This document shows, in pieces, positions 1-64,000 of a stretch of DNA of 64,000 bases; within the stretch, counting starts at the first letter, position 1; each line of letters opens with the position of its first letter. The notes under the pieces were generated by a model that was not told the origin of the DNA, searched no databases, and saw nothing but the letters and a program-made list of their open reading frames with translations. Source of the stretch: Capsulimonadaceae bacterium. GTDB taxonomy: Bacteria; Armatimonadota; Armatimonadia; Armatimonadales; Capsulimonadaceae. The position numbers and the translations under genes are program-made. The stretch spans positions 2,528,001-2,592,000 of the forward strand of contig OZ244065.1 in assembly GCA_965215505.1 (NCBI GenBank), read 5' to 3'.

Positions 1-458
1 CTGAGGTCGAACACGCCCAGGCCCCGCTGGGCGTCGGTGCGCTGGGCGAGGTAGTAGGGCAACGAGGCGACCACCTCCACGTCGTGGCCGCGCAGGAACC
101 GGGCGGTGTCCTCCTGCCCCGGCTCGAACAGGACGGTCAGGTTGCACCGGTCAATGACGTGCCTTCCTAATGCTCTGGCCTCGGCCACCAAGTACCGGAA
201 ACTCGGGTTGAGTTCCGGGGCACCGCCCGTAATGTCCAGCGTCCTGATGTCCGGGTTGCGGCGCAGGGCGTCAAGGACCTGAGCGGCCGTCTCGGCCGTC
301 ATGCTCTCGGTGCGGTTCGGCCCCGCCTCGACGTGGCAGTGCTTGCAGGCCTGGTTGCACCGCTTGCCGACGTTGACTTGCAGCGTCTCGATATTCGTGG
401 CGGCCAATGGCCACAGGCCCGCGCCGGTGAGTTTGTCTTGAAAGGTGATGCCGGTCAT
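1..458 (-). CDS. arsS: Arsenosugar biosynthesis radical SAM protein (5' part; runs off the window's left edge)
   Basis: My translation: MTGITFQDKL...LQVNVGKRCNQACKHCHVEAGP...LDITGGAPELN...VIDRCNLT...VVASLPYY. CxxxCxxC motif; SD AAGGAGG before the ATG. Absent from the ORF track because it has no stop in the window. Confidence 0.85.
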   Translation of the reverse strand, partial: MTGITFQDKLTGAGLWPLAATNIETLQVNVGKRCNQACKHCHVEAGPNRTESMTAETAAQVLDALRRNPDIRTLDITGGAPELNPSFRYLVAEARALGRHVIDRCNLTVLFEPGQEDTARFLRGHDVEVVASLPYYLAQRTDAQRGLGVFDL

Positions 459-533
459 GCCTCCTTTAACGGAACAAGGCGGCGGATTGTTCCGCCGCGA
501 ACCCTTTTCGGCACACCCCGCGTTACAAACGAT

Positions 534-1169
534 ATGAGAAGACGTGCATTCACGCTCACCGAACTCCTAACCGTCGTCGGCATCCTCGCCCTCCTCGCCG
601 CCCTTCTGCTGCCGGTCCTCGGCACGGTGCGCGAGAACGGGCGGCGCACGGCCTGCCAGAGCAACCTGCGCCAGATCGGGCTGGCGATGCAGCAGTACCT
701 CCAGGACAACGACCACCGATATTTGCCCGCAAACATTGGGTTCCCGCACCCGCACCCGCTCCTGGCTTATGTCGGCGACAGCGCCGTGTTCCTCTGCCCG
801 ACCGTCAGCGAGGCGCAGCAGGAGCGGTTAGGGCAGGAAGGCGGAGTCTCACTGGACTACCAGTACGACGAGTTCCGCCTCCTCACCCGCTCCGCGCCCT
901 ATGACCCCTGGTACGCGATCTCCGATTCGGCGGTCGCCCATCCGGCGGCCTTGTGGCTCTACAAGGACAGCACGCAGACGCTGACCCTCTGGCGCAAACT
1001 GCTCGCACCCTGCGGGCACCCAGTCATTGGCAGCACCCTACACTCGGGCGGCGGCAACTATCTGTTCGCGGACGGCCATGTGCGCTGGCTGACGCCGGAA
1101 GGCTTCGCCACTGTTGCCTGCATCAACGGACCGCTCCCGCCCCCATTCACCGATAACAATGGCGAGTAG
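534..1169 (+). CDS. DUF1559 family prepilin-type N-terminal cleavage/methylation protein with H-X9-DG C-terminal motif
   Basis: MRRRAFTLTELLTVVGILALLAALLLPVL...CQSNLRQIG...HSGGGNYLFADGHV. Start moved to ATG 534 because the longer ORF overlaps arsS. Confidence 0.9.
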   Translation: MRRRAFTLTELLTVVGILALLAALLLPVLGTVRENGRRTACQSNLRQIGLAMQQYLQDNDHRYLPANIGFPHPHPLLAYVGDSAVFLCPTVSEAQQERLGQEGGVSLDYQYDEFRLLTRSAPYDPWYAISDSAVAHPAALWLYKDSTQTLTLWRKLLAPCGHPVIGSTLHSGGGNYLFADGHVRWLTPEGFATVACINGPLPPPFTDNNGE

Positions 1170-1186
1170 GTGAATGACACAGCAAA

Positions 1187-1215
1187 GGGGCAGGCGGCTG
1201 ATGCCGCCCGCCCCT
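1187..1215. terminator. Hairpin between convergent genes
   Basis: GGGGCAGGCGGC-TGAT-GCCGCCCGCCCC inverted repeat. Confidence 0.55.
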
Positions 1216-1276
1216 CTGGGCCGCTCCGTGTATGAAGGATGATTGGAGCGGCACGGCCTCGTCTCAGACGCCCGAA

Positions 1277-1861
1277 CTAGCCGGGCAACAAGACGGTGTC
1301 CACGACATGGATGACGCCGTTGGACTGCATGACGTTGGGGATGGTCACATGGGACACGTCGCCCTTGGCGTCCTTGATGTTGAGGCCGCTGCCCGCCTTC
1401 ATGAAAGTGAGCGTGCCGCCCTCAACAGTCTTCAGGGTGGCCTTGCCGTGGCCCTTCTTCACCAGGCCGAGCAGGTCGGCGGCCGTGTAGCGGCCCGCGA
1501 CGACGTGGTAGGTGAGGACTTTGGCGAGCGTCGCCTTGTTCTCCGGCTTCAGCAGCGTCGGCACCGTGCCCGCGGGCAGTTTGGTGAACGCCTCATTGGT
1601 TGGGGCGAATACGGTGAACGGCCCCGCGCCTTCCAGGGTGTCCACCAGGCCCGCCGCCTTCACTGCGGCCACCAGCGTCGTGTGGTCCTTGGAGTTGACG
1701 GCGTTCTGGATGATGTTCTTCGTGGGGTACATCGCCGCACCGCCCACCATCTTCGTGCCGCCCATCTTCATCCCGCTCATCTGGGCCGTCGCCGGCATGG
1801 AGAGCGCGCCCAGGCTGACCAAAAGGGCTGCGCCCAGGCCGAGCGTCGTTCTGGTGTTCAT
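1277..1861 (-). CDS. Secreted fasciclin (FAS1) domain protein
   Basis: Signal peptide; [47 protein letters not shown]. Confidence 0.95.
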   Translation of the reverse strand: MNTRTTLGLGAALLVSLGALSMPATAQMSGMKMGGTKMVGGAAMYPTKNIIQNAVNSKDHTTLVAAVKAAGLVDTLEGAGPFTVFAPTNEAFTKLPAGTVPTLLKPENKATLAKVLTYHVVAGRYTAADLLGLVKKGHGKATLKTVEGGTLTFMKAGSGLNIKDAKGDVSHVTIPNVMQSNGVIHVVDTVLLPG

Positions 1862-2078
1862 TCTGTTCTTCTCTTTTCTAGATCGTTCGGAAACCGCCGC
1901 GCAGTGAGGATTCTCAAAGGCCGCAGGCTACTGTTATGTTATACACCAGACCGGGGGCAGGATAACGGGGTGGATTAACTGGGGGTTACAGCAACAATTA
2001 ACAGAAGATTACAAGAACGGCGGCGGAAGATGCACAGCAAGGGAGTATATCGTTAGACAAGTGGGTATCAGTAGCATG

Positions 2079-2104
2079 GGAACGCTTTTTCACGTCCCAT
2101 CGTC
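2079..2104 (+). promoter_or_regulatory. Possible ECF sigma factor promoter for the second fasciclin gene
   Basis: GGAAC-N17-CGTC, 27 nt upstream of the ATG. Confidence 0.45.
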
Positions 2105-2130
2105 GTCTTTTTAGAAAAGAGAACACCTCG

Positions 2131-2646
2131 ATGCTACACCCCACCCGCAAGGCGGCCCTCCCCGTCGCTGCCCTGCTGGCCGCCTCCGCGCTGACTTTCG
2201 CGGCACCCGCCCCGGTACGCGCGGCGGACATCGTTCAGACGGCCACGAAGGCCGGACAGTTCAAGACCCTGGTCGCCGCCCTGAAGGCCGCCGGCCTGGT
2301 CGCGACCCTGAAGGGGGCTGGCCCGTTCACGGTCTTCGCCCCCACCGATGCCGCCTTCGCCAAGCTGCCCCCCGGCACCGTGGCGACCCTGCTGAAGCCG
2401 GCGAACAAGAAGACGCTGATCAAAATCCTCACCTACCACGTCATCGCCGGGGCGGCCGTGAGTGCCAAGCAGGCGATGGCGATGACGGATCCGACCTCCC
2501 CGCCCACCGTGGAAGGCGCGACCTTGCAGATCAAGACGGTCAACGGCAAGGTCATGGTCAACAACGCCACCGTCGTCAAGGCGGACGTCAAGGCCAGCAA
2601 CGGCGTCATCCACGTCATCAACACGGTCCTGATGCCGCCGAAGTAG
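2131..2646 (+). CDS. Secreted fasciclin (FAS1) domain protein
   Basis: Signal peptide ending [41 protein letters not shown]. Confidence 0.95.
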
Positions 2647-2675
2647 CACGGTCCCCGCGCATCCTAAGCGCCGGA

Positions 2676-2718
2676 CGGAAGAGCCGCCGGGGTCGTGTGA
2701 CCCCGGCGGCTCTTCCGC
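2676..2718. terminator. Long perfect hairpin after the fasciclin gene
   Basis: CGGAAGAGCCGCCGGGGTC-GTGT-GACCCCGGCGGCTCTTCCG. Confidence 0.65.
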
Positions 2719-2738
2719 GTTGGCAGAGGCAGGCAAAC

Positions 2739-2768
2739 AAAAAAGCCACCCGCGAGGGGTGGCTTTTT
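2739..2768. terminator. Bidirectional intrinsic terminator (tRNA and fasciclin transcripts)
   Basis: AAAAAAGCCACCC-GCGA-GGGTGGCTTTTT. Confidence 0.85.
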
Positions 2769-2782
2769 GCTTCTCTGGACAG

Positions 2783-2855
2783 TGCGCCCGGCGGGGCTCG
2801 AACCTGCGGCCTCTTAGTCCGCAACCAAGTGCTCTATCCACTGAGCTACGAGCGC
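2783..2855 (-). tRNA. tRNA-Arg, anticodon GCG (CCA not encoded)
   Basis: GCGCTCGTAGCTCAGTGGATAGAGCA-CTTGG-TTGCGGA-CTAAG-AGGCCGCAGGTTCGAGCCCCGCCGGGCGCA. 7-bp acceptor stem, D and T arms present, 7-nt anticodon loop UU-GCG-GA. Confidence 0.93.
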
Positions 2856-2859
2856 GTAC

Positions 2860-3273
2860 TTACCAGAAGTGGTCTTCAGCCATCAAACAGCCTTTGGTCT
2901 GGCTGTTTTTGGTTGGCTGATAGCGTATCGTAATTGCCGTCTTACGATGAAAGTGTTCTGACTCAAGCCAAACGATCTTGTCTATCTTCGGCAGGTAGAC
3001 CAGGAGGACGTCCACTTCCTGGGCCGTATAGAACTGGCTGCCGGCTTTGTTGCCGCGTGTGATCTTTCTCAGATTGAGGAAGACGACGCCTGATGCCTGA
3101 GAGCATTTGGCATCCGCGTACTTCACCTGCGCCCGGACAAGGCGCTCGCCGCAGTCCACAACAAGGTCGTAGCGGCAGTTTGCCATCGTCGGCTCGCTGA
3201 GGCTGATGTTCCGCTCCAGCGCAAGTTGCTTTACTTTGAGCATGGCGTATTCGCCCTTGCCGTTCGTGTCCAT
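2860..3273 (-). CDS. Group I intron-associated-type PD-(D/E)XK endonuclease (PDDEXK_5 / I-Ssp6803I-like), free-standing
   Basis: MDTNGKGEYA...RYDLVVD...RAQVKY...FYTAQEVD; 137 aa; SD GGAGG; visibly more AT-rich than its neighbours. Confidence 0.8.
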   Translation of the reverse strand: MDTNGKGEYAMLKVKQLALERNISLSEPTMANCRYDLVVDCGERLVRAQVKYADAKCSQASGVVFLNLRKITRGNKAGSQFYTAQEVDVLLVYLPKIDKIVWLESEHFHRKTAITIRYQPTKNSQTKGCLMAEDHFW

Positions 3274-3317
3274 CCTTAGAACCTCCCAGCCTTATGACTT
3301 CCGAGGCGACGAGGAAC

Positions 3318-3346
3318 ATTATACCGAACCAAACGGGTCCTGTCAA
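3318..3346 (-). promoter_or_regulatory. Consensus sigma70 promoter driving the endonuclease and tRNA-Arg
   Basis: TTGACA-N17-TATAAT, a perfect consensus match. Confidence 0.9.
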
Positions 3347-3399
3347 GTGGCGGGGCGCGAAAATAATCGCGGAGAGGCATCGAATCGGAAGTGAACCCG

Positions 3400-3428
3400 T
3401 TGACATCAACTGCGTCCAATGCCATAAT
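3400..3428 (+). promoter_or_regulatory. Sigma70 promoter of the iron-uptake operon
   Basis: TTGACA-N17-CATAAT. Confidence 0.75.
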
Positions 3429-3490
3429 AGGGTTAGCAAGTCTCCGACTAGATTGGTCGGAGATAGGCACAGTTAGAGAAGGTCGCTCCA

Positions 3491-4471
3491 ATGGCAGTCA
3501 GCATACAGCACAACAGCGTACAGACACGGTTCCGATACGCCCGGCCGGTCCTCATCGGCCTGGCCGCCCTGCTGGTCGTCGGGGTCCTGGCCTGGCAGGC
3601 GTTCACGGCGGGCATGACGCCCGATCCAACGGTCAAGGGCCTGAGTCCTGCCGCCATGATCGTCAGTACCGGCATCCTGGTCTTCCGGGAGGGGCTGGAG
3701 GCGATCCTCGTCCTGGCCGCAGTGACGGCGGGCATGGCACGGGGCGCACAGAGCGCCGCACTGCGAGCCGTCCCGGTGGGCGGGACGGCGGCGTTCCTCG
3801 CGACGGTCGCCACCTGGTTTGCGGTCGTGGCGGTCATCGCCCATGTCAACGCGCCGGAGTACGCCGTGCAGGCGGCGACCGGGCTGTTGGCGATCGCGGT
3901 GCTGCTGGTCGTTATGAACTGGTTCTTCCACAAGTTCTACTGGACCGGATGGATCGCTAATCACAGCAACCGGCGCAAGCAGATCATGGACTCGGCGGCC
4001 TCGGGCACGGCGGGGACATTTTGGGGTCTGGCCCTGTTGGGCTTCACGGCGATCTATCGGGAGGGATTCGAGGTCGTCCTGTTCCTGCAAGACCTGCGGC
4101 TTCGGGCCGGGAACGTCATTGTCGCCGAGGGCATGGCGGTCGGGCTTGTGCTGACCTTGATAGTCGCCGTGCTGACCTTCATCGCCCATAAGAAGCTGCC
4201 GTACAAGAAGATGCTCGTCGTGACGGGCGTCCTGCTGGGTATCGTCCTGCTCATCATGGTCGGGGAGAGCGTCCAGGAGATGCAGCAGGCCGGGTGGATC
4301 GCGACCACGGGCATCGGTTTCACGCTGCCGGGCTGGCTAGGGCTGTGGTTTTCGGTCTTCCCGAATGTGCAGAGTCTGGCGGCGCAGGCCCTGGCGGCGG
4401 CCATCGTGGTCGGCTCCTATCTCTCCGTGCCGTATGTCCGCGCCCGTGGCCGAAGCATGGCAGCGGCGTGA
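3491..4471 (+). CDS. FTR1/EfeU family iron permease
   Basis: Two RExxE motifs (FREGLEA, YREGFEV); multiple TM helices. Confidence 0.92.
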   Translation: MAVSIQHNSVQTRFRYARPVLIGLAALLVVGVLAWQAFTAGMTPDPTVKGLSPAAMIVSTGILVFREGLEAILVLAAVTAGMARGAQSAALRAVPVGGTAAFLATVATWFAVVAVIAHVNAPEYAVQAATGLLAIAVLLVVMNWFFHKFYWTGWIANHSNRRKQIMDSAASGTAGTFWGLALLGFTAIYREGFEVVLFLQDLRLRAGNVIVAEGMAVGLVLTLIVAVLTFIAHKKLPYKKMLVVTGVLLGIVLLIMVGESVQEMQQAGWIATTGIGFTLPGWLGLWFSVFPNVQSLAAQALAAAIVVGSYLSVPYVRARGRSMAAA

Positions 4472-5094
4472 CGCTCGCGGTGGGATTGCGGGCTGGGCTG
4501 AGGCTTGAAGCGGTTTCAATCGCCTGGATGGTGGTTGAGGCTTCTATATCGGTCGGGGCCGGCGTAGCCGCCGGGAGCCTGCTCCTAGCGGCGTTCGGCG
4601 TGGACAGCGTGATCGAGGTGATCTCGGCATCCCTGCTGTTCTGGCGTTTGCGCCGGGAGGCGGCGGGGCTGCTTCCTGGCGAAGAAGCCGTGGGGGCTAT
4701 GGAGCGGAGGGTTTCACGCGCCTCCGGGCTTCTGCTGTACGCCCTGAGCCTGTGTGTGACGATCATGGCTGTTTATGGCCTGACGCACCGGCATCGAGCA
4801 GGAACGTCTTGGCTAGGCATCGGTGTTGCTCTGATAGCCGGGTTCGGGATGCCCGTGCTGGCGAAGGCGAAAATCCGTGTCGCGGACGCTATCGGCAGCC
4901 GCGCCTTGCGGGCGGACGCGGTGGAGACGTTCACCTGCGGTTACCTGTCCTGGGCTTTGCTCGCGGGGCTTGCGGCGAATGCGGCCCTTCACTGGTGGTG
5001 GCTGGATGGTGCCGCCGCCCTGGCGATCGTCCCTCTCCTTGCCAAAGAAGGAAGAGAGGCCATGACCGGCGAATGTGGCTGTCACGGCGAATGA
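4468..5094 (+). CDS. Cation transporter (CDF-like membrane domain only)
   Basis: GTG start overlapping the FTR1 stop (GTGA); FGVDSVIE, ALRADAVET, WWWLDGAAAL; C-terminal CGCH. Confidence 0.8.
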   Translation: MTLAVGLRAGLRLEAVSIAWMVVEASISVGAGVAAGSLLLAAFGVDSVIEVISASLLFWRLRREAAGLLPGEEAVGAMERRVSRASGLLLYALSLCVTIMAVYGLTHRHRAGTSWLGIGVALIAGFGMPVLAKAKIRVADAIGSRALRADAVETFTCGYLSWALLAGLAANAALHWWWLDGAAALAIVPLLAKEGREAMTGECGCHGE

Positions 5095-5109
5095 ATTGAC
5101 TGCACGACT

Positions 5110-5517
5110 ATGACAAAGCCTGATGAACAATTGAAGCGCACACCATCGCTGTTGTGCCGCTGGTACGCCTCGCAGAAGGCGTCGCGGCTGGCGGCCGAGG
5201 TCTCGGAGTTCCGCACCGACGAAACCGGCCACACCGAGATGCCCCTGAGCCGGATGCGGCCCGGCGAGTTCGGCCACGTCCGCGGCCTGCTGCCCGGCTG
5301 CGAAGTGCGCGACCACCTGCTGGAACTGGGCTTCACTCTCGGTACGGAGATCACGGTCCTCCGGGTCGCCCCGCTCGGGGACCCCCTGACGGTGCGGATT
5401 CGCGGCTACCAGCTCTCCCTGCGCCGCCGTGAGGCCGAGGCGATCACGATGCGGCGCTGCCCGCCCGACTTCGACCTGTACGCGGACGATCCGGCGCTGG
5501 ATCAGGACGGTGTTTAA
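5110..5517 (+). CDS. feoA: Ferrous iron transport protein A
   Basis: LLELGFTLGTEI...APLGDPLTVRIRGYQLSLRRREA; true start may be downstream (MPLSRM). Confidence 0.92.
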   Translation: MTKPDEQLKRTPSLLCRWYASQKASRLAAEVSEFRTDETGHTEMPLSRMRPGEFGHVRGLLPGCEVRDHLLELGFTLGTEITVLRVAPLGDPLTVRIRGYQLSLRRREAEAITMRRCPPDFDLYADDPALDQDGV

Positions 5518-7649
5518 TGGCGGCCACTCCCGCCCCGTCGCCCGGCAAGGCGGCGGGCGCGACTCGACTCCCCCTCTACGCCCTCGTCGGCAACCCCAAC
5601 TGCGGCAAGACCACGGTCTTTAACGCCCTCACGGGTCTGCGCCAGAAGGTGGGCAACTACCCCGGCGTCACGGTGGAGAAGAAGGAAGGCCGCCTGCGCC
5701 TGCCCGGCGGCGACGCCTCGCTGATTGACCTGCCCGGCCTGTATTCGCTCACCCCGCGTTCCCCCGATGAGGCCATCGCCCGTGACGTTCTGCTCGGGCA
5801 CCGGTCGGACGTACCGCAGCCGGACGGCATCGTCCACGTCGTGGACGCCGCCAACCTAGAGCGCAACCTTTACCTCACCTCGCAGATATTAGATTTAGGT
5901 CTGCCCACCGTCATCGTCCTGACCATGACCGATGTGGCCGCGAAGAACGGCCATGCGGTGGACATCGCCGCTCTGGAAAAGACGCTGGGCGTCCCGGTGC
6001 GGCCCGTGCAGGTTTCTAAGAACGCGGGCATGGACGCACTGCGCGACGCGATCTCGGTCCTGCTTGGAACGCCCCCCCCGCCGCCGCGCGGCTGGGTGCT
6101 GCCGACCGACGCCGAGGTGGAGGTCGCCGAGCTGTCTCGGATGCTCCAGGACCAGCACGGTACGCCCGAGCGTCAGAGCGTGACCGAGGCCGTCGGCCTG
6201 CTGATGGCGGAGGGCCTGCGTCCCGAGGAAGAAGGCCGCTGGTCGGCCTCCGTCATGCGGCACGTCCAGAAGGACAAGAACAACCTGGCCGCATTGGGCA
6301 TCGACTTCCCCAGCGCGGTCGTCGAGTCCCGGTACGCCTGGGCGGGGCGTGTCGGGGCTAAAGTCGTCTCCAAGCCGCGCCGGGCGGCCCCCACCCTGAC
6401 GGACGCTTTGGACCGGGTCCTGATGCACCCGTTCTGGGGGTACGTCATCTTTTTCGGCGTGATGGCCTTCGTCTTCCAGACCATCTTCACCTGGGCGCAG
6501 GTCCCGATGAACTGGATCGGGTCGGGCGTCAGCCTCTTACAGACGTTCATCACCGCCCACATGCCCCCTGGCGACTTGCAGGACCTCCTGGTCAACGGCA
6601 TCATCGCGGGCGTCGGCACGACGGTCACGTTCCTGCCCCAGATATTGCTGCTGTTCTTCGCCATCGCCCTGCTGGAGGACACCGGCTACATGGCGCGGGC
6701 GGCCTTCCTGATGGACAAGATCATGTCCAAGGTGGGCCTGCACGGCAAGTCTTTTATCCCCCTGCTGTCGTCCTTCGCCTGCGCCATTCCGGGCATCATG
6801 GCGACGCGGACGATCGACGACCGCAAATCCCGGCTCGTCACCATCCTGGTCGCCCCGCTGATGTCCTGCTCGGCGCGCATCCCGGTCTACACCCTGATGA
6901 TCGCCGCCTTCATCCCGAACCGGCGCGTGCTGGGCGTCTTCACCCTGCCCGGCCTGACCATGATGGCGATGTACTTCCTGGGGATGGCGGCGGCCTTCGG
7001 CATGGCCTGGTTGTTCAAGAAGACACTGCTCCGGGGTGCCCCGCCCGTCTTCTTCCTGGAAATGCCCCCCTACCACAAGCCGTCCGCCCGGACCGTGCTG
7101 ATGACCATGCTCGAGCGGGCCTGGCTGTTCCTGCGCCGGGCGGGGACGGTGATCCTCTCGGTCAGCATCGTGCTGTGGTTCCTCTCGACCTACCCGAAGT
7201 CCCCAGCCGGGACGCCGCCCGCGCAGAGTCTCGCCTCCTCCTATGCCGGCACGGCGGGCCACGTCATCGAGCCGGTCATCCGGCCCCTGGGCTTCGACTG
7301 GCGCATCGGGGTCAGCCTGGTCTCGTCGTTCGTCGCCCGCGAGGTCTTCGTGTCTTCCATGGGGACGATCTACAGCGTCGGCGACAAGAACAGCACGACC
7401 GAGGAGGTGTCCAGCACCCTGAAGGACAAGCTGCGGGCCGACCCGCTGTTCTCGCCCCTGCTGGCCGTCTGCGTGATGATCTACTACGTCCTCGCCATGC
7501 AGTGCCTGTCTACGGTCGCCGTGGTCAAGCGCGAGACGAACGGCTGGACGTGGCCGCTGTTCATGACGGGCTACATGACCGCCCTGGCCTGGCTGGCGAC
7601 CTTCGCCGTGTACCACATCGGGCTGGCCCTCGGCTGGGGCACGCGATAG
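5517..7649 (+). CDS. feoB: Ferrous iron transport protein B
   Basis: GNPNCGKT, VGNYPGVTVE, DLPGLYSL, LLEDTGYMARAAF, MSCSAR gate motifs. Confidence 0.97.
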   Translation: MAATPAPSPGKAAGATRLPLYALVGNPNCGKTTVFNALTGLRQKVGNYPGVTVEKKEGRLRLPGGDASLIDLPGLYSLTPRSPDEAIARDVLLGHRSDVPQPDGIVHVVDAANLERNLYLTSQILDLGLPTVIVLTMTDVAAKNGHAVDIAALEKTLGVPVRPVQVSKNAGMDALRDAISVLLGTPPPPPRGWVLPTDAEVEVAELSRMLQDQHGTPERQSVTEAVGLLMAEGLRPEEEGRWSASVMRHVQKDKNNLAALGIDFPSAVVESRYAWAGRVGAKVVSKPRRAAPTLTDALDRVLMHPFWGYVIFFGVMAFVFQTIFTWAQVPMNWIGSGVSLLQTFITAHMPPGDLQDLLVNGIIAGVGTTVTFLPQILLLFFAIALLEDTGYMARAAFLMDKIMSKVGLHGKSFIPLLSSFACAIPGIMATRTIDDRKSRLVTILVAPLMSCSARIPVYTLMIAAFIPNRRVLGVFTLPGLTMMAMYFLGMAAAFGMAWLFKKTLLRGAPPVFFLEMPPYHKPSARTVLMTMLERAWLFLRRAGTVILSVSIVLWFLSTYPKSPAGTPPAQSLASSYAGTAGHVIEPVIRPLGFDWRIGVSLVSSFVAREVFVSSMGTIYSVGDKNSTTEEVSSTLKDKLRADPLFSPLLAVCVMIYYVLAMQCLSTVAVVKRETNGWTWPLFMTGYMTALAWLATFAVYHIGLALGWGTR

Positions 7650-7658
7650 GAGGAACGG

Positions 7659-8267
7659 ATGAGTACAGCAGTCTTAGAGGCACCGCGTTCGGTCACGGCT
7701 TCTTCAGCAGAAGACGTGGTGATCCCGCGCAAGAAGTGGACGCGGGATGAATGCCGCCGCCTCGTCGAAATGGGCCTGCTCGCGGCAGGGAAGTTCGAGC
7801 TGATCCACGGAGACATTATCCTCAAAATGACACAGCATGAGCGGCACATTTACGTCTGCAAGCAGGTCCAAAAAGCTCTGGAAGCCATCTTCGGCGTTGA
7901 CTATGTACGCCTCGCAAACCCGATCGCGATCGGCAGGCACGAGGAACCGGAGCCGGACGCGGCTGCGATGCACCGTCCTTTTGTAGACTACCTGCGTATG
8001 GGGACGCCTCTCCCGGCGGAAGTACGGCTGGCCGTGGAAGTCTCAGACAGTACGCTGCTCTGGGACTTGAACACAAAGAACGGGCAATATGGGAATGCAG
8101 GCATTCCTGAGTATTGGGTGGTGGACATCCCGAACCGGCTGCTGCACGTCTTCCGCGAGCCGACTGCTGACGGCTACGCTTCCGAGACGATCCTCACGCC
8201 CGAAGACGAAGTCCGCCCGCTCGCCGCCCCCGACTCCCCCGTCCGCGTCGCCGACCTGCTCCCCTGA
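7659..8267 (+). CDS. Uma2/DUF820 family endonuclease
   Basis: ELIHG, EPEPD, LAVEVSDSTL, YGNAGIPEYWVVD. Confidence 0.92.
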   Translation: MSTAVLEAPRSVTASSAEDVVIPRKKWTRDECRRLVEMGLLAAGKFELIHGDIILKMTQHERHIYVCKQVQKALEAIFGVDYVRLANPIAIGRHEEPEPDAAAMHRPFVDYLRMGTPLPAEVRLAVEVSDSTLLWDLNTKNGQYGNAGIPEYWVVDIPNRLLHVFREPTADGYASETILTPEDEVRPLAAPDSPVRVADLLP

Positions 8268-8307
8268 GGTATCCGCTTCACCGCTGGAAATAGAGGAGGG
8301 GGCAGAC

Positions 8308-8347
8308 AAAAAAAGCCGCCGCAGCAATCCCAAAGCGCTGCGGCGGC
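8308..8347 (-). terminator. Intrinsic terminator on the minus strand
   Basis: 11-bp stem GCCGCCGCAGC/GCTGCGGCGGC followed by U7 on the minus strand. Confidence 0.8.
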
Positions 8348-8434
8348 CGTCCTCACGAACTCTTACGAACTCGGAGAGACAAAGATAAGGAGATCACATC
8401 TGGTCTGACGACGCCGCCCGACCAAATGTTCCCT

Positions 8435-8860
8435 TTATCTAGGTTTAGTGCGGAAAATGTCTGCCGGGAATGGAGGCGGGGGTTGCGCTTGTTGGAGGCA
8501 TGACAGGGAACGGTATGGCATCAACCCCGTCGGGCCCATGCGGTTGACGGGGTTGTTTTGGGTGTAGCCGTAGAGGTTGATGCCCCCCGCGTAGCCGCTG
8601 GGATCCCGCGTCAGGAACCGCCCGCTCTGGGGGTCGTAGTGCCGGTTGGTGCAGAGGACCAGCCCCGTCTCGGTGTCGGTGTAGTAGCCCGCCTGCCCCC
8701 CGAAGCCCCACACGTCGGCGGGACCGGACCGCTTCTTTCCGAAGCCGTCATACAGGTCGGCGGACAGCAAGCCCCCGCTGGAGCCGACTCGCTGGGCGAC
8801 GTTGCCGCGCTCGTCGAAGGCGTAGAAGGCCGTGCCGCCGCCCGCGCCCTGCCGCTGAGG
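8435..8860 (-). pseudogene. Orphan RHS repeat-associated core remnant
   Basis: YAFDERGNV...YDGFG...GYYTDTETGL...RHYDPQSGRFLTRDP...NLYGYTQNNPVNRMGPTGL (DPxGL degenerated to GPTGL). No proper start and no recognisable toxin tip. Confidence 0.8.
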
Positions 8861-8926
8861 AAGGGCGAACACGAGGTTCGCGCCCTACAAGTCATTCCCG
8901 TAGGGGCGAACCTCGTGTTCGCCCTT
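8861..8926. repeat. Inverted pair of GTAG-type REP elements (REPIN-like)
   Basis: GTAGGGGCGAACCTCGTGTTCGCCCTT at 8900-8926 and its near-perfect reverse complement at 8861-8888. Confidence 0.75.
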
Positions 8927-8979
8927 CTTGTCTGTGTTCCCCAGGTTGCCGTTTTCGCCCGACTTGCCGTGGCTCGGCC

Positions 8980-11109
8980 TTACTGGAAGGCCGCGCTGGC
9001 GAAGTCGAAGCGGACCTTTTTGGTCTTGGCAGAGTAGTATAAGGCGAAGTCACGCCCGAAGACCTTGCGGCTGACCGAGTACTCGAAGTCGCGGTAGCTG
9101 TCTATGACATACTCCTCGTAGGAGGAGACGATGCCGACGCCCCAGTTGTTGTTGATGCGGTAGTGGGCCGTGGCGAACAGGCTGCGGTCGCCGAGCGGCA
9201 GGCCGTAGCCACCGGAGAAGGCGACCGAGAGGCGCGGCAGCGGGTTGGTGAGGTAGGTGGCGGTGACGCGCTGCTGGGTACTGGACTTGAGCAGGGCCTC
9301 GAGCGGGTTGAGGCCGGACGAGGGCGTCCCGAGCTGCGAGAGCAGCGGGTCATAGCGATAGGTGTAGTTGAGCGAGAGCGAGTCCGACTTGCGGAAGGTG
9401 CGGGTGAGGCCGAGGCTGGCGCTGACGACGGGGGCCAGCTTGCTGTTCTGCGTACTCCAGACCTGGCCGACGGTGAGCGAGTCGGTGAGGTTGGTGCGCT
9501 TGTTGAGCTGTAAGGGCTGGGTGAAGAAGCGTATGTCTGCGGTGGTGTCGGAGACGGGGGTCGTGACCGTGCCGGTGTCCGGGGCGGTCTCGGTGACGGT
9601 GCCCCTCAGCAGCGAGAGGTCGGTTGAGTAATTGAAGATCGAGTGCCCCAATGTTTTGGGGTTGGTCTGGATGTAGGTGTTCAGGCTGTAGCTGCGGGCC
9701 GAGTAGCCGTCCGCGCCGGGGTCATTGCTGCCGGACGCGCTGGCGTTGACGGTGTAGCCGCTGAATTGGCGCGAGACGTTGGACGAGGCATACAGGCTGC
9801 GGTGGGCGGGATAGTCCACGAACATGTAGCCGGTCGTCACCGGGTCTATCTTCTGGGTGTGGTTCCACTGCGCGCCCCATTCGGAGCGGGTGATGCCGTT
9901 GACCAGGAACTGGCCCGTGCCGCCGCGCCCCGTCTGGTAGGTCTGTTCCAGGTCCAGGGCCAGGCCGTGGCGAACGCCCTGACTGCCGAAGAACGAGGCA
10001 CCCGTGGACAGGCTGTTGGCAATAGTCGCGCCGCTGACGGCGGCGTTCCGCAGGTAGACGGTGCCCTTGGAGTTGGGCGTCATGTTGTAGTAATACGGGA
10101 TGTTCAGGAACACGCCTTCCGACCCGAAGCCGAGGAGCTGCTGGCCGAAGATCTGGTCGGTGTTCATGGACATGACGTGGTAGGCCAGCGAGAGGAGCTT
10201 CTTGCCATCGCTGTAGATCGTCGCTCGCCGGAACTGAATCTGGTCGCCGGGGTCGGCGTTGATGCCGTGGGCGGACACGACGACGCGGCTGTCGGCGAGG
10301 TTCAGGAAGCGGTACGGGTTGGACACGAGCGGCAGGTCGGCGGGATCAACCGGCGCGGGCGCGGCCTCCAGGTCATTGCCGGTGACGGTGACGCTCTGGG
10401 CCTCACCGGCGAGGACGGCGGTCCCAGCCCAGTTCAGCAGGTCGTAGCGCAGCTCGGCGACGCGCAGGACGTGGCGGCCGCGCTGGAGCGTGGCGTGATG
10501 GGCGAGGACGAGCCGGGTCTGGAGGTCCACCTGGAGTGCGTCGGCCTTGATGTCCAGGCCCTTGTAGGAGAGGTGGGCGGAGCCGTTCTTGCCCTGCGCC
10601 TCGACGACGCGCGAGTCGGCGCTGTAGATGAGGTACTGGGGGCAGTCCAGGCGAATCCAGCGGGCGTCTTTGGAAAAAAGCGATTCCTTGTCTTCGGTGA
10701 ACTCGACCGTGGTGGTCCCCGCCGCCGACCCGGACGCCGCCGCGCCGAAAGACACGGCGGTGACGGTGGCGGTGCCCGACGAGGTGGCGCTGGTAAGCGA
10801 GATGCGAGCGACCCCCGACGTCGTCGAGGCGGTGTCCCCGGTGAGCGTGCCCAGCGTAGTCGTGAACCGGACCGGGGTATTGTTGGCGACGAGGCTGCCG
10901 CCCGCGTCCCGAACGGTGGCGGTGATGACCGTTGTACTCTTGCCGTCCGCGTAGATGATGTCCGGTGAGGCGGCGAGCGAGACGCTGGACAGGCCCGCCG
11001 CGCGCGCGGCGGTAGGCCGGAGCGCCGGAAGGAACGCCAGGACCACGAGGACGAACATCAAAAGGCGGGAGAGCGGGTCGGAGCAAGACCGAGCCGTACA
11101 AGGGCGCAT
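8980..11109 (-). CDS. Secreted protein: invasin/Big_1 Ig domain + OstA/LptD-like N-terminal region + predicted outer-membrane beta-barrel
   Basis: Signal peptide ending ARA; IYADGKSTTVITATVRDAGG (Big_1-like); IKADALQVDL and LNIPYYY (LptD-like); alternating aromatic beta-strands ending KVRFDFASAAFQ. Start ATG 11109 with AGGA SD. Confidence 0.65.
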   Translation of the reverse strand: MRPCTARSCSDPLSRLLMFVLVVLAFLPALRPTAARAAGLSSVSLAASPDIIYADGKSTTVITATVRDAGGSLVANNTPVRFTTTLGTLTGDTASTTSGVARISLTSATSSGTATVTAVSFGAAASGSAAGTTTVEFTEDKESLFSKDARWIRLDCPQYLIYSADSRVVEAQGKNGSAHLSYKGLDIKADALQVDLQTRLVLAHHATLQRGRHVLRVAELRYDLLNWAGTAVLAGEAQSVTVTGNDLEAAPAPVDPADLPLVSNPYRFLNLADSRVVVSAHGINADPGDQIQFRRATIYSDGKKLLSLAYHVMSMNTDQIFGQQLLGFGSEGVFLNIPYYYNMTPNSKGTVYLRNAAVSGATIANSLSTGASFFGSQGVRHGLALDLEQTYQTGRGGTGQFLVNGITRSEWGAQWNHTQKIDPVTTGYMFVDYPAHRSLYASSNVSRQFSGYTVNASASGSNDPGADGYSARSYSLNTYIQTNPKTLGHSIFNYSTDLSLLRGTVTETAPDTGTVTTPVSDTTADIRFFTQPLQLNKRTNLTDSLTVGQVWSTQNSKLAPVVSASLGLTRTFRKSDSLSLNYTYRYDPLLSQLGTPSSGLNPLEALLKSSTQQRVTATYLTNPLPRLSVAFSGGYGLPLGDRSLFATAHYRINNNWGVGIVSSYEEYVIDSYRDFEYSVSRKVFGRDFALYYSAKTKKVRFDFASAAFQ

Positions 11110-11215
11110 GGTGGTTTCCTGAAAGGGACTCGCCCCGGCGTTAGGGCCGAGGCGGGTGGTTAGGGCTGCATGGAGAGGGGGACGAACTCGGGTCCGCCCC
11201 CTTTGGAAGACCGCG

Positions 11216-12229
11216 TTAGATGACCGGTGCGGCGGGCGGCGCACTGCTGGTGCCGCCGGTGAGGCCAGGCGGGCTGGGGGGGCCGCTGCTGCCGGTCCCC
11301 GTCGTCGTGGTGCCGGTCGAGCTGTTGTTATTGTTGCTGCTGTGGTGCGAGGAGCCAATGGCGATGCCGACGGCGGCAGCCAGCAAGATGCCCAGCAGGA
11401 TGGAGCCGCCGTTACTGTGGTGGCCACGCGCGTAGTCCGTGGACACCACGCGCTGGGGGACGGTGCCGTTCAGGGCCGAGACGATCTGGCCGGCCACGTC
11501 GTTGATGGCGCTCTGGAGGAGGGCATCGGAGTCGTCTCCGGGATTATAGGAGACGCCCTTTCCGGTGAAGACCAGCACACGGGCGGCCGTCCCCGTCGCC
11601 GAGTTGTAGAGGTTCGCGCTGACGGTCAGGGAGACATTGCGGGTGGCAGTGTCCGCTTGCAGCGACTCGATCGTGCCGATCAAATAGCCGTCGGTTCCCA
11701 CCTGGGCGGCGATCTTCTGCGTCTTTTGCGGATCATTGTAGGGCGGCTCCAGGTCGTTCTCGCTCAAGCCTTCCACGCGCGCCTCCTGCAAGGCGCGCTG
11801 AATCTGGGGCAGGGAAGGCGCGAAGCTGTTGGCCTTGTAGCGCCCGATGACGTTCAGGCGCATCTTGATGGCGTCTTCGACGCGCGCCCCGACTTGATCC
11901 GCATTGAAGCTGCTCGCCCCCGCTGCGGGGATGTTGCTGGCGAACGGGAACAGCAGGATCGAGTGGATCGGACCGGCCGCGACCGGCGACATCGGGATGC
12001 GGATGGTACTGCCGGCAGGCGGCGCGGGCGCGGCGGGGGCGGGGGCCTCCGGTGCGACCGGCGCGACCTGCTGCGCCCGGGCGGCGACCAGGAGGCCGCC
12101 GGGCGGGCAGAGCATGGCGGCGGCCAGCGCGAGCGCGAGGGTGCGCTTCGCGAAGGTGCGGACGCCCTTGCTCTGGGTGAACGTCTTGCAGTCGGTGAAC
12201 ATGGATCTCTTCCTCTCGGTAACGCGCAT
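11216..12229 (-). CDS. Secreted TolB_N/CsgG-like alpha/beta protein with a hydrophobic helix and low-complexity tail
   Basis: Signal peptide; ILLFPF...KIAAQVGTDGYLIGTIE...VSLTVSANLYNSATG; then GSILLGILLAAAVGIAIG. Alternative start ATG 12202. Confidence 0.6.
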   Translation of the reverse strand: MRVTERKRSMFTDCKTFTQSKGVRTFAKRTLALALAAAMLCPPGGLLVAARAQQVAPVAPEAPAPAAPAPPAGSTIRIPMSPVAAGPIHSILLFPFASNIPAAGASSFNADQVGARVEDAIKMRLNVIGRYKANSFAPSLPQIQRALQEARVEGLSENDLEPPYNDPQKTQKIAAQVGTDGYLIGTIESLQADTATRNVSLTVSANLYNSATGTAARVLVFTGKGVSYNPGDDSDALLQSAINDVAGQIVSALNGTVPQRVVSTDYARGHHSNGGSILLGILLAAAVGIAIGSSHHSSNNNNSSTGTTTTGTGSSGPPSPPGLTGGTSSAPPAAPVI

Positions 12230-14562
12230 CAGTTCCGGGGCCGCCCGGCGAAGGTGCCCCGGCGCAGCGATGAAGCCCGGATCGCAGACCCCGTAGCACC
12301 CGTGATGTTCAGGGAGAGCGGGTCGCTGAAGACATACGGGTTGCTGAATCCCGCCTGGCCGTTGTCGGCGGAATTGCGCGCGCCGACCCGGTAGAAGAAG
12401 ACGGTCCCGCTGGGGAAGTCCGTCGTCAGGTTGATGTTGTTAAACACGACGGCCGTCCCGTTCGCGACGCTGATGCCGCCATTCTGGTTCGTCGGGAATT
12501 GCAGGGTCGCGGTGTAAGCTCCCGGCGCGGCCACATAGGTGTGGACGGTGGAGAAGCCGGGGTCGGTGCTGATTTGCAGGATGTAGTCGTTGGCACCGCG
12601 CGTTGCAGGCACAGTGACGTTGACGTTCGTGGCACCGGTCCCGGTGACCGCGTTGCCGAACGGGGCGACCGGCTCGATGTAGGTGACGTAGTTGGAGTTA
12701 CGCCGCCCGGTGAGCTGGAACGTCTCGCTGTGGCCCTGTGTGGTGGTAGTGCCCGTCGTGTTCTGGCCGGCCGTGTTCTGGCCGGTCGTGTTCTGGCCGC
12801 CGCCGCCCGTGGTGCCGCCGCCCGTAGTGCCCGTGCCGCCGCCCGTGGTGCCGTTGGTGTTGCCGGTGTTGTTCGTGTTCTGGCCGTTGTTGCCGGTCGT
12901 GCCGGGGTTGATCGTCCCCGTGTTGCCCGAGTTATAGGTGGAAGGCTGGATGTACAGCCCTTCAACCTGGTAGAAGACGCGCTGGCCGAATTGCAGTTCC
13001 GTGCCGGGGATCGGCGGCACGGTCGTGGTCGTCGTGGTCGTGGTCGTCGTGGTCGTCGTCGTGAAGACGAACCCGAAGCCTGCCCCGGTCAGCGTGACCA
13101 GAGTGCCGCTGTCAGAGGGGTCGGGCTTGGAGGCGGTCACGGACGCCTTCCCATTGAAGTCGTCGAAAACGAGCAGGTTGTTGTGGCCGGCCTGTGAGAG
13201 CAGGGGGATCTGGCCGAACCCGGACAGGCCCAGGATGCCTCCGGCGATGGTTGTCGTGTTGGTGCCCGTGTTGTTCGTGTTCGTGCCGTTGGTGTTGCTG
13301 TTGAAAATCGTGGTCGTCGTGGCCGAGTAGGCGGGCAGGCTGGCGAAGGAGGTCAGCGCGGCGGGCGCGTCACTCCGATAGACGTGGAACTCCAGGAAGT
13401 TGCTGTAGTCCACATTGCCCGTATCCGCCGTGATTCGGACAGCGACGGGGATGTAGCTGCTGTTCGGGAAGCCCACGGCGGGTACGCCGGTCAGGGAACC
13501 ACCGAGGTCCGACGACCTCCCGGAGACGGCGAGCACGCCTGAAACGCTCGCGCCGCCGAGCGAATGGGACCCACCGCCTGACTTGATGGCGCTCAGGAGC
13601 AGGCCGGCCGCGAGCAGAGCAACGAGGATGCCGCCGACGCCCTGGAAGGCGCTGTGGTGTACGGCAGTCGAGGGGGCGTCGGCGCCCACCTGCGCCGTGC
13701 TGGCGGTGACGAAACTGTGCGTCGCAGTGTCTATATGGTACTCAGGCAGTTGGTACAGGGCGGTCGCGCGGTCTTCGGGCTGAATGCCCTGGCCCTGATC
13801 CGTGATGACGGCCTCGGCGTCGTTGTTGGTGGCGCTGAAGATCCGGATACGCCCGGTGACGACGCCGTTACGGGACACCAGCATGTTCAGGCCGTTGTAC
13901 AGACCGTCCCGCGTGCCCTTGTTGAGCGTCACGGATTGGGTGTCGCGCCCAATCAGGACGGTCGCGACGGGGAGGCTGAATTTGCTGATCTGGCGGACGG
14001 CGTTGAAGGCGGCATTGCCGAACGCCTCGTTGACGAGCTGCTCCTCATCCGTGACGGGGATGGGGCGCTGGTTGGAATAGCCCTCGGCCAGCGCGCCGTT
14101 GAGCAGGAAGCCGGAGCGCGGGTCAAGGACACGAACGACCAGGCTGACTTTGGCCTGACGCCGGTCCCGCGAGAAGGAGACGGAGGCGATCTCCCCGGCG
14201 ACCATGCCCTGTACGCCCAGAGTCTGCCCCAGCCGCTCGATGCTGGTGAGGTTGAGGGGGGGAGTCAGATTGCTGTTCTGGATGCCGTTGAGCAGGTCCT
14301 GGCGGGGCAGGACGGCGTAGCGGTTGAGTTTCGCCAGTTCGACGACGAACGAGTCGGCGGCGAGCCGGCCGACATCGGTGCCGCCATACCCGGACGGGTT
14401 GGCGAAGTCCAGGACGGCCCAGGTGGGCTGGGGGGTGGCGAGTCCCTGTGCCCGCGCGGCGGGCGCGCGGAGCAGGAAGACGGCCAGAACGGGCAGTGCC
14501 ATCAGTACCGAGAGCAGTAGACTGAGGGGCCGCGCGCTCCAATGCTGTTTCAAATGTTTCAC
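12229..14562 (-). CDS. Secreted CsgG/FlgT-like protein with internal hydrophobic helix, Thr/Gly/Asn-rich linkers and FN3-like C-terminus
   Basis: WAVLDFAN...LGQTLGVQGMVAGEI...VRVLDPRSG (CsgG-like); VTLNKGTRDGLYNGLNMLVSRNG (FlgT C-terminal-like); YILQISTDPGF...FYRVGARN (FN3-like). GTG start with AGGAGG SD. Confidence 0.65.
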   Translation of the reverse strand: MKHLKQHWSARPLSLLLSVLMALPVLAVFLLRAPAARAQGLATPQPTWAVLDFANPSGYGGTDVGRLAADSFVVELAKLNRYAVLPRQDLLNGIQNSNLTPPLNLTSIERLGQTLGVQGMVAGEIASVSFSRDRRQAKVSLVVRVLDPRSGFLLNGALAEGYSNQRPIPVTDEEQLVNEAFGNAAFNAVRQISKFSLPVATVLIGRDTQSVTLNKGTRDGLYNGLNMLVSRNGVVTGRIRIFSATNNDAEAVITDQGQGIQPEDRATALYQLPEYHIDTATHSFVTASTAQVGADAPSTAVHHSAFQGVGGILVALLAAGLLLSAIKSGGGSHSLGGASVSGVLAVSGRSSDLGGSLTGVPAVGFPNSSYIPVAVRITADTGNVDYSNFLEFHVYRSDAPAALTSFASLPAYSATTTTIFNSNTNGTNTNNTGTNTTTIAGGILGLSGFGQIPLLSQAGHNNLLVFDDFNGKASVTASKPDPSDSGTLVTLTGAGFGFVFTTTTTTTTTTTTTTVPPIPGTELQFGQRVFYQVEGLYIQPSTYNSGNTGTINPGTTGNNGQNTNNTGNTNGTTGGGTGTTGGGTTGGGGQNTTGQNTAGQNTTGTTTTQGHSETFQLTGRRNSNYVTYIEPVAPFGNAVTGTGATNVNVTVPATRGANDYILQISTDPGFSTVHTYVAAPGAYTATLQFPTNQNGGISVANGTAVVFNNINLTTDFPSGTVFFYRVGARNSADNGQAGFSNPYVFSDPLSLNITGATGSAIRASSLRRGTFAGRPRN

Positions 14563-14600
14563 GAGATGGAGTTCCTCCTAGAAATCGTCCTAAACTTTCG

Positions 14601-14697
14601 CCGCCCGCCGGACCAAGAAAAAGATCGGCGCGGGCGGCTTCGATGTCCAATGATTGCCGGCCCTCCCCCGCCCTGGCACGCGCCGGGGCGGGGGAGA
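14601..14697. other. Two GC-rich stem-loops without a U-tract, between the giant gene and the CsgG-like gene
   Basis: CCGCCCGCCG...CGGCGCGGGCGG and CTCCCCCGCCCTGGC/GCCGGGGCGGGGGAG. Confidence 0.5.
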
Positions 14698-14731
14698 GTA
14701 ATGAGACCGTCGGAGCGGCTCTCGGTCCGCT

Positions 14732-17700
14732 TTACCTTCCGGTCGGGATCTGCACGGTCGTATCCACATACACCTTGATCCAGTACGCCTGGTAAGGCTG
14801 GAGCGAATCGGACTGTGAGACCGTCTGGTAGTTGACCCCGTCGTAGCGGTACAAAGTCGGCGAGACGATGTGGTTCGCGCTCCCGACCGCGTTCGCGAAG
14901 GAGAGGGTCGTCGTGCCCGTGACGAACGTGAGGTTCGCGACGGGGACCGGAGACGTGCTGGGCACGCCGATCTGGTTCCAGGACGGGTGCAGGGCGACGC
15001 TGATCGCCCCGCCGGTCGCGACGCCGGGCGTCGTCAGGTCCACCGCGTTCTTCAGGAAGACCCAGTAGCCCACGCCGAGCCGGAGGGCGTCGGCGGGCGC
15101 GGTCGGGTCCAGGGCGTACTGCCCGAGCAGCGGGTTCCAGACCGCGACGTGCGTCCGGTTGCCGTTTGGAGTGGTCCCGGTCGGGGCCGTGTTCAGCACG
15201 CCGAACAGGCTGTCGAAGGACGTGCCGCTATAATCGAACGGCGCGGACAGGAAGTTCAGGCCCGCCGCGAACGTGTGCAGCGGCGGCAGGCCGTTGATCC
15301 CGGTGAAGTCCAGCCGGGTGAACGTGCTGGCCGAGATCGTGACGGTCTGCGAACCCGCCGTGACGCCGTTCTTGGCGGCGGTGACGGTGTAGGTCCCCGC
15401 CCCCAACGTGACCGGCCCGTAGTTGATCTGGCCGCCGTCCGAGGCCGGCGTGGACGTGCCCGCCGTGACCGGGGCGGGCGTGATGGCCTGTCCGGTGCCC
15501 GTGTTGGTGATGGTCAGCGTGACACCGGCCAGCGGTGCCGAGGACCCGGTGCCGGTGACCAGGCCGCCCAGGGTGCCATTGGCGAGCGCCCCCAGCATGA
15601 TGTCCGGCACGGTCGTGGTCGTCGCGCCGACCACGACGACGGAGATCGGCGCGCTGCTGCCGAAGCCGGTCGCCGAGGCGGTCACGTTGTAGGTGCCTGC
15701 GGCCAGCGCGGCGATGTTATAGGTCCCGGTCGAGTCGGTGGTCGCCGTGGCGGCGACGACGGCGGGGGTGCCGCTGCTGAAGAAGACCGAGGCACCGGGG
15801 ATCGGGTTGCCCGAGGTGTCCACGACTCGGCCCGTCACCGCGCCCGGACCGGGCTGGAGCTTGAAGTTGACGACCAGGGCGGCGTTGCTGGCGACGACCA
15901 GGTTGGTCTGCGTCTGCGAGCCGAAGCCGGTCTTCGTGGCCGTGCCGCTGTAGGTGGACGGGGCCACCGAGGACAGCGTGTAGTTGCCGTTGGAGTCGGT
16001 CGTAGTCGAGTAGATCTGGCCATCGGTCGAGGTGAACGTGACGCTCGCACCCGAGACGATGTTGCCGCCCGTGTCGGTGACTTTGCCGGCGATGGAGCCG
16101 GGCGCGGCGGGAACCAGGGTCAGGCTGGCCTGCTGGACCGCATCCCCCTCGACGGTGAAGACGACGCCGGGGTTCGAGGTGGCCCGGATGAAGCCCGTCC
16201 GGTAGGCGGCGAGTGTGTAGTTGCCCGGCTCGATGCCGTCAATCCGGTAGTTACCCGCCGAGTCCGTGGTCGCGCTGAAGGTCCCGCGCCCCGGAATGGG
16301 ATTGCCGGACGCGGACACTAGATAGACGGTGACGCCCGACACACCCGATCCGACGACGCCGTTGCCGCTCGTGGAGCGGATGGTGCCGACGATGGAGCCG
16401 GTCCGCAGATAGTCCACGATGTTGTGGATGATGCTCTGCCGCTGGTTGCGCGGGTTGTAGATCACCGGGTTCGGCTTGAAGACGCTCGTAACCTTATAGA
16501 ACTCGGTGCCGAGTCCTTCCAGGCCGAAGGTGGCATAAACCACCTTGGAGCCGGTGCCGCCCGCCGCCGTGATCGGGTTCTCCGTGTAGATCAGGCCCAC
16601 GCCGCCCGGTGAGGAGGCCGCCGCGTCGTTGCCGTTGTCGAGCGGCGGAATCGGGTTGGTGAAGGGCGCGAGCGTGATGTCCGTGTGCGCGCCCTTGCCC
16701 GGCGTGATGGTGTCGATCGCGCCGACAACCGCGTTGGAGTTGAGCAGGGCGACCGGATAGGGCTGGATGTACGGCCCCAACTGGTCCAGCGAGCCGTCGG
16801 TGCGCCAGTTCCCCGCGAACGTGTTGAAGTTCGTGAAGACCAGGTCGGACGAGAAGATGTTCCCCGCAAAGTTGTTCGAGATGCGGAGGAGCCTCTGGCC
16901 GGGCGGCACAGTGGTCACCGTGATGCCCGGCTCAAGCTCCCGGTAGTTGCCGATCACGACGCCATCATAGCCCGGCGTGTTGGTGATGCGGTTGTCGGCA
17001 ATGGTCGGGGCGGCGACGACGGCCGGGATGTGCGTGCCGCCGTTGGGCGTCGCGAGTGTCGCGTTCAGCACGTCAAAGACGAACCCGCCTGCGGCATTGT
17101 TGACCTGACCGTTCTGCGTCAGGGTCGAGCCGACATCCTCGCCGGAGATGCACAGGCGACCGCCCGCCGCCACGAAGTTCCGCAGCGAGGTCTGCGTGGC
17201 CGTGTCGGCCAGCGTCCCGGACCCGGCAAGAACGTCGCCGGTGAACGGCGCGATCCAGACGATGCACCGGTTGGCGACGGCGACGCTCGCCGACGGGGCG
17301 GTGAACTTGGTCGTGCCGCTCGTGTCGGCGACGGCCGGCTGCGTCTGCCGCGTCGGAGTGTAAGCAGCGTACACCGAGTTCGGAACCGGGCCGCGCGCCA
17401 GGGTGCGCCAGATGCTGTACTGCTGTGAACGGACTGCGGGGACGTTGTCAATACGCCCGCCATCGTCAATGAACCGGTCATAGTAGGAGCCAACGCCCAG
17501 GCCGTTGAAGACGGGGTTCATCAGCAGCTGCTGCTCCGGGGAACCGGGGCCACCCTCCGTGTCGAGGTCCCGCCCGGTGGGCGAGTAGGAGCTGCCCAGG
17601 AAGTTGACTTCCACGTTCGGGTCGTTGGCATTCGCGCCGGTGATGACCGTGTTCCGGTAGATGGCGTTCGGCAGCAGATTTACGTCAATGTCGGTGACGT

Positions 17701-20700
17701 AGGACTCGGCCCCGAAGAGCTTGGGGACGAGGTTCAGCAGGCCGCGCTGGCCGCCGAAGGTGGAGGCGGCGAACTTCTGGCCCAGGGAGTAATCGCTGAC
17801 GACCAGGATGTCGTTGTTGCCGATGGAGGCCGCCGTGCTGAAGCCCCAGATGTTGTCGTAGATGCGCCAGTTGCTCCCGACCCCGCCGCTGTTCATGGGC
17901 GGCGTCGCCTTGTCGAAGGCGATGACATCCAGGTAGAAGTCGCTGCCCGACGTGGGCGTGGTCCAGGTGACGCTGTAGAGCGCGCCGCCCTGACCGTCCT
18001 GCTGGGAGTCCGGCAGGCGGGTCATCTGGAGCCACTCGGCGGGGGTGCCGCCGCCGGTGGACATCAGCGAGCTGGTGGTGGGCCGCACCCTGCCGGCCCC
18101 GCTGAAGGGCTGCTGGTCATCCACGCCAGCTAGGTAGTACGGGTCGCGGAAGTCGGTGGGGCCGGTGTCGCCGACGGTCGTGGCGTTCGGGTTGGAGGCG
18201 AAAGCCGGGTTCACCACTTGGCACTCGAACTCCGGCCCCGACGGGATGAAGAGGTTCGGATCGCTGCCCGGCGGGCGCTGAACGATTAGCTTGGTGTCCG
18301 GGTCGGTGACAGGCTTGCCGTTGGCGTCGAGTACGGTTTCGAGGTTGATGCCGCCGCCGTCCCGGCCGATCGAGATCGTGTCCGAGGCGTTGGTGGCCGG
18401 GCCGGGAACGGCCGCGCCGGGGGCGTCCTCCGTGCCGCCGACGGCCCCACGGTTGAAGTTGTAGAAGATCACACCGGTGGTGCTGGTGAACTTGTTAAAT
18501 CCGGCGTCCCCCAGGATGAGCGGATTGTCACGGGCGTCGAACTGGAACCCGAGGTCATAGTCCGCTTTGAAGATGTAGTCGTAGCCACCGCCGTTGACGA
18601 GCTGCGCCGAGGAGCCGCTGTCGAGCAGCTGGGGGTTGGCGGCATTCGGGTTGTTCTTCTGGGTGCGGAAGCGGTAGTCGTGTGCGAAGACCTTATGCTC
18701 CAGGCCTTGAGAGTCCTGATACTTGGAGTTCGGGTTCTTGACCTGGAGGAAGACCTGCGCCCCGGTGGGGCCGCCGGTCACTGCCCCGGTGTTGTCAACG
18801 CCCGCCTCGCGGCTGCTCAGCCGGGCGGTGAAGGTCACCTTCTGGCCGGGCGTGATGCCGTAGCGGGTCGTGTTGCCCGCCGAGTCGGCGACGTGGACGA
18901 TCTCGTTGCCGCTGTAGGGGAGCAGGGTGGGCGGGTCCAGGTTGACGACCTGGGAAACCAGGATGCCGGCGTAGGCGGACCCGACGGTGCCCGACCCGAC
19001 TAGCTTCCCTCCCTGCGCCACCGAGATGGCCGTCTCCGAGGCCGCGCCCGTCGTGGGGTCATTGTAGGTCACGGAGCGGTTGGACGAGTAGGCGATGCTG
19101 AAGACGCTCAGGAACGGCGACCAGGTCGGGTAGGTGTCGTCGAAGGCGTTCCCGCTCGTACCCGTCTCCCCGGCATTGTCGTCCGTGTTGAGCTTGACGG
19201 CCGTATTGACGACGGACGATCCGGTCGTCGTCTCGGGCGTCAGGACCTGCGTGAACACGGCGGTGAGCTGGTAATAGTACTCGGCCCCCGGCGTGACGGT
19301 GGTGTCAACGGCCTGGAGCAGGCCGTTCGGCGGCCCGGTGACGGGCACGTTCGTGATGTAGGAGACCTCCGTGCTGGCATTGCTCGGGGGGGGGCGGTTG
19401 TCCGAGGTCGGCGCAGCCGGAGAGCGGTACAGGTTGTACGAGGTGGGCGCGCTGCTGCCGCCGTTGATGAACGAGATGGCGATCTGCGGCGTCCCGGCGG
19501 TGTTGACCCCGCCGAAGGCGCTCTGGAGCTGCGGCGGCGCGGAGGCGTTGGCGGTCTGCCCCGTCGCGGGGATGAAGTTGCCGAAGCCGCTGCTGGTCGG
19601 GGCGTTGCTGTCGGAGACGACTTCGATGCCCTCGACGATGGGCGGGTCGCCCGAGACGGGGGTGAAGGCGACCGTGATGGTGCCCGAGGCGGCCCCGGTG
19701 AAGAAGAACTGGTTGGCCCCGCTCGCCGTCGCGCCGTACTGGACGACGATGGCGGTGTTCTGGCCCACCGGGGGCGCGGTCGTGACCAGGGCAAAGTCGG
19801 CGCGCGTGAAGGCATTTGCGGGTGCCGTGGTGGTGGCAGCCGTGTTGACGACGGCGGCCGTGGTCGCCTGGCGCACGAAGCCGGGCTGGGTGACGACGAC
19901 GCTGTAGCCGGCGTTGACCGGCAGGAAGGCGATGTAGTTGACCGGCTTGCCGTCGCCGCCGGGGGCGGCGGGCGAGTTGCTCGTGGCACCCGTCGTCAGG
20001 ATGGCGACGAGGGTGTTGTTGGCACCGGTGACGCGGACCGTCGCGCCGGTCACTGCGGCCGTGCTGGCGACGCCGGTGACCAGACCGCCCAGGGTGCCGA
20101 CGCCCGTGTTGCTGATCACACCGCTCTGGAGGGTGAAGTTCACGACGGCGGGGGTGCCCGACACGACCGACGTCTGCTGCGTCTGGGTCGTCAGCTTGGC
20201 GCTGAAGGCCGGCGAGGCCGTGACGTCGTACTTATCACCGGTGGGGGTCGGGGGCACGCGGACGGAAAAGGTGCCGGGGGTGCCGGCGTTGTTCGTCGTC
20301 GTGGTCGCCAGGATTTCGCCGGAATTGTCGTCAATGACGCTGATCGGGACGTTGCCCTGGCCGGTGCTGTTGCTGTCGTTGACGGTGCCGGTGATCGTCG
20401 CGGTGCCCTGGGCGAGCGGGAAGTCCACGCGGGTGTAGGCTCCGCTGCTGACGGTGACGATCTCCGAGGCAGGAGCGTAGCCGCTCGACGCGGCGGGCGT
20501 GGCCGTGACCGTATAGGTCCCCTGGGGCACCGACCCGTTGTAGTTGATGTTGGTGGTCCCGCCGCTCGGGTCGGCCACCGGCGGCGTCGTGACCAGCGGC
20601 GAGGGGTTCGTTGCGACCGGGTTGCCGCTCGCGTCGGTGACGGTGATGGTGGCGGCGAGGGCCGTGTTGCCGCTCGGGTCGGAAACCAGGCCGTCAATGC

Positions 20701-22456
20701 GACCGGGCGCGGCCTGCGCGCGGCCGACGATGTCTATGTTGCTCTGGGGCTGGCCGTTGATGGCCACATTGAAGATGCGCTTGCCGGCGGCCGTGTCGGT
20801 CGGGTCGGACAGGTGCAGGCGGACGCTGTAGTTCGCGCCCGGCGTCAATGCGCCAAAGGTGTAGGTGAAGGTCCCGTTCCGGTCTGTCTGGTAGATCCCG
20901 GCCGGCGTCCCCGGATCATTGGTCGTGTTGACGACGGGGGCGGGCGTGAGCGTCTGCGCGGTCCCGCCGGCCACGGTGAAGCCCTGCGGCTGGTTGAGGA
21001 ACGCATCGGAGACGTAGCCGCCGAATAGGTCGTTCGGGACCACATCACCGGCGTTGACCTGGTAGATCGGGGTGCTTGGGCCTTCCGCCGTCGTCGCGGC
21101 CTCGTTGGAGCGGGCGGTCTCGCCGCCGGCGTCGGTGTTTTGCAGCACCTGGAGGTAGTAGATGTCGTGCGGCGAGGTCGGACTGGACCCGCGCGAGAAG
21201 GCGATGTACTCAAAACCGGGCGCGGGGTCGGTATACGGGTTGCGCCGCAGCGACGACCAGGCCGGGCCAAAGTTGTCGGTGCCGGGCACGGTCACGGGCC
21301 GGCCCACGGGGCTGTTCGCGGCCGTGTTGGTGACAGTGCCGAAGCCGAAGCGCCCGCCGCCGCCGACGAGGTAGATGGAGCGGTTGACGCCGGTCGGGGT
21401 CCCGGTGAGCAGGACTGAGGTATTCGGGTCGGGTCCGGCCGCCGCGCCGGTCGAGGTGATCCCGACGGCGTTGGAGGCGAAGGCGATGAGCTGGCCGTCC
21501 TGCGAGTAGGAGGGGTCGGTGTCATCGGCGGGGCCGTCGGTCAGCTTGGCGGGCAGGGAGACGTTCGTCGGATCGGAGCCGCCGGTGCTGACGTGCAGGA
21601 AATACAGGTGGTCATGGCCCTTGTAGGTGCCCGTCGTGCTGAAGGCCGAGAAGATGATCTCGTCGGAGTTGCCGGGGACGAAGGTCGGGCGCAGGACGCC
21701 GGAGAAGTCCAGGCCGCCGGCCTGGACCGCGAGCTGGTCGGTGCGGATGGTGGGCGAGGTCAGGGAGGCGACGTTGACGGTCGCCGTCGGGACGGCGATG
21801 CTGTACAGGTTCTGCACGTCGGGCGCGATCGAGTTGGCGTCCGAGGTGAAGGCGAGCTGGCGGTTGTTGTCGGCGCTGAGGGCCGGGAAGAACTCGCCGC
21901 CGCCGGCCGGGCCGGAGCTGTCGGTGAGCTGGATGGCAGCGCCGCCGTTGACGGGAATCGCCCAGATGTGGAAGCGCGGGCCGGCACCGCCCGACGCCGT
22001 CCGGTTGGAGGAGAAGACCAGCATGGTCTCGTCCGCCGTCCAGACCGGCGTGAGGTTCGTCGGCGTCAGGCTCGGCCCCTGGGTCGGAGTGAATCCGGGG
22101 GGCGGGCTGAAGACGTCATAGGTTTGCACGGCCTCATCCACCTGGGGAGTTGCACCAGCGGCGTTGCCCCGCAGTGCGCCGGGACGCAGGGACGAACGCT
22201 TATAGATGAAGCGGCCATCCGGGGCGTGGCGCAGATCCTGCGGGCCGGCCCCGACCATGTCTTTAAAGGTCTTGGGGCGGGCGGCGGGCGGCACGAGGGC
22301 ACGCAGGGCGGCGCGCAGGGCCAGCGCCTGGCCGGTGCCCCCGTGCGCGCGCACGGGGGCCGCATGTGCGGGCAGCCCGGCGTTGAAGGCCGCAGAAGAA
22401 AGGGCGGTCAGGAGAGACAGCAGGGCGATGGTGCGAACGGAACGTATAGCTTTCAA
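14732..22456 (-). CDS. Giant secreted multidomain protein A (~2574 aa): TolB-like PD40 propeller, split malectin, carboxypeptidase-regulatory-like (TTR) repeats, FN3, alpha/beta domain, conserved C-terminal domain
   Basis: TTG start at 22456 after GGAGG; signal peptide ending AHA; TPVWTADETMLVFSSNR, DTDPSYSQDGQLIAFAS (PD40); IYQTDRNG...VRLHLSD...RIFNVAING (malectin); GxIxGxVxD repeats. Confidence 0.85.
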   Translation of the reverse strand: MKAIRSVRTIALLSLLTALSSAAFNAGLPAHAAPVRAHGGTGQALALRAALRALVPPAARPKTFKDMVGAGPQDLRHAPDGRFIYKRSSLRPGALRGNAAGATPQVDEAVQTYDVFSPPPGFTPTQGPSLTPTNLTPVWTADETMLVFSSNRTASGGAGPRFHIWAIPVNGGAAIQLTDSSGPAGGGEFFPALSADNNRQLAFTSDANSIAPDVQNLYSIAVPTATVNVASLTSPTIRTDQLAVQAGGLDFSGVLRPTFVPGNSDEIIFSAFSTTGTYKGHDHLYFLHVSTGGSDPTNVSLPAKLTDGPADDTDPSYSQDGQLIAFASNAVGITSTGAAAGPDPNTSVLLTGTPTGVNRSIYLVGGGGRFGFGTVTNTAANSPVGRPVTVPGTDNFGPAWSSLRRNPYTDPAPGFEYIAFSRGSSPTSPHDIYYLQVLQNTDAGGETARSNEAATTAEGPSTPIYQVNAGDVVPNDLFGGYVSDAFLNQPQGFTVAGGTAQTLTPAPVVNTTNDPGTPAGIYQTDRNGTFTYTFGALTPGANYSVRLHLSDPTDTAAGKRIFNVAINGQPQSNIDIVGRAQAAPGRIDGLVSDPSGNTALAATITVTDASGNPVATNPSPLVTTPPVADPSGGTTNINYNGSVPQGTYTVTATPAASSGYAPASEIVTVSSGAYTRVDFPLAQGTATITGTVNDSNSTGQGNVPISVIDDNSGEILATTTTNNAGTPGTFSVRVPPTPTGDKYDVTASPAFSAKLTTQTQQTSVVSGTPAVVNFTLQSGVISNTGVGTLGGLVTGVASTAAVTGATVRVTGANNTLVAILTTGATSNSPAAPGGDGKPVNYIAFLPVNAGYSVVVTQPGFVRQATTAAVVNTAATTTAPANAFTRADFALVTTAPPVGQNTAIVVQYGATASGANQFFFTGAASGTITVAFTPVSGDPPIVEGIEVVSDSNAPTSSGFGNFIPATGQTANASAPPQLQSAFGGVNTAGTPQIAISFINGGSSAPTSYNLYRSPAAPTSDNRPPPSNASTEVSYITNVPVTGPPNGLLQAVDTTVTPGAEYYYQLTAVFTQVLTPETTTGSSVVNTAVKLNTDDNAGETGTSGNAFDDTYPTWSPFLSVFSIAYSSNRSVTYNDPTTGAASETAISVAQGGKLVGSGTVGSAYAGILVSQVVNLDPPTLLPYSGNEIVHVADSAGNTTRYGITPGQKVTFTARLSSREAGVDNTGAVTGGPTGAQVFLQVKNPNSKYQDSQGLEHKVFAHDYRFRTQKNNPNAANPQLLDSGSSAQLVNGGGYDYIFKADYDLGFQFDARDNPLILGDAGFNKFTSTTGVIFYNFNRGAVGGTEDAPGAAVPGPATNASDTISIGRDGGGINLETVLDANGKPVTDPDTKLIVQRPPGSDPNLFIPSGPEFECQVVNPAFASNPNATTVGDTGPTDFRDPYYLAGVDDQQPFSGAGRVRPTTSSLMSTGGGTPAEWLQMTRLPDSQQDGQGGALYSVTWTTPTSGSDFYLDVIAFDKATPPMNSGGVGSNWRIYDNIWGFSTAASIGNNDILVVSDYSLGQKFAASTFGGQRGLLNLVPKLFGAESYVTDIDVNLLPNAIYRNTVITGANANDPNVEVNFLGSSYSPTGRDLDTEGGPGSPEQQLLMNPVFNGLGVGSYYDRFIDDGGRIDNVPAVRSQQYSIWRTLARGPVPNSVYAAYTPTRQTQPAVADTSGTTKFTAPSASVAVANRCIVWIAPFTGDVLAGSGTLADTATQTSLRNFVAAGGRLCISGEDVGSTLTQNGQVNNAAGGFVFDVLNATLATPNGGTHIPAVVAAPTIADNRITNTPGYDGVVIGNYRELEPGITVTTVPPGQRLLRISNNFAGNIFSSDLVFTNFNTFAGNWRTDGSLDQLGPYIQPYPVALLNSNAVVGAIDTITPGKGAHTDITLAPFTNPIPPLDNGNDAAASSPGGVGLIYTENPITAAGGTGSKVVYATFGLEGLGTEFYKVTSVFKPNPVIYNPRNQRQSIIHNIVDYLRTGSIVGTIRSTSGNGVVGSGVSGVTVYLVSASGNPIPGRGTFSATTDSAGNYRIDGIEPGNYTLAAYRTGFIRATSNPGVVFTVEGDAVQQASLTLVPAAPGSIAGKVTDTGGNIVSGASVTFTSTDGQIYSTTTDSNGNYTLSSVAPSTYSGTATKTGFGSQTQTNLVVASNAALVVNFKLQPGPGAVTGRVVDTSGNPIPGASVFFSSGTPAVVAATATTDSTGTYNIAALAAGTYNVTASATGFGSSAPISVVVVGATTTTVPDIMLGALANGTLGGLVTGTGSSAPLAGVTLTITNTGTGQAITPAPVTAGTSTPASDGGQINYGPVTLGAGTYTVTAAKNGVTAGSQTVTISASTFTRLDFTGINGLPPLHTFAAGLNFLSAPFDYSGTSFDSLFGVLNTAPTGTTPNGNRTHVAVWNPLLGQYALDPTAPADALRLGVGYWVFLKNAVDLTTPGVATGGAISVALHPSWNQIGVPSTSPVPVANLTFVTGTTTLSFANAVGSANHIVSPTLYRYDGVNYQTVSQSDSLQPYQAYWIKVYVDTTVQIPTGR

Positions 22457-22618
22457 GCGGGTACAACCTCCTTGGTTGCAGACACACGGCCGAGGCGAAC
22501 TTTTCCGGGACGATGGGTACTCGGATGGCCAGCACCGGGGCGGGGCGCCGTGAGGCGCGTCAGGGCGGGCATTCGTTTCCAGAAAAACAACGGTCTGGGG
22601 CGGCAATCCAATGACCAG

Positions 22619-22650
22619 GTAAAGACTGGGTGTAAAGACTGAGTAAAGAG
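22619..22650. repeat. Short direct repeats in the long leader of giant gene A
   Basis: GTAAAGACTG twice plus GTAAAGAG, with looser copies at ~22671 and ~22682. Confidence 0.55.
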
Positions 22651-22899
22651 CGACAAAATCGGGGCCTGCGAAAGACCGTCTTAAAGAGACTGGACGGCGA
22701 CCCGCTCAGGGCTGGGCACTCCGAGGGAGCGCGGGAACGAGCGTGGAAGCTAGCCTCAGGGGATTTCTAGGGTTCGTCAGGGGCGGCGGGTCGGCCCGGT
22801 TTCTGTCCGGGTCCGCCTGCGGCTTTGGGCGCGTGATTTCCTGCGTGCATGACCGGCTTTAAGGCCGGACCCCGGCAGAGGTGCGAGGGTGGTGAAACG

Positions 22900-22928
22900 A
22901 TTATAACATAGAGGCGACTTTTACGCAA
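22900..22928 (-). promoter_or_regulatory. Sigma70 promoter of giant gene A (implies a ~440 nt leader)
   Basis: TTGCGT-N17-TATAAT with extended -10 TG. Confidence 0.75.
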
Positions 22929-22993
22929 GCGGTTTTTTCGCGATTCCGTCAGCGGGACTTTCTTTTCGTATTTATTTCATCGGAGGGCGGCGG

Positions 22994-23031
22994 AAGAGAA
23001 GCGGCGGAGACGAATGACTCGCCCCCGCCGC
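22994..23031 (-). terminator. Probable terminator of giant gene B
   Basis: GCGGCGG...CCGCCGC stem followed by TTCTCTT on the minus strand. Confidence 0.55.
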
Positions 23032-23054
23032 CTAGTTCCGGCCCCCGACCAAGC

Positions 23055-26000
23055 CTACTTGGTCGGGATCTCGAGCGTTGCCCCCGAGTAGACCTGTATC
23101 CAGTACGCCTTCCAGGGCTGGAGGACGCTGCTCTGTGTCACCGGCTGGTAGCCGCTGCCGTCGAAGGAGTAGAGCGTCGGCGCGACGACGTGGTACTGGC
23201 TGCTGGCCGCCGTTGCGAAGCTGATCATGCCGCCCGCCCCATTGTCGAACATCAGGCTCGACACCGGGACGCCCTTGATGTTCGGGACGCCGATCTGGTT
23301 CCAGGACGGGTGCAGGGCCACCGGCACGAAGGCCGCCGAGGGGGTCGCCCCCTGCACCGTGAGCGGCACGGCGTTCTTCAGGAAGACCCAGTAGCCCACG
23401 CCGAGCCGCAGCGAGTCGGCGGGCGCGTTCGGGTCCACCGCGTACTGCGAGACGGTCGGGTCCCAGACCGCGACATGCGTCCGGTTGCCGTTCGGCGTCG
23501 TCCCCGTGGGGGCCGTGTTCAGGATGCCGAACAGCGTGTCGAAGCTCAGGGAGCTGTAGTCATACGGCGTGGACAGGAAGTTCAGGCCCGCCGGGAAGAC
23601 ATAGACCGGCGGTGCGCCGTTCGCCCCGGTGAAGTCGAGCCGGTTGAACTGGCCCCCCACCACCGTCACCTTTTGCACGACCGGGGTACGGCTGCCGAAG
23701 GCCAGGGTGACGGTGTAGGTCCCCTGCGCCACCTGGCCGCTGTAGTTGATCCCCTGCGTCTTGCCGTCCGGCGCGGGCGAGACGGAGCTGTTGGTGGTGA
23801 AGGTCGCCACCACCGTACTCGCGCCCGTCGCGCTGACGCTCGCAACCGTGACGGTCGCGCCGCCGATGGCGGCGTTCGTCGTCGCGTCACTGACCAAGCC
23901 CCCCAGCGTGCCGATGCCGCTGGTGAGTTGGAGGTCGGCCCGGCCCGCCTGGCTCGCCGTGAGCGGCGAGGGCGTCACCGCCACGGGGGCGGTCGGGTTG
24001 TAGTTCGGCTTGGAGGCCGAAACCGTGTAGGAGTGGCCGGGCGTCAGGGTGAACGTCGCCGTGTAGTTCGACGTCTTCCCGTCCGGCCCGATCGCCGTGC
24101 CCGGCGTCGTGACCAGCGGCGAGGGCGTCAGGTTGGTCGGCGTCGCCTTGGTCGTCGTGTCCGTGACCGTCAGGGACACGTTCGGAAGCGGCTGCCCGGT
24201 CGAGCCGTCCGTGACGAGGCCGGTGATGGTCCCCTTCTCGTCCAGCCCGATGTTCTGCCCGGTCAGGAGGTCGCCCAGGCTGAGGGTGACTGTCTTCGCG
24301 CCGGGGAAGTAGCCGCCAGGCACCGTCGCGGACAGGGCGAAGGCCGCCGGGGCCTGGCCCGCCGGGATGGCGGCGAACGAGAAGGTCCCGGTCGCGCCCG
24401 TCGTCTGTGGCGTGCCGATGGCCTTGCCGGTGGCGTCGGTCAGCGTCACGGTCGCGCCGCTGATCGGCGTGCCGGTCTGGTTATCCAGGACCGTCCCGGA
24501 GAGGGCGGCGAGGATCTCGGTCAGCGTGAAGTTGACCGTCTGCGTGCCGCCCGCCGGGATGGTGATGTTCTGGGTCGGCGGAGTGGTGAACTCCGGCCGG
24601 CCATTCGCGTTATTCGGCGGCGTGACGCTGCCGATGTAGTTCCCGGACGGGTCGGTCTTGCCGGTCGTCGGGATGGAGTAGTTGCCGTTGGCGTCGGTCG
24701 TGGCCGATGGCAGTGTCGTCGTACCGTCCGTGGAGAGGAAGGAGACGACCGCCCCGGAGACGCCTGCCCCGGTACTCACGTCCGTCACCTGGCCACTGAC
24801 GCTGCCCGCCCCGGCGGCGACCAGCGCAATGTCCAGCAGCGGAGCCTCGGAAGCGATCGTGTCGGTGAGCGCATCACCGTTGTAGATGCTCTGCGACGGC
24901 AGCGACTGGGTGGCAAAGCCGACCAGTGAAGCCGTGATCGTGACGGTGTACTGGCTCAGGGGCTTCCCACTGGCGGGCAGCGGCCCGGTCGAGTACTTGC
25001 CGTTCGCATCTGTGTGGAGCGTCTGGATGACCGTGCCCGAAGCCGTATCCGTGATCGTCACGAGGGCATTCTTCAGCGGGTTGTGCGTGGGCGTGGCGCT
25101 GTCCGTGACCGTGCCGGCGAGGCTCGGCGGGATGGTGGCGACGCTGAAGTTCGCCGTCGCCACGGCGGGGGCGGAGGCGACCACGGCGGTCGCGGTCCCC
25201 TGCGTCGTCGTCGGGCGGCCGTTCGGGTTGAGCGGCCCGGTGGCCGTCCCGTTGTAGGTGCCTGGGAAGACGGTGGGCAGGCTGTAGTTGCCGCTGCCGT
25301 CCGCCGTCGCGTGCAGGGTCGTGGTCCCGTCGGCGGAGACGAAGGTGACGAGGGCACCCCCGACGCCCGCCCCGCCGTTGGCCGTGTCCGTAACCCGCCC
25401 GGTGATCGAGCCGGGCGCGATGGGCGTCAGCCCAATGTCCTTGGCGGTGATCACGCTTCCCAGCACGACCGTGAAGGGCGCGCTGCTGTTCGTAGTGAAC
25501 CCGACACGGGTGGCCGTGACTGTGTAGGTCGTCGGCGTCGTGGTTGACGGCACGTTCGTGAACGTGTAGGTGCCGGTCGCGGACGCCGAGGTCGTGGCGA
25601 CCACGGTGCCGGCCGCATTGGTGAGCGTGACGGTCGCGCCGGCCACGTTCGCGCCGCCCGCGTTCGTGTCACCCACCGTGTTGTCGAAGATGCGCCCCGA
25701 GATGGAAGCGAGGGCGGTCAGCACGACGTCCGTGCGATGGGCGGGCGCGGTGGTGTCGGTGACGACATCGCCGAGTTCGAGCGTGACGGGGCCGGGAGCC
25801 GCCCCCGCGCCGAAGCCGGAGGCGGTGGCCGTGATGGTGTACGGTATGCCGGTCACCGGCGTTGCCGAGAGTGCGGTGGAAGCGGCGGGCACGTTCGTGA
25901 ACGTGTAGGTCCCGTCCGCCGCCGTCGTGGTCGTGAGGACCGTGGGCGCGGTGGCCCCGACCGTGGGGCCGGTGAGGGTGACGGTCGCGCCGGCCAGTGC

Positions 26001-29000
26001 CGTCCCGGTTGACGACGTGACGCGGCCCGAGACCGTCGCCAGAATCGGCGTCAGCGTGAAGTTGACCGGCTGCGTCGTGGCGTTGGACAGGACGGAGACG
26101 CCCGCATTGAAGGGCGCGTCCGGGGCCGCCGCCGTCGTGTACTCAAAGGTCCCTTGGTCGTTGGTCGGGCCATTGGCGACCGAGGTGTAGGTCGCCACCG
26201 GGACGCTGTCCACGAAGTAGGAGCCGGCGGGCTGGCCCGCCTGGAGCCCGGTGCGCGTCGTGGTCGTCTCGGTCGTCGTCTTGTCGGTCGAGGTGAAGGT
26301 GACGCTGGCCCCGATGAGGCCGTTGCCGGCCGTGTCCTTGACGGTGCCGGCGATGCTGCCGGGGTTAAGGGCCGTGATCGTCAGTGTGCCGTTGTTGCGG
26401 ACGACGCCGCCTTCCAGCGTGAACGCCGTACCGTTGTTGCCGATCGTCCTCTGGAAGCCCGACTTGTAGGCGACCAGCGTGTAAGTGCCCGGCTCGATGC
26501 CGTCAATGGTGAACCGCCCGTCGCCGCCCGTGCTGGCGCTGAAGGCCGCCCGAGTGGGGGGTGCGCCGCCGGTGGGGCGGAGGTAGACGGTGACGCCCGC
26601 CACGGGAGTACCCGCCGCCACGCCCGGTCCGGCCGTCTGGGTGATGATGCCCGTGACGCTCGCGGTCCGCAGGTAGCAGATGATGTTGTGCAGGATCGCC
26701 TGGCGCGGATCGCGCGGGATGACCGGCGGCGGGACGCGCGGCGGGTCCGGCGGGATCGGCGCGACAGAGGCGTAATAGTCGCTGCTCAGGGACTCGATGC
26801 CGAAGGCGGCATAGACGGTCCGGCTGCCGGTGCCGCTGTTTGGCGTCCCCGTTTGCGTGATATTCTGGAACGGATCGTCATGGAAGACCATGGCGACCGG
26901 GCCGCCCGCGCCGTAAGTGGCGGCGACAGTCGCGCCATTGGTGGGCGCAATGGTGTCTATCCGGCCCTGGATGCTGGCACCGGTCGCCAGGGTGAGGGCG
27001 GGGATCTGGTCCAGCGCGGCGTCATTACGGTCAACATTCCCCAGGATCAGGTTGTCCTGATAAGGAAGATTTTGCAGGTTGACGATGAAGAAGCCAGTCG
27101 TGAAGTTCCCAATCACGGTCAGGTAGCGGCCAGCGCTCGTGTTGTCGTAGAACGGGCTTCCGGTGATCCGGTTGGCCGTGGCAGCCAGTGTGGTGCTGCC
27201 GCCGCCCGGCGTCACCTCTTTAGCGCTCAGGACGTCCGGCAGGAAGCCGCCGGCCGTATTGCCCGAGGTGCCGTTGATCGTCAGCGTCGCGCCGACGTCT
27301 TGCCCGGTCATGAACAGGCGTCCGCCACCAGGATGGGCGGCCGTACCGTCGCCGAGGACGAAGTTGCGGAGGACGGTCTGCGTGCTGGGCCGTGCCACGC
27401 TGCCATTCTGGGCAGGCGTGCCGGGGTCGTTCAGCGAGCCGGGGTCGGTCAGCAGGTCCCCAGTGTAGGGTGAGAGCCAGATGACACACCGGGGGGCGTT
27501 CAGGATGGTCGCGGCCGGGATGTTCGCGAAGGCGGGATCAACGGGGTCGTTGATGGCCGGCTGTGTCTCCCTCAGGGGCAGGTAGCTGGCGAGGACCGCG
27601 TCCGTAACGGGACCGCGCGCCAGGGTACGCCAGATGGTGTACCGCTGCGTGGGCAGGTCGGGTGCCCCGTCGCGGCGCTCGCCGTCGTCAATGATGGTGT
27701 CATAGTAGGACCCGACGCCAAGCCCATTCTGCGTGGTGATCGTCGTGCCGAAGAAGGTGCCGAACGAAGTCCAGTTGAACAGCGTCGGATCGTAGAGGAA
27801 CGGCTGGACGAGCGTCGGCGAGGGCGGGTTGACGGTCCCGACAGCAAGACCCGCGTAGTTGACGTCAGCCAGAGTGCTGATGTCCACGTCGGTCAGGTAG
27901 GACTCGGCACCAAACAACTTGGGCACAAGGTTCAGGTTGGAGTCGCGCCCGGCGAAGGTCGTGGCGGCGAACTTCTGCCCCAGGGCATAGTCGCTCACGA
28001 CCAGGATGCTGTTAGCGCTGCTGAGGTTCTGGACAGTGCTGAAGCCGCCGGTGTTGTCGTAGATGCGCCAGTTGACCTGCTTGCCGACATAGTTGGACGT
28101 GCCAACGGGGATGTTCGGGAAGACGGCCTGGTCATACGCGACGACGTCCAGGAAGAAGTCGCTGGCCGAGGCCGGCGTGGTCCAGGTGACGGTGTAAAGC
28201 ACGCCGCCCCGGTTGTCCTGGACGGGAGACGGCACCATCTGGAGCCACTCAGCCGGAGCAGTCCCGTTCTGGGCGATGGGCCGCACCTTGTTGACGCCGC
28301 TGAAGGCGGCCTGATCGTCCACGCCAGCCAGCCAGAACGGGTTCCGGAAGTCGGCGGGCGATACGTCGCCGATGCCCGAGTTCGGGTTCCCGCTGGTAAG
28401 GAACTGCGGGTTGACGAGCTGGCACTCGTACTCCGGCCCGCGCGGGATGAACAGGGCGGGGTCTCCGCCGGTCTCGCCGCCCGGATTGATGCCGCCGCCG
28501 GCCTTACCGACGAAGATGTAGGTGTCGTCCGGGTTGTTGGCGTCCGGGAACGTCCACTGGCCGCCGTGTGCGCCGCGCGGGAAGACGTCGCGCCCCACAA
28601 TCGAGGGTAGCTGGGTTATGCCCCCAAAGGGAGGGTACTGATACTTATTGTTCGTGATGATCCCGTTGGGCGGCCCTTCGTAGCCAAGGAAGCCGAGGCC
28701 GAGAGACGAGTTCGCCGTCCCGCTGTCCGTGTCGTTGCTGGTGAAGCGGTTAGGCTGGTTGTTGTACTGGCTGTCCTTAGAGAAGACCTTATGCTCCAGG
28801 TTCTGCGAGTCCTGATACTTGGAGTTCGGGTTCTTGATCTGGAGGAAGACCTGCGAGCGGCTCGGGAGGGTGGTCCCGCCGACGTTCACGGTGCTGGTCG
28901 GCCCGTTGTTGAGGGGCGCGCGCGGGGTACCGTCCGAATTGGTACCGTTGTCAATGCCGGCCTCGCGGTCGGACAGGCGGACCGTGAAGGTGACCTTCTG

Positions 29001-32000
29001 GCCCGGAGCGATGCCCACCTTCTCCGACACGCCGCTGATGGGGGTTGCGCTGTTGCCGGCCTGAACGTGGATGATCTCGTTCGGGTTGTAGCGTAGCAGC
29101 GTCGGCGGGTCCAGGTTCAGCACCTGGGACTCGAAGATGCCGGTGTAGCCCAGGACGCCGAACCGGGGGGTGGGGCCGACGACGCTGTAGGTGGGCTGAC
29201 TTGTGCTTGATGTGTTGACTACGCCGCCCGGTGCGACGGAGATGGCCGTCTCGCTGGGGAAGGAGCTAGACGGGTCGTTATAGGTGACGGTGCGGCTGTT
29301 CGTCACGGCCCCCGTCGCGAAGTTGAAGCCGCCGCCCTGGTAGGTGATGCTGAAGATGGACAGGCCGGGTGACCAGGCTGGGTACACGTCGTCGAACGTG
29401 TTGCCGGTCTGCGCGCCCTCCTGCTGCCCGCCGGTCCCGTTGGAGCCTGCGGTGGTCTCGCCGCTGTTGTCATCCGTATTCAGCCTGACGACGGCGTTGG
29501 CCGCGCTCGCCCCGGTTGGCGTGTCGCCTTCGGGAACGATCTGCTCCTGGAAGTTCGCGGTGACGAAGTAGAAGTATTCGTTGCCGATCGTGGCCTGCGT
29601 GTCCACGAGCGTCAGGAGGCCGCCATTGTTGGTCGGGACCTGGTTCAGCAGGTAGGCGAAGGCACCTTCCTGGCCCGCGCCGGTGCCGGGCGAGTTCAAC
29701 TGCGTCGGTGAGCCGGCACTGCGGAAGACGCTGAAGCTGGTCGGCGTGCCGAGGCTGCCACCCACGCCGCCGGGCGTGTTGAAGGTCAGCGTGACGGAGC
29801 CGAAGCCGGGGCCGCTGCCGCCGTTGAAGTCGCCGATCGCCAGCAGGTTCTGCGGGGCCGAGGGGTCGGTGGCGGTCGTAAGGTTCCCGAAGCCGCTGCT
29901 CGCCGTCCGGGTCCCGTTGACGTTCGCTCCGGCGAGGACCTCGATGCCCTGGATGATCGGGACACCTTTAGCGACGGGGACGGAGTTCGTGAAGTTCAGG
30001 GTGATGTTGTTCGCCAGGTCGGTGTTGCCGAAGTTGTCCCTGAAGGTCCTCGCAGGAACGGTCACGTTGAAGGTCTGGACCACGGCGGCGTTCGGCTGGC
30101 CGCCGTTCGCGCGGACCAGGACCTGGTTCAGGTTTGTGACCGAGCCGTTTATGATGCTAGGCGTCGCCTGGACCGTCGTGTACCCAGGCAGGCTGAAGGT
30201 CACGGTGTACTGAGTCCCAGGCGTCACGGCACCGGGAAGGTTGACGCTGAAGTTAGGCTGCCCGTTCGCGGTGTTGACGATGGCCCGGTAGCCCGCCCCC
30301 ACGATGGTGATGGTCACCCCGGTCAGCGGCTGGCCCGAGGCCATGTCCGTGGCGTTGCCGCTCAGGGTGCCGACCGTGTTGCCGCCGGCGAGGGCGAAGT
30401 TCGTCGTGGTCGGCGTGTTGGCGGTGAAAGTGGCGGTCTGGGTCTGCGTGGCGAGGCCCGTGGCCGTTGCGGGGTTCGCGGTGATGTTAAAGGTGCCATT
30501 CGGGACCGGGAAGTTGTAGTTCCCGTTCGCGTCCGTCGTCCCCGATGCGATGAGGGCCGTGGTGACGGGGTCGGTGACCCGGATCGGGACATTGGGCGCG
30601 GGTGCCGTCGTGACCGCGTTGGTCACGTTGCCGACGGCCGTTGCGGTCGTCCCCGACACCACATTGAAGTTCGCCCGCGTGAAGCCGGCGCTGTTGACGA
30701 CGATCGTCTGGCTCTGCGCCGTGAAGCCGGCCCCGGAGGCCGTCACGGTGTAGGTGCCGGAGGGCAGGTTGGAGAAGTAGTTCGTCGGAGCACCGTCGCC
30801 GTTCGGCGGGGCGAAGGTCTGCGGCACGCCCGTGGTCAGGGTGCGGAGGACGTTGCCCGCCGCATTCGTGACGGTGACGGTGACGCCCGGCTGCGCGTTG
30901 CCGCCGGACGTGACGAGGCCGCCGAAGTTGCCGGGGCCGCCCAGGGCGTTCGCCACGATATCGAAGTTGGTCAGGATCTGCTGGCCGTTGGCGACCACGT
31001 TGAACTGGCGCTGGCCTGCGGCGGTGTTGGTCGGGTCGGAGAAGTGCAGCCGCAGCGTGTAGGTGGCACCCGCCGTCAGGTTGGGCAGGGCGTAGTTCAT
31101 CGGGCCGTTCCGGTCGGTCAGGAAGATGCCCACGGGCGTCCCCGGATCGCCGGCCGTGCTTGGGACGTTGGGCGGGTTGACCGTTTCCGTCACGCCAGGA
31201 AGGAAGGGACTGAAAAAGCCCTGGCCGTTGTTGAAAAGGTTGTTGTTGTCGGCCAGATAGCCACCGACCCCGCCGCCGGACAGGTCCCCAGCGTTGATCT
31301 GGTAGACGGGGAAGTTGAACGTCCGGGGCGTGGTCCCGGCCTCGATGGACCGCTGGCTGCCGCCGCCCGCGTTGAGGAAGCGCACCGCCTGGATGTAGAC
31401 AATGTCGTGCGTCGCGGTCTGGCTGGCCCCACGCGCGAAGGCGAGGTACTCGAAGCCGGGCGACGGATTGGTGAACTGGTTCGGGTTGTTGAAGCTCCAG
31501 GCCGGCCCGAAGTTATCCGTGCCGACCGCCGTGATTGCGCCGACCCGGCCGCCCTGCGTCTGGAACGAGGCGGGCACGACGCCCAGGCCGTTGCCCGACG
31601 TGCCGCCGCCGCCGACCAGGAAGATGGTGCGGTTGCCGCCGGTCGTGCCGCCGGAAGTCAGGGTCGGGACGCCCCCACCTGCCCCGTTCGGGGTGAGCGA
31701 GGTGGCCGTGGAGGCGAACGCGACGAACTGGCCGTCCTTCGAGCTGGCCGGGTCCGTGTCGTCAGCCGGGCCGTCGGTGAGCTGGCCGGGGAAGGAGATG
31801 TTGTTCGCGTCGGAGCCGCCCGAGCTGGTGAACAGGAAGTACAGGTGGTTATGGAAGGCATTCGGCCCGGTGACGCTGCGGGCGGAGAAGACAAGCTCGC
31901 CCGCGTTGGTGCCCAGGAAGGTGGGCCGCTGCACCGCGTCGAAGCCGGTCAGGGCGGCGCTCTGCGCCTCGGTCGGGAAGGTGGTCTGACCGGCGGGCGC

Positions 32001-32888
32001 GCGCAGGGTGACGGACAGGATGCCGCCGTTGGCGGTGTCGATGTTGGAGACGTTCTGGAACGCCTGGCTGTTGTTCAGGGTCAGCAGGGCGCTGAAGGAG
32101 AAAGAGCTGAGGACGAACAGGTTCTGCGTCCCGCTCGACTGGGCATCCGAGGTGAAGGCCAGGCTGCCGTCGGTGGGGGTGAGTGTCGGGAAGAACTCGC
32201 CGTGCGGAACGGCAGTGTTCTCGCCCATCGTGGCCTGGCTTGTGGTAATCTGGAAGGCCTCGCCGCCGTTCACCGAGATGGCCCAGAGGTGGAACCGCGA
32301 CGTGATGCCGTCAATACCCTCATGGTTCACGTCGCCGTTCAAAGAGCGGTTAGAGGAGAAGATCAGGAACTTCTCGTCCGCCGACCAGATCGGCGTCAGG
32401 TTGGTCGGGATCAGCGCGTTCAGCGGCTGGAAGATGGGGGCGTTAGCCGGGTTGTTGCCCAGGCTGCCGTCCGCGTTCTGGAAGCCGATCAGCGGCTGGA
32501 AGGCCGGGGCCGGGTTGTTGACGTCGAAGGTCTGCTCCGCGCCGGGGATGGGGACGGTGTTGCTGCTGGTGGCGTGCGCGCGGAGCGCGCCGGGCCGCAT
32601 CATGTCCCGCCCGAGCAGTACCCGCCCGTTCGGCGTCCGTTCGGCCCCGCTGAAGTCCCCGGAGGGCGCGGCGGCGCGGACCTGGGAGGCGTGCATGGAC
32701 GCCATCAGGGAGAGCGCCTGCCCCAAGCCGCCCTGCCCCGCCGCCGGGGCCGCCTGGACGCCGGGGGGCATCAGGCCGGCCAGCAGGGCCAGCAGGCATA
32801 GGAAGGAAGAGAAGCGGAGAGCGCGCGGAGTTTTGGCCGAAGCGTTGCGTTTGGACGAAGCGTTGAAAAGGGTGCGTAAAGCGTTCAA
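23055..32888 (-). CDS. Giant secreted multidomain protein B (~3277 aa), paralog of protein A with a longer TTR-repeat stalk
   Basis: TTG start at 32888 after GGAGG; signal peptide ending VQA; same domain order and shared motifs (QVFLQIKNPNSKYQDSQ.LEHKVF, LNLVPKLFGAESY, LRLGVGYWVFLKNAV). Confidence 0.85.
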   Translation of the reverse strand: MNALRTLFNASSKRNASAKTPRALRFSSFLCLLALLAGLMPPGVQAAPAAGQGGLGQALSLMASMHASQVRAAAPSGDFSGAERTPNGRVLLGRDMMRPGALRAHATSSNTVPIPGAEQTFDVNNPAPAFQPLIGFQNADGSLGNNPANAPIFQPLNALIPTNLTPIWSADEKFLIFSSNRSLNGDVNHEGIDGITSRFHLWAISVNGGEAFQITTSQATMGENTAVPHGEFFPTLTPTDGSLAFTSDAQSSGTQNLFVLSSFSFSALLTLNNSQAFQNVSNIDTANGGILSVTLRAPAGQTTFPTEAQSAALTGFDAVQRPTFLGTNAGELVFSARSVTGPNAFHNHLYFLFTSSGGSDANNISFPGQLTDGPADDTDPASSKDGQFVAFASTATSLTPNGAGGGVPTLTSGGTTGGNRTIFLVGGGGTSGNGLGVVPASFQTQGGRVGAITAVGTDNFGPAWSFNNPNQFTNPSPGFEYLAFARGASQTATHDIVYIQAVRFLNAGGGSQRSIEAGTTPRTFNFPVYQINAGDLSGGGVGGYLADNNNLFNNGQGFFSPFLPGVTETVNPPNVPSTAGDPGTPVGIFLTDRNGPMNYALPNLTAGATYTLRLHFSDPTNTAAGQRQFNVVANGQQILTNFDIVANALGGPGNFGGLVTSGGNAQPGVTVTVTNAAGNVLRTLTTGVPQTFAPPNGDGAPTNYFSNLPSGTYTVTASGAGFTAQSQTIVVNSAGFTRANFNVVSGTTATAVGNVTNAVTTAPAPNVPIRVTDPVTTALIASGTTDANGNYNFPVPNGTFNITANPATATGLATQTQTATFTANTPTTTNFALAGGNTVGTLSGNATDMASGQPLTGVTITIVGAGYRAIVNTANGQPNFSVNLPGAVTPGTQYTVTFSLPGYTTVQATPSIINGSVTNLNQVLVRANGGQPNAAVVQTFNVTVPARTFRDNFGNTDLANNITLNFTNSVPVAKGVPIIQGIEVLAGANVNGTRTASSGFGNLTTATDPSAPQNLLAIGDFNGGSGPGFGSVTLTFNTPGGVGGSLGTPTSFSVFRSAGSPTQLNSPGTGAGQEGAFAYLLNQVPTNNGGLLTLVDTQATIGNEYFYFVTANFQEQIVPEGDTPTGASAANAVVRLNTDDNSGETTAGSNGTGGQQEGAQTGNTFDDVYPAWSPGLSIFSITYQGGGFNFATGAVTNSRTVTYNDPSSSFPSETAISVAPGGVVNTSSTSQPTYSVVGPTPRFGVLGYTGIFESQVLNLDPPTLLRYNPNEIIHVQAGNSATPISGVSEKVGIAPGQKVTFTVRLSDREAGIDNGTNSDGTPRAPLNNGPTSTVNVGGTTLPSRSQVFLQIKNPNSKYQDSQNLEHKVFSKDSQYNNQPNRFTSNDTDSGTANSSLGLGFLGYEGPPNGIITNNKYQYPPFGGITQLPSIVGRDVFPRGAHGGQWTFPDANNPDDTYIFVGKAGGGINPGGETGGDPALFIPRGPEYECQLVNPQFLTSGNPNSGIGDVSPADFRNPFWLAGVDDQAAFSGVNKVRPIAQNGTAPAEWLQMVPSPVQDNRGGVLYTVTWTTPASASDFFLDVVAYDQAVFPNIPVGTSNYVGKQVNWRIYDNTGGFSTVQNLSSANSILVVSDYALGQKFAATTFAGRDSNLNLVPKLFGAESYLTDVDISTLADVNYAGLAVGTVNPPSPTLVQPFLYDPTLFNWTSFGTFFGTTITTQNGLGVGSYYDTIIDDGERRDGAPDLPTQRYTIWRTLARGPVTDAVLASYLPLRETQPAINDPVDPAFANIPAATILNAPRCVIWLSPYTGDLLTDPGSLNDPGTPAQNGSVARPSTQTVLRNFVLGDGTAAHPGGGRLFMTGQDVGATLTINGTSGNTAGGFLPDVLSAKEVTPGGGSTTLAATANRITGSPFYDNTSAGRYLTVIGNFTTGFFIVNLQNLPYQDNLILGNVDRNDAALDQIPALTLATGASIQGRIDTIAPTNGATVAATYGAGGPVAMVFHDDPFQNITQTGTPNSGTGSRTVYAAFGIESLSSDYYASVAPIPPDPPRVPPPVIPRDPRQAILHNIICYLRTASVTGIITQTAGPGVAAGTPVAGVTVYLRPTGGAPPTRAAFSASTGGDGRFTIDGIEPGTYTLVAYKSGFQRTIGNNGTAFTLEGGVVRNNGTLTITALNPGSIAGTVKDTAGNGLIGASVTFTSTDKTTTETTTTRTGLQAGQPAGSYFVDSVPVATYTSVANGPTNDQGTFEYTTAAAPDAPFNAGVSVLSNATTQPVNFTLTPILATVSGRVTSSTGTALAGATVTLTGPTVGATAPTVLTTTTAADGTYTFTNVPAASTALSATPVTGIPYTITATASGFGAGAAPGPVTLELGDVVTDTTAPAHRTDVVLTALASISGRIFDNTVGDTNAGGANVAGATVTLTNAAGTVVATTSASATGTYTFTNVPSTTTPTTYTVTATRVGFTTNSSAPFTVVLGSVITAKDIGLTPIAPGSITGRVTDTANGGAGVGGALVTFVSADGTTTLHATADGSGNYSLPTVFPGTYNGTATGPLNPNGRPTTTQGTATAVVASAPAVATANFSVATIPPSLAGTVTDSATPTHNPLKNALVTITDTASGTVIQTLHTDANGKYSTGPLPASGKPLSQYTVTITASLVGFATQSLPSQSIYNGDALTDTIASEAPLLDIALVAAGAGSVSGQVTDVSTGAGVSGAVVSFLSTDGTTTLPSATTDANGNYSIPTTGKTDPSGNYIGSVTPPNNANGRPEFTTPPTQNITIPAGGTQTVNFTLTEILAALSGTVLDNQTGTPISGATVTLTDATGKAIGTPQTTGATGTFSFAAIPAGQAPAAFALSATVPGGYFPGAKTVTLSLGDLLTGQNIGLDEKGTITGLVTDGSTGQPLPNVSLTVTDTTTKATPTNLTPSPLVTTPGTAIGPDGKTSNYTATFTLTPGHSYTVSASKPNYNPTAPVAVTPSPLTASQAGRADLQLTSGIGTLGGLVSDATTNAAIGGATVTVASVSATGASTVVATFTTNSSVSPAPDGKTQGINYSGQVAQGTYTVTLAFGSRTPVVQKVTVVGGQFNRLDFTGANGAPPVYVFPAGLNFLSTPYDYSSLSFDTLFGILNTAPTGTTPNGNRTHVAVWDPTVSQYAVDPNAPADSLRLGVGYWVFLKNAVPLTVQGATPSAAFVPVALHPSWNQIGVPNIKGVPVSSLMFDNGAGGMISFATAASSQYHVVAPTLYSFDGSGYQPVTQSSVLQPWKAYWIQVYSGATLEIPTK

Positions 32889-33114
32889 AGGGTACAACCT
32901 CCCTGGTTGTGCGCGGGGCCGGGCGCGGCGTCCCCCTTGGGGGGTTACCTGGGGCCGGGGCTTTATCAAACGACAGGTGTCATCGAATCGTTAATTAGTT
33001 CGTGAAGCGCGCCGCCGAGGCAGTGCGGATGGGCATGGTGGGGAGGGAACGGCTGCGGGTCGTGTCGCCCGTCGCTCGGGTGTGATCAGCCCCGGAATTC
33101 TCCCAGGGCAATTG

Positions 33115-33143
33115 ATTATAACACACCGCCCGGTTTTTGGCAA
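33115..33143 (-). promoter_or_regulatory. Sigma70 promoter of giant gene B
   Basis: TTGCCA-N17-TATAAT with extended -10 TG; AT-rich tract upstream (33150-33200). Confidence 0.75.
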
Positions 33144-33241
33144 TACGATTCTTTATGAATAATTAGGGAATAACGGAAAACTCCCGAAAATATTCTTTTG
33201 TAGCCCAAGACCCGCGCGGCCGGTGCCGACGAACGCCCGCC

Positions 33242-34804
33242 TCATGCCGTCCCCGGCGCGTCTGGGCGCTTCAGGGCGCTTTCGCGGACGAAGACCAGGG
33301 CGAGCAGCGTGCCCAAAGAGACGAGGACGGAGGCGGCGACGAAGGGCGCGATGTGGCCGACCCGGCCATAGACCTGCGTCCCGATCAGGCCGCCCATCAG
33401 CAGGCCCGCCCCCTGGGCGGTGCTGACGGCGGCGAAGACCGTCCCGCGTTGCCGCTCCCCGCCCAGTTCGGTCAGCAGGGCGAGCCAGGCCGGGAAGGCC
33501 AGCACAAAGCCCGCTCCCAAGACGCCCGAGGCCACCATGAAGCCCGCGATGCCCGCGCCGAAGTGGTGCAGGACGGGGATGCCCCAGATGCCCAGGGCGC
33601 ACAGGAGGAAGCCAAGCCGGACGCACCGCGTCTTGCCCCAGGTGTCCGCCAGGTGCCCCGCCGGGACGGCGATGGCGGCGATGCCCAGCATCGGCCCCAG
33701 GACCAGCAGGCCGAAGGCGCTCTCGGACAGGCCGTACTCGTCCAGGGCGAACTTCTTGACCAGGAGCGAGATGCAGCCGATGCCGAGGAACGTCACGAAG
33801 GCCAGCGCGAGGAACTGCGGCACCGTCTTCAGGGCGGCGGCGAACCCGTCCCAGGTGATCGCCTCCTCGTGCGCGTCGGCCTTTGCGCCCTCCTGCGCCG
33901 CCTGGCCCGCCGGGCGGGACGGGCGCGGGCGCACGCCGAGCGAAGCGATGACAGCGATGCCGAACAGGACGGCGGCGAGGATGAACGACGGGTAGTAGTA
34001 CCCCGGCTGATGGCTCGGCGGGACCGGGGGAGGCCCGGCGGGCAGGGCGACCGGGCGCAGCGCGGAGGGATGCGGCAGGTTCGGGTGTGCGAGCGGGTGG
34101 CGGAGGACGCCGTGGATGCCGTGCCCGGCCGAGTGTATCCCGGTCGTGACGCTGTGGCCCAGGCCGCGGAAGGTGTCGCCCAGAGTCGCCTCGTGCGTGA
34201 ACAGCTTGCCGAAGTGGTCGTCCACGAAGCCGCCGACGAGGAAGCTCAGGGCCAGGCCGAGCATGTACACGACGTTCAGCGCGCCCATCGCCGAGCCGCG
34301 CTTGTTTTCCGCCACCACGTCCCCGACATAGGCATAGACGGCGGGCCAGAGGGCGGCCTGCCCCAGACCGTCGAGCGCGCGCAGGAACCCGAAGACGAGC
34401 AGGGTGATGACGGCGGTGGTCGCCAGCGCGTCGTAGTGCGTCGAGATCAGGATCAGCGGCGTGAAGACGGAGATGGCCGCCCCCCCCAGCATCAGGGGCC
34501 GACGCCCGAACTTGTCTGACAGTATCCCAAGCGGGGACTTGAACAGGACCTCGCTGATGAAGAATGGGGCCATCAGGAACCCGTAGGTGCCTGGCGCGAT
34601 CTTCAGCCCCGTCATGAAGTAGATCGGCAGGGCGGAGTTGTTGAGGACCGAGATGCCGAGTTCGGCGCAGGCGGCGATCAGGATGATCGGCACGATTGCC
34701 GCCAGCCACCTCTCGGGCGCGGCGGCAGCGGGCGCGGCGCCGGCGGGTGCCGCGTAGGCTTTGGCACCCGCGGCGTTTTTCGACTGTGGGAGTGGCTGGC
34801 TCAT
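33242..34804 (-). CDS. MFS transporter with a long His/Pro-rich loop insertion
   Basis: Motif A GILSDKFGRRP and GHLADTWGKTR; about 12 TM helices. Confidence 0.92.
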   Translation of the reverse strand: MSQPLPQSKNAAGAKAYAAPAGAAPAAAAPERWLAAIVPIILIAACAELGISVLNNSALPIYFMTGLKIAPGTYGFLMAPFFISEVLFKSPLGILSDKFGRRPLMLGGAAISVFTPLILISTHYDALATTAVITLLVFGFLRALDGLGQAALWPAVYAYVGDVVAENKRGSAMGALNVVYMLGLALSFLVGGFVDDHFGKLFTHEATLGDTFRGLGHSVTTGIHSAGHGIHGVLRHPLAHPNLPHPSALRPVALPAGPPPVPPSHQPGYYYPSFILAAVLFGIAVIASLGVRPRPSRPAGQAAQEGAKADAHEEAITWDGFAAALKTVPQFLALAFVTFLGIGCISLLVKKFALDEYGLSESAFGLLVLGPMLGIAAIAVPAGHLADTWGKTRCVRLGFLLCALGIWGIPVLHHFGAGIAGFMVASGVLGAGFVLAFPAWLALLTELGGERQRGTVFAAVSTAQGAGLLMGGLIGTQVYGRVGHIAPFVAASVLVSLGTLLALVFVRESALKRPDAPGTA

Positions 34805-34868
34805 GGTTGATTCCGTGGCTTCCGGGGCGCGGTAGGTAGGCGAAACAGCAAGGCGAAAAGTTGCGCCC

Positions 34869-35933
34869 TTACAACAGGACTTCGTGGCCCGTCTCGGCGG
34901 ACTCGTAGAGCGCGTCCAGGAGGCGTGTCACCAGCAGGCCCTGCTCGCCGGAGACGGGCACGGGCGTGCCGTCGGCCAGGGCCTTGATGAAGGCGCGCAG
35001 CTCGGCCTCGTGCGTGTTCACGCGGGCCAGGAACGCGGGCGTCGTGTCGGTCAGGGTGCCGCTCTCCTCGCGGAAGAGGCGCGTCTTGGCGTCATCGGAG
35101 GGGTAGAGCAGCGCGCCGCCCTCCGTCCCCAGGAGTGTCGTGTGGAACTGGTTCTCGGCGATGTTCGCCGCAAACGAGGACTCCAAGGTCAGCGTCGCCC
35201 CACCCTTGAACCGGATGAAGCCGGCCGCGAAGTCCTCCACGGTGAACGTCTTCGGGTCCCACTCCCCCATCAGGCCCAGGACGCCCTCGCGCGTCCCGAA
35301 CTTGGCGTAGGTCTGGCCCGTCACCGAGACGGGTTCCGGGTGGCCCATCAGCCACAGCGTCAGGTCGAGGATGTGGACGCCGATGTCTATCAGCGGCCCC
35401 CCGCCCTGCTTGTCCTTCTGCGTGAACAGGCCCCAGCCGGGGATGCCGCGCCGCCGCAGGGCGTGGGCGCGGGCGTAATAGACCTCGCCCAGCCGGCCGC
35501 CGTCCACGAACCGCTTGACGGCCTGCGCCCCGGCCCCGAAGCGCACGTTCAGGCCGACCGCGAGCTGCCGGCCCGAGGCCCGCGCCGCCGCCGTCATCTC
35601 CGCCCCCTCGGCCGCATTAATCGCCAGCGGCTTCTCGCAGATGACGTGCTTGCCCGCCGCCAGCGAGTCCACGACGGGCTGCTTGTGGAGGTAGTTGGGC
35701 GTGCAGACGTCCACGGCCTCGATCCCGTCCATCTCCAGCATCTTGCGATAATCGGTGAACGTGTCGGGGACGCCGTACTTCTCGGAGGCCGCGCGCAGGG
35801 CATCTTCGTTGATGTCGCAGACGGCGACGATCCGTACCAGCCCTTCGTCCTGCATCTTCCGGTAGGCCGGCAGGTGCGCGCCCAGCCCGATATGTCCCGT
35901 GCCGATGATCGCGATCCCGATAGGTTTCGCCAT
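34869..35933 (-). CDS. Gfo/Idh/MocA family oxidoreductase
   Basis: IAIIGTGHIG Rossmann motif, HVICEKPLA, GGPLIDIGVHILD; alternative start 35951. Confidence 0.95.
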   Translation of the reverse strand: MAKPIGIAIIGTGHIGLGAHLPAYRKMQDEGLVRIVAVCDINEDALRAASEKYGVPDTFTDYRKMLEMDGIEAVDVCTPNYLHKQPVVDSLAAGKHVICEKPLAINAAEGAEMTAAARASGRQLAVGLNVRFGAGAQAVKRFVDGGRLGEVYYARAHALRRRGIPGWGLFTQKDKQGGGPLIDIGVHILDLTLWLMGHPEPVSVTGQTYAKFGTREGVLGLMGEWDPKTFTVEDFAAGFIRFKGGATLTLESSFAANIAENQFHTTLLGTEGGALLYPSDDAKTRLFREESGTLTDTTPAFLARVNTHEAELRAFIKALADGTPVPVSGEQGLLVTRLLDALYESAETGHEVLL

Positions 35934-36053
35934 GCGTGAGTCCTGCTCCATCCGGCGCGTAATGCTTCTGGGGGTCTGTTCGCCGCCTGCGCGGTCTTTT
36001 CCTGCAAGCCGTGAAATATCTTATTGGGGCGGGTAGCGGGGACAAAGAAGGGA

Positions 36054-36201
36054 GGGCGCGGCAAGCGGCACCCCTACGAGGCTCGGAGAATGTTACCAGA
36101 TGGTGTTCTCCGAAGCCCCGAAGGGGCGGCCCACCGGCGAAGCCGGGAGTAGACCGGCCCCTCAGGGCCGGGGCGCACGCGCCGGGACGCACGCGCCGGG
36201 A
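36054..36201. repeat. REP-like palindrome cluster
   Basis: Minus-strand GTAGGGGTGCCGCTTGCCGCGCCC (36054-36077); hairpins GCCCCGAAGGGGC, CCGGCGAAGCCGG, CCGGCCCCTCAGGGCCGG; 14-bp tandem CGCACGCGCCGGGA x2. Confidence 0.55.
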
Positions 36202-36208
36202 TGTTCCT

Positions 36209-38581
36209 TCACCGCAAGAACGGGTAGGCGGGCGCGATGTCCGCCGTGTCCTTGCGGGCAAACCCGAAGAAGGGCGCGCGGCCGATGGTCCGGTCCGTCA
36301 GGGTCGTCTCGGTGACTCGGCCGCTGGCCCAGAGCGTGATGAACGTCCGGCCGGTGTTTATGGACTGTGACAGGCGAAAGTCGCGATACCGGGCAAAGTC
36401 CTCCCGGAGATCAATGTCGAGCGGCTCCTGGGACCTCCGCAAATGGGACGGGGTTGGAGGAGCGCCGAGGCCGGTAAATGCCGCCTCTCCCGCAGACGTG
36501 CGGGTGGGAGGCACCTGCGCGTAGACGTTCAGCAGGGCGGTAAAGTCGTCGGGGTTTGCCTGACGCATCCGACGGAGCAGGGCGGCGTTCCGGACGGCCC
36601 AGCCTTGCAGCCTCCCTCGCAGGTGCAGAGCCGTGGCGATGCGCTGCTGCCGGGCGCGGTTACGCGCGGCGGGGTCCTCGTCGAGCGGGTCGAAGACCTG
36701 GGAAACGGGAACCAGCGCGCCGATAGGTAGGTTCGGCTGCAAGGCGACATCGCGGAAGGTGAAGTGGTCGGCCGGGCGTGTCACGAACCGGAGCGTGGTG
36801 ACGTGCCGGCTTTTCAAGTCCGAGGCTTGGTAGAGATAAAGCAGGCGGCGGGTCGGCCCGCTGCCGTCCGCTCCCTGGGGGAACGTAGGCAAGTCGGCCA
36901 CCTTCCCGTCCACCTCCACGGCCTCCAATCTGGAGTCATAATCGGGGGTGTTGAAGCGCACCGGGACGGTCAGCCAGACCTGCGTGACGACCGAAGGCTT
37001 CCTACCTGCCAGGGGACCGGCCCGCAGGCCCGTAGTGGCCTTGGAAAGCGCCACCGTTTCGCCGGACGGCAGGCGACGGGACACGCTCCGGCCCAGGGGG
37101 GCGCTCACGAATGTCGTGAACGGTCCGGTACTGACGCGCAGGCCGACGTTGGCGTGCCCGCGCCGGTTGTCGCTTTCCGATGCCGCGACGACCATGTAAG
37201 GCTTGGAGGACATGGCCGCCATGTGCAGCGAGACGTCGCCGGCCCGGTCGAACAGCGAGTTGACCAAAGCCACCAGGGGATTGCCGCCGGCCGTCTTCGC
37301 CGTGCCGCCCAGGGGGCCGCCGTCCGGCGTCCAGGAAACGCCCACGTCGTGGCCGTGCCGATCCACTCGGCTGACGGCAACGAGTTTGAGCAGGGTGCCG
37401 TCGGACAGCCGCGCCGTCCAGGGCGCACCCGTCAGCGCGGCGACGGTCTGGACTCTGGCAGGCGCGGGCCGGCGGGCCGGGTGCATCGCCGCCAGCGGCA
37501 GGACCAGGACGGGGCCGGCGAGGGCGGCCAAAATTAGCCCGCGCCGCGTCACGCCGCCCCGGCTCTTCGGGTGCGCCAGGATGGTCTGGAGCCGGCCCGC
37601 GATCTCCCGATTCCGGGCCATCGTCACGGCGGCGGGAAACCGGCCACCCCGGCGGGGCAGGGCGCGGACGATCTCCAGCAGGTGATCGGCATAGTCGGGG
37701 GCCGGGACGCCGCACAGGAGTACCCGGTCGTCACACGCCTCTTCGGCCTCGGCCCGGACGCGACGGGCGGCAAGCCAGACGAGCGGGTGGAACCAGTAGA
37801 GCGCGCAGACGGTCTGGGCCAGGAGGAGCGAGGCCCAGTCGCCGCGCCCGATGTGGGCCATCTCATGCAGCAGGACCGCGCGCAGGCGGCCGGCGGGCCA
37901 GTCCGATGCGCTTGGCGGCAGCAGGACGACGGGGCGGAGGTGGCCGAAGGTCATCGGCACGGCGACGGCCTGCCGGTTTGCAGTATCTTGCCGCAAACGG
38001 ACGGGTCGGGTAAGCCCCAGCGCCCGCCGCGCCTCCCCGGCGGCCTCGGCGAGCGGCCCCGTGCAAACCGGGACACACCCACGGATCAGGCGGCGGGCGG
38101 AAGCGAGGCCGAGGGCGAGCCGGCCCAGTACGACTCCGACGCCCAGCACCCAGAGCAAGGCAGGCCAGGTGGCCGGGTCGGGCCGGACGGCGCGGACGGG
38201 GACGGCCTCGGCGGGCAAAGGCTGGCTTGCAGTCGCTCGGTCAGTTTGGCTCTCCAGGGAATGCGCCGGAAGTTGGGCCGCCGGTCGGCCTGTCAGGAAG
38301 AGCGCGCTTCCGCCCGTCATGCTCTGCACAGGCAGGAGGGGGCGCGGCGGGGACGCATCGGCAGGCAGGACGGGGAGCGTCCGGCCGGGGAGCCAGAGGC
38401 AGAGGGCGGGCAGGAAAAGCAGCGTGACGAACGCGGAAAGCCAGAGCGCGTGGCGGGCGGCGGCAGACCGGCGGCGCAGCACAAGGGCGGCCAGTGCCGC
38501 CACCGCGAACACGAACAGGCTCTTCCAGAACACGTCCAGCAGCAGCGGCGCAACGTGCAGGATTTGGGAGGGGGTTTCCAT
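36209..38581 (-). CDS. M56 family (BlaR1/MecR1-like) metallopeptidase with unrecognised extracytoplasmic domains
   Basis: SAAARHALW, PMTFG..RPVVLLP, LLHEMAHIGRGD (HExxH), WFHPLVW, EEACDDRVL. Confidence 0.92.
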   Translation of the reverse strand: METPSQILHVAPLLLDVFWKSLFVFAVAALAALVLRRRSAAARHALWLSAFVTLLFLPALCLWLPGRTLPVLPADASPPRPLLPVQSMTGGSALFLTGRPAAQLPAHSLESQTDRATASQPLPAEAVPVRAVRPDPATWPALLWVLGVGVVLGRLALGLASARRLIRGCVPVCTGPLAEAAGEARRALGLTRPVRLRQDTANRQAVAVPMTFGHLRPVVLLPPSASDWPAGRLRAVLLHEMAHIGRGDWASLLLAQTVCALYWFHPLVWLAARRVRAEAEEACDDRVLLCGVPAPDYADHLLEIVRALPRRGGRFPAAVTMARNREIAGRLQTILAHPKSRGGVTRRGLILAALAGPVLVLPLAAMHPARRPAPARVQTVAALTGAPWTARLSDGTLLKLVAVSRVDRHGHDVGVSWTPDGGPLGGTAKTAGGNPLVALVNSLFDRAGDVSLHMAAMSSKPYMVVAASESDNRRGHANVGLRVSTGPFTTFVSAPLGRSVSRRLPSGETVALSKATTGLRAGPLAGRKPSVVTQVWLTVPVRFNTPDYDSRLEAVEVDGKVADLPTFPQGADGSGPTRRLLYLYQASDLKSRHVTTLRFVTRPADHFTFRDVALQPNLPIGALVPVSQVFDPLDEDPAARNRARQQRIATALHLRGRLQGWAVRNAALLRRMRQANPDDFTALLNVYAQVPPTRTSAGEAAFTGLGAPPTPSHLRRSQEPLDIDLREDFARYRDFRLSQSINTGRTFITLWASGRVTETTLTDRTIGRAPFFGFARKDTADIAPAYPFLR

Positions 38582-38593
38582 CGGGGTTCTCCT

Positions 38594-39007
38594 TCAGGCG
38601 TCCGGGTCCGGGTTTCCAGGCTGATCGCCGGGGCGGTGCGCGTCAATCATGGCCTTGAGCCGGTCCAGCTCCTCGGGGGCCAGGTCGCCGGCTTTGACCG
38701 ACAGCAGGGTGGCGACGACCGCCTCCGCCGAGTCATCGAAGAATGTTTGCAGCAGACGCACCAGGGCCAAGCGGGCGGCGGCGGGACGCGCTTTGGTCGG
38801 GCGGTACAGGAACCGGCCATTCTCCTCCGTGTGCGTCAGGTGCCCTTTGCCTTCCAGGATGCGGAGGTGGGTGCGGACGGAGGAGTTACTGAGGGGGTCC
38901 GGCAGCCCGGCCATGACCTCGGCCACGTCTGTCTGCTCCTGCCGGTAAATGACCTCCATGATCTGCTGCTCGCGCCTCGTCAGGTAATTGCCTGCTTTTT
39001 TCGACAT
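38594..39007 (-). CDS. BlaI/MecI/CopY family transcriptional repressor
   Basis: LTRREQQIMEVIY...SSVRTHLRILEGKGHL...LLQTFFDDS. Confidence 0.93.
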   Translation of the reverse strand: MSKKAGNYLTRREQQIMEVIYRQEQTDVAEVMAGLPDPLSNSSVRTHLRILEGKGHLTHTEENGRFLYRPTKARPAAARLALVRLLQTFFDDSAEAVVATLLSVKAGDLAPEELDRLKAMIDAHRPGDQPGNPDPDA

Positions 39008-39026
39008 CGGCTCTGCCCTCCCGATC

Positions 39027-39087
39027 TATGTTAATAATTTAACATATTCGCGAGGCGTTTGTCAAGCGCAGACGTTAATTTTTTAAC
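39027..39087 (-). promoter_or_regulatory. BlaI-family promoter with two palindromic operators
   Basis: TATGTTAA-N4-TTAACATA (39027-39046) and GTTAA-N4-TTAAC (39074-39087) flank TTGACA (39060-39065) and overlap the -10 region. Confidence 0.8.
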
Positions 39088-39127
39088 AGTTTTTTTCAGG
39101 CGGGGAGGGCAGCCGCCCGGCCCCGCA

Positions 39128-39331
39128 TCATTTCAGGAACGTCGTCTTCAGGATGTCCCAGAGCAGCCCGAGGGCGGAGATCAGGAACCGCCAGAAGTCC
39201 CAGTCCTTCAGGCACGGCATGGCGCGGGGCGACCGGGGCGGGCGGCCCGGCTCGGTCTGCCTCACTTCAGTCAGCTTCGGCTCGGTTTGCTTGACCTCGG
39301 GAGGCTTCAGCTCGGTCTGTGGTATACTCAT
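39128..39331 (-). CDS. Small protein (67 aa) with three QTE repeats and a C-terminal hydrophobic/amphipathic helix
   Basis: MSIPQTELKPPEVKQTEPKLTEVRQTEP...WDFWRFLISALGLLWDILKTTFLK; SD-like AAGGGTG; own upstream promoter. Confidence 0.55.
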   Translation of the reverse strand: MSIPQTELKPPEVKQTEPKLTEVRQTEPGRPPRSPRAMPCLKDWDFWRFLISALGLLWDILKTTFLK

Positions 39332-39426
39332 CTCGTCTCACCCTTTCGTGGTGATTTCGGGGGGACATGCCGCCGATTTCCACGTCGCCAGCTGTCCCCA
39401 TCCTCTCAGTCTGCGTAGCACCTAGT

Positions 39427-39461
39427 CAAACATATGTTTGCTCTGCCACAATAATATACCA
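39427..39461 (-). promoter_or_regulatory. Extended -10 promoter with a LexA(Cheo)-like palindrome just downstream
   Basis: TGgTATATT (39453-39461); perfect palindrome CAAACATATGTTTG (39427-39440) compared with the Gram-positive-type SOS box CGAAC-N4-GTTCG. Confidence 0.55.
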
Positions 39462-39496
39462 CACATAGTAGACATTTTATTCACGCAGTCGGCACG

Positions 39497-39522
39497 AAAA
39501 AAGCGGGGGATTTCTTCCCCGC
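39497..39522 (-). terminator. Intrinsic terminator of the TA operon
   Basis: GCGGGGAA-GAAA-TCCCCCGC followed by U6 on the minus strand. Confidence 0.75.
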
Positions 39523-39606
39523 CATTCACCGCGGCGTTACATCAGTCAGGACTATGTTCACACTCAGCAGCGGCCTAGACTGGGCGTCTGCGGGTATCAA
39601 AAAGCA

Positions 39607-39985
39607 CTATTCGGCGGGGTCATCAGGGATGAGGGGCTGGGCACCATGCAGCAGGCGCAGCAGGAAGATCACGGACTCGGCAGTTTCTGGTGGGTCGTCT
39701 GGGTCGGGCGGCAGGATCGTGAAGAGGATGGGGACGGGCGTCCCCGACCGCCGCTTGGTCGGCCCGTAATACAGCATCCTTCGTACCTCGCGGCCGTAGT
39801 AGGCCGACACCTCTTCCTCGCGGGCGTGGGAGATGGGGGCCGGGGAACCCTGTGAGTTCCTGGAGCGCCCTCTCAAGATCCGCCTCCCACCGTGCTGCAA
39901 ATTCCGGGCTGCGGCGATCATTGAAAACATTTATCCGTTCGAGGTCTGCGTCCGCCGGGTCGCTGGAGAGAACGGCATAGTTCAA
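39607..39985 (-). pseudogene. RelE/ParE family toxin, split by a 1-nt insertion in a G5/C5 run (39835-39839)
   Basis: N-half MNYAVLSSDPADADLERI...LTGFPGP in one frame, C-half ISHAREEE...VRRMLY...ILFTI...VIFLLRLLHGAQ in another; removing one C gives 125 aa. Confidence 0.75.
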
Positions 39986-40311
39986 AGCAGCCCCTCGCGC
40001 TCTATTTCCATGCGGACCTGTGGGTCCATGGCGGCAACGATGCGCTCGGCATCATCCGCCAGCTCATCGCGCGTCATATGGGATAAGTCGGCAAAGCCGT
40101 ACTTCAAGCGCATCCGTTCGTGTGACTCGGCCAGCGTGTGGCGCGGGCCGTCCAGCATCACCTGCATCTCGGCCCGGCCTCTTGCTTCCCGCTCCCAGCG
40201 GCGGACGGTTTCGGCAAGGGCATCGGCGACGAGCGCGTCAAGGTCGCCGTCCTTGTCGCGCAAGGCCCGCAGCCGGGTCGCCAGTGCATCATCGATGGTC
40301 ACGGTGGTCAT
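39982..40311 (-). CDS. Putative antitoxin (RHH-like N-terminus)
   Basis: MTTVTIDDALATRLRAL; acidic; ATGA overlap with the toxin; SD GGAGG. Confidence 0.7.
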   Translation of the reverse strand: MTTVTIDDALATRLRALRDKDGDLDALVADALAETVRRWEREARGRAEMQVMLDGPRHTLAESHERMRLKYGFADLSHMTRDELADDAERIVAAMDPQVRMEIEREGLL

Positions 40312-40358
40312 GGAAGCCTCCCCTAGTTCAATCCCATCCTAACTGTGTTGAGTATACC

Positions 40359-42773
40359 TCATGGGGCGGCCTGTGCCTGTTTGGTCGCGTGGGCCTGGCG
40401 GTACAGGGCGTTGAGCTGGGAGGGGGTGACGGCGACGTAGTCCGGCCCCAGATTAGCCAGCATGTCCCGGAGGTCGGACAGCTTGGAACCCCAGTTCCAG
40501 ACGAAGGCGTTGACGAAGGCGGGGCGGACGGACCCGACGCTGCCGCGCACCTGGTCGGCGAGTTTCTGCGCGCCCGGCCCGAAGGAGACGGCGCGGAAGA
40601 CGGGCTGGCCGGTCTTGGGCAGGGTGTAAGTGAAGTGGCTGTAGGAGTCGCCGCCCTGGGTGCCGTAGTCGGGCATCAGGAAGGCGACGCCGGGGAGGTC
40701 CGCACCGACGCCCGCGATGTCTTCGGTGCGGACGTTCATCAGCCGGACCGTTTTCATGTCCATGCGGTCCATGTAGGTCTGGGTCAGGCCGTAGAAGCCC
40801 GCCGTCGCGCCGGGGCGGTCTTTGAGGGCCGTGGCGAAGTCGGGCGGGTAGATGTAGCCGGCCCCGGACACGTCGCACAGGAACTCGTCGGTCGGGGCGG
40901 CGTGGTCGTAGTACCAGCGGGCCAGGGTCGGGGAGACATCAATCAGCGAGGGGGCCATGCCCCAGCCGATGGGGAATGTCCCGTGCAGAGGGTCGGTGAA
41001 GTACTGCCGGAAGTACCCGCGCCAGGTGCAGAGGTTGTCGCCGTCGGACATGGTGAGTGCGAGATAGACCTTCGTCGGGTCGTAAGGCGGGGCGGGCGGC
41101 TGCGTCTTCTGCTTCAGGGCGGCAATGGGGACGCCGCTCAGGACCGAGTAGTTGGCGACGTAGTCGCTGACCGTCGTGATCTTGCCGAAGCGCGACCCGA
41201 GCGAGACGCCCGGCGTCTCGTCAATGCCCACGCCGTCGCCGTGCCACCAGAAGCCGCGCACGACGCCGCCCAGCGGCATCCGGGCGAAGGTGGCCTCGAC
41301 CTCGGCCCGCTCGGCGTCCTCGTCCGCGCCGGGCCGGTCCTGCGCCTTGGGTCCGGTGATCCAGAAGGCCATGCCTTTGGCGGCGATGATGTCGTCCACC
41401 TGGCTGCCCAGGAGGGGCGGGTCGAGGCAGAGGCAGAGGTACGGGTTCAGGCGGGGCAGGAGAGTCGTGCGGGCGTAGTGCAGGGCGTCGGCGTCGTCTT
41501 TGAACTTCCCGCGCAGGTCGCTCTTGATGGTCAGCCCGAGCCGGGCGGCGAGTTCGGGTGTCGCGATCACCAGGTCATCGGCCCCGGCGATGTCCACGGC
41601 GATGCAGGGAGAGAGGTAAACCTTGGGGTCGGCCACGACCGCGCCCTTGTAGGCACTCTTGAACGTCGTGAGCAGCGTCATCGGGTCGGCGACGGGGATG
41701 GGTGTGTCGGTTTGGCCCTGGTCCTGCATGGCCTGGAGCCAGAACGAGTCGTCATCGCTCGCAACAAGATAAATACGCGGCTGCGTCCGGTTGATCAGCC
41801 CTTGCAGGGACGTGAGCAATAGCTGCTCGTCATGGGAGAGGTGGCGCACGTCGGCGACGTAGAGGTGCCGGGCGGGCGGCGGCGACTTCGGCTGCAAGGT
41901 CGCGTAGGGCCGGCGCGGGGTCGGGAGCGTTAAACCAGCGTAGACGCGCGGGTGCGGCAGACTGCCAAGCGCGGCCAGGGCCGCCGTTCGGCGTGACGCG
42001 GGCAGCAGCCCCTTCTGCGCCAGAGCCGCCACCGCCCCGCGCGTCAAAAGCTGCTCAAGGACGTAGGGTTTGAGGGACTCGTCGCGGAACCCCGTCGCTG
42101 TCCAGACGTCTACGGCCCCGGCGAAGGCATCGCCCTTGTGAACAAGCAGGGCGGCCGTGGGCCGCCCGCCCGCCGTCAGGATGGGGATGATCTGCACCCC
42201 GGCGGGGAGGGTGGCGGGGTCCAAAGCCTGCGCGTCCTCGCCGAACCCCCAGTCCAGTTTGAGGCCGGTCAGTCCCAGCAGGTCATTTGCGGGGATGACG
42301 GCAGGCCCCGCCGGACCGCCCTTGAAGCCCCCCACCCCGATGCCGTTGGCCCCGAATAGGGCCGGGCCGCTGTCATGGCCCAGGTCCTTCCAATCCCCTC
42401 TGGCATCCTGCGCGACGGCGTGGGTGAAGGGGATGCCGGACAAGACCAGGCAGCCGCCGGCCTGATGGAACGCCTTCAGGTTGGCGAAGGCGATCCGGGG
42501 ATAGGCGTTGCCGTAGGGCAGGATGACGGCGGCATAGGTCTTGGCATTCATTCGGATGGGGTCGGCCAGTGCGGCGGCGTCTAATTGGTCGGCGGGCAGG
42601 CCCGCCGCTTGCAGGTCGGCGGCGATCTTCTTGGGCGAGAGGGAGGCGGGTGTCCCGTAGGACGCGAAGCCGGGCTGGGCGAAGACGGCGACGCGCGGGG
42701 CCGCATCAGGAGCGGCGGTGGCGGCTGACGCGAACAGGGACAGGAGCGCAAGGAGCGCGAGGAGCAGTTTCAT
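40359..42773 (-). CDS. Secreted GxGYxYP-family putative glycoside hydrolase with an extra N-terminal alpha/beta domain
   Basis: Signal peptide; SLQGLINRTQPRIY, MSDGDNL, VSGAGYIYP. Confidence 0.88.
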   Translation of the reverse strand: MKLLLALLALLSLFASAATAAPDAAPRVAVFAQPGFASYGTPASLSPKKIAADLQAAGLPADQLDAAALADPIRMNAKTYAAVILPYGNAYPRIAFANLKAFHQAGGCLVLSGIPFTHAVAQDARGDWKDLGHDSGPALFGANGIGVGGFKGGPAGPAVIPANDLLGLTGLKLDWGFGEDAQALDPATLPAGVQIIPILTAGGRPTAALLVHKGDAFAGAVDVWTATGFRDESLKPYVLEQLLTRGAVAALAQKGLLPASRRTAALAALGSLPHPRVYAGLTLPTPRRPYATLQPKSPPPARHLYVADVRHLSHDEQLLLTSLQGLINRTQPRIYLVASDDDSFWLQAMQDQGQTDTPIPVADPMTLLTTFKSAYKGAVVADPKVYLSPCIAVDIAGADDLVIATPELAARLGLTIKSDLRGKFKDDADALHYARTTLLPRLNPYLCLCLDPPLLGSQVDDIIAAKGMAFWITGPKAQDRPGADEDAERAEVEATFARMPLGGVVRGFWWHGDGVGIDETPGVSLGSRFGKITTVSDYVANYSVLSGVPIAALKQKTQPPAPPYDPTKVYLALTMSDGDNLCTWRGYFRQYFTDPLHGTFPIGWGMAPSLIDVSPTLARWYYDHAAPTDEFLCDVSGAGYIYPPDFATALKDRPGATAGFYGLTQTYMDRMDMKTVRLMNVRTEDIAGVGADLPGVAFLMPDYGTQGGDSYSHFTYTLPKTGQPVFRAVSFGPGAQKLADQVRGSVGSVRPAFVNAFVWNWGSKLSDLRDMLANLGPDYVAVTPSQLNALYRQAHATKQAQAAP

Positions 42774-42794
42774 GGCAAAGCCTTTCGTGGGTCC

Positions 42795-45700
42795 TCACTT
42801 CGCCCGGAACACCGCGATCTCGGCCAGGCCTGCGTTCTCCGTTCCGGGTTTGACGCTGGTGACTTTGAATGTCAGCGCCGTGACCGTCTTGGCGGGGAAG
42901 CGCAGCGTGAGCGGCGTCTTGGCGTCGTTCGGCAGCGCGCCGACGGAGAGCGTGGTGCCGTCGCTGAAGGCGATCTCGCCGGACGTGATCTGGTCGGTCA
43001 GGTTGGGGCGGTCGTACAGCAGGATGCGGTCTATCGTCTGTGGCGTCGCCCAGGTCAGCGTCAGGGTCGCGCCGACGGTGCCGCCCGCCGACCACTCCTG
43101 GCTCTTGTCGCCGGGGTAGCCGCCGACGACGCCGTCCGTCGCGCCGTCAATGGAGTAGCCGCCCTCCACGCCACTGGCCGTGACTTTGGCAACCCCTGCC
43201 ACGTTGTCCTCGCTCGTCAGGGCGTCGTCCGTCGGCGGGACGGCGGGCAGGTGGTAGGTCACGCCCTTGATGCGGAAACTGACCTGGGCGGGGCCGAAGA
43301 CCGTCTTGCCGCGCCAGACGTGCGGCGGGCCGCTGACCTGGAGCGGGGCACCGGACAGCGGCAGGGCCACGGCCGCCTGGCCCGCGACCTGGACCTGATC
43401 ACCGTCCAGCACCCCGCGCGGGGCGTAAAAGAGGTCCTGCATCTTCCCGTGGTAGAGGTAAGCGCCCTGGTTCTTGTGGACCAGACCGACGCCGGCGGTG
43501 GCCAAGACCGTTTCCAGATCGGCAGGAACCGGAGCGGCCGGGTTGCTCGTCGGCCCAAGCCCGAGGCCCGTCATTCGCCGCTCGACCGCCAGACGGTGGA
43601 GGGCGTTCCATCCCGTCGGCGCGGCCTGAACGACGACGGCGACCGCCGAGCCGACGGGCCGGGCGGGGAGCGTGATACGGTTCATGTCGGTGACGGCATC
43701 GTAGGCAACAGCAACCGGCCTGCCGCCGACTGTTGCCTTGATCGCCCGCGCCGTGTCCGGGAGTTCAATGACGACAGTGCGCCGGGCGGGCTGGCCGGTG
43801 TAATGTCCTTGCGTCGCGCCCACCGTGATGGTCACAGCCCCGCCGTGGCGCGTGCAGGAGAGCGGCGTGGTCGCGGACTGTCCATGCTCATAGGCCGTGG
43901 TCACGCCGTCGTCTTCGTACAATGTCGAGCGGCCCGTAGCCCCATCCGCGCCGGGATAGCAGCGGACGCGCAGGGTCGTCAAGGGCGCGGTGCCCATGCG
44001 CGGCGTGTAGGGCTGCATGGGAATAGGGACGCCGCCCCGGACGTACAGCGGGAACTCGTTGATGTCAGCGGCGACGAGGGCATCCGTGTCCCCAGCGTAC
44101 CGCTCGCCGGTGAACAGGTCGTACCAGGCCCCGGCGGGGAACCAGACCGTTTGCGAGGCGACGCGGCCCGGCCCGACCCCCGCCGAGACGATGGGGGCGA
44201 CCAGGATGTTATCGCCCAGCTGGAACTCCTGGGCGTTGTGGTAGGCGTCCTCGGCGCGCGGGTTATCGAAATACAGGGGCCGGTCGAGCGGGACTGTTTC
44301 GCGGGCGGACTGGGCGGCGCTGGTGTAAAGGTACGGGAACAGCTCGGAGCGCAGGTGGAACGAGGCGCGCATGGAGTCCTCGGCCCAGGCGGGGTAGTTC
44401 CAGGGGCGGCGGTCGGTCTGTGCGTCGCGCGTGGAATGCGAGCGCAGGACAGGCGAGGTCGCGCCGAACTGGCACCAGCGGGCGTAGGACTCCTCGTTGC
44501 GCCCGCCCATGTGGCCGCCGATGTCGTGCGACCAGAAGAAGCAGCCGACGTTGCCCGCCGTGGCCGTGAAGGGCACTTCGAAGGCCAGCATCGGGAAGCC
44601 GGTGTCGGCGTCCCCGGAGAAGTGGATGGGGTGCCGGTGGTCGCCCCACCCCGCCCAGCGGGAGAAGGACAGGCCGCGCTGCCCGTTTTGGGCGGTGTGG
44701 TCATAGAGCAGCGTGTTCAGCCAGAACAGGTTGGTCAGGTCGGGGACGGAGCGCGTGTCGGGGTACTGCTGCCAGTCCAGCCACCAGAAGTCCACGCCGT
44801 CTTTCTCCAGCGGCGTGAAGACGGTGGAGAACAGCGCACCCATGTACGCCTTGGAGCCGGCGTCAAAGGGCAAGGTCTGCTTCGTCACCGGGTCCGCGCC
44901 CACGGCCCGCATGAAGGCGGCATACCGGTCTTCGTGCGGCGCGACGCCGTCGGCGGGGTGCAGGTTCAGGGTGACGTGCAGGCCCTGCGAGTGGAGCCAG
45001 GGCAGGAGGGTTTCGGCGTCGGGGAGCAGCTTGCGGTTCCAGGACCAGCCGGTCCAGCCGTCCTCGTGCCAGTCCATGTCCAGCACCATGTTGTCCAGGG
45101 GGAAGTCGTGCTGCCCGTATTCCTGGACGATCTTGCGGTAGTCGTCGGAGGAGAAGGGCCAGTAGCGCGAGTACCACACGCCCAGCGCGTACTTTCGCGG
45201 CAACGGAACCGGCCCGCCGACGGCGGTGAGCGACTGCAAAGCGGCCCGGTAGTCGTCGCCGTAGCCGAACAGATAGCAGTCGGTGCCAGCGGTTTTTGGC
45301 CGGGACTGCACCCAGTCGGCTGTTAAAAGCGGCGAGCGCGAGTCGTCGAGCAGATACCAGCCGTCGCGGGACAGGACGCCCTGGCCCAGATCGAACGGCC
45401 CGGTCGCGCCGTCCAAAGTCCGCGCCGTGCCACCTAGATTTCCGGGGTTTGTCGCGCCCGGTGCCCAGAGGGCGGGCTGCGCGCCTCGCCTGATCTCGGC
45501 CCGCAAATTGGAACCCGAGAACGACAGGCCGTTGGGCGTATAGGTCAGCCGGATCGCGCCGGTGTCTATGACGGTCGCGCCGCCGACTTGGGCCAGACGG
45601 AAGCCGTCAAAGCGGGCGGCCCGGTTCGCGGCGAACAGCGACGGGGCATCCACGAACGCGGCATTCGGCGAGTATTCCAGGCGGACGCATTGCGGCGTGA

Positions 45701-45887
45701 TGACAGTGAACCGTGCCGAGCCGACGACGACGGGGTTTGATGCGGCTTTGGCGGACTGAAGAGCGCCCAGGAGCAGAAGCGCCAGCGCGGGCAGGAGAGC
45801 GGGCAGGCGGCGCAGCGAAGCGCCGGGTCGGGGTTTAGAGTGGGTCACAGGGAACCTCGGGCGGTGTGGAAGCATTGCTGCCGTCAC
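42795..45887 (-). CDS. Secreted GH31 glycoside hydrolase with DUF5110 and a C-terminal discoidin/CBM32-like domain
   Basis: GVWYSRYW, VLDMDWH, FWWLDWQQ (nucleophile region), HFSGD, WSHDIGG, LYEDDG. Confidence 0.93.
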   Translation of the reverse strand: MTAAMLPHRPRFPVTHSKPRPGASLRRLPALLPALALLLLGALQSAKAASNPVVVGSARFTVITPQCVRLEYSPNAAFVDAPSLFAANRAARFDGFRLAQVGGATVIDTGAIRLTYTPNGLSFSGSNLRAEIRRGAQPALWAPGATNPGNLGGTARTLDGATGPFDLGQGVLSRDGWYLLDDSRSPLLTADWVQSRPKTAGTDCYLFGYGDDYRAALQSLTAVGGPVPLPRKYALGVWYSRYWPFSSDDYRKIVQEYGQHDFPLDNMVLDMDWHEDGWTGWSWNRKLLPDAETLLPWLHSQGLHVTLNLHPADGVAPHEDRYAAFMRAVGADPVTKQTLPFDAGSKAYMGALFSTVFTPLEKDGVDFWWLDWQQYPDTRSVPDLTNLFWLNTLLYDHTAQNGQRGLSFSRWAGWGDHRHPIHFSGDADTGFPMLAFEVPFTATAGNVGCFFWSHDIGGHMGGRNEESYARWCQFGATSPVLRSHSTRDAQTDRRPWNYPAWAEDSMRASFHLRSELFPYLYTSAAQSARETVPLDRPLYFDNPRAEDAYHNAQEFQLGDNILVAPIVSAGVGPGRVASQTVWFPAGAWYDLFTGERYAGDTDALVAADINEFPLYVRGGVPIPMQPYTPRMGTAPLTTLRVRCYPGADGATGRSTLYEDDGVTTAYEHGQSATTPLSCTRHGGAVTITVGATQGHYTGQPARRTVVIELPDTARAIKATVGGRPVAVAYDAVTDMNRITLPARPVGSAVAVVVQAAPTGWNALHRLAVERRMTGLGLGPTSNPAAPVPADLETVLATAGVGLVHKNQGAYLYHGKMQDLFYAPRGVLDGDQVQVAGQAAVALPLSGAPLQVSGPPHVWRGKTVFGPAQVSFRIKGVTYHLPAVPPTDDALTSEDNVAGVAKVTASGVEGGYSIDGATDGVVGGYPGDKSQEWSAGGTVGATLTLTWATPQTIDRILLYDRPNLTDQITSGEIAFSDGTTLSVGALPNDAKTPLTLRFPAKTVTALTFKVTSVKPGTENAGLAEIAVFRAK

Positions 45888-45932
45888 AGTTCGCCGCTAG
45901 GAGTGGGTTTTCCTGCTGTTTTAGGCCGGGGG

Positions 45933-46271
45933 CTAGGCGACGGCATACCCGGTGTGGGGGCGGACGTTCTCCGGGTGGAAGGCGGGGACGATGTCCGACT
46001 TCGGGATACCCGCCGCTTCGAGATCGTACCCGATGCCGTCTTCCGTCCCATCACGCTGTATCCAGACCTTGCCGCCGATGATGTCCAGATGCACGAGGCT
46101 ATGATAGACGCGGCGCGTCTTCCCCTCCCATCCGGCGGAGACGATGAGGTAGCGGTCGCGGCCTTCATCAAAGACAGCTTCATTGGTCACGTCGGCGTTC
46201 GCATAGCGGCGCTCCGTGAGAGAAAGCAGGAGGTCCCGTATGATCTCCCGATAATGTTCTACCTTATCCAT
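45933..46271 (-). CDS. xisI: XisI family protein
   Basis: MDKVEHYREII...DRYLIVSAGW...HLDIIGGKVWIQRDGTEDGI...GIPKSDIVPAFHP. Confidence 0.93.
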   Translation of the reverse strand: MDKVEHYREIIRDLLLSLTERRYANADVTNEAVFDEGRDRYLIVSAGWEGKTRRVYHSLVHLDIIGGKVWIQRDGTEDGIGYDLEAAGIPKSDIVPAFHPENVRPHTGYAVA

Positions 46272-46680
46272 TTCGTGATTTCCTCTTCATCAGGGTCAAA
46301 AACAATCAGGCGCAGAGCATTCTTGTTGAGGAAAAGCTTGCCGATCCCTTCCACAAAAACCTCCTCGTAGACAGTCTTCCGCACTGCGAGGAACAGTCCC
46401 CGATCCGCCTCATACGGCGACTGCCTCAATGCCAGATCGTAAAGCCAGAACTGCCCGACGGCCTCTTTCAAATCCTGCACCGCCGACAGACTAACGAAAG
46501 ACTTAATCTCGACGGCAATACGTTCCCCGTCCCGTTCGGCAGCGACGACCCTTTCCGCCCCGATGTCGATCAGCAGGTTGGTGTCTTCTACCGTCACAGC
46601 GAGCGGTCATGGGTAATCGTCCAACCGTCTTTGCGTAATGCCCGGACGAAGGGCATGTGATAAATGTCTCTTGCCGCCAT
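46259..46680 (-). pseudogene. xisH: XisH family protein with a 1-nt deletion near 46605
   Basis: MAARDIYH...ALRKDGWTITHD then a frameshift; continues LAVTVEDTNLLIDIGAE...IAVEIKSF...AVGQF; adding one C restores HDPL and 140 aa. Confidence 0.85.
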
Positions 46681-46784
46681 GTATTGCACTACTCCTGGGA
46701 CATGATACCACTACTGCCAATGATGTGACATCATTGACGGCGGGTACTTGGGGGCATGGTTCAACGGGGGAGGCAAATGCCGCC

Positions 46785-47567
46785 TCAGCTCCGCTTGCGG
46801 GCGGCGGGGCGCGGCAGGCGGCGGCGGACGACCAGGACGGCGATGTCGTCGTGGAACTCGCCCCGGCAGAAGGCGGAGACGCGGCGCAGGAGGGCGGCGA
46901 CGAGGCGGCGCGGGCCGAGGGGGGCGACGCGGGCGAACAGGGCCTTCAGCCGGTCCAGGCCCAGCCAGTCGCGGCGGGACTGGGACGGACGGGCGTCGGA
47001 AACACCGTCCGTGTAGAGGAGCAGGGTGCCGCCGGGGGTCAGGGTCGCCTCATGCTGCTCAAAGCGGGCCATGTCGGGCGGGAACGCGCCGACCGGCGGC
47101 CCGGTCCCGACCAGCTCCTCCACGGCCTCAGGGCTGCGCGTCCCGGCGGCGGCGATCAGGGCCGGCTCGTGGCCGCCGCTGGCGTAGGTCAGCCGCCCGG
47201 TCCCCGCTTCGAGGGTGCCGACGAAGACGGTGCCGAAGCCTTCAAAGTGGGGGTCGGGCTCGATCATGGCGTTGACGGCGGACAGCGTCTCGGCGGGGGT
47301 CAGCCCGACCGTGATGCAGTCGGAGATCAGCTCGCGCATGTGTTCGGCCTGGAGCGCCTGCTCCGGCCCGTGCCCCGCCACGTCGCCGATGACGACGGCG
47401 ACATCGCCGGTCCCGTCCGCCAGCGCGAAGGCGCTGTAGAAGTCGCCCCCCGAGGGCGGCGTCGCGGGCTGGTCGGCGTGGGCGGCGACATATTCCGTCG
47501 AGAGCTTCTCCTGGTCCTGCCGCAGAGCCGACTTTTCTTCCTGTGGCATCTCTTCAGTCATCGCCAT
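46785..47567 (-). CDS. Stand-alone PP2C/SpoIIE family protein phosphatase
   Basis: GGDFY, IGDVAGHG, ASGGHEP, LLYTDGV, HDDIAVL. Extended -10 TGcTATACT at 47570-47578 suggests a leaderless start (47561 or 47567). Confidence 0.9.
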   Translation of the reverse strand: MAMTEEMPQEEKSALRQDQEKLSTEYVAAHADQPATPPSGGDFYSAFALADGTGDVAVVIGDVAGHGPEQALQAEHMRELISDCITVGLTPAETLSAVNAMIEPDPHFEGFGTVFVGTLEAGTGRLTYASGGHEPALIAAAGTRSPEAVEELVGTGPPVGAFPPDMARFEQHEATLTPGGTLLLYTDGVSDARPSQSRRDWLGLDRLKALFARVAPLGPRRLVAALLRRVSAFCRGEFHDDIAVLVVRRRLPRPAARKRS

Positions 47568-47712
47568 ACAGTATAGCATAGCTTTTAAATTTGTGCCACA
47601 CGGTGATCCCCTCTGCCGGAAGGCTGATTGCTTCGATTTAGAGTTTCAAAGGAAAAGGCTTAAAGAGAAAGGTCTAAAGAGAGTATATCCAGCCTCCGAT
47701 AATTACCGGGTG

Positions 47713-50700
47713 ATGCAATACACACAGACTGTTCACAAGAGTTCCTCGGAAGAAGTCAAAACCACGCCCCACCCACGCACCCTGGAGTGGATCGGGACGG
47801 CCGCAATGGCGATGGGCGGCAGCAACCAGAGCCTGTTTATCATCGGCGCGCTGATTGTCGGCCAAGGCGATATCCGAGGCCAGGGCACTGCGGCGGTTCC
47901 TTTGCTGATGCTCGGGTTGATCTTGGGCTGGATGGCCGCGCCGGGATGGCTGGAGTTAGTCCTGATGTGGCCGAACCGCGTGGGAGGCATTGCGGCGACC
48001 TGCGCCGAAGCGTTCCGGCCCTACAGCCCGGTTCTCGCAAACCTCGCCGGGACTTGCTATTGGTGGGGATGGATTCCTACCTGCGGGCTGACGGCGCTGC
48101 TGTCGGCTTCGGCGATCCATCAATGGTATCTCCCGCAGATCTCAACCCCCTTTCTTGCCTGCGTGCTGGTGCTGCTGTTCGCGGGTGTCAACCTATGCGG
48201 CGTCCGGTGGGTCACGCGGATGACGGTGCCGATCGCCGCCGGGTCGGCCTGCCTGGCTTTTTTGTCGGCGCTCATTCCGATCCTGACCGGACATGTGGAC
48301 TGGCATCAGGCGACGACGTTCCACTTGACCATTCCCTTTTCCGGCCTGTTCGGCAGCCTGACCAGCTTCATGGCCGGGCTATACCTTGTCGGGTTTGCCG
48401 CGCCTGCTTTTGAGGCCGCCGCCTGCCATGTCGGCGAGACGATCAACCCGGCGAAGAACGTCCCACGCGCGATGTTTGCGTCAGGCGCGATGGCGACACT
48501 CTTTTTTGGCGTCCTGCCCATCGTCTGGCTGGGAACGCTCGGCTCTGAGGCGCTGGGCGGCGACCTGGCACAGACCTTGGGGCCGACGTTCGCCCCGCTG
48601 TTCGGGAGCGCCGCCAAGGCAGCCGCGATCTGGTTCATGATGCTGAACATGTTCCATGGGACGATCCAGCCCCTCGCGGGGGCGTCCCGGACGCTTTCGC
48701 AGATGGCCGAGGACGGCTTGCTGCCACAGGTCCTTGCCCGGCGGCTGCCCACGGATGCGCCCTGGGTGGCGACGGCGCTCACGGCAGGGATGGCGATCGC
48801 CTTCCTGCTGGCAGGTGATCCGATCTGGCTGGTGGCGGCGGCGAATCTCACCTACCTCATCGGTATCTGCCTGCCCAACATCGCCGTCTGGCTGCTGCGG
48901 CGGGATGCGCCGGAGATCACCCGGCCCTGGCGCGCGCCGCGCGGGACGATCGAGCTGGGGGTCGCGGCTTCTCTCGTCTGGCTGGCCGCGACGGTCCTCG
49001 GCTTCGAGCAGTTTGGGCTGCCGACTGTCCTCGCGGGCCTGGCGCTGGCCTACTCCGGGTCGGTATTCTATGCCCTCCGGCGCTGGCAGGACCGCCGTGG
49101 GCAGAACATCAGGAAATACACCTGGTCCCTCCATGCCAAATTAACGGGCGCGATGCTTCTCGTGCTGACCTTAGACAGTGCCGGGTACTTGCTGGCAATC
49201 AAGAGCATCCACGTCAGGCATCCAGTCTGGGCTGCGGCGCTGGAAGATATTTTTGTCGCTGTAGCGCTGCTGACGATCTCTGTCGGCCTGATCCTGCCGG
49301 GGATGATCGGCCATGCCATGGCCGAGGTCGCGCAGGCCGCGCGGCGGCTGTCGAGAGGAACGCTGGCTGACTTTTCTCGGGCGATGGCAGCGCTTGGCCG
49401 GGGTGAGCTGGACGGAGCATATGCGCGCGTAGACGTGACGCCGGTCCGCGTACATTCGCACGACGAGGTGGGGGAGATGGCGGACAGCTTCAATGTCATG
49501 CAGGACGAAATCGCCCAGGCAGCCCAGGGGTTGTCGGGCGCTCGCGAGGGCCTGCGGGCCGCCAACACCATTTTGGAGACACAGATGGCCGAGCTGCATG
49601 AGAGCCGGGAGCGTTTCGAGATCGCCGTTCAAGGCTCCCGTGACGGCTTGTGGGACTGGGACATCCTGCGTGACACCGTTTATTTTTCTCCGCGATGGAA
49701 AGCGATCTTAGGCTTCGAGGACGATGAGATTCCCAACAAGTCCGGCGAGTGGATGGCGCACGTCTGGCCCGAAGATAGACCTATGGCGGAAATGGCGGTG
49801 GAGGAATACCTGAACGGCACACGGTCCGAGTATGAGATCGAGTTCCGCATGCGGCACAAAGACAATGAACCGCGCTGGGTGCTGGCACGCGGCGTCGCCC
49901 TGCGTGATGCCGATGGGCAGCCCTATAGGATGGCAGGGTCGCACACGGATATCACCGGGAGGAAGAAGGCGGAACAAGAGCTACTGGCGGCCAAAGCGGC
50001 AGCGGAAGCGGCCTCGCTTGCCAAGAGCCTGTTCCTTGCCAACATGAGCCATGAGCTGCGGACACCCATGAACGCCATCATCGGCTTCTCCGAACTGCTC
50101 CAGGACCAGGTGTTCGGCGAGATGAATGCGCGTCAGACCAAATATGTCGGCAACATCTCGACCAGCGGAAAGCATCTCCTTCAGCTTATCAACGACATTC
50201 TGGACTTGTCTAAAGTGGAGGCAGGTCACATGGAACTGTTCGTACAGGCGGTGGAGGTCTCCGAAGTCCTGCGGGGCGTGCTTGCCGTCGCAAAAGGGCT
50301 GGCTTCCAAAAAGCAGGTGACGCTGACCTTGAGCAGCGCGGAGGACCTGCCGCCGCTGCTGGCCGACCCGGCACGTCTCAAACAGATCCTTTACAACCTG
50401 CTCTCGAATGCGATCAAGTTCACGCCGGAGGGCGGGCAGGTGACAGTCAAAACTCGTATTGTGGCCGATCTGCTGGAAGTCTCCATCTGCGATACCGGCA
50501 TCGGCCTGCGTCCCGAGGATCGCGAGCGGATCTTCGGTCAATTCGAGCAGGTGGACTCGACCTATACCCGTCTTCAGCAGGGCACGGGATTGGGCCTGTC
50601 TCTGACCCGCCAGATGGTCGCCATGCACGGCGGTGAGATATGGGTGGAGAGCGAAGGCCTCGGCTTAGGCTCGACCTTCCGATTTACGCTCCCGCTGGCA

Positions 50701-50766
50701 GCTCCGGAATCGCTGCCGGAAACGACATCCTCCCTGCCGGTCCCCGAACTCCGCTTAGCCGCATAA
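47713..50766 (+). CDS. APC amino-acid-permease domain fused to HAMP-PAS histidine kinase
   Basis: N-terminal ~12 TM region (GFAAPAFEAAACHVGETINPAKNVPRA, SRTLSQMAEDGLLP); DEVGEMADSFN (HAMP); GLWDWD (PAS); FLANMSHELRTP; NAIKFT, DTGIG, GTGLGL. Confidence 0.9.
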   Translation: MQYTQTVHKSSSEEVKTTPHPRTLEWIGTAAMAMGGSNQSLFIIGALIVGQGDIRGQGTAAVPLLMLGLILGWMAAPGWLELVLMWPNRVGGIAATCAEAFRPYSPVLANLAGTCYWWGWIPTCGLTALLSASAIHQWYLPQISTPFLACVLVLLFAGVNLCGVRWVTRMTVPIAAGSACLAFLSALIPILTGHVDWHQATTFHLTIPFSGLFGSLTSFMAGLYLVGFAAPAFEAAACHVGETINPAKNVPRAMFASGAMATLFFGVLPIVWLGTLGSEALGGDLAQTLGPTFAPLFGSAAKAAAIWFMMLNMFHGTIQPLAGASRTLSQMAEDGLLPQVLARRLPTDAPWVATALTAGMAIAFLLAGDPIWLVAAANLTYLIGICLPNIAVWLLRRDAPEITRPWRAPRGTIELGVAASLVWLAATVLGFEQFGLPTVLAGLALAYSGSVFYALRRWQDRRGQNIRKYTWSLHAKLTGAMLLVLTLDSAGYLLAIKSIHVRHPVWAAALEDIFVAVALLTISVGLILPGMIGHAMAEVAQAARRLSRGTLADFSRAMAALGRGELDGAYARVDVTPVRVHSHDEVGEMADSFNVMQDEIAQAAQGLSGAREGLRAANTILETQMAELHESRERFEIAVQGSRDGLWDWDILRDTVYFSPRWKAILGFEDDEIPNKSGEWMAHVWPEDRPMAEMAVEEYLNGTRSEYEIEFRMRHKDNEPRWVLARGVALRDADGQPYRMAGSHTDITGRKKAEQELLAAKAAAEAASLAKSLFLANMSHELRTPMNAIIGFSELLQDQVFGEMNARQTKYVGNISTSGKHLLQLINDILDLSKVEAGHMELFVQAVEVSEVLRGVLAVAKGLASKKQVTLTLSSAEDLPPLLADPARLKQILYNLLSNAIKFTPEGGQVTVKTRIVADLLEVSICDTGIGLRPEDRERIFGQFEQVDSTYTRLQQGTGLGLSLTRQMVAMHGGEIWVESEGLGLGSTFRFTLPLAAPESLPETTSSLPVPELRLAA

Positions 50767-50803
50767 AGCATAGAAAAGCATAGAGTAGAAAGGAACAGTC
50801 CAA

Positions 50804-51190
50804 ATGCCGATGCAGACAATATTGATCGTCGAAGACAACATATTGAACATGGAACTGGCAACCGATGTCTTGGAACATGTCGGGTACACCGTCCGACAGG
50901 CGGCGACGGCAGAGATCGGCCTTGCCGAAGCCCTTCGGCTGCCGCCGGACCTCATCCTGATGGATATCGCCCTGCCCGGCATGGATGGCGTGACGATGAC
51001 ATATGAGCTTAAACAGCACCAACAAACGCGTTCTATCCCGATTGTCTTTCTGACATCCCATGCCATGCGGGGCGATCAGGAACGGGCGCTGGCGGCAGGC
51101 GGAACACTTTATCTGACCAAGCCACTTGACACGCGCACCCTCGCCGGAACGCTGAAAGCGGTCCTCGCGGGCCGGGAACAAACTCCATGA
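50804..51190 (+). CDS. Single-domain response regulator (DivK-like)
   Basis: ILIVEDN, LILMDIALPGMDG, LTKP. Confidence 0.93.
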   Translation: MPMQTILIVEDNILNMELATDVLEHVGYTVRQAATAEIGLAEALRLPPDLILMDIALPGMDGVTMTYELKQHQQTRSIPIVFLTSHAMRGDQERALAAGGTLYLTKPLDTRTLAGTLKAVLAGREQTP

Positions 51191-52320
51191 CTATCACCGG
51201 CAAAAGGGTGCTGATCGTAGACGATGAAGAAATCAACCGCGAGCTGCTGGCAGCGCAGGTCGAGTCGCTGGGACACACATGGGAGGAGGCGCGGAGCGGC
51301 GCCGAGGCCATTTTACTCCTGCACGAGCGGTTCGACATCCTGCTGGTAGATGGAATGATGCCGGGCATGGATGGCTTCGAGATGACCGCCCGCGTCCGTA
51401 CTCAGGGAGAGAATGCAGATGTCCCGATCATCATGGTCACCGCGCTGAATAGCCGGGAAGACCGCCTGAAGGCAGTGAAGGCAGGCGCGAATGATTTCAT
51501 CTCCAAGCCGGTTGACCGGTATGAGCTGCAAGTGCGGACCGAGTCGCTGCTGAAAATGAAAGCGGCCCAGGACGCGGTCAAGGATCATCAAGCCGAGCTG
51601 GAGCGTGTCGTCGCATTGCGGACTACCGATCTGCAAGACGCCATGAACGAAGTCGTTTTGGGGCGTCAGCAGATCTACGAGGCGCAGCTTGATACGATCC
51701 ATCGCCTGGCCCTAGCCGCCGAACACCGCGATGAGCATACGGCCACCCATATCCACCGCGTCAGCCATTACTGTGGCCTGCTGGCCTGGGCGCTGGACCT
51801 GTCGGCAGACGAGACGGAGCAGATCCAGCAGGGCAGCATCATGCACGATGTCGGCAAGATAGGCATCCCCGATTCGATCCTGCTGAAAGAGGGGCGACTG
51901 AGCAATGCCGAACGCGAGGTTATGGAGCAGCACACGATTATCGGTGCGGATATCCTGCACGGGTCTTCTTCGAAACTGCTTCAAGTGGGTGAGATGATCG
52001 CTCTGACGCACCACGAAAAGTGGGACGGGACCGGCTACCCTCACGGGTTGAAGGGGGAGGAGATCCCTCTGCATGGCCGCATCTGCGCGGTCGCCGATGT
52101 CTATGACGCCTTGACAAGCCGCCGCCCCTATAAAAGATCCTACACCCGAAACGAGGCACGCGACATCTTATGCCAGGGGTACAGCACTCACTTCGACCCC
52201 CAAATATTGGACTTATTCCTCGCCAATTTCGAGGTCGTGGAGGTCATTCAGGACCGATACGGCGACGGAGATGTAACAGGACAAGAGCAGAATGACTTGA
52301 TGGCGACACTGAGCATGTAA
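51187..52320 (+). CDS. REC + HD-GYP cyclic-di-GMP phosphodiesterase (RpfG family)
   Basis: LIVDD...DGMMPGMDG; MHDVGKIG; HHEKWDGTGYP; VADVYDAL. Confidence 0.95.
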   Translation: MTITGKRVLIVDDEEINRELLAAQVESLGHTWEEARSGAEAILLLHERFDILLVDGMMPGMDGFEMTARVRTQGENADVPIIMVTALNSREDRLKAVKAGANDFISKPVDRYELQVRTESLLKMKAAQDAVKDHQAELERVVALRTTDLQDAMNEVVLGRQQIYEAQLDTIHRLALAAEHRDEHTATHIHRVSHYCGLLAWALDLSADETEQIQQGSIMHDVGKIGIPDSILLKEGRLSNAEREVMEQHTIIGADILHGSSSKLLQVGEMIALTHHEKWDGTGYPHGLKGEEIPLHGRICAVADVYDALTSRRPYKRSYTRNEARDILCQGYSTHFDPQILDLFLANFEVVEVIQDRYGDGDVTGQEQNDLMATLSM

Positions 52321-52411
52321 AGTATGCCGCAGGCCGATGCCCCCTATCAGTTTAACGCCGCCCTGCGAGGACCTGCTTATAGAAATCTTCCAGATGGGCC
52401 GTGATCGCCGC

Positions 52412-52462
52412 TCAACCGTACTCGCGCTCGACCAGGGCGCGGCCCTGGCGGCTCAGGGCGGC
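52412..52462 (-). pseudogene. 3' remnant of a GT4 glycosyltransferase-like gene
   Basis: Minus strand reads AALSRQGRALVEREYG-stop, resembling the GT4 C-terminal helix. Confidence 0.35.
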
Positions 52463-52496
52463 GGCAAGGGGGAGGCGGCAAGGGGGAGGCGTCGGT

Positions 52497-52597
52497 GAGC
52501 GCCGACTCGCAGCCGCCACTGGCAGAGGTCAGCCGTCCAGTCCCGGCTTCAAGCATGCCGACGGAGACTGTGCCGAAGCCCTCGGAGTGAGGGTCAG
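52497..52597 (-). pseudogene. Degenerate internal fragment of a PP2C gene
   Basis: DPHSEGFGTVSVGMLEAGTGRLTSASGGCESAL compared with DPHFEGFGTVFVGTLEAGTGRLTYASGGHEPAL at 47157-47257. Confidence 0.8.
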
Positions 52598-52652
52598 ACA
52601 TCTTGGTCGCAGTCTGTCACAGGTTTCGGGATTATGTTAGAAAAGGAGGCTT

Positions 52653-53690
52653 TTACAAGCCTCCTTCCTTTTGGCCAGCGATAGTGCGGCTGAGTATAAG
52701 ACGCCGCATTTCACCCTGCGTACCGACCTCCGACTGTGCACCCTCCAGGTAGCGCAGGTTGTAGATGACGCTAAGGGCCGCGAAAGCTGCCCCGGTGTGC
52801 CGCCCTTGGTAGGCCAATCTGGCCGCGCCCAGCAGGAGGGCGCGCAGGGGCGCGCGCAGGGGGGGCGCGGCGAGCGAGAGGTCGGCGAGCCGGCGGGTCA
52901 GGACGTTCCGGGCGTGGTAGCCGTGGCGGACGGCCTCCCAGCCGGTGTCGCCCCGGCGGGCGCGGACGACGTCGAGCTGGCCGTAGGCGTAGGGGACGGC
53001 GAGCCAGGAGGCGAAGCGGCGGCGGGGGCGGTGGGTGCCGCGCGCCTGGGCCTCGTAGACGAAGCGGACGCCGCACTGGCGCTCCAGGCGGACGGCCAGC
53101 TCGACGTCTTCCTGACGCGGGAACTGCTCGTCGAAACCGCCGACGGCCAGCAGGTGTTCGCGCCGGAGCGAGGCATTGCCGGAGTAGAAGTGGTGCGGGC
53201 CGCAGCCCTCCCATTCGCCGGTGCGCCAGGCCGTGTACTGCTTCTCCAGCATGGCGTGTTCCCAGGCGATCCAGGGGGGTTCCCGCCACTGCAAGGCCGG
53301 GTCGGGGAGCATGGGGGCGATGACGACTTCCTTGTCTCCGTGGCCTTTCCCGGCGTAGTGAGCGGCGTGCCGGGCCAGGAAGTCCGGGGCGGGTTCCACG
53401 TCGTCATCCAGAAAGACGACGACCGCGCCGCACGCCTCGGCGATGCCCCGGTTGCGGGCGCGGGCCGGGCCGCCGTTGGGCTGGGTGATGGGGCGCAGCG
53501 CGAACGGGGCGGCGCGGGCGTACTCGGCCAGCAGGGCGTCCGTGCCGTCCGTGCTGCCGTCCGAGACGACCACGACTTCAAAGTCGTCCGAGGGGTGTGT
53601 CTGGCGGGCCAGGCCGTCCAGAGTGACCCGGAGGCTGTCCGCCCGGTTGAAGGTCGGTGTCACGACGCTCAGGAAGGGCGGGCGGCTCAT
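52653..53690 (-). CDS. GT2 family glycosyltransferase
   Basis: SVVTPTFNR, SDGSTDGT, FLDDD, GGFDEQF..QEDVEL. Confidence 0.95.
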   Translation of the reverse strand: MSRPPFLSVVTPTFNRADSLRVTLDGLARQTHPSDDFEVVVVSDGSTDGTDALLAEYARAAPFALRPITQPNGGPARARNRGIAEACGAVVVFLDDDVEPAPDFLARHAAHYAGKGHGDKEVVIAPMLPDPALQWREPPWIAWEHAMLEKQYTAWRTGEWEGCGPHHFYSGNASLRREHLLAVGGFDEQFPRQEDVELAVRLERQCGVRFVYEAQARGTHRPRRRFASWLAVPYAYGQLDVVRARRGDTGWEAVRHGYHARNVLTRRLADLSLAAPPLRAPLRALLLGAARLAYQGRHTGAAFAALSVIYNLRYLEGAQSEVGTQGEMRRLILSRTIAGQKEGGL

Positions 53691-54805
53691 GGAATGACCG
53701 CCAGCGACCGGAGGGCTTCCAACTCGCGCGCGAAGTTCTGCGGACCGTCGAACACTTCCTCCGCCCGCGCCCGCGCCGCCCGGCCCATCGCCCGCAGGGC
53801 GGGCCGGTCCGCCTCCAGCCGGGCCAGGGCGGCGGCCAGGGCGGCGTAATCGTCCGGCGGAACGAGCGCGCCGACAAGGGACTCCTGCCCCCGCCCGAGC
53901 ATGTCCGGCAGCGCGGTCATGTCGGTCGTGACGACCGGCAGGCCCGACGCCATCGCCTCCATCACCACCTGCGGCGTGCAGTCCCCGCGCGTCGGCAGGA
54001 CGAACAGGTCAGCGTCGGCGTAGAGCGCCCGCAAGGCGGGGTCGTTCGGCCCCAGTCCTTGGTGGACCGTCACGCGCGGCGTGGGGGGGACGGGAGCGCC
54101 CGTCACCATGTCCAGGAAGCAGTGCGCGGGCGCGTCCTCGCGCATCCAGCGCAGCAGCAGGTCGCCGCCCTTGCGGGTCAGGTCGCCGCCGACGAAGAGC
54201 AGCCGCAGCGGGCCGCCGGGTTCGGGGGCGGGCTTCTCGTCGGGCCGCCACAAGCTCAGGTCCACGCCGGGCGGGAACACCTGGATCTTCAAAGCCGGGA
54301 CGTCGTAGTCCGCCGTCAGCGAGTCCGCCACCCACTGCGTGTAGGCGAACAGGCGGGCGCTGGCCCCGAATGCCCGCCGATACCACCGGTCGCGCCGCCG
54401 CTCCAGGGTCGAGTCCGGGTCATTGAGCAGGCCGTACTGCGGGCCGAGCGCCAGAAACTGTTTGGGGGTCGCGTCCAGGCTGATCGCCGCCGGCGTCCTC
54501 TTCATGAAACCCTGGCAGAAGACCGAAACCATCTGCGTGTGCAGGAAGAGGACGTCCGGCGGGTCCTCCCGGTAGGCCCTTCGTACCTTCGCCCAGGTCT
54601 GGAGGCCTGCGCGCAGGATGATGTCGTTCCGCAGGCGGGGGATGCGGCCCAGGACGCCGGGCGAGTCGAAGGTGATCGGAATCCAGCGGGCCTCGATGTC
54701 GGGGCAGCGCGCCGCCGCCGCCTGCATGTTCTTGTACTGCGTGATGTGCCCCAGGCCGGTTTCCATCACGAACAGGATCTTCGTCTTCTTCGTCGGTTTC
54801 GTCAT
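53687..54805 (-). CDS. GT4 family glycosyltransferase
   Basis: Start MTKPTKKTKILFV (ATGA overlap); PPGVD, LFVGG..RKGG, ADLFVLPT...MEAMASGLPVV. Confidence 0.92.
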   Translation of the reverse strand: MTKPTKKTKILFVMETGLGHITQYKNMQAAAARCPDIEARWIPITFDSPGVLGRIPRLRNDIILRAGLQTWAKVRRAYREDPPDVLFLHTQMVSVFCQGFMKRTPAAISLDATPKQFLALGPQYGLLNDPDSTLERRRDRWYRRAFGASARLFAYTQWVADSLTADYDVPALKIQVFPPGVDLSLWRPDEKPAPEPGGPLRLLFVGGDLTRKGGDLLLRWMREDAPAHCFLDMVTGAPVPPTPRVTVHQGLGPNDPALRALYADADLFVLPTRGDCTPQVVMEAMASGLPVVTTDMTALPDMLGRGQESLVGALVPPDDYAALAAALARLEADRPALRAMGRAARARAEEVFDGPQNFARELEALRSLAVIP

Positions 54806-55338
54806 TTGTTGAGTGTCCGTATCAGCCGGGCGGGGACGCCGCCGACCAGCGTGTTCGGCGCGACGTCCTTGGTCACGACCGCCCCCGCCGCCACCACCGC
54901 GCCGCGCCCGATGGTGACGCCCTTCAGGACCGTGACGCGGGCGGCGAGCCAGACGTCGTCCTCGATCACGACGGGGCGCGCTTCGGGCGCGACCGTGTGG
55001 TCGTGCGTGGAGTGAAAGTCCGTGTCCATGATCAGGGTCATGTTGCCGATGGCGCAGCGCGCCCCGATCTTCACCGAACACTGGGCGGCGATGGACGTCC
55101 CGGCGTTGATGTAGGTGCGCTCGCCGATCTCCAGGGTGCCGCCCGGCAGGGCGGCCAGCTCGATGGGCGTCGGCACCCCGCGCAGGCGCACGCGCTCCCC
55201 CAGGCGGATCGTGCCCCCGTTGTCCACGAACAGGCCGCCCTGGACGCGCACCCAGCGGCCGACCGAGGTGCAGCGGCGCGTCTTCCAGCGGCTGGTCAGA
55301 ATCAGGATGGAGAACCTCGCGGCCTCAAGCACTTTCAT
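54802..55338 (-). CDS. Left-handed beta-helix O-acetyltransferase
   Basis: Hexapeptide repeats; DTDFH...PVVIEDDVW...VTKDV...GGVPAR. Confidence 0.93.
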   Translation of the reverse strand: MKVLEAARFSILILTSRWKTRRCTSVGRWVRVQGGLFVDNGGTIRLGERVRLRGVPTPIELAALPGGTLEIGERTYINAGTSIAAQCSVKIGARCAIGNMTLIMDTDFHSTHDHTVAPEARPVVIEDDVWLAARVTVLKGVTIGRGAVVAAGAVVTKDVAPNTLVGGVPARLIRTLNK

Positions 55339-56333
55339 CGAGCGCGCCCCCGTCCCGGCGGCACGGGCGGCAAGGGCGGCTCAGGCGCGGACACGTCAGG
55401 GGCGGCATGGTACAGACGGGTCCGCCGGTCCACTCCCAGGCGCAGACTGGACGCCAGCCCCCGGCACAGGCCGCGCATCAAGGCGGCGTCATTGTTGGGG
55501 CGGCGCAGGAGCGCCTTGGCCCCCGCACGGGCGGACAGCGAAACCAGGCGGCCGGCGAGCTGCCGCGCGGCCCAGCCGTCGCCGCAGCGCGCGTGCTTGG
55601 CGAAAAAGGCGGCGTCCCCCGCGCCATAGCCGTGGAGGACGGATCGCCAGTGGTCCGGCGTCCGCCAGGCCCGGTGGTACAGCCGCAGGGCGGGGCGCAG
55701 CGCGGCCCGCGCGCCCGCGCGCCGGAGCCGGTAGACGAAGTCCCCTTCCTCGCCGGCGGGGAACGGGGCACCGGGGCCGAGGGCCGGGTCGAATCGGGGG
55801 CCGTCGGGCAGGCGGGCGAGCGCCGCGCGGCGCAGGGCCATGTTCGCGCCCATCCCGCACACCTCGCCGGGGCGCAGGTCACGCGCCTCGGGGAACGACC
55901 AGGCGGGGACGCAGACACTCTGGACTTCGGGGATGGCCGGGGACGGCAGGACGGGGCCGAACAGGATGTCCACTCCGGGGGCAGCCTGGAACTCGGCGGC
56001 GATGCGTTCCAGCCAGTCCGGCGGGGCCTCGCAGTCGTCGTCCGTGAAGGCCAGGATGTCGCCCCGCGCGTGGACGATCCCGATGTCGAGGGCGCGGGAC
56101 TTGCCTACCGTCGCCGTCGGCAGATAACGGAGGGACGGGTGGGCGGCCGCCAGGCGCTCGGCGACGGCGCGCGTGTCCGGGCCGTCGCTCTGATCCACCA
56201 GGACGACTTCCCAGTCGTCGCGCAGGCAGGCGAGGATCGTGGGCAGGCAGACATCGACGTCCTGCGGGCGGTTACGGGTGCAGATGACGACCGAGAGTTT
56301 GACGGTTGAGGGTTTGACGACCGAGAGTTTCAC
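55335..56333 (-). CDS. GT2 family glycosyltransferase
   Basis: GTG start overlapping the upstream stop; SVVICTRNR, AFTDDDC, GANMALRR, GEEGDF. Confidence 0.92.
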   Translation of the reverse strand: MKLSVVKPSTVKLSVVICTRNRPQDVDVCLPTILACLRDDWEVVLVDQSDGPDTRAVAERLAAAHPSLRYLPTATVGKSRALDIGIVHARGDILAFTDDDCEAPPDWLERIAAEFQAAPGVDILFGPVLPSPAIPEVQSVCVPAWSFPEARDLRPGEVCGMGANMALRRAALARLPDGPRFDPALGPGAPFPAGEEGDFVYRLRRAGARAALRPALRLYHRAWRTPDHWRSVLHGYGAGDAAFFAKHARCGDGWAARQLAGRLVSLSARAGAKALLRRPNNDAALMRGLCRGLASSLRLGVDRRTRLYHAAPDVSAPEPPLPPVPPGRGRAR

Positions 56334-59002
56334 GAGGCCCCCATCCGCCCCTTCACGATCTGGCGCACCATCCGGACGTCCGAGGGGTGGAGGCAGCGCA
56401 GCAGCCAGCACAGGGGGGCATACAGGAGCAGGCCGGGGACCAGGATCAGCAGGCCGTTCCGGTCGTGGACGAAGTAGAACAGGCCCACGAGCGGCAGGGC
56501 GGCGGCGGCGGCCCGCGCCAGCGTGCCGAGAGTGCCGCCGCCCACGAGGCCGGGGGGCAGGGCGCGCACATAGGCCGTGACCATGTACGCCTCGATCAGC
56601 ACGTCGCCGAGGATCGCGCCGATGGCCCCGTTGTGCAGGGCGCGCTGCGTCAGGAAGATCAGGGTCCCGGTGATGGGGATGCAGATCAGCGCGGAGACGG
56701 CGGTGATGCGGCTCAAGGCCGCTTGGCGGTCACTGGCGATCAGGGCGGTCGCGGCCGCCTGGGACACGAACCACAGGATGATCGCCGCGCCGAGGATCAT
56801 CAGGACGGGCGCGGCGGGGGCGAAGCCCGCCTCGCGGCCCGTGACCAGGGCGATGATCCGTCCGGGGACCATGACGAGGACGGCGGCGAAGGGGACGGCG
56901 CAGATGAGGATGAAGTTGAACATGCGCTGGACCGCCCCTTCAAACGCGCTCCGGTCCTCATGGTAGATGCGGGACAGGGCGGGCAGCATCGCGCCGGTCA
57001 GGGCGACTGGGATGAAGAGCGCGGCCCCGCCGAGCCGCTTCGCCAGCCCGTACCAGCCGATGGCCTCCAGGCTGCTCATCTTGGACAGCAGCAGGGCGTC
57101 ACAGTTGCCGTACACGGAGATGAAGACGGCCGTCGCCAGAAACGGCATCCCCTGCCGGGCCAGGGCGCGCAGCGTGGCCCAGGACGGGAGGGCGACGGCC
57201 TTCCGATACGGCTGGAAGGCGGAGAGGTTGATGAGCAGGGCGACGGCGGCGCTGACTCCGCCCGCGCCGGCGATGGCCCACAGGGGCGCATGGAGGCGGA
57301 TGAACAGGACGGTGAGGGCGGTCATGACGGCCTTGTCGGCGAGGGCGGCGGCGTTCTGGCGCGGGATCTCTTGGAGTCCGCGCAGGGCCGCACTCAGGGC
57401 CTCGTTGAGCAGCCCGACGAGCAGGGCGGTCAGCGCGACGAGGACGAGGAGGCGCATGGGCGGCGAGTAGCCGAGCGCATAGGCGACAGCCCAGCCGAGT
57501 CCGATGGAGAGCAGGCCGAGCGGCAGGCGCATGGCGAGCGCGGCCAGCGTCAGTTCCGCCGTCCGCGAGGTGTCCCGCGCGATGTCCCGCGTCAGCACGG
57601 TCGAGGTGCCGAGAAGGATGCCGACCGCGAAGACGCCGGCGAACGAGGCGGCCAGCGTCAGCGCGCCCAGGCCGGACGCGCCGATGTAGCGCGTTAGGTA
57701 GACCGTCAGCACGAAGGTCATGCCCCACGACAGGAGCTGCGAGGCAAGGGTCGCCGCGACGTTGCGGGCGACCAGCCCGGAGCGACTCAGCGGGGCCGCC
57801 GGGGGTGCCCCAGGCGGCCCTCCCGCCGGCGGGTCCGGCGTCCGGCGGACGTGGGACAGGCGCTTCCTCAGACGCGCGGCGGGCTTTTCGACGGCGTAAA
57901 GAATCAGCGTCGAGAGACTGAGGCACAAGGCGAGCGCGGCGACGCCGACGGCGACGGGCGGCCAGTGGGTCCAGTGTTCCACGCCGAACAGGACGGTGTT
58001 GTGGAGCAGGTACAGCGAGTACGACAGCAGCCCCACGAACCGGACCGGAGCGAGGTTCAGCCAGCGGAAGACGCCCCACTGGGGGCAGCGGATGGCGAGG
58101 ACGAAGACGGGGAACAGCGCCAGCCCTTGCAGGGTGTAGCTGACTGTGTGTTGGAACCAGAACGAGCGGACCGCGTAACTGAGCAGCATCGCCGCCGCGC
58201 CTAGCGGCAGCCAGAGCGTTTTCAGCCGTCGCTCGGAGACGGGGCCGCCGTCGAGGGCCGGGTTGCCGTGGACGGCGAGGAGGCAGCCGAACAGGATCGA
58301 GTCCACGCGCGTGTCGGTGCCGACGTACAGGCGCTCGTGGCCGGCGTGGAGGCCGAAGACGAGGACAAAGCGCCAGGCGAGGACCGCCGCGCACAGGCCC
58401 GCCAGGACCTGCATCTGCCGCCGCCCCGACAGCCCGCGCCGCCGCATCAGGAGGTAGACGAGCGGGAAGACGAGGTAGAAATGCTCCTCGACGGCCAGTG
58501 ACCAGAAGACCCATGTTCTGGGCGCGAAGCCCTCCCACCAGCCGTGCCGTGCGATATAAAAGTTCGTCAGGTGGGACACCTGGAACGGAATCGCAGCCGT
58601 CCAGTTCGGGCAGTCCCGCAGACCGCCCGCCGACAGCAGGTAGGCCGCGCCCAGCACGAGGTAGAACGGCGGGAAGATCCGCAGGACGCGGCGCAGGTAG
58701 AAGTCGCGGAAGTTGATCCGGCCCGTCTGGTCGAACTCCATCCGCAGCAGAGTCGTGATCAGGTAGCCGCTCAGGAAGAAGAAGACGACCAGGCCCAGGT
58801 CGCCGGGGACCCAGCGCTTGGTGCTGGCATGGGCCAGGAACACGAGGAGGAACGAGACGGCGCGCAGCCCGTCCAGCGAGGGGATGGCGAACGGCTTCCG
58901 GCCCAGCGCCGGCATGGGCACGGCCGGCGCGGGTGCGGGCGGCGCGGGTGCGGGCGGCGCGGGTATGGCCGGCGCGGGCGGGGGGGTGACCGGCTGGATC
59001 AT
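56330..59002 (-). CDS. Acyltransferase_3 (AT3) fused to Wzx/MATE-like polysaccharide flippase
   Basis: Start MIQPVT (ATGA overlap); LDGLRAV, FFFLSGYLIT, RRVLRIFP, WSLAVEEHFY, SYSLYLLH; Pro/Gly linker; then ARNVAATL...DALLLSKM...IGWYGLAKRL flippase region. Confidence 0.85.
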   Translation of the reverse strand: MIQPVTPPPAPAIPAPPAPAPPAPAPAVPMPALGRKPFAIPSLDGLRAVSFLLVFLAHASTKRWVPGDLGLVVFFFLSGYLITTLLRMEFDQTGRINFRDFYLRRVLRIFPPFYLVLGAAYLLSAGGLRDCPNWTAAIPFQVSHLTNFYIARHGWWEGFAPRTWVFWSLAVEEHFYLVFPLVYLLMRRRGLSGRRQMQVLAGLCAAVLAWRFVLVFGLHAGHERLYVGTDTRVDSILFGCLLAVHGNPALDGGPVSERRLKTLWLPLGAAAMLLSYAVRSFWFQHTVSYTLQGLALFPVFVLAIRCPQWGVFRWLNLAPVRFVGLLSYSLYLLHNTVLFGVEHWTHWPPVAVGVAALALCLSLSTLILYAVEKPAARLRKRLSHVRRTPDPPAGGPPGAPPAAPLSRSGLVARNVAATLASQLLSWGMTFVLTVYLTRYIGASGLGALTLAASFAGVFAVGILLGTSTVLTRDIARDTSRTAELTLAALAMRLPLGLLSIGLGWAVAYALGYSPPMRLLVLVALTALLVGLLNEALSAALRGLQEIPRQNAAALADKAVMTALTVLFIRLHAPLWAIAGAGGVSAAVALLINLSAFQPYRKAVALPSWATLRALARQGMPFLATAVFISVYGNCDALLLSKMSSLEAIGWYGLAKRLGGAALFIPVALTGAMLPALSRIYHEDRSAFEGAVQRMFNFILICAVPFAAVLVMVPGRIIALVTGREAGFAPAAPVLMILGAAIILWFVSQAAATALIASDRQAALSRITAVSALICIPITGTLIFLTQRALHNGAIGAILGDVLIEAYMVTAYVRALPPGLVGGGTLGTLARAAAAALPLVGLFYFVHDRNGLLILVPGLLLYAPLCWLLRCLHPSDVRMVRQIVKGRMGAS

Positions 59003-60606
59003 TTGACCGCCCCCTGTGCGTCCTGCCGGGAGTCCTTGAGCAGGGGGGCGGCGGCCAGGGCGCCCGCCCAGATGCCGGCGAAGAGGACATCGCGGAAGTT
59101 GGACAACTGCACGTCCAGCAGGCCGAAGATGACCAGCATGGCGGTCGTGAGCAGGGCAAAGATGCAGACGGACTTGAGTACCGCGTCCGCGCCCGGCGCG
59201 CGGAGGGTTTGGCCCGCGAAGATCAGGATGGACGAGATCATCATCCAGAAGGCCAAGAATCCGAAGCTGCCGACGCGCTCCCAGATCCACAGGATCTGGT
59301 TGTGCGGGATGAACGGCTCCAGCTCGTAGACCTTGGTGATCTCGGGCAGCGGGATGATCTGGAAATAGGGCCGCCCGTAGCCGTAGCCCTGGAGCGGCGC
59401 GGACTTGATCGTCGCCATCAGGTCGATGTTCTCCTCGTCGCGCGAGGTGTTCGAGGAGGCGTCGCGCGCGTCCGGCTCGAAGTTAGACTTGACCGCCCGC
59501 GCCGGCTGGGCGAAGGTGCTGTTACTGTTCTTGAAAAGCGGGTAGTAGATCGAGAACGCGACGGCCACCGTCACCCCGAGTACGGCGACGAGGCGGCGGC
59601 GCTCGGGCAGCGCCTGATAGGCGGCCAGGAACAGCAGGGGGACTACGAAGATCAGCGCCGCCGTCGCCGCTCGGCGATTCAGGGCGAGGTTGCCCAGCAC
59701 GACGAACGGCAGGAGGCTCCACATCACCCAGCGCAGGCGCGGCAGGGCGCGGCACAAGCTCAACGCGACCAGGAGCAGCAGGAAGGCGTCCATGAAGAAC
59801 GCTTCTTCGTGCGCCCCCACCCCTTGATCCGGGAGGGGCAGCCCGTGTATGGTCACATAGCGGCGGAACGTCAGCAGCACCGCCTTGAAGCCGACGCAGA
59901 CGACGGTGACCCAGAGGAGCGTCAGGAGGTCACGCCGCTCGCGCACGATGTTGACGGCCATGAGGTAGGCCAGGCCGAAGTAGAACTGCGGGCGGACCTC
60001 CTGGAGCGAGATTTTGAAGTCCCCGCCGGTCAGCATGCCGTTGACCCAGCCCATCATGACGAACGCCATGTACATGCAGACGGGCAGCAGCAGCGGGCCG
60101 CCGCGCAGGTTGGTGTTCTGGCTATAGACCGCGCGCAGGCAGGAGCAAACGCCGGCAATGAGGATGAAGATCTCGAACAGGTTCAGCGGCACCCCTTTGA
60201 AGTTGACGTGGGCATAGGACTGGAAGATGGTGTTGACGTTCCAGAAGAGGGGGACGCGGTCGGTCAGGGCGTCGGCGAACTGCTGCCCGTCCGCCCCGAC
60301 GACCGGCCCCAGCTCGAAAAGGCACGCGGCGACTAGCGTTTCATACAGCACCAGGCGTGGGAAGCGCCAGAGGAGGACCGGCGTCATGACGACGACGAGC
60401 AGGGCGATGGGCAGGAAGATGTTGTCCAGGCCGAAGGCGACGAAGGCGGCGGCGACCAGACCCGCCAGCAGGCCGCCGCCAAGCAGGAACCAGCGCGTGC
60501 GGGCGCGCGCGCCCGCCGCGTAGTCCTCGGCGGTGGGCATGGCGCTGTAGGGGATCTCGTCCTCCGCCTCTTCGGGGGCGGCAGGTTTTTCCTGTAAAGT
60601 ACTCAT
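58999..60606 (-). CDS. O-antigen ligase/Wzy-like polysaccharide polymerase
   Basis: Polytopic membrane protein; RRAA, PLQGYGYG, PHNQILWIWERVG (Wzy_C-like). Confidence 0.82.
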   Translation of the reverse strand: MSTLQEKPAAPEEAEDEIPYSAMPTAEDYAAGARARTRWFLLGGGLLAGLVAAAFVAFGLDNIFLPIALLVVVMTPVLLWRFPRLVLYETLVAACLFELGPVVGADGQQFADALTDRVPLFWNVNTIFQSYAHVNFKGVPLNLFEIFILIAGVCSCLRAVYSQNTNLRGGPLLLPVCMYMAFVMMGWVNGMLTGGDFKISLQEVRPQFYFGLAYLMAVNIVRERRDLLTLLWVTVVCVGFKAVLLTFRRYVTIHGLPLPDQGVGAHEEAFFMDAFLLLLVALSLCRALPRLRWVMWSLLPFVVLGNLALNRRAATAALIFVVPLLFLAAYQALPERRRLVAVLGVTVAVAFSIYYPLFKNSNSTFAQPARAVKSNFEPDARDASSNTSRDEENIDLMATIKSAPLQGYGYGRPYFQIIPLPEITKVYELEPFIPHNQILWIWERVGSFGFLAFWMMISSILIFAGQTLRAPGADAVLKSVCIFALLTTAMLVIFGLLDVQLSNFRDVLFAGIWAGALAAAPLLKDSRQDAQGAVK

Positions 60607-62879
60607 AGTGAAGACGCGCCCCCGAATGCGGCACGGAGTCCGGCACCGGGCGCGGCAGGCTCCAGCGGGACGCGCAGCAGGGTCATGGACTGCGGCGGCA
60701 GGGTCAGCACGGAAGGCAGGAGAGCCGACGGGTAGGCGGCGATCCCTTTGGGATTATCGGCGTCGCAGCGCCACATCTTCACGGTCCCGGCGGGCGAAAC
60801 GCCCTTAATAGTGAGGGGGGCCGTGATTGTGGCCTTAGACATCTTGTTGATGAGCATCAGCGTCAGCTCGCCCGTGCGGCTGTCGGTCGCGGCGTAAACG
60901 CCCAGCCGGCCTTGGTCGGCGCTCGACGCCGCGCAGGAGACGTCCCCGAAGCCGTTCCCGCGCCCGTCCGGACTGCGGTAGAGTTTGAAGGCGAGGTAGC
61001 CCGGCGAATCCTTGTTCGGGTAGGCCCAGTAATCGGCCAGGTAGACATCTTCACGCCCAAAGATGCCCAGCACGTCGGCGATGGCAAGCCCACCGTTGAT
61101 CTGAGGATCCGCGCCGAAGTTCCACTCGGTGATGCCCAGACGGGTGCCTGGGTAGCCCGAGGCGATCCACTCCTTCAGGCGTGGGATCAGGCGCACCGGC
61201 ACTCCCACCCACGACTCGTCGCTATAGGTGGGGTCCCACAGGCTGCGCGTGGCCCGCAGGCGCAGGGCCTGGGTCGCCTTGTCGGTCTGCCCGGAAAACA
61301 CCCCGGCGGCCTGGGGATAGAAATGCACGTCCAGCACGTCCAGACTCCGCGCGCCCGTCCGGGCATCGTGGGCGCGGACCTGGCCCAGAAACCAGGGCAG
61401 GAACGGCGTGCCGCCGTGCCGGGCCTGGTCCGCGCTGGTCTTGAAGTTGTCGTCGCCTCGGTCCAGGGCGGAATGATTGTACCCGGTCCAGCCCCACGAG
61501 ACGGGGCCGGTGACCAGGGCCGTCGGGTCCACGGCCTTGACGGCGGTGGCGTAGTCCAGGAAGCTGCGGAGGACATCGTCGTAGCCCATGCGGGCCGGGT
61601 GGACGTCGGTGTGGGTCGAGTCCCACAAATCAGGCTCGTTGTCCATTGCGAAGAACTGCACCCCGCCATGCGCGCCGTCGCCGAAGGTCTTTTTCAGATG
61701 GTAGACCCACTCGTCCTGGTAGACGACGCCGCCCGTAAGACTCGGGCGGTCCGTGAACGGCGCCCCCTTGCGGGCGACCGACCGGACGCTGGTCCGGCTG
61801 CGGTTGGCGGCGGGGTTATAGCCCGCGATTGCGCCTTCCGCACCGGCCAGCCCCGGCCCGCCGCCGTCGGGGACGTTGGTCGAGGCGTTCCCGTTGTCCG
61901 CATCGCGCGCTACCCAGCCGATGGTCGGCACGGTCAGAAGCGTCGCCGCCCCGTGCGCGCGGTCGGCCCGGACGAGGGCGTCGGCGGCGGACGACGAGGC
62001 GGGCGGGAGGACAGCGTTGGACGCCGTCCGGTTCCGGTAACCCCAGTCGTGCGCGGCGTTCTCGGCGTTGCCCAGCACCCAGTCGTAGCGGCTCTTGTCG
62101 TTGCCCCCCCAGCGGTTCAGCGGCAGGCGCAGGTCGGAGACGTAGTCCTCGGGGGCCATCGCCATGCCGTAGATGAGGGGCGAAATCGCGTGACGGCCCG
62201 CCCGCGCGTTGACCGTGACGGCGACTGTCGCGGCCGTCGGCGCGGCGGGCAAGGACGGGTCCGGCATCAGCGAGAGGTCGTCCACCAGGAGCGGCGTCCG
62301 CGCGGCGATCTCGGGCTGGAAGACGACTCCGCTGACGGCCTGACCGCCGTGTGGCACGTCCAGGGCGGCGAGAGGGATGCGGACGAGGTGCCAGCCGATC
62401 CGGCCCGCCGGGTCGGGATGCAGATAGCGCGTCAGGACGGCATACGGCAGGAACTTGCCCGCGCCGTCCACCAGGCACACGCGCGTGGCCGTATCGCCGG
62501 AGACGAAGGCCTGGAAAGACCCGTAGCCGCCCGTGTCGAAGGCGTCATGGTGGAGGTAGATGCCCCGGTTGCCGGCGGGCGAGAGGAAGATCGCCGCCTT
62601 ACCCGCGTGGCCGGGGTGCTTGAGGTCGTGCGTCCCCCAGGACCAGTCCTGCCAGCCGTCGCCCGCCGTACCGCCGTAAAGGAGCATCGGGGCGTCTGCC
62701 CGCTCGGCGGGCAGCGAGGCGGCCCGCGCCTGAGCGCCCTGAGCGGCGTGATAGAGGTTCCTGGCGAGCGTGTTCCACCGCCCATGTCCGCTTTTCACGC
62801 GGCGGGCGGCATCCGCCCCCGCCAGCAGGACGGCGGCCAGGGTGGCAACGAGGATGAGGGGCTTGACGGGCAGTTTCAC
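60603..62879 (-). CDS. GH44 family endoglycanase with N-terminal CBM-like domain
   Basis: ISPLIYG, RWGGN..SRYDW, MDNEPDLW (acid/base), LDVHFYPQ, GITEWNFG (nucleophile); N-terminal signal/anchor. Confidence 0.9.
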   Translation of the reverse strand: MKLPVKPLILVATLAAVLLAGADAARRVKSGHGRWNTLARNLYHAAQGAQARAASLPAERADAPMLLYGGTAGDGWQDWSWGTHDLKHPGHAGKAAIFLSPAGNRGIYLHHDAFDTGGYGSFQAFVSGDTATRVCLVDGAGKFLPYAVLTRYLHPDPAGRIGWHLVRIPLAALDVPHGGQAVSGVVFQPEIAARTPLLVDDLSLMPDPSLPAAPTAATVAVTVNARAGRHAISPLIYGMAMAPEDYVSDLRLPLNRWGGNDKSRYDWVLGNAENAAHDWGYRNRTASNAVLPPASSSAADALVRADRAHGAATLLTVPTIGWVARDADNGNASTNVPDGGGPGLAGAEGAIAGYNPAANRSRTSVRSVARKGAPFTDRPSLTGGVVYQDEWVYHLKKTFGDGAHGGVQFFAMDNEPDLWDSTHTDVHPARMGYDDVLRSFLDYATAVKAVDPTALVTGPVSWGWTGYNHSALDRGDDNFKTSADQARHGGTPFLPWFLGQVRAHDARTGARSLDVLDVHFYPQAAGVFSGQTDKATQALRLRATRSLWDPTYSDESWVGVPVRLIPRLKEWIASGYPGTRLGITEWNFGADPQINGGLAIADVLGIFGREDVYLADYWAYPNKDSPGYLAFKLYRSPDGRGNGFGDVSCAASSADQGRLGVYAATDSRTGELTLMLINKMSKATITAPLTIKGVSPAGTVKMWRCDADNPKGIAAYPSALLPSVLTLPPQSMTLLRVPLEPAAPGAGLRAAFGGASSL

Positions 62880-62924
62880 AGGGAGTGACCTTCCGCGCCG
62901 GGCGACAAGTGGCGCGACACGGTA

Positions 62925-62958
62925 ATTCTACCATACTGCCTTGCAAGAATCATGCCAA
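62925..62958 (-). promoter_or_regulatory. Sigma54 (-24/-12) promoter with an adjacent extended -10 element, upstream of the EPS operon
   Basis: TTGGCATGATTCTTGCA (GG-N10-GC) at 62942-62958; TGgTAGAAT at 62925-62933. Confidence 0.7.
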
Positions 62959-62988
62959 TTGTACCGGGGCGCCTGCCGCGCTCGGTGG

Positions 62989-63537
62989 TCAGGGCCTAGC
63001 GGCTCCAGGCCCACCGCCCCCTGGACCGCCGCCCCCTGGACCGCCGCCCGGACCGCCGCGCCCGCCGGGGGGCCGGGTGCGGATGACGATCTCGTCGGCG
63101 CTCTTCTCGTCTTTGCTGACGATGCGCGCGCGCAGCCCCATCTTCAGGGCCGCCGCCGAGGCCGGCTTTTGGTCCACGGTGATCTTGGTGGCGGGGGTCA
63201 CGGTGAAGGTCTTGGGGACTCCGTCGCGGCCCTGGACCGTGATCGAGGTCGCGCTGAGGGTCGTGATCTGGCCGCGCGTTCCCGGTGCCCGCTGTCCGCC
63301 CGGAGCGCCCGCACCCGGAGCGCCCGCCGGGGGGCCGCTGCCCGCCGCGACCATGGCCCGATATGTGGCGGGGTCAACGGCCGGGGCGGAGGGCGGGATC
63401 TGGCGGATGATGGTCAGCGCGGAAACTCCCACGGCGGCGAGGCAGGCGGCCCCGATCACCCACTTCTTTTTCTTGTCCTCGGCCGGCTTCTCACCCGTCG
63501 GCATTTCTCCCGCCGGCATCTCTTCAGGGATTGACAT
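62989..63537 (-). CDS. Membrane-anchored hypothetical protein (DUF5666-like beta domain, Gly/Pro-rich tail)
   Basis: SD AAGGAGG; KKKKW + TM helix; RGQITTLSATSITV...TKITVD...LKMGLRARI; GGPG repeats. Confidence 0.7.
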   Translation of the reverse strand: MSIPEEMPAGEMPTGEKPAEDKKKKWVIGAACLAAVGVSALTIIRQIPPSAPAVDPATYRAMVAAGSGPPAGAPGAGAPGGQRAPGTRGQITTLSATSITVQGRDGVPKTFTVTPATKITVDQKPASAAALKMGLRARIVSKDEKSADEIVIRTRPPGGRGGPGGGPGGGGPGGGGPGAARP

Positions 63538-63614
63538 CTTTGCGCCCTCCTTCTTCGGGCGACAGGACGCCCTTAGTGGCATCGTAGCAGGCGATCGTGA
63601 AAAGCACATGAAAA

Positions 63615-63636
63615 ACGGGACACAATACGGGACACA
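63615..63636. promoter_or_regulatory. Direct repeat, possible regulator binding site
   Basis: ACGGGACACA twice with 12-bp period, upstream of a TGcTACGAT -10-like element on the minus strand. Confidence 0.45.
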
Positions 63637-63667
63637 CTCTTTGCAGGTCCGGCCGGGCCGCCCCATC

Positions 63668-64000
63668 CTACTCGCCGTATTCCCGCCGGTCGCCCAGGCG
63701 GGGTCCCGCCTCGTCCCCGCCGCCGCGCCGGGCCGCGATCAGCTCCTCGTAGACCGCCACCATGCGCCCGCCGACGTGTTCGGGCGTCCGCGCCTGAGCG
63801 CCCCGCCTGGCCTCCTCGGAAAAGCGCCGGCGGGCGTCCGGGTCCGCCAGGAGGGCGAGCGCCCGGTCGGCCATCGCGCGGGCGTCGTCTGCGACCAGCA
63901 GGCCGTCCACGCCGTCCCGGACCGACTCGGGTGCCCCGCCCGCGTTGACGACGACGCACGGCAGGCCCGCCGCCAGGGCCTCGCCGACGGCCAGGCCCTG
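63668..64000 (-). CDS. GT4 glycosyltransferase, C-terminal part (start lies beyond the window's right edge)
   Basis: QGLAVGEALAAGLPCVVVNAGGAPESVRDGVDGLLV. Confidence 0.9.
   Translation of the reverse strand, partial: QGLAVGEALAAGLPCVVVNAGGAPESVRDGVDGLLVADDARAMADRALALLADPDARRRFSEEARRGAQARTPEHVGGRMVAVYEELIAARRGGGDEAGPRLGDRREYGE

What the first reader, a model, noticed from the sequence alone, without database searches (positions are those of the whole stretch)
2783..3346. Free-standing homing-endonuclease-like gene inserted between a tRNA gene and its promoter
Seen: perfect TTGACA-17-TATAAT promoter, SD, then a 137-aa AT-richer PD-(D/E)XK ORF whose stop lies 4 nt from the 5' end of an intact, intron-less tRNA-Arg, then a terminator. 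Known: the family prototype I-Ssp6803I is encoded in a group I intron in a cyanobacterial tRNA-fMet gene, and intron-less homing beside tRNA genes is known from phage T4 SegB. Inference: a minimal selfish element living in the pre-tRNA 5' leader, removed by RNase P instead of splicing, and possibly homing into empty tRNA-Arg loci.
Basis: partly seen in the sequence, partly recalled or inferred. Interest (0 to 1): 0.72.

Follow-up and report, generated by a model that had tools for sequence, protein, structure and literature searches.

The report
Homing nuclease gene riding a tRNA
A small selfish nuclease gene of the I-Ssp6803I family sits between a tRNA-Arg gene and that tRNA's own promoter, and its relatives in several phyla and in phage-like contigs almost always sit against tRNA genes, apparently spreading by cutting a tRNA gene and bringing a spare copy instead of using an intron.

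Summary
On the minus strand lie a perfect TTGACA-17-TATAAT promoter, a GGAGG ribosome-binding site, a 137-aa PF11645 (PDDEXK_5) ORF at 2860-3273, a 4-nt gap, an intact tRNA-Arg(GCG) and a terminator hairpin.

In the genus, the same promoter-tRNA locus was recovered in 17 of 24 genomes. It is occupied and intact in 5, decayed in 2 and empty in 10, where the promoter lies 23-45 nt from the tRNA.

Two nuclease lineages only about 50% identical use this site. One always travels with a foreign tRNA-Arg allele and is scattered among empty relatives on an rpoB tree.

Homologues abut a same-strand tRNA gene in 17 of 17 genome loci and 67 of 80 metagenome loci, across 11 anticodons.

In sister lineages, half-tRNA fossils flank the cassette and end at tRNA position 37/38. 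This points to insertion into the anticodon loop together with a replacement tRNA. No fossil was found in this window, and nuclease activity, target site and co-transcription are inferred.

Verdict: a free-standing homing-endonuclease-like element, a new variant of a known kind. I found no description of it in six literature searches.

The parts
3318..3346 (-). Sigma-70-type promoter: -35 TTGACA at 3346..3341, 17-nt spacer, -10 TATAAT at 3323..3318. It is the tRNA-Arg gene's own promoter.
   Evidence: 12 of 12 matches. The same CTTGACA-17-GGTATA(A/C)T promoter sits 23-45 nt before the tRNA in 10 empty alleles and before the nuclease gene in the occupied ones.
3274..3317 (-). Transcribed leader with ribosome-binding site GGAGG (3286..3282). 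Its first part (CTCGTCGCCTCGG-like) is shared with the leaders of empty alleles.
   Evidence: No significant tRNA fossil here (z 3.1, below the best shuffle).
2860..3273 (-). 137-aa PD-(D/E)XK nuclease gene of the I-Ssp6803I family (PF11645), ATG to TAA.
   Evidence: profile E 1.3e-10 to 2ost; pLDDT 88.1; best fold match 2ost. Invariant D36, Q49 and K51 in 29 relatives. dN/dS 0.03-0.13 between intact copies.
2856..2859 (-). 4-nt spacer between the stop codon and tRNA position +1; the inferred RNase P site follows it.
   Evidence: The 4-nt gap is the same in 10 of 10 closest metagenome loci, L092-L101.
2782..2855 (-). tRNA-Arg(GCG), intact, no intron, no encoded CCA. It carries the nuclease-linked allele, with C instead of T in the variable loop.
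   Evidence: (62.2 bits).
2735..2768 (-). Terminator hairpin (7 G-C-rich pairs, 5-nt loop) followed by a U run; it also reads as a hairpin on the plus strand.
   Evidence: -25.2 kcal/mol, z -4.12. Missed by the pattern scan.

Best explanation
The ORF is a free-standing homing-endonuclease gene of the I-Ssp6803I (PD-(D/E)XK, PF11645) family. Together with the tRNA-Arg(GCG) gene behind it, it forms one heritable cassette. Shown: the family, fold and motif; the position between the tRNA and its own promoter; empty, decayed and intact alleles of the same locus in one genus; tRNA alleles that are linked to the nuclease gene; purifying selection on intact copies; and a near-universal habit of this clade of sitting against tRNA genes. 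Inferred: the tRNA promoter transcribes leader, nuclease mRNA and tRNA as one RNA, and RNase P cuts 4 nt after the stop codon, freeing the tRNA, so no intron is needed. Also inferred: the protein, probably an oligomer like I-Ssp6803I, cuts nuclease-free tRNA-Arg(GCG) alleles in or near the anticodon arm or variable loop, and repair from an occupied allele copies the nuclease gene plus at least the 5' two-thirds of its cut-resistant tRNA. In sister lineages the displaced half of the old tRNA survives as a fossil. Such direct repeats also offer a route to clean loss of the gene. After fixation the gene decays, as in the two closest relatives.
For: 1. Identity. Pfam PF11645 E 5.4e-22. AF2 model pLDDT 88.1; the top four Foldseek hits are chains of 2ost, I-Ssp6803I, with E down to 5e-8 and TM 0.66-0.75. 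Profile to 2ost E 1.3e-10, with YD and QVK aligned. D36, Q49 and K51 are invariant in 29 sequences. Four-copy model score 0.84, best control 0.00, runs agree in at least 88% of contacts, partner pLDDT at least 80; the mark was reached by 20 of 30 solved pairs and 1 of 23 single chains. It may reflect memory of 2ost.
2. Same locus, three states. Of 24 genus genomes, the locus was recovered in 17: intact in 5 (G000, G003, G004, G021, and G014 with CTG in place of ATG), decayed in 2 (G011 keeps 31 N-terminal and about 12 C-terminal codons; G022 is in frameshifted pieces), and empty in 10.
3. Horizontal signal. Two nuclease lineages about 50% identical use this site. The second always carries a tRNA-Arg allele 97% alike among its 4 hosts but only 59-79% like the allele of 7 empty relatives, whose tRNAs are 100% alike over the first 40 columns. 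On rpoB DNA its 4 hosts are not one clade (AU p 5e-5; on protein p 0.058). Homologues in Acidobacteriota and Woesebacteria are as close (39-51%) as the second lineage in the same genus.
4. Linked marker. All 22 occupied or decayed tRNA-Arg(GCG) alleles have GGCC in the variable loop and all 10 empty ones have GGTC. The window's tRNA differs from the empty type only before position 48.
5. Selection. dN/dS is 0.03-0.13 in 12 pairs, and 25 metagenome clusters of exactly 137 aa are 69-89% identical.
6. Generality. A same-strand tRNA starts within 150 nt of the stop (observed gaps 0-67 nt) in 17 of 17 genome loci, 67 of 80 metagenome loci (77 had at least 100 nt of room), 5 of 7 viral contigs and 8 of 18 further PF11645 matches in 401 genomes of the phylum. 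Nuclease clades keep to one tRNA type: 15 changes over 96 rows with 11 states.
7. Insertion site. 5' tRNA fossils lie upstream of the gene in G016 and G001 (z 14.2 and 9.4, each matching its own clade's other tRNA-Gly allele), in L145 (positions 1-37, z 10.9), and in L119 and L153 (z 5.6 and 6.4). Mirror cases exist: L167 (5' fossil 1-37, then a full tRNA, then the gene) and L143 (full tRNA, gene, then 3' fossil 38-77, z 10.3). In L171 the gene precedes a tRNA-Asp with a group I intron right after the anticodon.
Against: No tRNA fossil was found at any tRNA-Arg(GCG) locus, the window's included (G000 z 3.1, below the best shuffle; G004 z -0.9). Insertion into the tRNA gene is therefore extrapolated from other lineages.

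Only 5 of 82 loci scanned have a clear upstream fossil; a sixth hit, L176, is a neighbouring tRNA in an array.

Copies of the second lineage differ at dS 0.8-2.4 while their hosts' rpoB differs at dS 0.55-0.79. This gives no sign of recent transfer. An old polymorphism with losses by allele replacement would fit equally well.

In the window's own clade (G000, G011, G022) one ancestral gain followed by decay explains everything.

The GGCC/GGTC association rests on related sequences. At the tRNA-Gly locus, 9 of 11 genomes with the nuclease-linked allele have no nuclease gene, and G013 and G020 (empty) have tRNAs identical to G016 and G001 (occupied), so a linked allele does not prove a target.

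The rpoB tree is a single marker, and the group tested was defined by the trait.

No RNA evidence exists for the co-transcript.
Confidence: 0.68

Rival explanations
1. It is a relic: a nuclease gene gained once or twice long ago and since inherited vertically and lost repeatedly. It no longer homes, and the window's copy is merely not yet broken.
For: Second-lineage copies are at least as diverged as their hosts. The window's clade fits one gain plus two independent decays. No fossil lies at the Arg locus.
Against: dN/dS of 0.03-0.13 and strict conservation of the 137-aa length in 25 clusters argue for continuing selection on the protein. Occupied hosts are interspersed with empty ones that carry a different, genus-typical tRNA, which vertical loss alone cannot restore. 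Two independent insertions at the tRNA-Gly locus each preserve the lineage's own resident allele as a fossil.
Confidence: 0.14
2. It is a host-serving nuclease (defence, repair, or control of tRNA-gene integrity) kept next to tRNA genes because tRNA promoters give strong, growth-coupled expression. It is not a selfish element.
For: The arrangement is conserved across phyla. Purifying selection acts on the protein. According to a review table, PF11645 domains occur in candidate phage-defence systems (passages of PMC10952713), and the SPARDA nuclease domain is a weaker fold match.
Against: Only 16 of 401 genomes of the phylum have any PF11645 match. Decayed and empty alleles occur among the closest relatives. 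There is no PADLOC match. The linked foreign tRNA alleles and half-tRNA fossils are what insertion events leave, not what a housekeeping gene leaves.
Confidence: 0.08
3. The gene is a passenger. tRNA-plus-ORF cassettes move by ordinary homologous recombination through the conserved tRNA and promoter flanks, or through phage tRNA arrays. The nuclease plays no part in the transfer.
For: Relatives sit inside tRNA arrays on phage-like contigs. tRNA-Gly(CCC) alleles change at least 7 times on the rpoB tree, mostly without a nuclease gene present.
Against: This does not explain why this nuclease family in particular, whose solved member is encoded in a tRNA-fMet intron and is specific for the anticodon region (title of Bonocora and Shub 2001, seen only in the reference list of PMC3984707), is the passenger in 67 of 80 loci. 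Nor does it explain why fossils end at position 37/38.
Confidence: 0.1

Closest known systems
I-Ssp6803I (PDB 2ost), the intron-encoded PD-(D/E)XK homing endonuclease of the Synechocystis tRNA-fMet gene
   Same: Same Pfam family. Best fold match over the full length. Aligned YD...QVK motif. Similar size. Predicted self-association (the tetramer is described in passages of PMC3384342). A tRNA gene is the home, and fossils in sister lineages point to the anticodon loop as the insertion site.
   Different: About 19-20% identity. No group I intron in the window. The gene lies outside the mature tRNA, in its leader, and an intact tRNA follows it. [quoted passage not shown]
Phage T4 SegB, a free-standing GIY-YIG homing endonuclease in the T4 tRNA gene cluster
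   Same: A free-standing nuclease gene among tRNA genes, with transfer of its own gene plus flanking tRNA genes (abstract of PMC2330249 in the listing). The preference for cutting within tRNA genes is stated in passages of PMC8421152.
   Different: A different nuclease family. It acts in phage co-infection rather than on a bacterial chromosome. No role as a tRNA leader and no half-tRNA fossils are reported in what I read.
HNH homing-endonuclease genes linked to long tRNA arrays in cyanobacteria and mycobacteria
   Same: A nuclease gene conserved beside or inside horizontally moving tRNA arrays (passages of PMC8421152, and PMC6582537). Some relatives of the window's gene also sit inside arrays.
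   Different: HNH family. Those genes sit beside arrays, not within 0-54 nt of a single housekeeping tRNA's 5' end. No replacement-tRNA logic is described.
[quoted passage not shown]
   Same: [quoted passage not shown] The concept is described in passages of PMC3984707.
   Different: This is one locus of 80. The window has no intron; there a variant tRNA allele would have to give the protection.
Integrase-driven islands and prophages that insert into tRNA genes and restore them with a duplicated segment (recalled, not checked in a paper here)
   Same: Insertion inside a tRNA gene, with function kept by a carried copy and a partial tRNA left as a scar.
   Different: Those use tyrosine recombinases at the tRNA 3' part and carry many genes. 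Here the only gene is a PD-(D/E)XK nuclease, the break point is 37/38, and a whole tRNA is carried.

Membership tests
Pfam PF11645 PDDEXK_5 (I-Ssp6803I family) | Match to the family profile above the curated cut-off, over the full length | tested here: met
   78.7 bits against a cut-off of 26.1; residues 1-135 on profile positions 1-135 of 138.
Pfam PF11645 PDDEXK_5 (I-Ssp6803I family) | Restriction-endonuclease-like fold closest to I-Ssp6803I | tested here: met
   Model pLDDT 88.1. Foldseek ranks 1-4 are 2ost chains, TM 0.66-0.75; the next hits (MepB, SPARDA, Hjc) are much weaker.
Pfam PF11645 PDDEXK_5 (I-Ssp6803I family) | Conserved acidic and basic catalytic residues of the PD-(D/E)XK motif | tested here: met
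   D36, Q49 and K51 are invariant in 29 relatives and align with YD and QVK of 2ost. Which 2ost residues are catalytic is recalled, not read here.
Pfam PF11645 PDDEXK_5 (I-Ssp6803I family) | Oligomer that spans a long target | tested here: inconclusive
   Four-copy model: score 0.84, best control 0.00, runs agree in at least 88% of contacts, partner pLDDT at least 80; the mark was reached by 20 of 30 solved pairs and 1 of 23 single chains. It may be memory of 2ost.
Homing endonuclease gene (functional class) | Presence/absence polymorphism at one precise site in related genomes | tested here: met
   5 intact, 2 decayed and 10 empty among the 17 of 24 genus genomes where the locus was recovered.
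Homing endonuclease gene (functional class) | Co-conversion of flanking markers | tested here: met
   Nuclease-linked tRNA-Arg alleles. tRNA-Gly fossils of the resident allele lie next to a different functional allele.
Homing endonuclease gene (functional class) | Distribution at odds with host phylogeny | tested here: inconclusive
   rpoB DNA rejects one clade for the 4 second-lineage hosts (p 5e-5), but rpoB protein does not (p 0.058). It is a single marker, and dS gives no sign of recent transfer.
Homing endonuclease gene (functional class) | Site-specific double-strand cut of the empty allele, with the occupied allele immune | not testable with these tools
   Needs purified protein and both alleles.
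Intron-encoded endonuclease (group I intron ORF) | The ORF lies inside a group I intron that interrupts the host gene | tested here: not met
   No Rfam intron match in window 1-8000 at E<=0.1, and the tRNA is uninterrupted.

The most novel reading that the evidence does not exclude
This is a previously undescribed class of mobile element: a PD-(D/E)XK homing nuclease gene coupled to a spare tRNA gene. It homes into the anticodon loop of the cognate chromosomal tRNA gene, overwrites the resident allele with its own cut-resistant one, and uses the tRNA promoter and RNase P in place of an intron. It would be active in at least three bacterial phyla and in phage tRNA arrays. It would drive the repeated tRNA allele swaps seen between species, and it may be the ancestor (or a descendant) of the intron-borne I-Ssp6803I arrangement.
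Probability: 0.5. Interest if true: 0.9.

Novelty: new variant of a known kind. Interest (0 to 1): 0.8.

Why it matters
Homing endonucleases are thought to survive in essential genes by hiding in self-splicing introns or inteins, or, in phages, by sitting between genes. Here the same nuclease family that supplied the textbook tRNA-intron case seems to use a third way: bring a replacement copy of the target and let RNase P do the 'splicing'.

If true, this would explain several things:
- why this clade is tied to tRNA genes in soil bacteria, candidate-phyla bacteria and phage-like contigs;
- why tRNA alleles at these loci are swapped between species (at least 7 changes for tRNA-Gly(CCC) and 4 for tRNA-Arg(GCG) on a tree of 21 genomes);
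- how single tRNA genes, and perhaps arrays, move horizontally.

It also offers a set of natural nucleases with long tRNA-gene targets, and a one-gene system in which the whole gain, fixation, decay and loss cycle can be read from genomes.

Tried and rejected
- Terminator pattern scan: 0 sites. The hairpin was shown by folding instead.
- NCBIfam: no match. PADLOC: no match. PHROGs: only phrog_5018, of unknown function.
- RNA evidence: 21 runs were listed, all kept as contigs; the only RNA run holds 0.04 of the words, so the co-transcript could not be examined.
- Laying contigs of X4-X7 at 85% likeness: contigs about 97% like the window cover the occupied allele. A few low-depth contigs join the tRNA 5' end to the promoter region (2856 to 3313 in X4 and X6 with only 21 letters on the short side; 2855 or 2857 to 3392 in X5 and X7, side 20 and 57). 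These are most likely empty alleles of other organisms in the same samples. They are too weak to count as evidence.
- Group I intron as the explanation for the homologues with no tRNA after them: no Rfam hit in L139, L143, L149, L167 or L173 even at E<=1. Half-tRNA fossils explain most of them instead. L139 and L161 remain unexplained.
- A promoter for the tRNA inside the 3' end of the ORF: by eye only a poor TTGATG-18-TAAGTA, whose start would fall inside the tRNA. Rejected.
- Fossil of tRNA-Arg in the window's leader: not significant.
- Recent horizontal spread of the second lineage among its four hosts: not supported by dS.
- Zhao et al. 2007 (PMC1864971): not held, so the catalytic residues of I-Ssp6803I are recalled. 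Supplementary tables of the papers read were not seen.
Full report
WHAT IS IN THE WINDOW

On the minus strand, in order, lie these six features.
- A TTGACA-17-TATAAT promoter at 3346..3318, with 12 of 12 matches. The scan found 4 promoter-like sites in 2000-4000 against 0.3 expected from shuffles.
- A 44-nt leader with GGAGG 8 nt before the ATG.
- An ORF of 137 codons at 3273..2860.
- Four bases of spacer.
- tRNA-Arg(GCG) at 2855..2782 (Rfam 62.2 bits, no intron).
- A hairpin followed by a U run: -25.2 kcal/mol, z -4.12. The pattern scan had missed it.

The ORF has 54.7% GC in a 66.5% GC genome. The window is G000:C1:2528001-2592000 of a single-contig 6.18-Mb genome. Record titles of close relatives place it in Armatimonadota.

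WHAT THE PROTEIN IS

It matches Pfam PF11645 (PDDEXK_5) end to end, E 5.4e-22. A profile of 29 relatives finds only I-Ssp6803I (2ost) in the PDB, E 1.3e-10, with YD and QVK aligned. D36, Q49 and K51 are invariant.

The AlphaFold model (pLDDT 88.1) is closest to the four chains of 2ost (TM 0.66-0.75). MepB, the SPARDA nuclease domain and Hjc resolvases follow far behind.

Four copies are predicted to associate: score 0.84, best control 0.00, runs agree in at least 88% of contacts, partner pLDDT at least 80. The mark was reached by 20 of 30 solved pairs and 1 of 23 single chains, and the pass may reflect the solved tetramer.

There is no NCBIfam or PADLOC match.

THE LOCUS IN THE GENUS

The tRNA was sought in all 24 genomes of the genus and the protein in 41 relatives. 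The orthologous locus was recovered in 17 genomes. It is recognisable by a divergent promoter with a conserved palindrome, then about 40 nt, then CTTGACA-17-GGTATA(A/C)T, a leader beginning with a CTCGTTGCCTCGG-like motif, and tRNA-Arg(GCG).

- In 10 genomes the promoter is 23-45 nt from the tRNA and no nuclease gene is present.
- In 5 genomes an intact gene fills the gap: G000, G003, G004, G021 and G014, the last with CTG where the others have ATG.
- In G011 only 31 N-terminal and about 12 C-terminal codons remain around an internal deletion. In G022 the gene is in frameshifted pieces.
- The locus was not recovered in G002, G006, G007, G009, G010, G012 and G015, some of which are incomplete assemblies.

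So the promoter is the tRNA's own, and the gene is an optional insert that decays.

TWO LINEAGES, AND A TRNA THAT TRAVELS WITH THE GENE

The copy in G000 (type A) and those in G003, G004, G014 and G021 (type D) are only 49-52% identical. That is no closer than homologues from Blastocatellia, Chloracidobacterium and Woesebacteria (39-51%).

On rpoB trees, G000 groups with the two decayed genomes. The four type-D hosts lie inside an 11-genome clade whose other 7 members are empty. Holding the four together is rejected on rpoB DNA (AU p 5e-5) but not on rpoB protein (p 0.058). This is one marker, and the group was defined by the trait.

The tRNA behind type D is a different allele. It is 93-97% alike among the four. 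It is only 59-79% like that of the 7 empty relatives, whose tRNAs are identical over the first 40 columns and 96% like G000's. All the stem changes are compensatory.

Across all tRNA-Arg(GCG) alleles collected, the 22 with a nuclease gene or its remains have GGCC in the variable loop and the 10 empty ones have GGTC. The window's tRNA differs from the empty type only before position 48. These sequences are related, so the count is not a statistic.

Intact copies are under purifying selection, with dN/dS 0.03-0.13 in 12 pairs. Type-D copies differ by dS 0.8-2.4 against 0.55-0.79 for their hosts' rpoB. I therefore see no recent transfer; the polymorphism is old.

THE WIDER HABIT

A same-strand tRNA gene starts within 150 nt of the stop codon (observed gaps 0-67 nt) in:
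- 17 of 17 loci from one-genome-per-species contigs;
- 67 of 80 metagenome loci, 3 of the other 13 being too close to a contig end to judge;
- 5 of 7 viral contigs, two of which are the same records as metagenome loci;
- 8 of 18 further PF11645 matches found in 401 genomes of the phylum, where only 16 genomes have any match.

Chance expectation per locus is 0.00077.

The tRNAs are Arg(GCG, CCG, CCU), Gly(CCC), Pro(CGG, GGG, UGG), Asp(GUC), Thr(CGU), Ala(GGC), Ser(CGA) and Asn(GUU). Several loci are inside tRNA arrays.

On a tree of 99 nuclease sequences, clades keep to one tRNA type: 15 changes over 96 rows, where 10 is the minimum for 11 states. Many forks of that short alignment are unresolved. 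Broken copies also occur outside the genus, for example L056 with an in-frame stop and L061, which is truncated.

WHERE THE CASSETTE GOES IN

A second PF11645 lineage in the same genus sits before tRNA-Gly(CCC)-tRNA-Cys in G016 and G001. Comparing each with an empty relative gives a clear picture.
- Between promoter and nuclease gene lies the first 29-30 nt of a tRNA-Gly(CCC).
- That fragment is of the other allele ('type 2') than the complete tRNA behind the gene ('type 1').
- In each case the fragment matches the type-2 variant of that genome's own clade: by my count from the rows, 30 of 30 positions to G000's for G016, and 28 of 29 to G014's for G001.

These look like two independent insertions into resident type-2 genes.

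A scan of 82 loci for such fossils, against 100 shuffles each, found clear ones in G016, G001, L145 (tRNA-Pro positions 1-37, directly after a promoter), L119 and L153 (tRNA-Arg(CCG) positions 3-35 and 3-22). A sixth hit, L176, is a neighbouring array tRNA. No fossil was found at an Arg(GCG) locus.

Ten of the loci without a tRNA after the gene were then examined, and most proved to be mirror images.
- L167 has a 5' fossil (positions 1-37), then a complete tRNA-Pro, then the gene.
- L143 has a complete tRNA-Pro, the gene, then a 3' fossil (positions 38-77, z 10.3).
- L149, L151 and L156 have a tRNA 3' half right after the stop.
- L173 has 5' and 3' halves on either side of the gene.
- L139 and L161 remain unexplained.

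No group I intron was detected in L139, L143, L149, L167 or L173 at E<=1. L171 does have one (77.1 bits), placed right after the anticodon of the tRNA-Asp that follows the gene.

The break point 37/38 is the anticodon loop. [quoted passage not shown]

The fossil and the functional tRNA form direct repeats, so recombination between them would remove the gene cleanly and leave the carried allele. That would explain why 9 of 11 genomes with type-1 tRNA-Gly have no nuclease gene. It would also explain why tRNA-Gly alleles change at least 7 times, and tRNA-Arg alleles 4 times, on the rpoB tree.

MECHANISM PROPOSED FOR THE WINDOW

Shown:
- family, fold and motif;
- position between the tRNA and its own promoter;
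- optional presence and decay of the gene;
- linked tRNA alleles;
- purifying selection;
- the clade-wide tie to tRNA genes.

Inferred:
- one transcript running from the tRNA promoter;
- release of the tRNA by RNase P four bases after the stop;
- a nuclease that cuts nuclease-free tRNA-Arg(GCG) alleles near the anticodon arm or variable loop;
- repair that copies the gene plus the 5' part of its resistant tRNA;
- later decay or clean loss.

The weakest link is that the insertion-into-the-tRNA step is documented only in sister lineages.

WHAT IS KNOWN

What I read:
- passages of PMC3384342 (I-Ssp6803I is a tetramer with a 23-bp target, and its homologues are 'generally' cyanobacterial);
- PMC3424549 (patchy distribution of the family, suggesting horizontal transfer);
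- PMC12880540 (80 stand-alone PDDEXK_5 genes in jumbo phages);
- PMC10952713 (PF11645 listed in candidate defence systems);
- PMC8421152 and PMC6582537 (HNH genes with tRNA arrays, and SegB);
- PMC3984707 (collaborative homing);
- the search listing and abstract of PMC2330249 (SegB).

Six full-text searches turned up no description of PD-(D/E)XK nuclease genes in tRNA leaders or of a nuclease-plus-replacement-tRNA cassette. The library lacks most subscription journals and supplements were closed, so this is not proof of absence.

VERDICT

I rate the finding as a new variant of a known kind (a free-standing homing endonuclease gene) with an unusual and general strategy. Interest is 0.8. Confidence in the selfish-cassette reading is about 0.68.

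Noticed in passing
window 3400-3463 (+): A divergent TTGACA-17-CATAAT promoter (11 of 12 matches, with TG) is followed by a perfect 8-bp-arm palindrome (TCTCCGAC...GTCGGAGA) ahead of the FTR1-like permease gene at 3491-4471. The promoter and palindrome are conserved at this locus across the genus even where the gene they face differs, so it is probably an operator.
   Followed up: partly
G000 whole genome: ARAGORN finds 63 tRNAs and no tRNA-Arg(ACG). CGN codons are served by GCG (2 genes), UCG and CCG, which is unusual for bacteria.
   Followed up: no
G000:C1:2219562-2221409 (outside the window): A cluster of six minus-strand tRNA genes (Arg GCG, Asn, Met, Gly GCC, Phe, Lys). The tRNA-Arg(GCG) copy read there encodes CCA, unlike the window's, and is very unlike the window's tRNA. 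It may be an acquired array.
   Followed up: no
L002 1477-1893 (G000:C1:1466826-1467242): A second, distant PF11645 paralogue (138 aa, 34.8 bits) lies directly after an amidase-like gene, with no tRNA nearby.
   Followed up: no
L199-L219 (tRNA-Gly(CCC)-tRNA-Cys locus of 21 genus genomes; G000:C1:2269422-2269600): Two sharply different tRNA-Gly(CCC) alleles, differing in D-stem, anticodon arm and variable loop, are distributed against the rpoB tree: at least 7 changes among 19 genomes, and one clade is rejected at p 2e-60.
   Followed up: partly
L028-L030, L005 (tRNA-Arg type D) and L199, L207 (tRNA-Gly type 1): The two nuclease-linked tRNA alleles, of different amino-acid identity, share the same 5-bp anticodon stem (CAACT/AGTTG) and flanking bases. 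This could be chance, or a shared resistance feature or cassette ancestry.
   Followed up: no
window 3300-3317 and leaders of L016-L027: The first part of the tRNA-Arg leader (CTCGTTGCCTCGG-like) resembles tRNA-Arg positions 4-17 and is present in both empty and occupied alleles. It is not statistically significant; it could be an old fossil or a functional leader element.
   Followed up: partly
L171 1637-1925: [quoted passage not shown] The contig's nuclease groups with copies from Woesebacteria.
   Followed up: partly
L009 (G007:C573): Another homologue (41% identity) with an in-frame TGA lies just before a tRNA-Ala(CGC), a further tRNA type and a further broken copy in the same genus.
   Followed up: no
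window 1277-1861 (-) and 2131-2646 (+): Two related genes about 51% identical flank the tRNA's 3' side. I call them fasciclin-like from the look of the sequence, with no family search run. The nearer one is present only in G000, G011, G022 and G017 among the loci compared.
   Followed up: no

Follow-up and report, generated by a model that had tools for sequence, protein, structure and literature searches.

The question raised by this locus is what three smaller secreted proteins do beside two giant ones that they adjoin; an earlier note on the same DNA had taken them for a dedicated apparatus that exports or anchors the giants. The host belongs to the Capsulimonadaceae (Armatimonadota), a little-known soil bacterial group, and the window is the whole stretch of 64,000 nucleotides that was analysed. 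If the reading developed below is true, a distant relative of LptD, the protein that inserts lipopolysaccharide into the outer membrane, may reveal, together with two helper-like proteins and the adjoining giants, a new way of building or anchoring a cell coat.

Layout and conservation of the locus

The five co-oriented genes of the earlier note were all recovered as minus-strand ORFs where it had placed them. The block comprises the following features.

8860..8927, no strand assigned: two 25-nt palindromic arms immediately past the g709 stop
8980-11109, minus: g709, ATG start, 709 aa
11110..11215, minus: g337-g709 spacer with a G+C-rich hairpin
11216-12229, minus: g337, 337 aa
11342-11416, minus: conserved hydrophobic helix of g337, aa 272-296
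12229-14562, minus: g777, GTG start, 777 aa
13570..13653, minus: conserved hydrophobic helix in g777 (aa 304-331), with Kyte-Doolittle means that reach 2.37
14563..14731, minus: gB-g777 spacer, G+C-rich hairpins with no distinct T-run, followed by AGGAGG and the start codon GTG
14732-22456, minus: gB, TTG start 10 nt after GGAGG, 2574 aa
14735..15304, minus: C-terminal domain of gB, the same as that of gA
22900..22928, minus: promoter-like site of gB, TTGCGT, 17 nt, TATAAT, with TGT preceding
22993..23032, minus: hairpin and T-run after the gA stop, resembling an intrinsic terminator
23055-32888, minus: gA, TTG start after GGAGG, 3277 aa
23058..23627, minus: C-terminal domain of gA, about 190 aa, common to gB and all orthologues
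33115..33143, minus: promoter-like site of gA read from the sequence, TTGCCA, 17 nt, TATAAT, with TGT directly preceding

The longest ORFs extend to 22606 for gB and to 32969 for gA. The stop of g777 and the start of g337 overlap as TGATG, the coupling described earlier. The N-termini of all five proteins are of the Sec-signal type (basic n-region, hydrophobic core, AxA-type site), judged by eye from sequences and alignments and not by a predictor, which fits the earlier description.

The gene-neighbourhood check proposed in the note was run on 25 related loci from one family-level clade, the Capsulimonadaceae. The order giant, g777, g337, g709 on one strand was identified in 23 of them, the other two being interrupted by a contig edge. 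Neighbours outside the block vary from locus to locus and no conserved flanking gene was found among the loci compared. [quoted passage not shown] The analysis demonstrates the gene set and its conserved synteny, and the block is best explained as an envelope operon conserved in Capsulimonadaceae.

The layout of promoters is likewise demonstrated. The gB promoter block, GCTTGCGTAAA ... TGTTATAATC, is invariant in all 10 aligned loci, with the exception of one base in L001; the gA site resembles it in form, and its end coincides with the end coordinate of the earlier finding. To judge from these motifs, each giant has a separate conserved promoter. The hairpin with a T-rich tract behind gA was seen by eye in most of the 10 aligned loci. 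The gB-g777 spacer is probably an attenuator inside a single transcript; in 7 of 13 aligned loci the gap measures no more than about 55-85 nt, so that a promoter has no room before g777 in these, and the GAGG core of the ribosome-binding site and the GTG start of g777 are invariant across the 13. The g777-g337-g709 trio seems to be co-transcribed downstream of gB, an exception to this shared-transcript picture being L021, where g777 has its own promoter. Similar hairpins occur at the g337-g709 junction in most loci, and the palindromic arms past g709 are the likely end of the transcription unit.

The giant proteins

Both giants are acidic, rich in Thr, Gly and Ala and poor in Cys, Met and Lys, and each combines numerous Ig-like domains with a beta-propeller and a malectin domain. 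The larger, gA, starts with its signal peptide and comprises 3277 aa (333 kDa, pI 4.8), with PD40 repeats at about aa 190-430 (long-ORF numbering), malectin at about 615-675, CarboxypepD_reg/Ig-like domains at about 690-960 and 2100-3080, and about 1100 aa without any family. gB, the giant constantly adjoining g777, comprises 2574 aa (263 kDa, pI 4.8). The earlier note had called the two paralogues with a common C-terminal domain. The domain stands, but the likeness does not reside in the C-terminus alone, identity being 38.7% over 2684 columns and 41.4% over 561; by sequence, gA and gB are paralogous along their whole length, a paralogy that the analysis demonstrates together with that of g337 and g777.

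The best-conserved part of the giants is the last 150 residues or so (100 of 148 identical). The C-terminal domain has a mean identity of 60% in its alignment, with motifs that include GxGYWV and WNQIGVP, and is found within the window solely at the ends of gA and gB. It had no match in Pfam, PDB or NCBIfam, and hhalign gave no link to g777 (0.1%). In NCBIfam, the Ig-like repeats gave a partial hit on the Kustd1514 family, at 62 bits against a cut-off of 1400, hence membership of that family was rejected. Compared with the S-layer and giant adhesin systems that diderm bacteria possess, such as the anammox Kustd1514 S-layer glycoprotein or Caulobacter RsaA, the giants are similarly very large, acidic, Thr-rich, Cys-poor and secreted, each having its own strong promoter and a long leader; they differ in the absence of T1SS genes here and in a C-terminal domain without known family.

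The LptD-like protein and its putative partners

The product of g709 is built from a signal peptide, an Ig domain (aa 43-138, nt 10696-10983; Pfam Invasin_D3 4.1e-11 and Big_1 1.9e-08), a beta-taco with the first barrel strands (aa ~159-466, nt 9712-10635) and a beta-rich C-terminal part (nt 8983-9711). The Ig domain is shared with the intimin/invasin inverse autotransporters, but in g709 the order is reversed, with Ig ahead of the barrel, the barrel is LptD-like and not the 12-strand intimin barrel, and there is no LysM domain. The Big_1 plus LptD-like assignment of the earlier note was borne out, the second part by family comparison: the profile of 96 members matched PDB LptD 7omm_A with E 1.8e-10 (profile 128-416 to LptD 86-380), and hhalign against a protein with LptD_N and LptD_2 gave 96.6%, E 5.9e-10, over 279 columns. 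A narrower profile (A4) reached E 0.025 against LptD. In the Pfam and NCBIfam scans the window's own g709 showed no LptD likeness and reached no curated LptD model; among the family, jellyroll matches were weak (LptD_N in 1 of 30 members, LptA and LptC each in 3 of 70) and NCBIfam LptD models matched 0 of 70. The sole invariant column among the 96 sequences is P338, within a PYY motif. These comparisons place g709 in the LptD superfamily as a divergent LptD homologue.

The LptD alignment ends at about aa 466 and the last 240 residues or so match nothing. Residues 330-709 hold about 20 amphipathic strand-like segments, consistent with the barrel-like strands noted earlier. The C-terminal residue is F, Y or W in 70 of the 96 members, and an aromatic residue lies within the last three positions in 80. 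Antiparallel covariation ladders (separation 8-40) stand at about 8-15 times the long-range background and about twice the parallel control; closure between first and last strand was not shown by this covariation. The best explanation is an outer-membrane protein with a C-terminal barrel and a BAM-type (OMP-type aromatic) C-terminal signal.

The partner g777 comprises a signal peptide, a CsgG/LpoB/TolB_N-type domain (aa ~42-200), a small beta domain (~200-290), the hydrophobic helix, kept in all full-length rows of alignment A2, and, in the 445 aa past it, a C-terminal half rich in Thr, Asn and Gly in which beta-rich islands are conserved. Cysteine is absent from the protein. In g337 a signal peptide and a Pro/Ala linker are followed by an alpha/beta domain that is a paralogue of the N-domain in g777, the helix, and a His/Ser/Thr/Gly tail that ends in a near-invariant PPxPP (19 of 20 rows, one deviating); its basic residues precede the helix in the alignment, with none after. 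By hhalign (97.8%, E 1.2e-12) the two are paralogues.

Curated CsgG or LptE models were not reached by the window's own g777 and g337: g777 matched Pfam CsgG with E 0.003 and 17.4 bits (cut-off 20.8) over profile positions 6-100 of 210, and g337 matched LptE alone with E 0.033 and 15.3 bits (cut-off 23). CsgG was matched by 22 of 23 g777 relatives and LptE by five of them and by 3 of 20 g337 relatives; LpoB and TolB_N are also among the weak matches of the pair. Atlas structure rows for a Capsulimonas homologue (aa 45-266) contained CsgG/LpoB/TolB_N/FlgT_C clusters and CsgG/HfaB-family ones, and PDB sequence searches with both proteins returned no CsgG, LptE or LpoB structure. No lipobox is conserved in g337 and none is present in g777. 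The earlier description of the middle proteins as CsgG/TolB_N-like is thus upheld at the level of the family: as read from their sequences, both carry a CsgG/LptE/LpoB-type domain followed by one very hydrophobic helix, and are not lipoproteins.

A candidate translocon for the coat and its alternatives

The reading to which we tentatively lean, at somewhat short of an even chance, is that the trio forms an LptD-type translocon, expanded by added parts and linked to a coat of giant proteins, which it would insert or anchor; an inserter or anchor is more likely than a pore for 300-kDa proteins. The giants would be the structural products of an S-layer-like or adhesin-like coat, each driven by a strong promoter of its own, and g709, g337 and g777 a lower-abundance machine, probably on the same transcript as gB past an attenuating hairpin. 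g709 would contribute a periplasmic Ig domain, beta-taco and outer-membrane barrel. The LptE-like partner role would fall to g337, perhaps also to g777, the hydrophobic helix of both substituting for the lipid anchor of proteobacterial partners; diderm Terrabacteria are not known to have outer-membrane lipoproteins such as LptE. Amphipathic cargo (LPS, the helix-anchored subunits themselves, or both) would travel along the taco groove and leave by a lateral gate, as in LptD. The C-terminal half of g777 would thereby be placed at the surface, and the giants could dock on it through their shared C-terminal domain. We infer the complex itself, the outer-membrane position of the helix, how g777 is oriented, what the cargo is and the contact with the giants; for the helices of g777 and g337, outer-membrane placement is an assumption from composition and one precedent. 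It runs against the default, by which so hydrophobic a helix behind a Sec signal would halt transfer in the inner membrane and leave the C-terminal half in the cytoplasm.

Among the nearest known systems is LptD-LptE, for example Neisseria LptD (PDB 7omm), with which the block shares a beta-taco followed by a barrel starting with Pro-Tyr-Tyr, the aromatic C-terminal signal in the g709 family and a small adjoining alpha/beta partner gene of weak LptE likeness. Canonical LptD has about 550 residues past the barrel start and g709 only about 370, which suggests fewer strands. Further differences are the extra N-terminal Ig domain, the failure of the window's proteins to reach curated LptD or LptE models, the two partners with a hydrophobic helix and tails instead of a lipid anchor, and the probable co-transcription with a giant coat gene. 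The LPS translocon of Bacteroidota is described as exporting surface lipoproteins, with LptP (periplasmic, Ig-domain) and LptT (alpha-helical, located in the outer membrane at the lateral gate) among its extra parts (Liu et al., bioRxiv 10.64898/2026.10.03.756453). By that description, both systems would have an LptD core with lineage-specific additions, Ig domains in the periplasm, which belong to LptP in Bacteroidota and to g709 itself at this locus, an alpha-helical element in the membrane by the barrel (LptT and, perhaps, the g337/g777 helices, respectively) and a tie to surface protein display; they differ in that the Bacteroidota LptADE core is highly canonical, the genes are unlinked save lptQ-lptR and the cargo is lipoproteins, whereas the proteins here lack a lipobox. 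Acetonema longum is reported to have a working LptD of 480 aa with a 16-strand barrel (F7NLY8) and a second distant homologue of suggested other function (F7NII2; PMC13018214), and a disputed role in flipping surface lipoproteins is described for the LptD homologue of Borrelia burgdorferi (PMC11784454, bioRxiv 10.64898/2026.10.03.756453). As in g709, these barrels possibly serve protein display instead of, or besides, LPS, and Terrabacterial LptD proteins are described as small like g709; the accounts of the Borrelia and Acetonema homologues, as far as they bear on this, report neither an Ig domain nor giant neighbours nor helix-bearing partners of the CsgG/LptE kind. One of the sources, a review, discusses LptE and other outer-membrane lipoproteins as having joined the envelope later and being less widely produced (PMC11784454).

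The contender that weighs most, although unlikely, is that g709 is the housekeeping LptD of the phylum, with g337 (and g777) as LptE-type partner and LPS insertion as the sole job of these proteins; the giants would be neighbours sharing regulation, coat and outer leaflet being made together or the coat binding LPS. The LptD homology of g709 and the weak LptE likeness of the adjacent gene agree with this, as does the breadth of the g709 family, which is phylum-wide with 396 representatives at 50% identity (E<=1e-3; 163 at E<=1e-30), keeps the Ig plus LptD-like build in 30 of 30 distant members scanned and has one copy per chromosome-sized contig among the matches listed. g709 is also the best-conserved module gene in most loci (in L021, 53% against 44, 38 and 44%). 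Armatimonadota are described as having two membranes and LPS genes (PMC11535203, PMC5007114, PMC5629042, PMC4072686) and earlier surveys as having missed LptD/LptE of Terrabacterial diderms (PMC5007114, PMC8871954), so a divergent true LptD is to be expected. Against it, the Atlas points, as no more than a lead (score 0.88), to another cluster of 516 aa whose known members are largely Armatimonadota; 24% of its 462 members carry LptD_N, and it resembles Bacillota clusters of 460-509 aa. On that lead g709 would be a paralogue, and since Acetonema longum has LptD plus a distant homologue of other suggested function (PMC13018214), g709 may be a second, specialised copy. The absence of lptA/B/C/F/G from the window, the probable co-transcription of the trio with gB and the long surface-like C-terminal parts of the partners, absent from LptE, also speak against a purely housekeeping role.

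Secretion of both giants across the outer membrane by a CsgG-like outer-membrane-associated ring and a barrel pore, the mechanism of the earlier note, is improbable. Its dedicated apparatus retains the conserved linkage with the giants and the LptD superfamily membership of g709, and the CsgG matches, the lack of any other secretion system in the window and a C-terminal domain that could serve as secretion signal are in its favour; the features of a CsgG-type channel were not found. g777 matches just the first half of the CsgG profile and the membrane hairpins of CsgG lie in the unmatched part; it has no cysteine, neither partner has a lipobox, g777 adds a helix and a long C-terminal half, and there are no csgA/B/E/F-like genes here. 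The barrel is of LptD type, with a lumen of about 25 A that opens sideways; such barrels insert amphipathic molecules sideways and are not known to thread 300-kDa soluble proteins, and an anchor that the taco groove could carry, hydrophobic or lipid, is absent from the giants. Even the enlarged Bacteroidota translocon is judged in its description too narrow for folded domains (bioRxiv 10.64898/2026.10.03.756453), and type II secretion genes reported in the phylum offer another route (PMC4072686). Slightly less probable still is that the inner membrane holds g777 and g337 as type I proteins of the LpoB/TolB_N kind, with periplasmic domain and cytoplasmic tail, acting on cell-wall or envelope assembly, and g709 a functionally unrelated neighbour. 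One strongly hydrophobic helix behind a signal peptide is the standard stop-transfer signature; LpoB and TolB_N are, moreover, among the weak family matches. However, the 445-aa tail of g777, with its Thr/Asn/Gly runs and beta-rich islands, is typical of an extracytoplasmic linker and not of a cytoplasmic domain, the basic residues of g337 sit before the helix and not behind it, and in 23 loci the genes keep one order and lie close to g709, which argues for a joint function.

The conserved unit and its transcription

The block comprises two giant secreted proteins, gA and gB, and a trio of smaller genes, g777, g337 and g709, named by their length in amino acids. The earlier note had read it as five co-oriented frames with Sec-type signals, the first two genes of the trio being coupled by TGATG. 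All of this was recovered: the five frames lie on the minus strand, the g777 stop overlaps the g337 start as TGATG, and the N-termini, read by eye, resemble Sec signals with AxA-type sites kept in orthologues. The features, in transcription order, are:

33143-33115, minus strand: promoter-like site of gA, TTGCCA-17-TATAAT
23055-32888, minus strand: gA, giant protein of 3277 aa, TTG start
22928-22900, minus strand: promoter-like site of gB, TTGCGT-17-TATAAT
14732-22456, minus strand: gB, giant protein of 2574 aa, TTG start
12229-14562, minus strand: g777, GTG start
11216-12229, minus strand: g337
8980-11109, minus strand: g709, ATG start

The G+C content of the window is about 67%. The TTG start of both giants stands 10 nt after GGAGG, in a near-identical leader (caacca[g/a]ggaggttgtaccc), which leads to the same lengths, 2574 and 3277 aa, as in the earlier note.

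Relatives of the block were collected by a genome scan with A2, an alignment of g777 built from the window and 22 of 73 hits. The scan gave 150 pattern-matching stretches and 25 confirmed relatives (L001 to L025), with record titles of Armatimonadota, Armatimonadetes, Armatimonadales, Capsulimonadaceae or Capsulimonas in 24 of them. The remaining one, L008 (JBPBQB010000285.1), is titled as a Janthinobacterium lividum MAG but, like the Armatimonadota records, has all genes of the module, at 54-64% identity to those of the window; this contig is probably mis-binned. Homologues of g709 and g777 fall in 87 and 73 clusters, respectively.

By tblastn of the window proteins, the order giant (gB type)-g777-g337-g709 is kept on one strand in 23 of the 25 loci, so the linkage of the trio to a giant that the earlier note wished to see checked across genomes is present; the exceptions are L001 and L002, which stop before g709. 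Best-segment identities across loci are 40-85% for g709, 43-84% for g777, 32-77% for g337 and 37-81% for gB. In 17 loci another giant, its C-terminus of gA type, was identified upstream; six further loci break off too soon to judge. L021 has only one giant, a shorter one, and upstream of it the MFS and GFO/IDH genes that in the window are neighbours of gA, and in L006 no giant was found within 2 kb upstream.

The surroundings are variable. The window's other flanking genes (FeoB, Uma2, BlaR1 and a 145-aa ORF) have a counterpart in none of the 25 loci. Downstream of g709, RecQ was identified in 15 loci, its distance and strand not being constant, and GNAT, AhpC-like and pilin-like genes differ by locus. 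A conserved sixth gene downstream of g709 was ruled out, only RecQ, GNAT and AhpC-like genes being present at variable place and strand. As flanks and downstream genes vary, the conserved unit is formed by the giant or giants and the trio, and it ends at g709.

Several loci show particularities. A TPR-repeat protein of about 300 aa lies directly after the g709 homologue, on the same strand, solely in L021 (15257-16180), L024 (7274-8132) and L025 (7985-8950), the three loci that diverge most; in that clade the machine may include it as an additional part. L009 has, within a 1.1-kb insert between g337 and g709 homologues, an extra gene (13625-14257) that the other loci lack; its product is a secreted protein of 210 aa. 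In L006, L007, L010, L013 and L016 the g337 frame opens right after the g777 stop and in the same frame, unlike the window, where the two overlap out of frame. In L006, a long-read MAG, the gB homologue (2106-9905) and the g709 homologue (13301-15401) are each broken into several frames, more likely by assembly frameshifts than as real pseudogenes.

As to transcription, gA is followed by a hairpin and a T-run, and a hairpin followed by a T-rich tract was read from the alignment of the gA-gB spacer in most of 10 aligned loci. The gB promoter block is invariant in all 10, bar one base in L001. The gB-g777 spacer contains a small G+C-rich hairpin and a ribosome-binding site with an invariant GAGG core, in most loci as AGGAGG, and leads up to the GTG start; its length is only about 55-85 nt in 7 of 13 aligned loci, where a promoter would not fit. 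The exception is L021, with its own TTGCAC-17-TATAAT site in this spacer. Most loci also have a G+C-rich hairpin in the g337-g709 spacer, and a promoter scan of window positions 8300-15000 found none. This arrangement suggests strongly expressed structural genes followed on the same transcript, past attenuating hairpins, by the trio at a lower level. After the g709 stop there are two 25-nt arms (window 8860-8927), 96% complementary and each itself palindromic, overlapping the start of the family-less 145-aa ORF (8435-8872); elsewhere in the window no repeats of this motif were found beyond chance. The sole match in an Rfam scan of the window was a tRNA.

The g709 family and LptD

Pfam identifies in g709 only an Ig domain (Invasin_D3/Big_1, aa 43-138), and the curated LptD/OstA models of Pfam and NCBIfam do not match the window protein even at E 10. 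The relation to LptD, proposed in the earlier note, is weak with single sequences and emerges with profiles. The profile A4 was made of the last 570 residues of g709, from the window and 17 of 22 usable locus copies. Against 1.84 billion representatives it matched 396 proteins at E<=1e-3, 298 at E<=1e-10 and 163 at E<=1e-30, most of them 640-710 aa long with an N-terminal extension of 125-150 aa. Its top match among PDB sequences was the Neisseria LptD structure 7omm_A (E 0.025). With the broader profile A5, comprising the window and 95 of 150 listed representatives, this match rose to E 1.8e-10 (43.4 bits), profile positions 128-416 aligning to LptD residues 86-380, a span that takes in the taco and the opening strands of the barrel with a Pro-Tyr-Tyr motif; another LptD, 8h1r_A, gave E 0.68. 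By hhalign, A5 also matched P0314 (1139 aa, for which LptD_N and LptD_2 domains are precomputed) at 96.6% (E 5.9e-10, 279 columns, g709 aa 159-466). The search with A5 added no taxa to those of the earlier searches.

The segment following the Ig domain is thus predicted to be a beta-jellyroll or taco of the OstA, LptD_N type. The sole invariant column among 96 sequences is P338, in the Pro-Tyr-Tyr motif; in LptD, the seam of the gate is weakened by conserved prolines where the barrel begins. Among 70 family members (A9), NCBIfam models matched LptA in three and LptC in three, and the LptD models matched none. The Ig domain was identified in 30 of 30 distant members scanned, with LptD_N directly after it in one (E 0.0018, sub-threshold). 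Apparently Ig-less members were rejected as N-terminally cut fragments. A copy of the Ig domain from the giants was likewise rejected (best E 0.02), as was homology between g337 and g709 (hhalign 0.3%).

Canonical LptD has a large C-terminal barrel of 26 strands with a lateral gate, and the homology of g709 to LptD within the barrel is limited to the first strands. About 20 amphipathic strand-like segments were identified in aa 330-709. The C-terminal residue is F, Y or W in 70 of 96 members, and an aromatic lies within the last three residues in 80 of 96. A coupling analysis of 191 family sequences (Neff 136), whose noise precluded the reading of single contacts, gave a weak signal of antiparallel ladders at separation 8-40, with 0.37% of cells above threshold as compared with 0.17% for parallel pairs and 0.02-0.04% at long range. 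The ladders chain weakly along aa 339-616 and again at 677-690; closure of the first on the last strand was not seen in this noisy analysis.

The middle proteins g777 and g337 and the giants

The families of g777 and g337 match each other by hhalign at 97.8% (E 1.2e-12, 181 columns) and are therefore paralogous in their N-terminal domain. The g337 alignment A3 comprises the window and 19 of 24 locus copies, leaving out L002 (contig end), L011, L012 and L020 (start codon unclear) and L016 (close to L014). The earlier note had named both proteins CsgG/TolB_N-like. The CsgG-type domain stands, being identified at E<=1 in 22 of 23 g777 relatives (best 1.5e-07), but the window proteins themselves fall below the curated cut-offs: g777 scores 17.4 bits against CsgG (cut-off 20.8), over profile positions 6-100 of 210 only, and g337 scores 15.3 bits against LptE (cut-off 23). 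Other matches at E<=1 were LptE in five g777 relatives, FlgT_M in two and LpoB, DUF3280 and MreC in one each; among 20 g337 relatives they were LptE in three and LpoB in one. PDB sequence searches with g337 and g777 gave empty or spurious results, with no LptE for g337. The Atlas model of the g777 homologue of Capsulimonas aligns over aa 45-266 with CsgG, LpoB, TolB_N and FlgT_C clusters (TM 0.43-0.52, depending on the row), and its nearest Atlas clusters (58, 254 and 58 members) have Armatimonadota as the commonest group.

Cysteine is absent from g777; the signal cysteine of g337 is not conserved and there is no conserved lipobox. Judged from these sequences, neither protein is a lipoprotein. 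Diderm Terrabacteria are not known to have outer-membrane lipoproteins such as LptE. A review treats lipoproteins of this kind as envelope components that were added later and are less widely produced (PMC11784454). In both g777 and g337 the domain is followed by one conserved helix of very high hydrophobicity (g777 aa 304-331; g337 aa 272-296). Past it, the tail of g337 is of His/Ser/Thr/Gly type and closes with PPxPP, which is near-invariant (a deviation in one of 20 rows), and g777 has 445 residues with Thr/Asn/Gly runs between conserved beta-rich islands.

The mature giants, of 333 kDa (gA) and 263 kDa (gB), have a pI of 4.78, are rich in Thr, Gly and Ala, and contain four and three cysteines, respectively. 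They are paralogues sharing a C-terminal domain, as the earlier note held, but the likeness is not confined to it and extends at 38.7% over 2684 columns, the surplus of gA being about 700 residues of Ig-like repeats. The last 150 residues or so are the best kept (100 of 148 identical). gA comprises PD40 repeats, malectin, CarboxypepD_reg/Ig-like regions (about 690-960 and 2100-3080) and the C-terminal domain of about 190 aa; some 1100 residues (aa 1000-2100) match no family and no PDB sequence. The C-terminal domain occurs in the window only at the ends of gA and gB, has 60% mean identity in its alignment A6 (20 of 38 available copies) and gave no Pfam, PDB-sequence or NCBIfam match; its homology to g777 was rejected (hhalign 0.1%). 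The model NF052345 (Kustd1514-type anammox S-layer glycoprotein) scores 62.2 and 21.2 bits on the giants, with a cut-off of 1400; this partial match falls on the Ig-like repeats and the giants are not members. The gB orthologues of L008, L010, L015, L018, L021 and L022 lack about 600 aa (gB aa 500-1130 approximately), so the giants differ by large domain blocks. As far as sequence tells, their features would fit a surface coat or adhesin.

Known systems and candidate roles

Precedents exist for LptD, for its fold family and for protein display linked to LptD. No description of the set formed by an Ig-LptD fusion, two CsgG/LptE-fold helix partners and co-transcribed giant coat genes was found in the searchable literature, which took in neither subscription journals nor bioRxiv supplements nor the taxonomic description of Capsulimonas. 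Among known systems, the block comes nearest to the LptDE translocon and to the expanded form recently described from Bacteroidota. According to the preprint, the latter exports surface lipoproteins, and its additional subunits include an alpha-helical protein of the outer membrane, located at the lateral gate, and a periplasmic one with five Ig domains (bioRxiv 10.64898/2026.10.03.756453); the trio resembles this translocon (LptN/P/Q/R/S/T) in architecture. LptE itself, which plugs the LptD barrel from inside, differs from g337, which lacks both the curated-model score and a lipoprotein signal. Inverse autotransporters (intimin/invasin) have an N-terminal 12-strand barrel and then Big_1 repeats, whereas in g709 the Ig domain comes first and the remainder aligns to LptD. 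The host phylum has two membranes and LPS biosynthesis genes (PMC11535203, PMC5007114, PMC5629042, PMC4072686), including a 55-nm periplasm in cryo-EM of Fervidibacter (PMC11535203).

Our tentative preference is for the trio as an expanded LptD-type translocon tied to the giant coat. In such a machine the LptE-like partners of g709 would be held by a helix in place of a lipid, the translocon would insert amphipathic cargo (LPS, helix-bearing subunits, or both), and the surface-like half of g777 would anchor the giants via their shared C-terminal domain; we infer complex formation and every later step. The main objection is that so hydrophobic a helix would normally stop in the inner membrane. 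The same property favours g777 and g337 as inner-membrane-anchored regulators, a role we hold to be very unlikely. Quite unlikely too is the secretion channel for the giants put forward in the earlier note: the CsgG curli channel has a full, above-cut-off domain with membrane-spanning hairpins, whereas window g777 does not and also lacks the lipoprotein cysteine, and no csgA, csgB, csgE or csgF occurs in the window.

That the g709 protein is the plain housekeeping LPS translocon seems rather unlikely, with a good deal in its favour. The family is phylum-wide (the 396 representatives of the A4 search), Atlas clusters of a g709 homologue (50, 111 and 289 members) have Armatimonadota commonest, the homologue list holds one copy per chromosome-sized contig, and in most loci g709 is better kept than the other genes of the block. 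Surveys of Terrabacterial diderms recognised no LptD or LptE (PMC5007114, PMC8871954), and this is the gap addressed by a phylum-wide LptD-superfamily protein with an unusual Ig domain beside non-lipoprotein LptE/CsgG-fold relatives. Against the housekeeping role stands an Atlas lead at 0.88, a lead only, to a 516-aa cluster with Armatimonadota commonest and LptD_N in 24% of its 462 members, which sits beside Bacillota clusters of 460-509 aa. Moreover, Acetonema longum has a working LptD of 480 aa with a 16-strand barrel and a second, distant LptD homologue with a suggested other role, a precedent that favours g709 as a paralogue (PMC13018214). No lpt genes were identified in the 64-kb window or the 25 loci. 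It is possible, if doubtful, that Armatimonadota have such a second, specialised LptD paralogue exporting helix-anchored proteins, with the helix tether holding the 300-kDa coat. The helix of g777 and g337 would then ride the taco groove and exit via the lateral gate, with the CsgG-type domain staying periplasmic and the Thr-rich C-terminal half reaching the surface, and this tether across the outer membrane would hold the coat proteins by their family-less C-terminal domain. If true, it would be a Terrabacterial surface display without lipoproteins.

A second question touched by the expanded translocon is how very large coat proteins are placed and retained on the surface of two-membrane bacteria outside Proteobacteria, and the operon joining giants to an LptD-type machine offers a concrete hypothesis for coat display. 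It is testable in a cultured relative, because Capsulimonas corticalis has a g777 homologue (CCAX7_003630). It also bears on the recent claim of a second, protein-display role of LPS translocons (bioRxiv 10.64898/2026.10.03.756453).

Other genes were noticed in the window. A pilin-like protein (333-1169) has an N-terminal methylation motif and DUF1559, a family typical of Planctomycetota and Armatimonadota-like genomes, and a similar gene follows g709 in L013, L014 and L016. Two fasciclin-domain proteins (1277-7649) lie either side of tRNA-Arg (GCG, 2782-2855) and are followed by FTR1-like and FeoA/FeoB iron-uptake genes. A 1057-aa fusion of amino-acid permease, HAMP, PAS and histidine-kinase domains (46785-52320) is flanked by an HD-domain response regulator and a SpoIIE-type phosphatase. 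Finally, a polysaccharide cluster on the minus strand (52653-62879) comprises glycosyltransferases, a hexapeptide transferase, a Wzy_C protein, a GH44 enzyme and a 986-aa fusion of acyltransferase_3 with a Wzx-type flippase, and might be a glycan source for LPS, capsule or the Thr-rich proteins.
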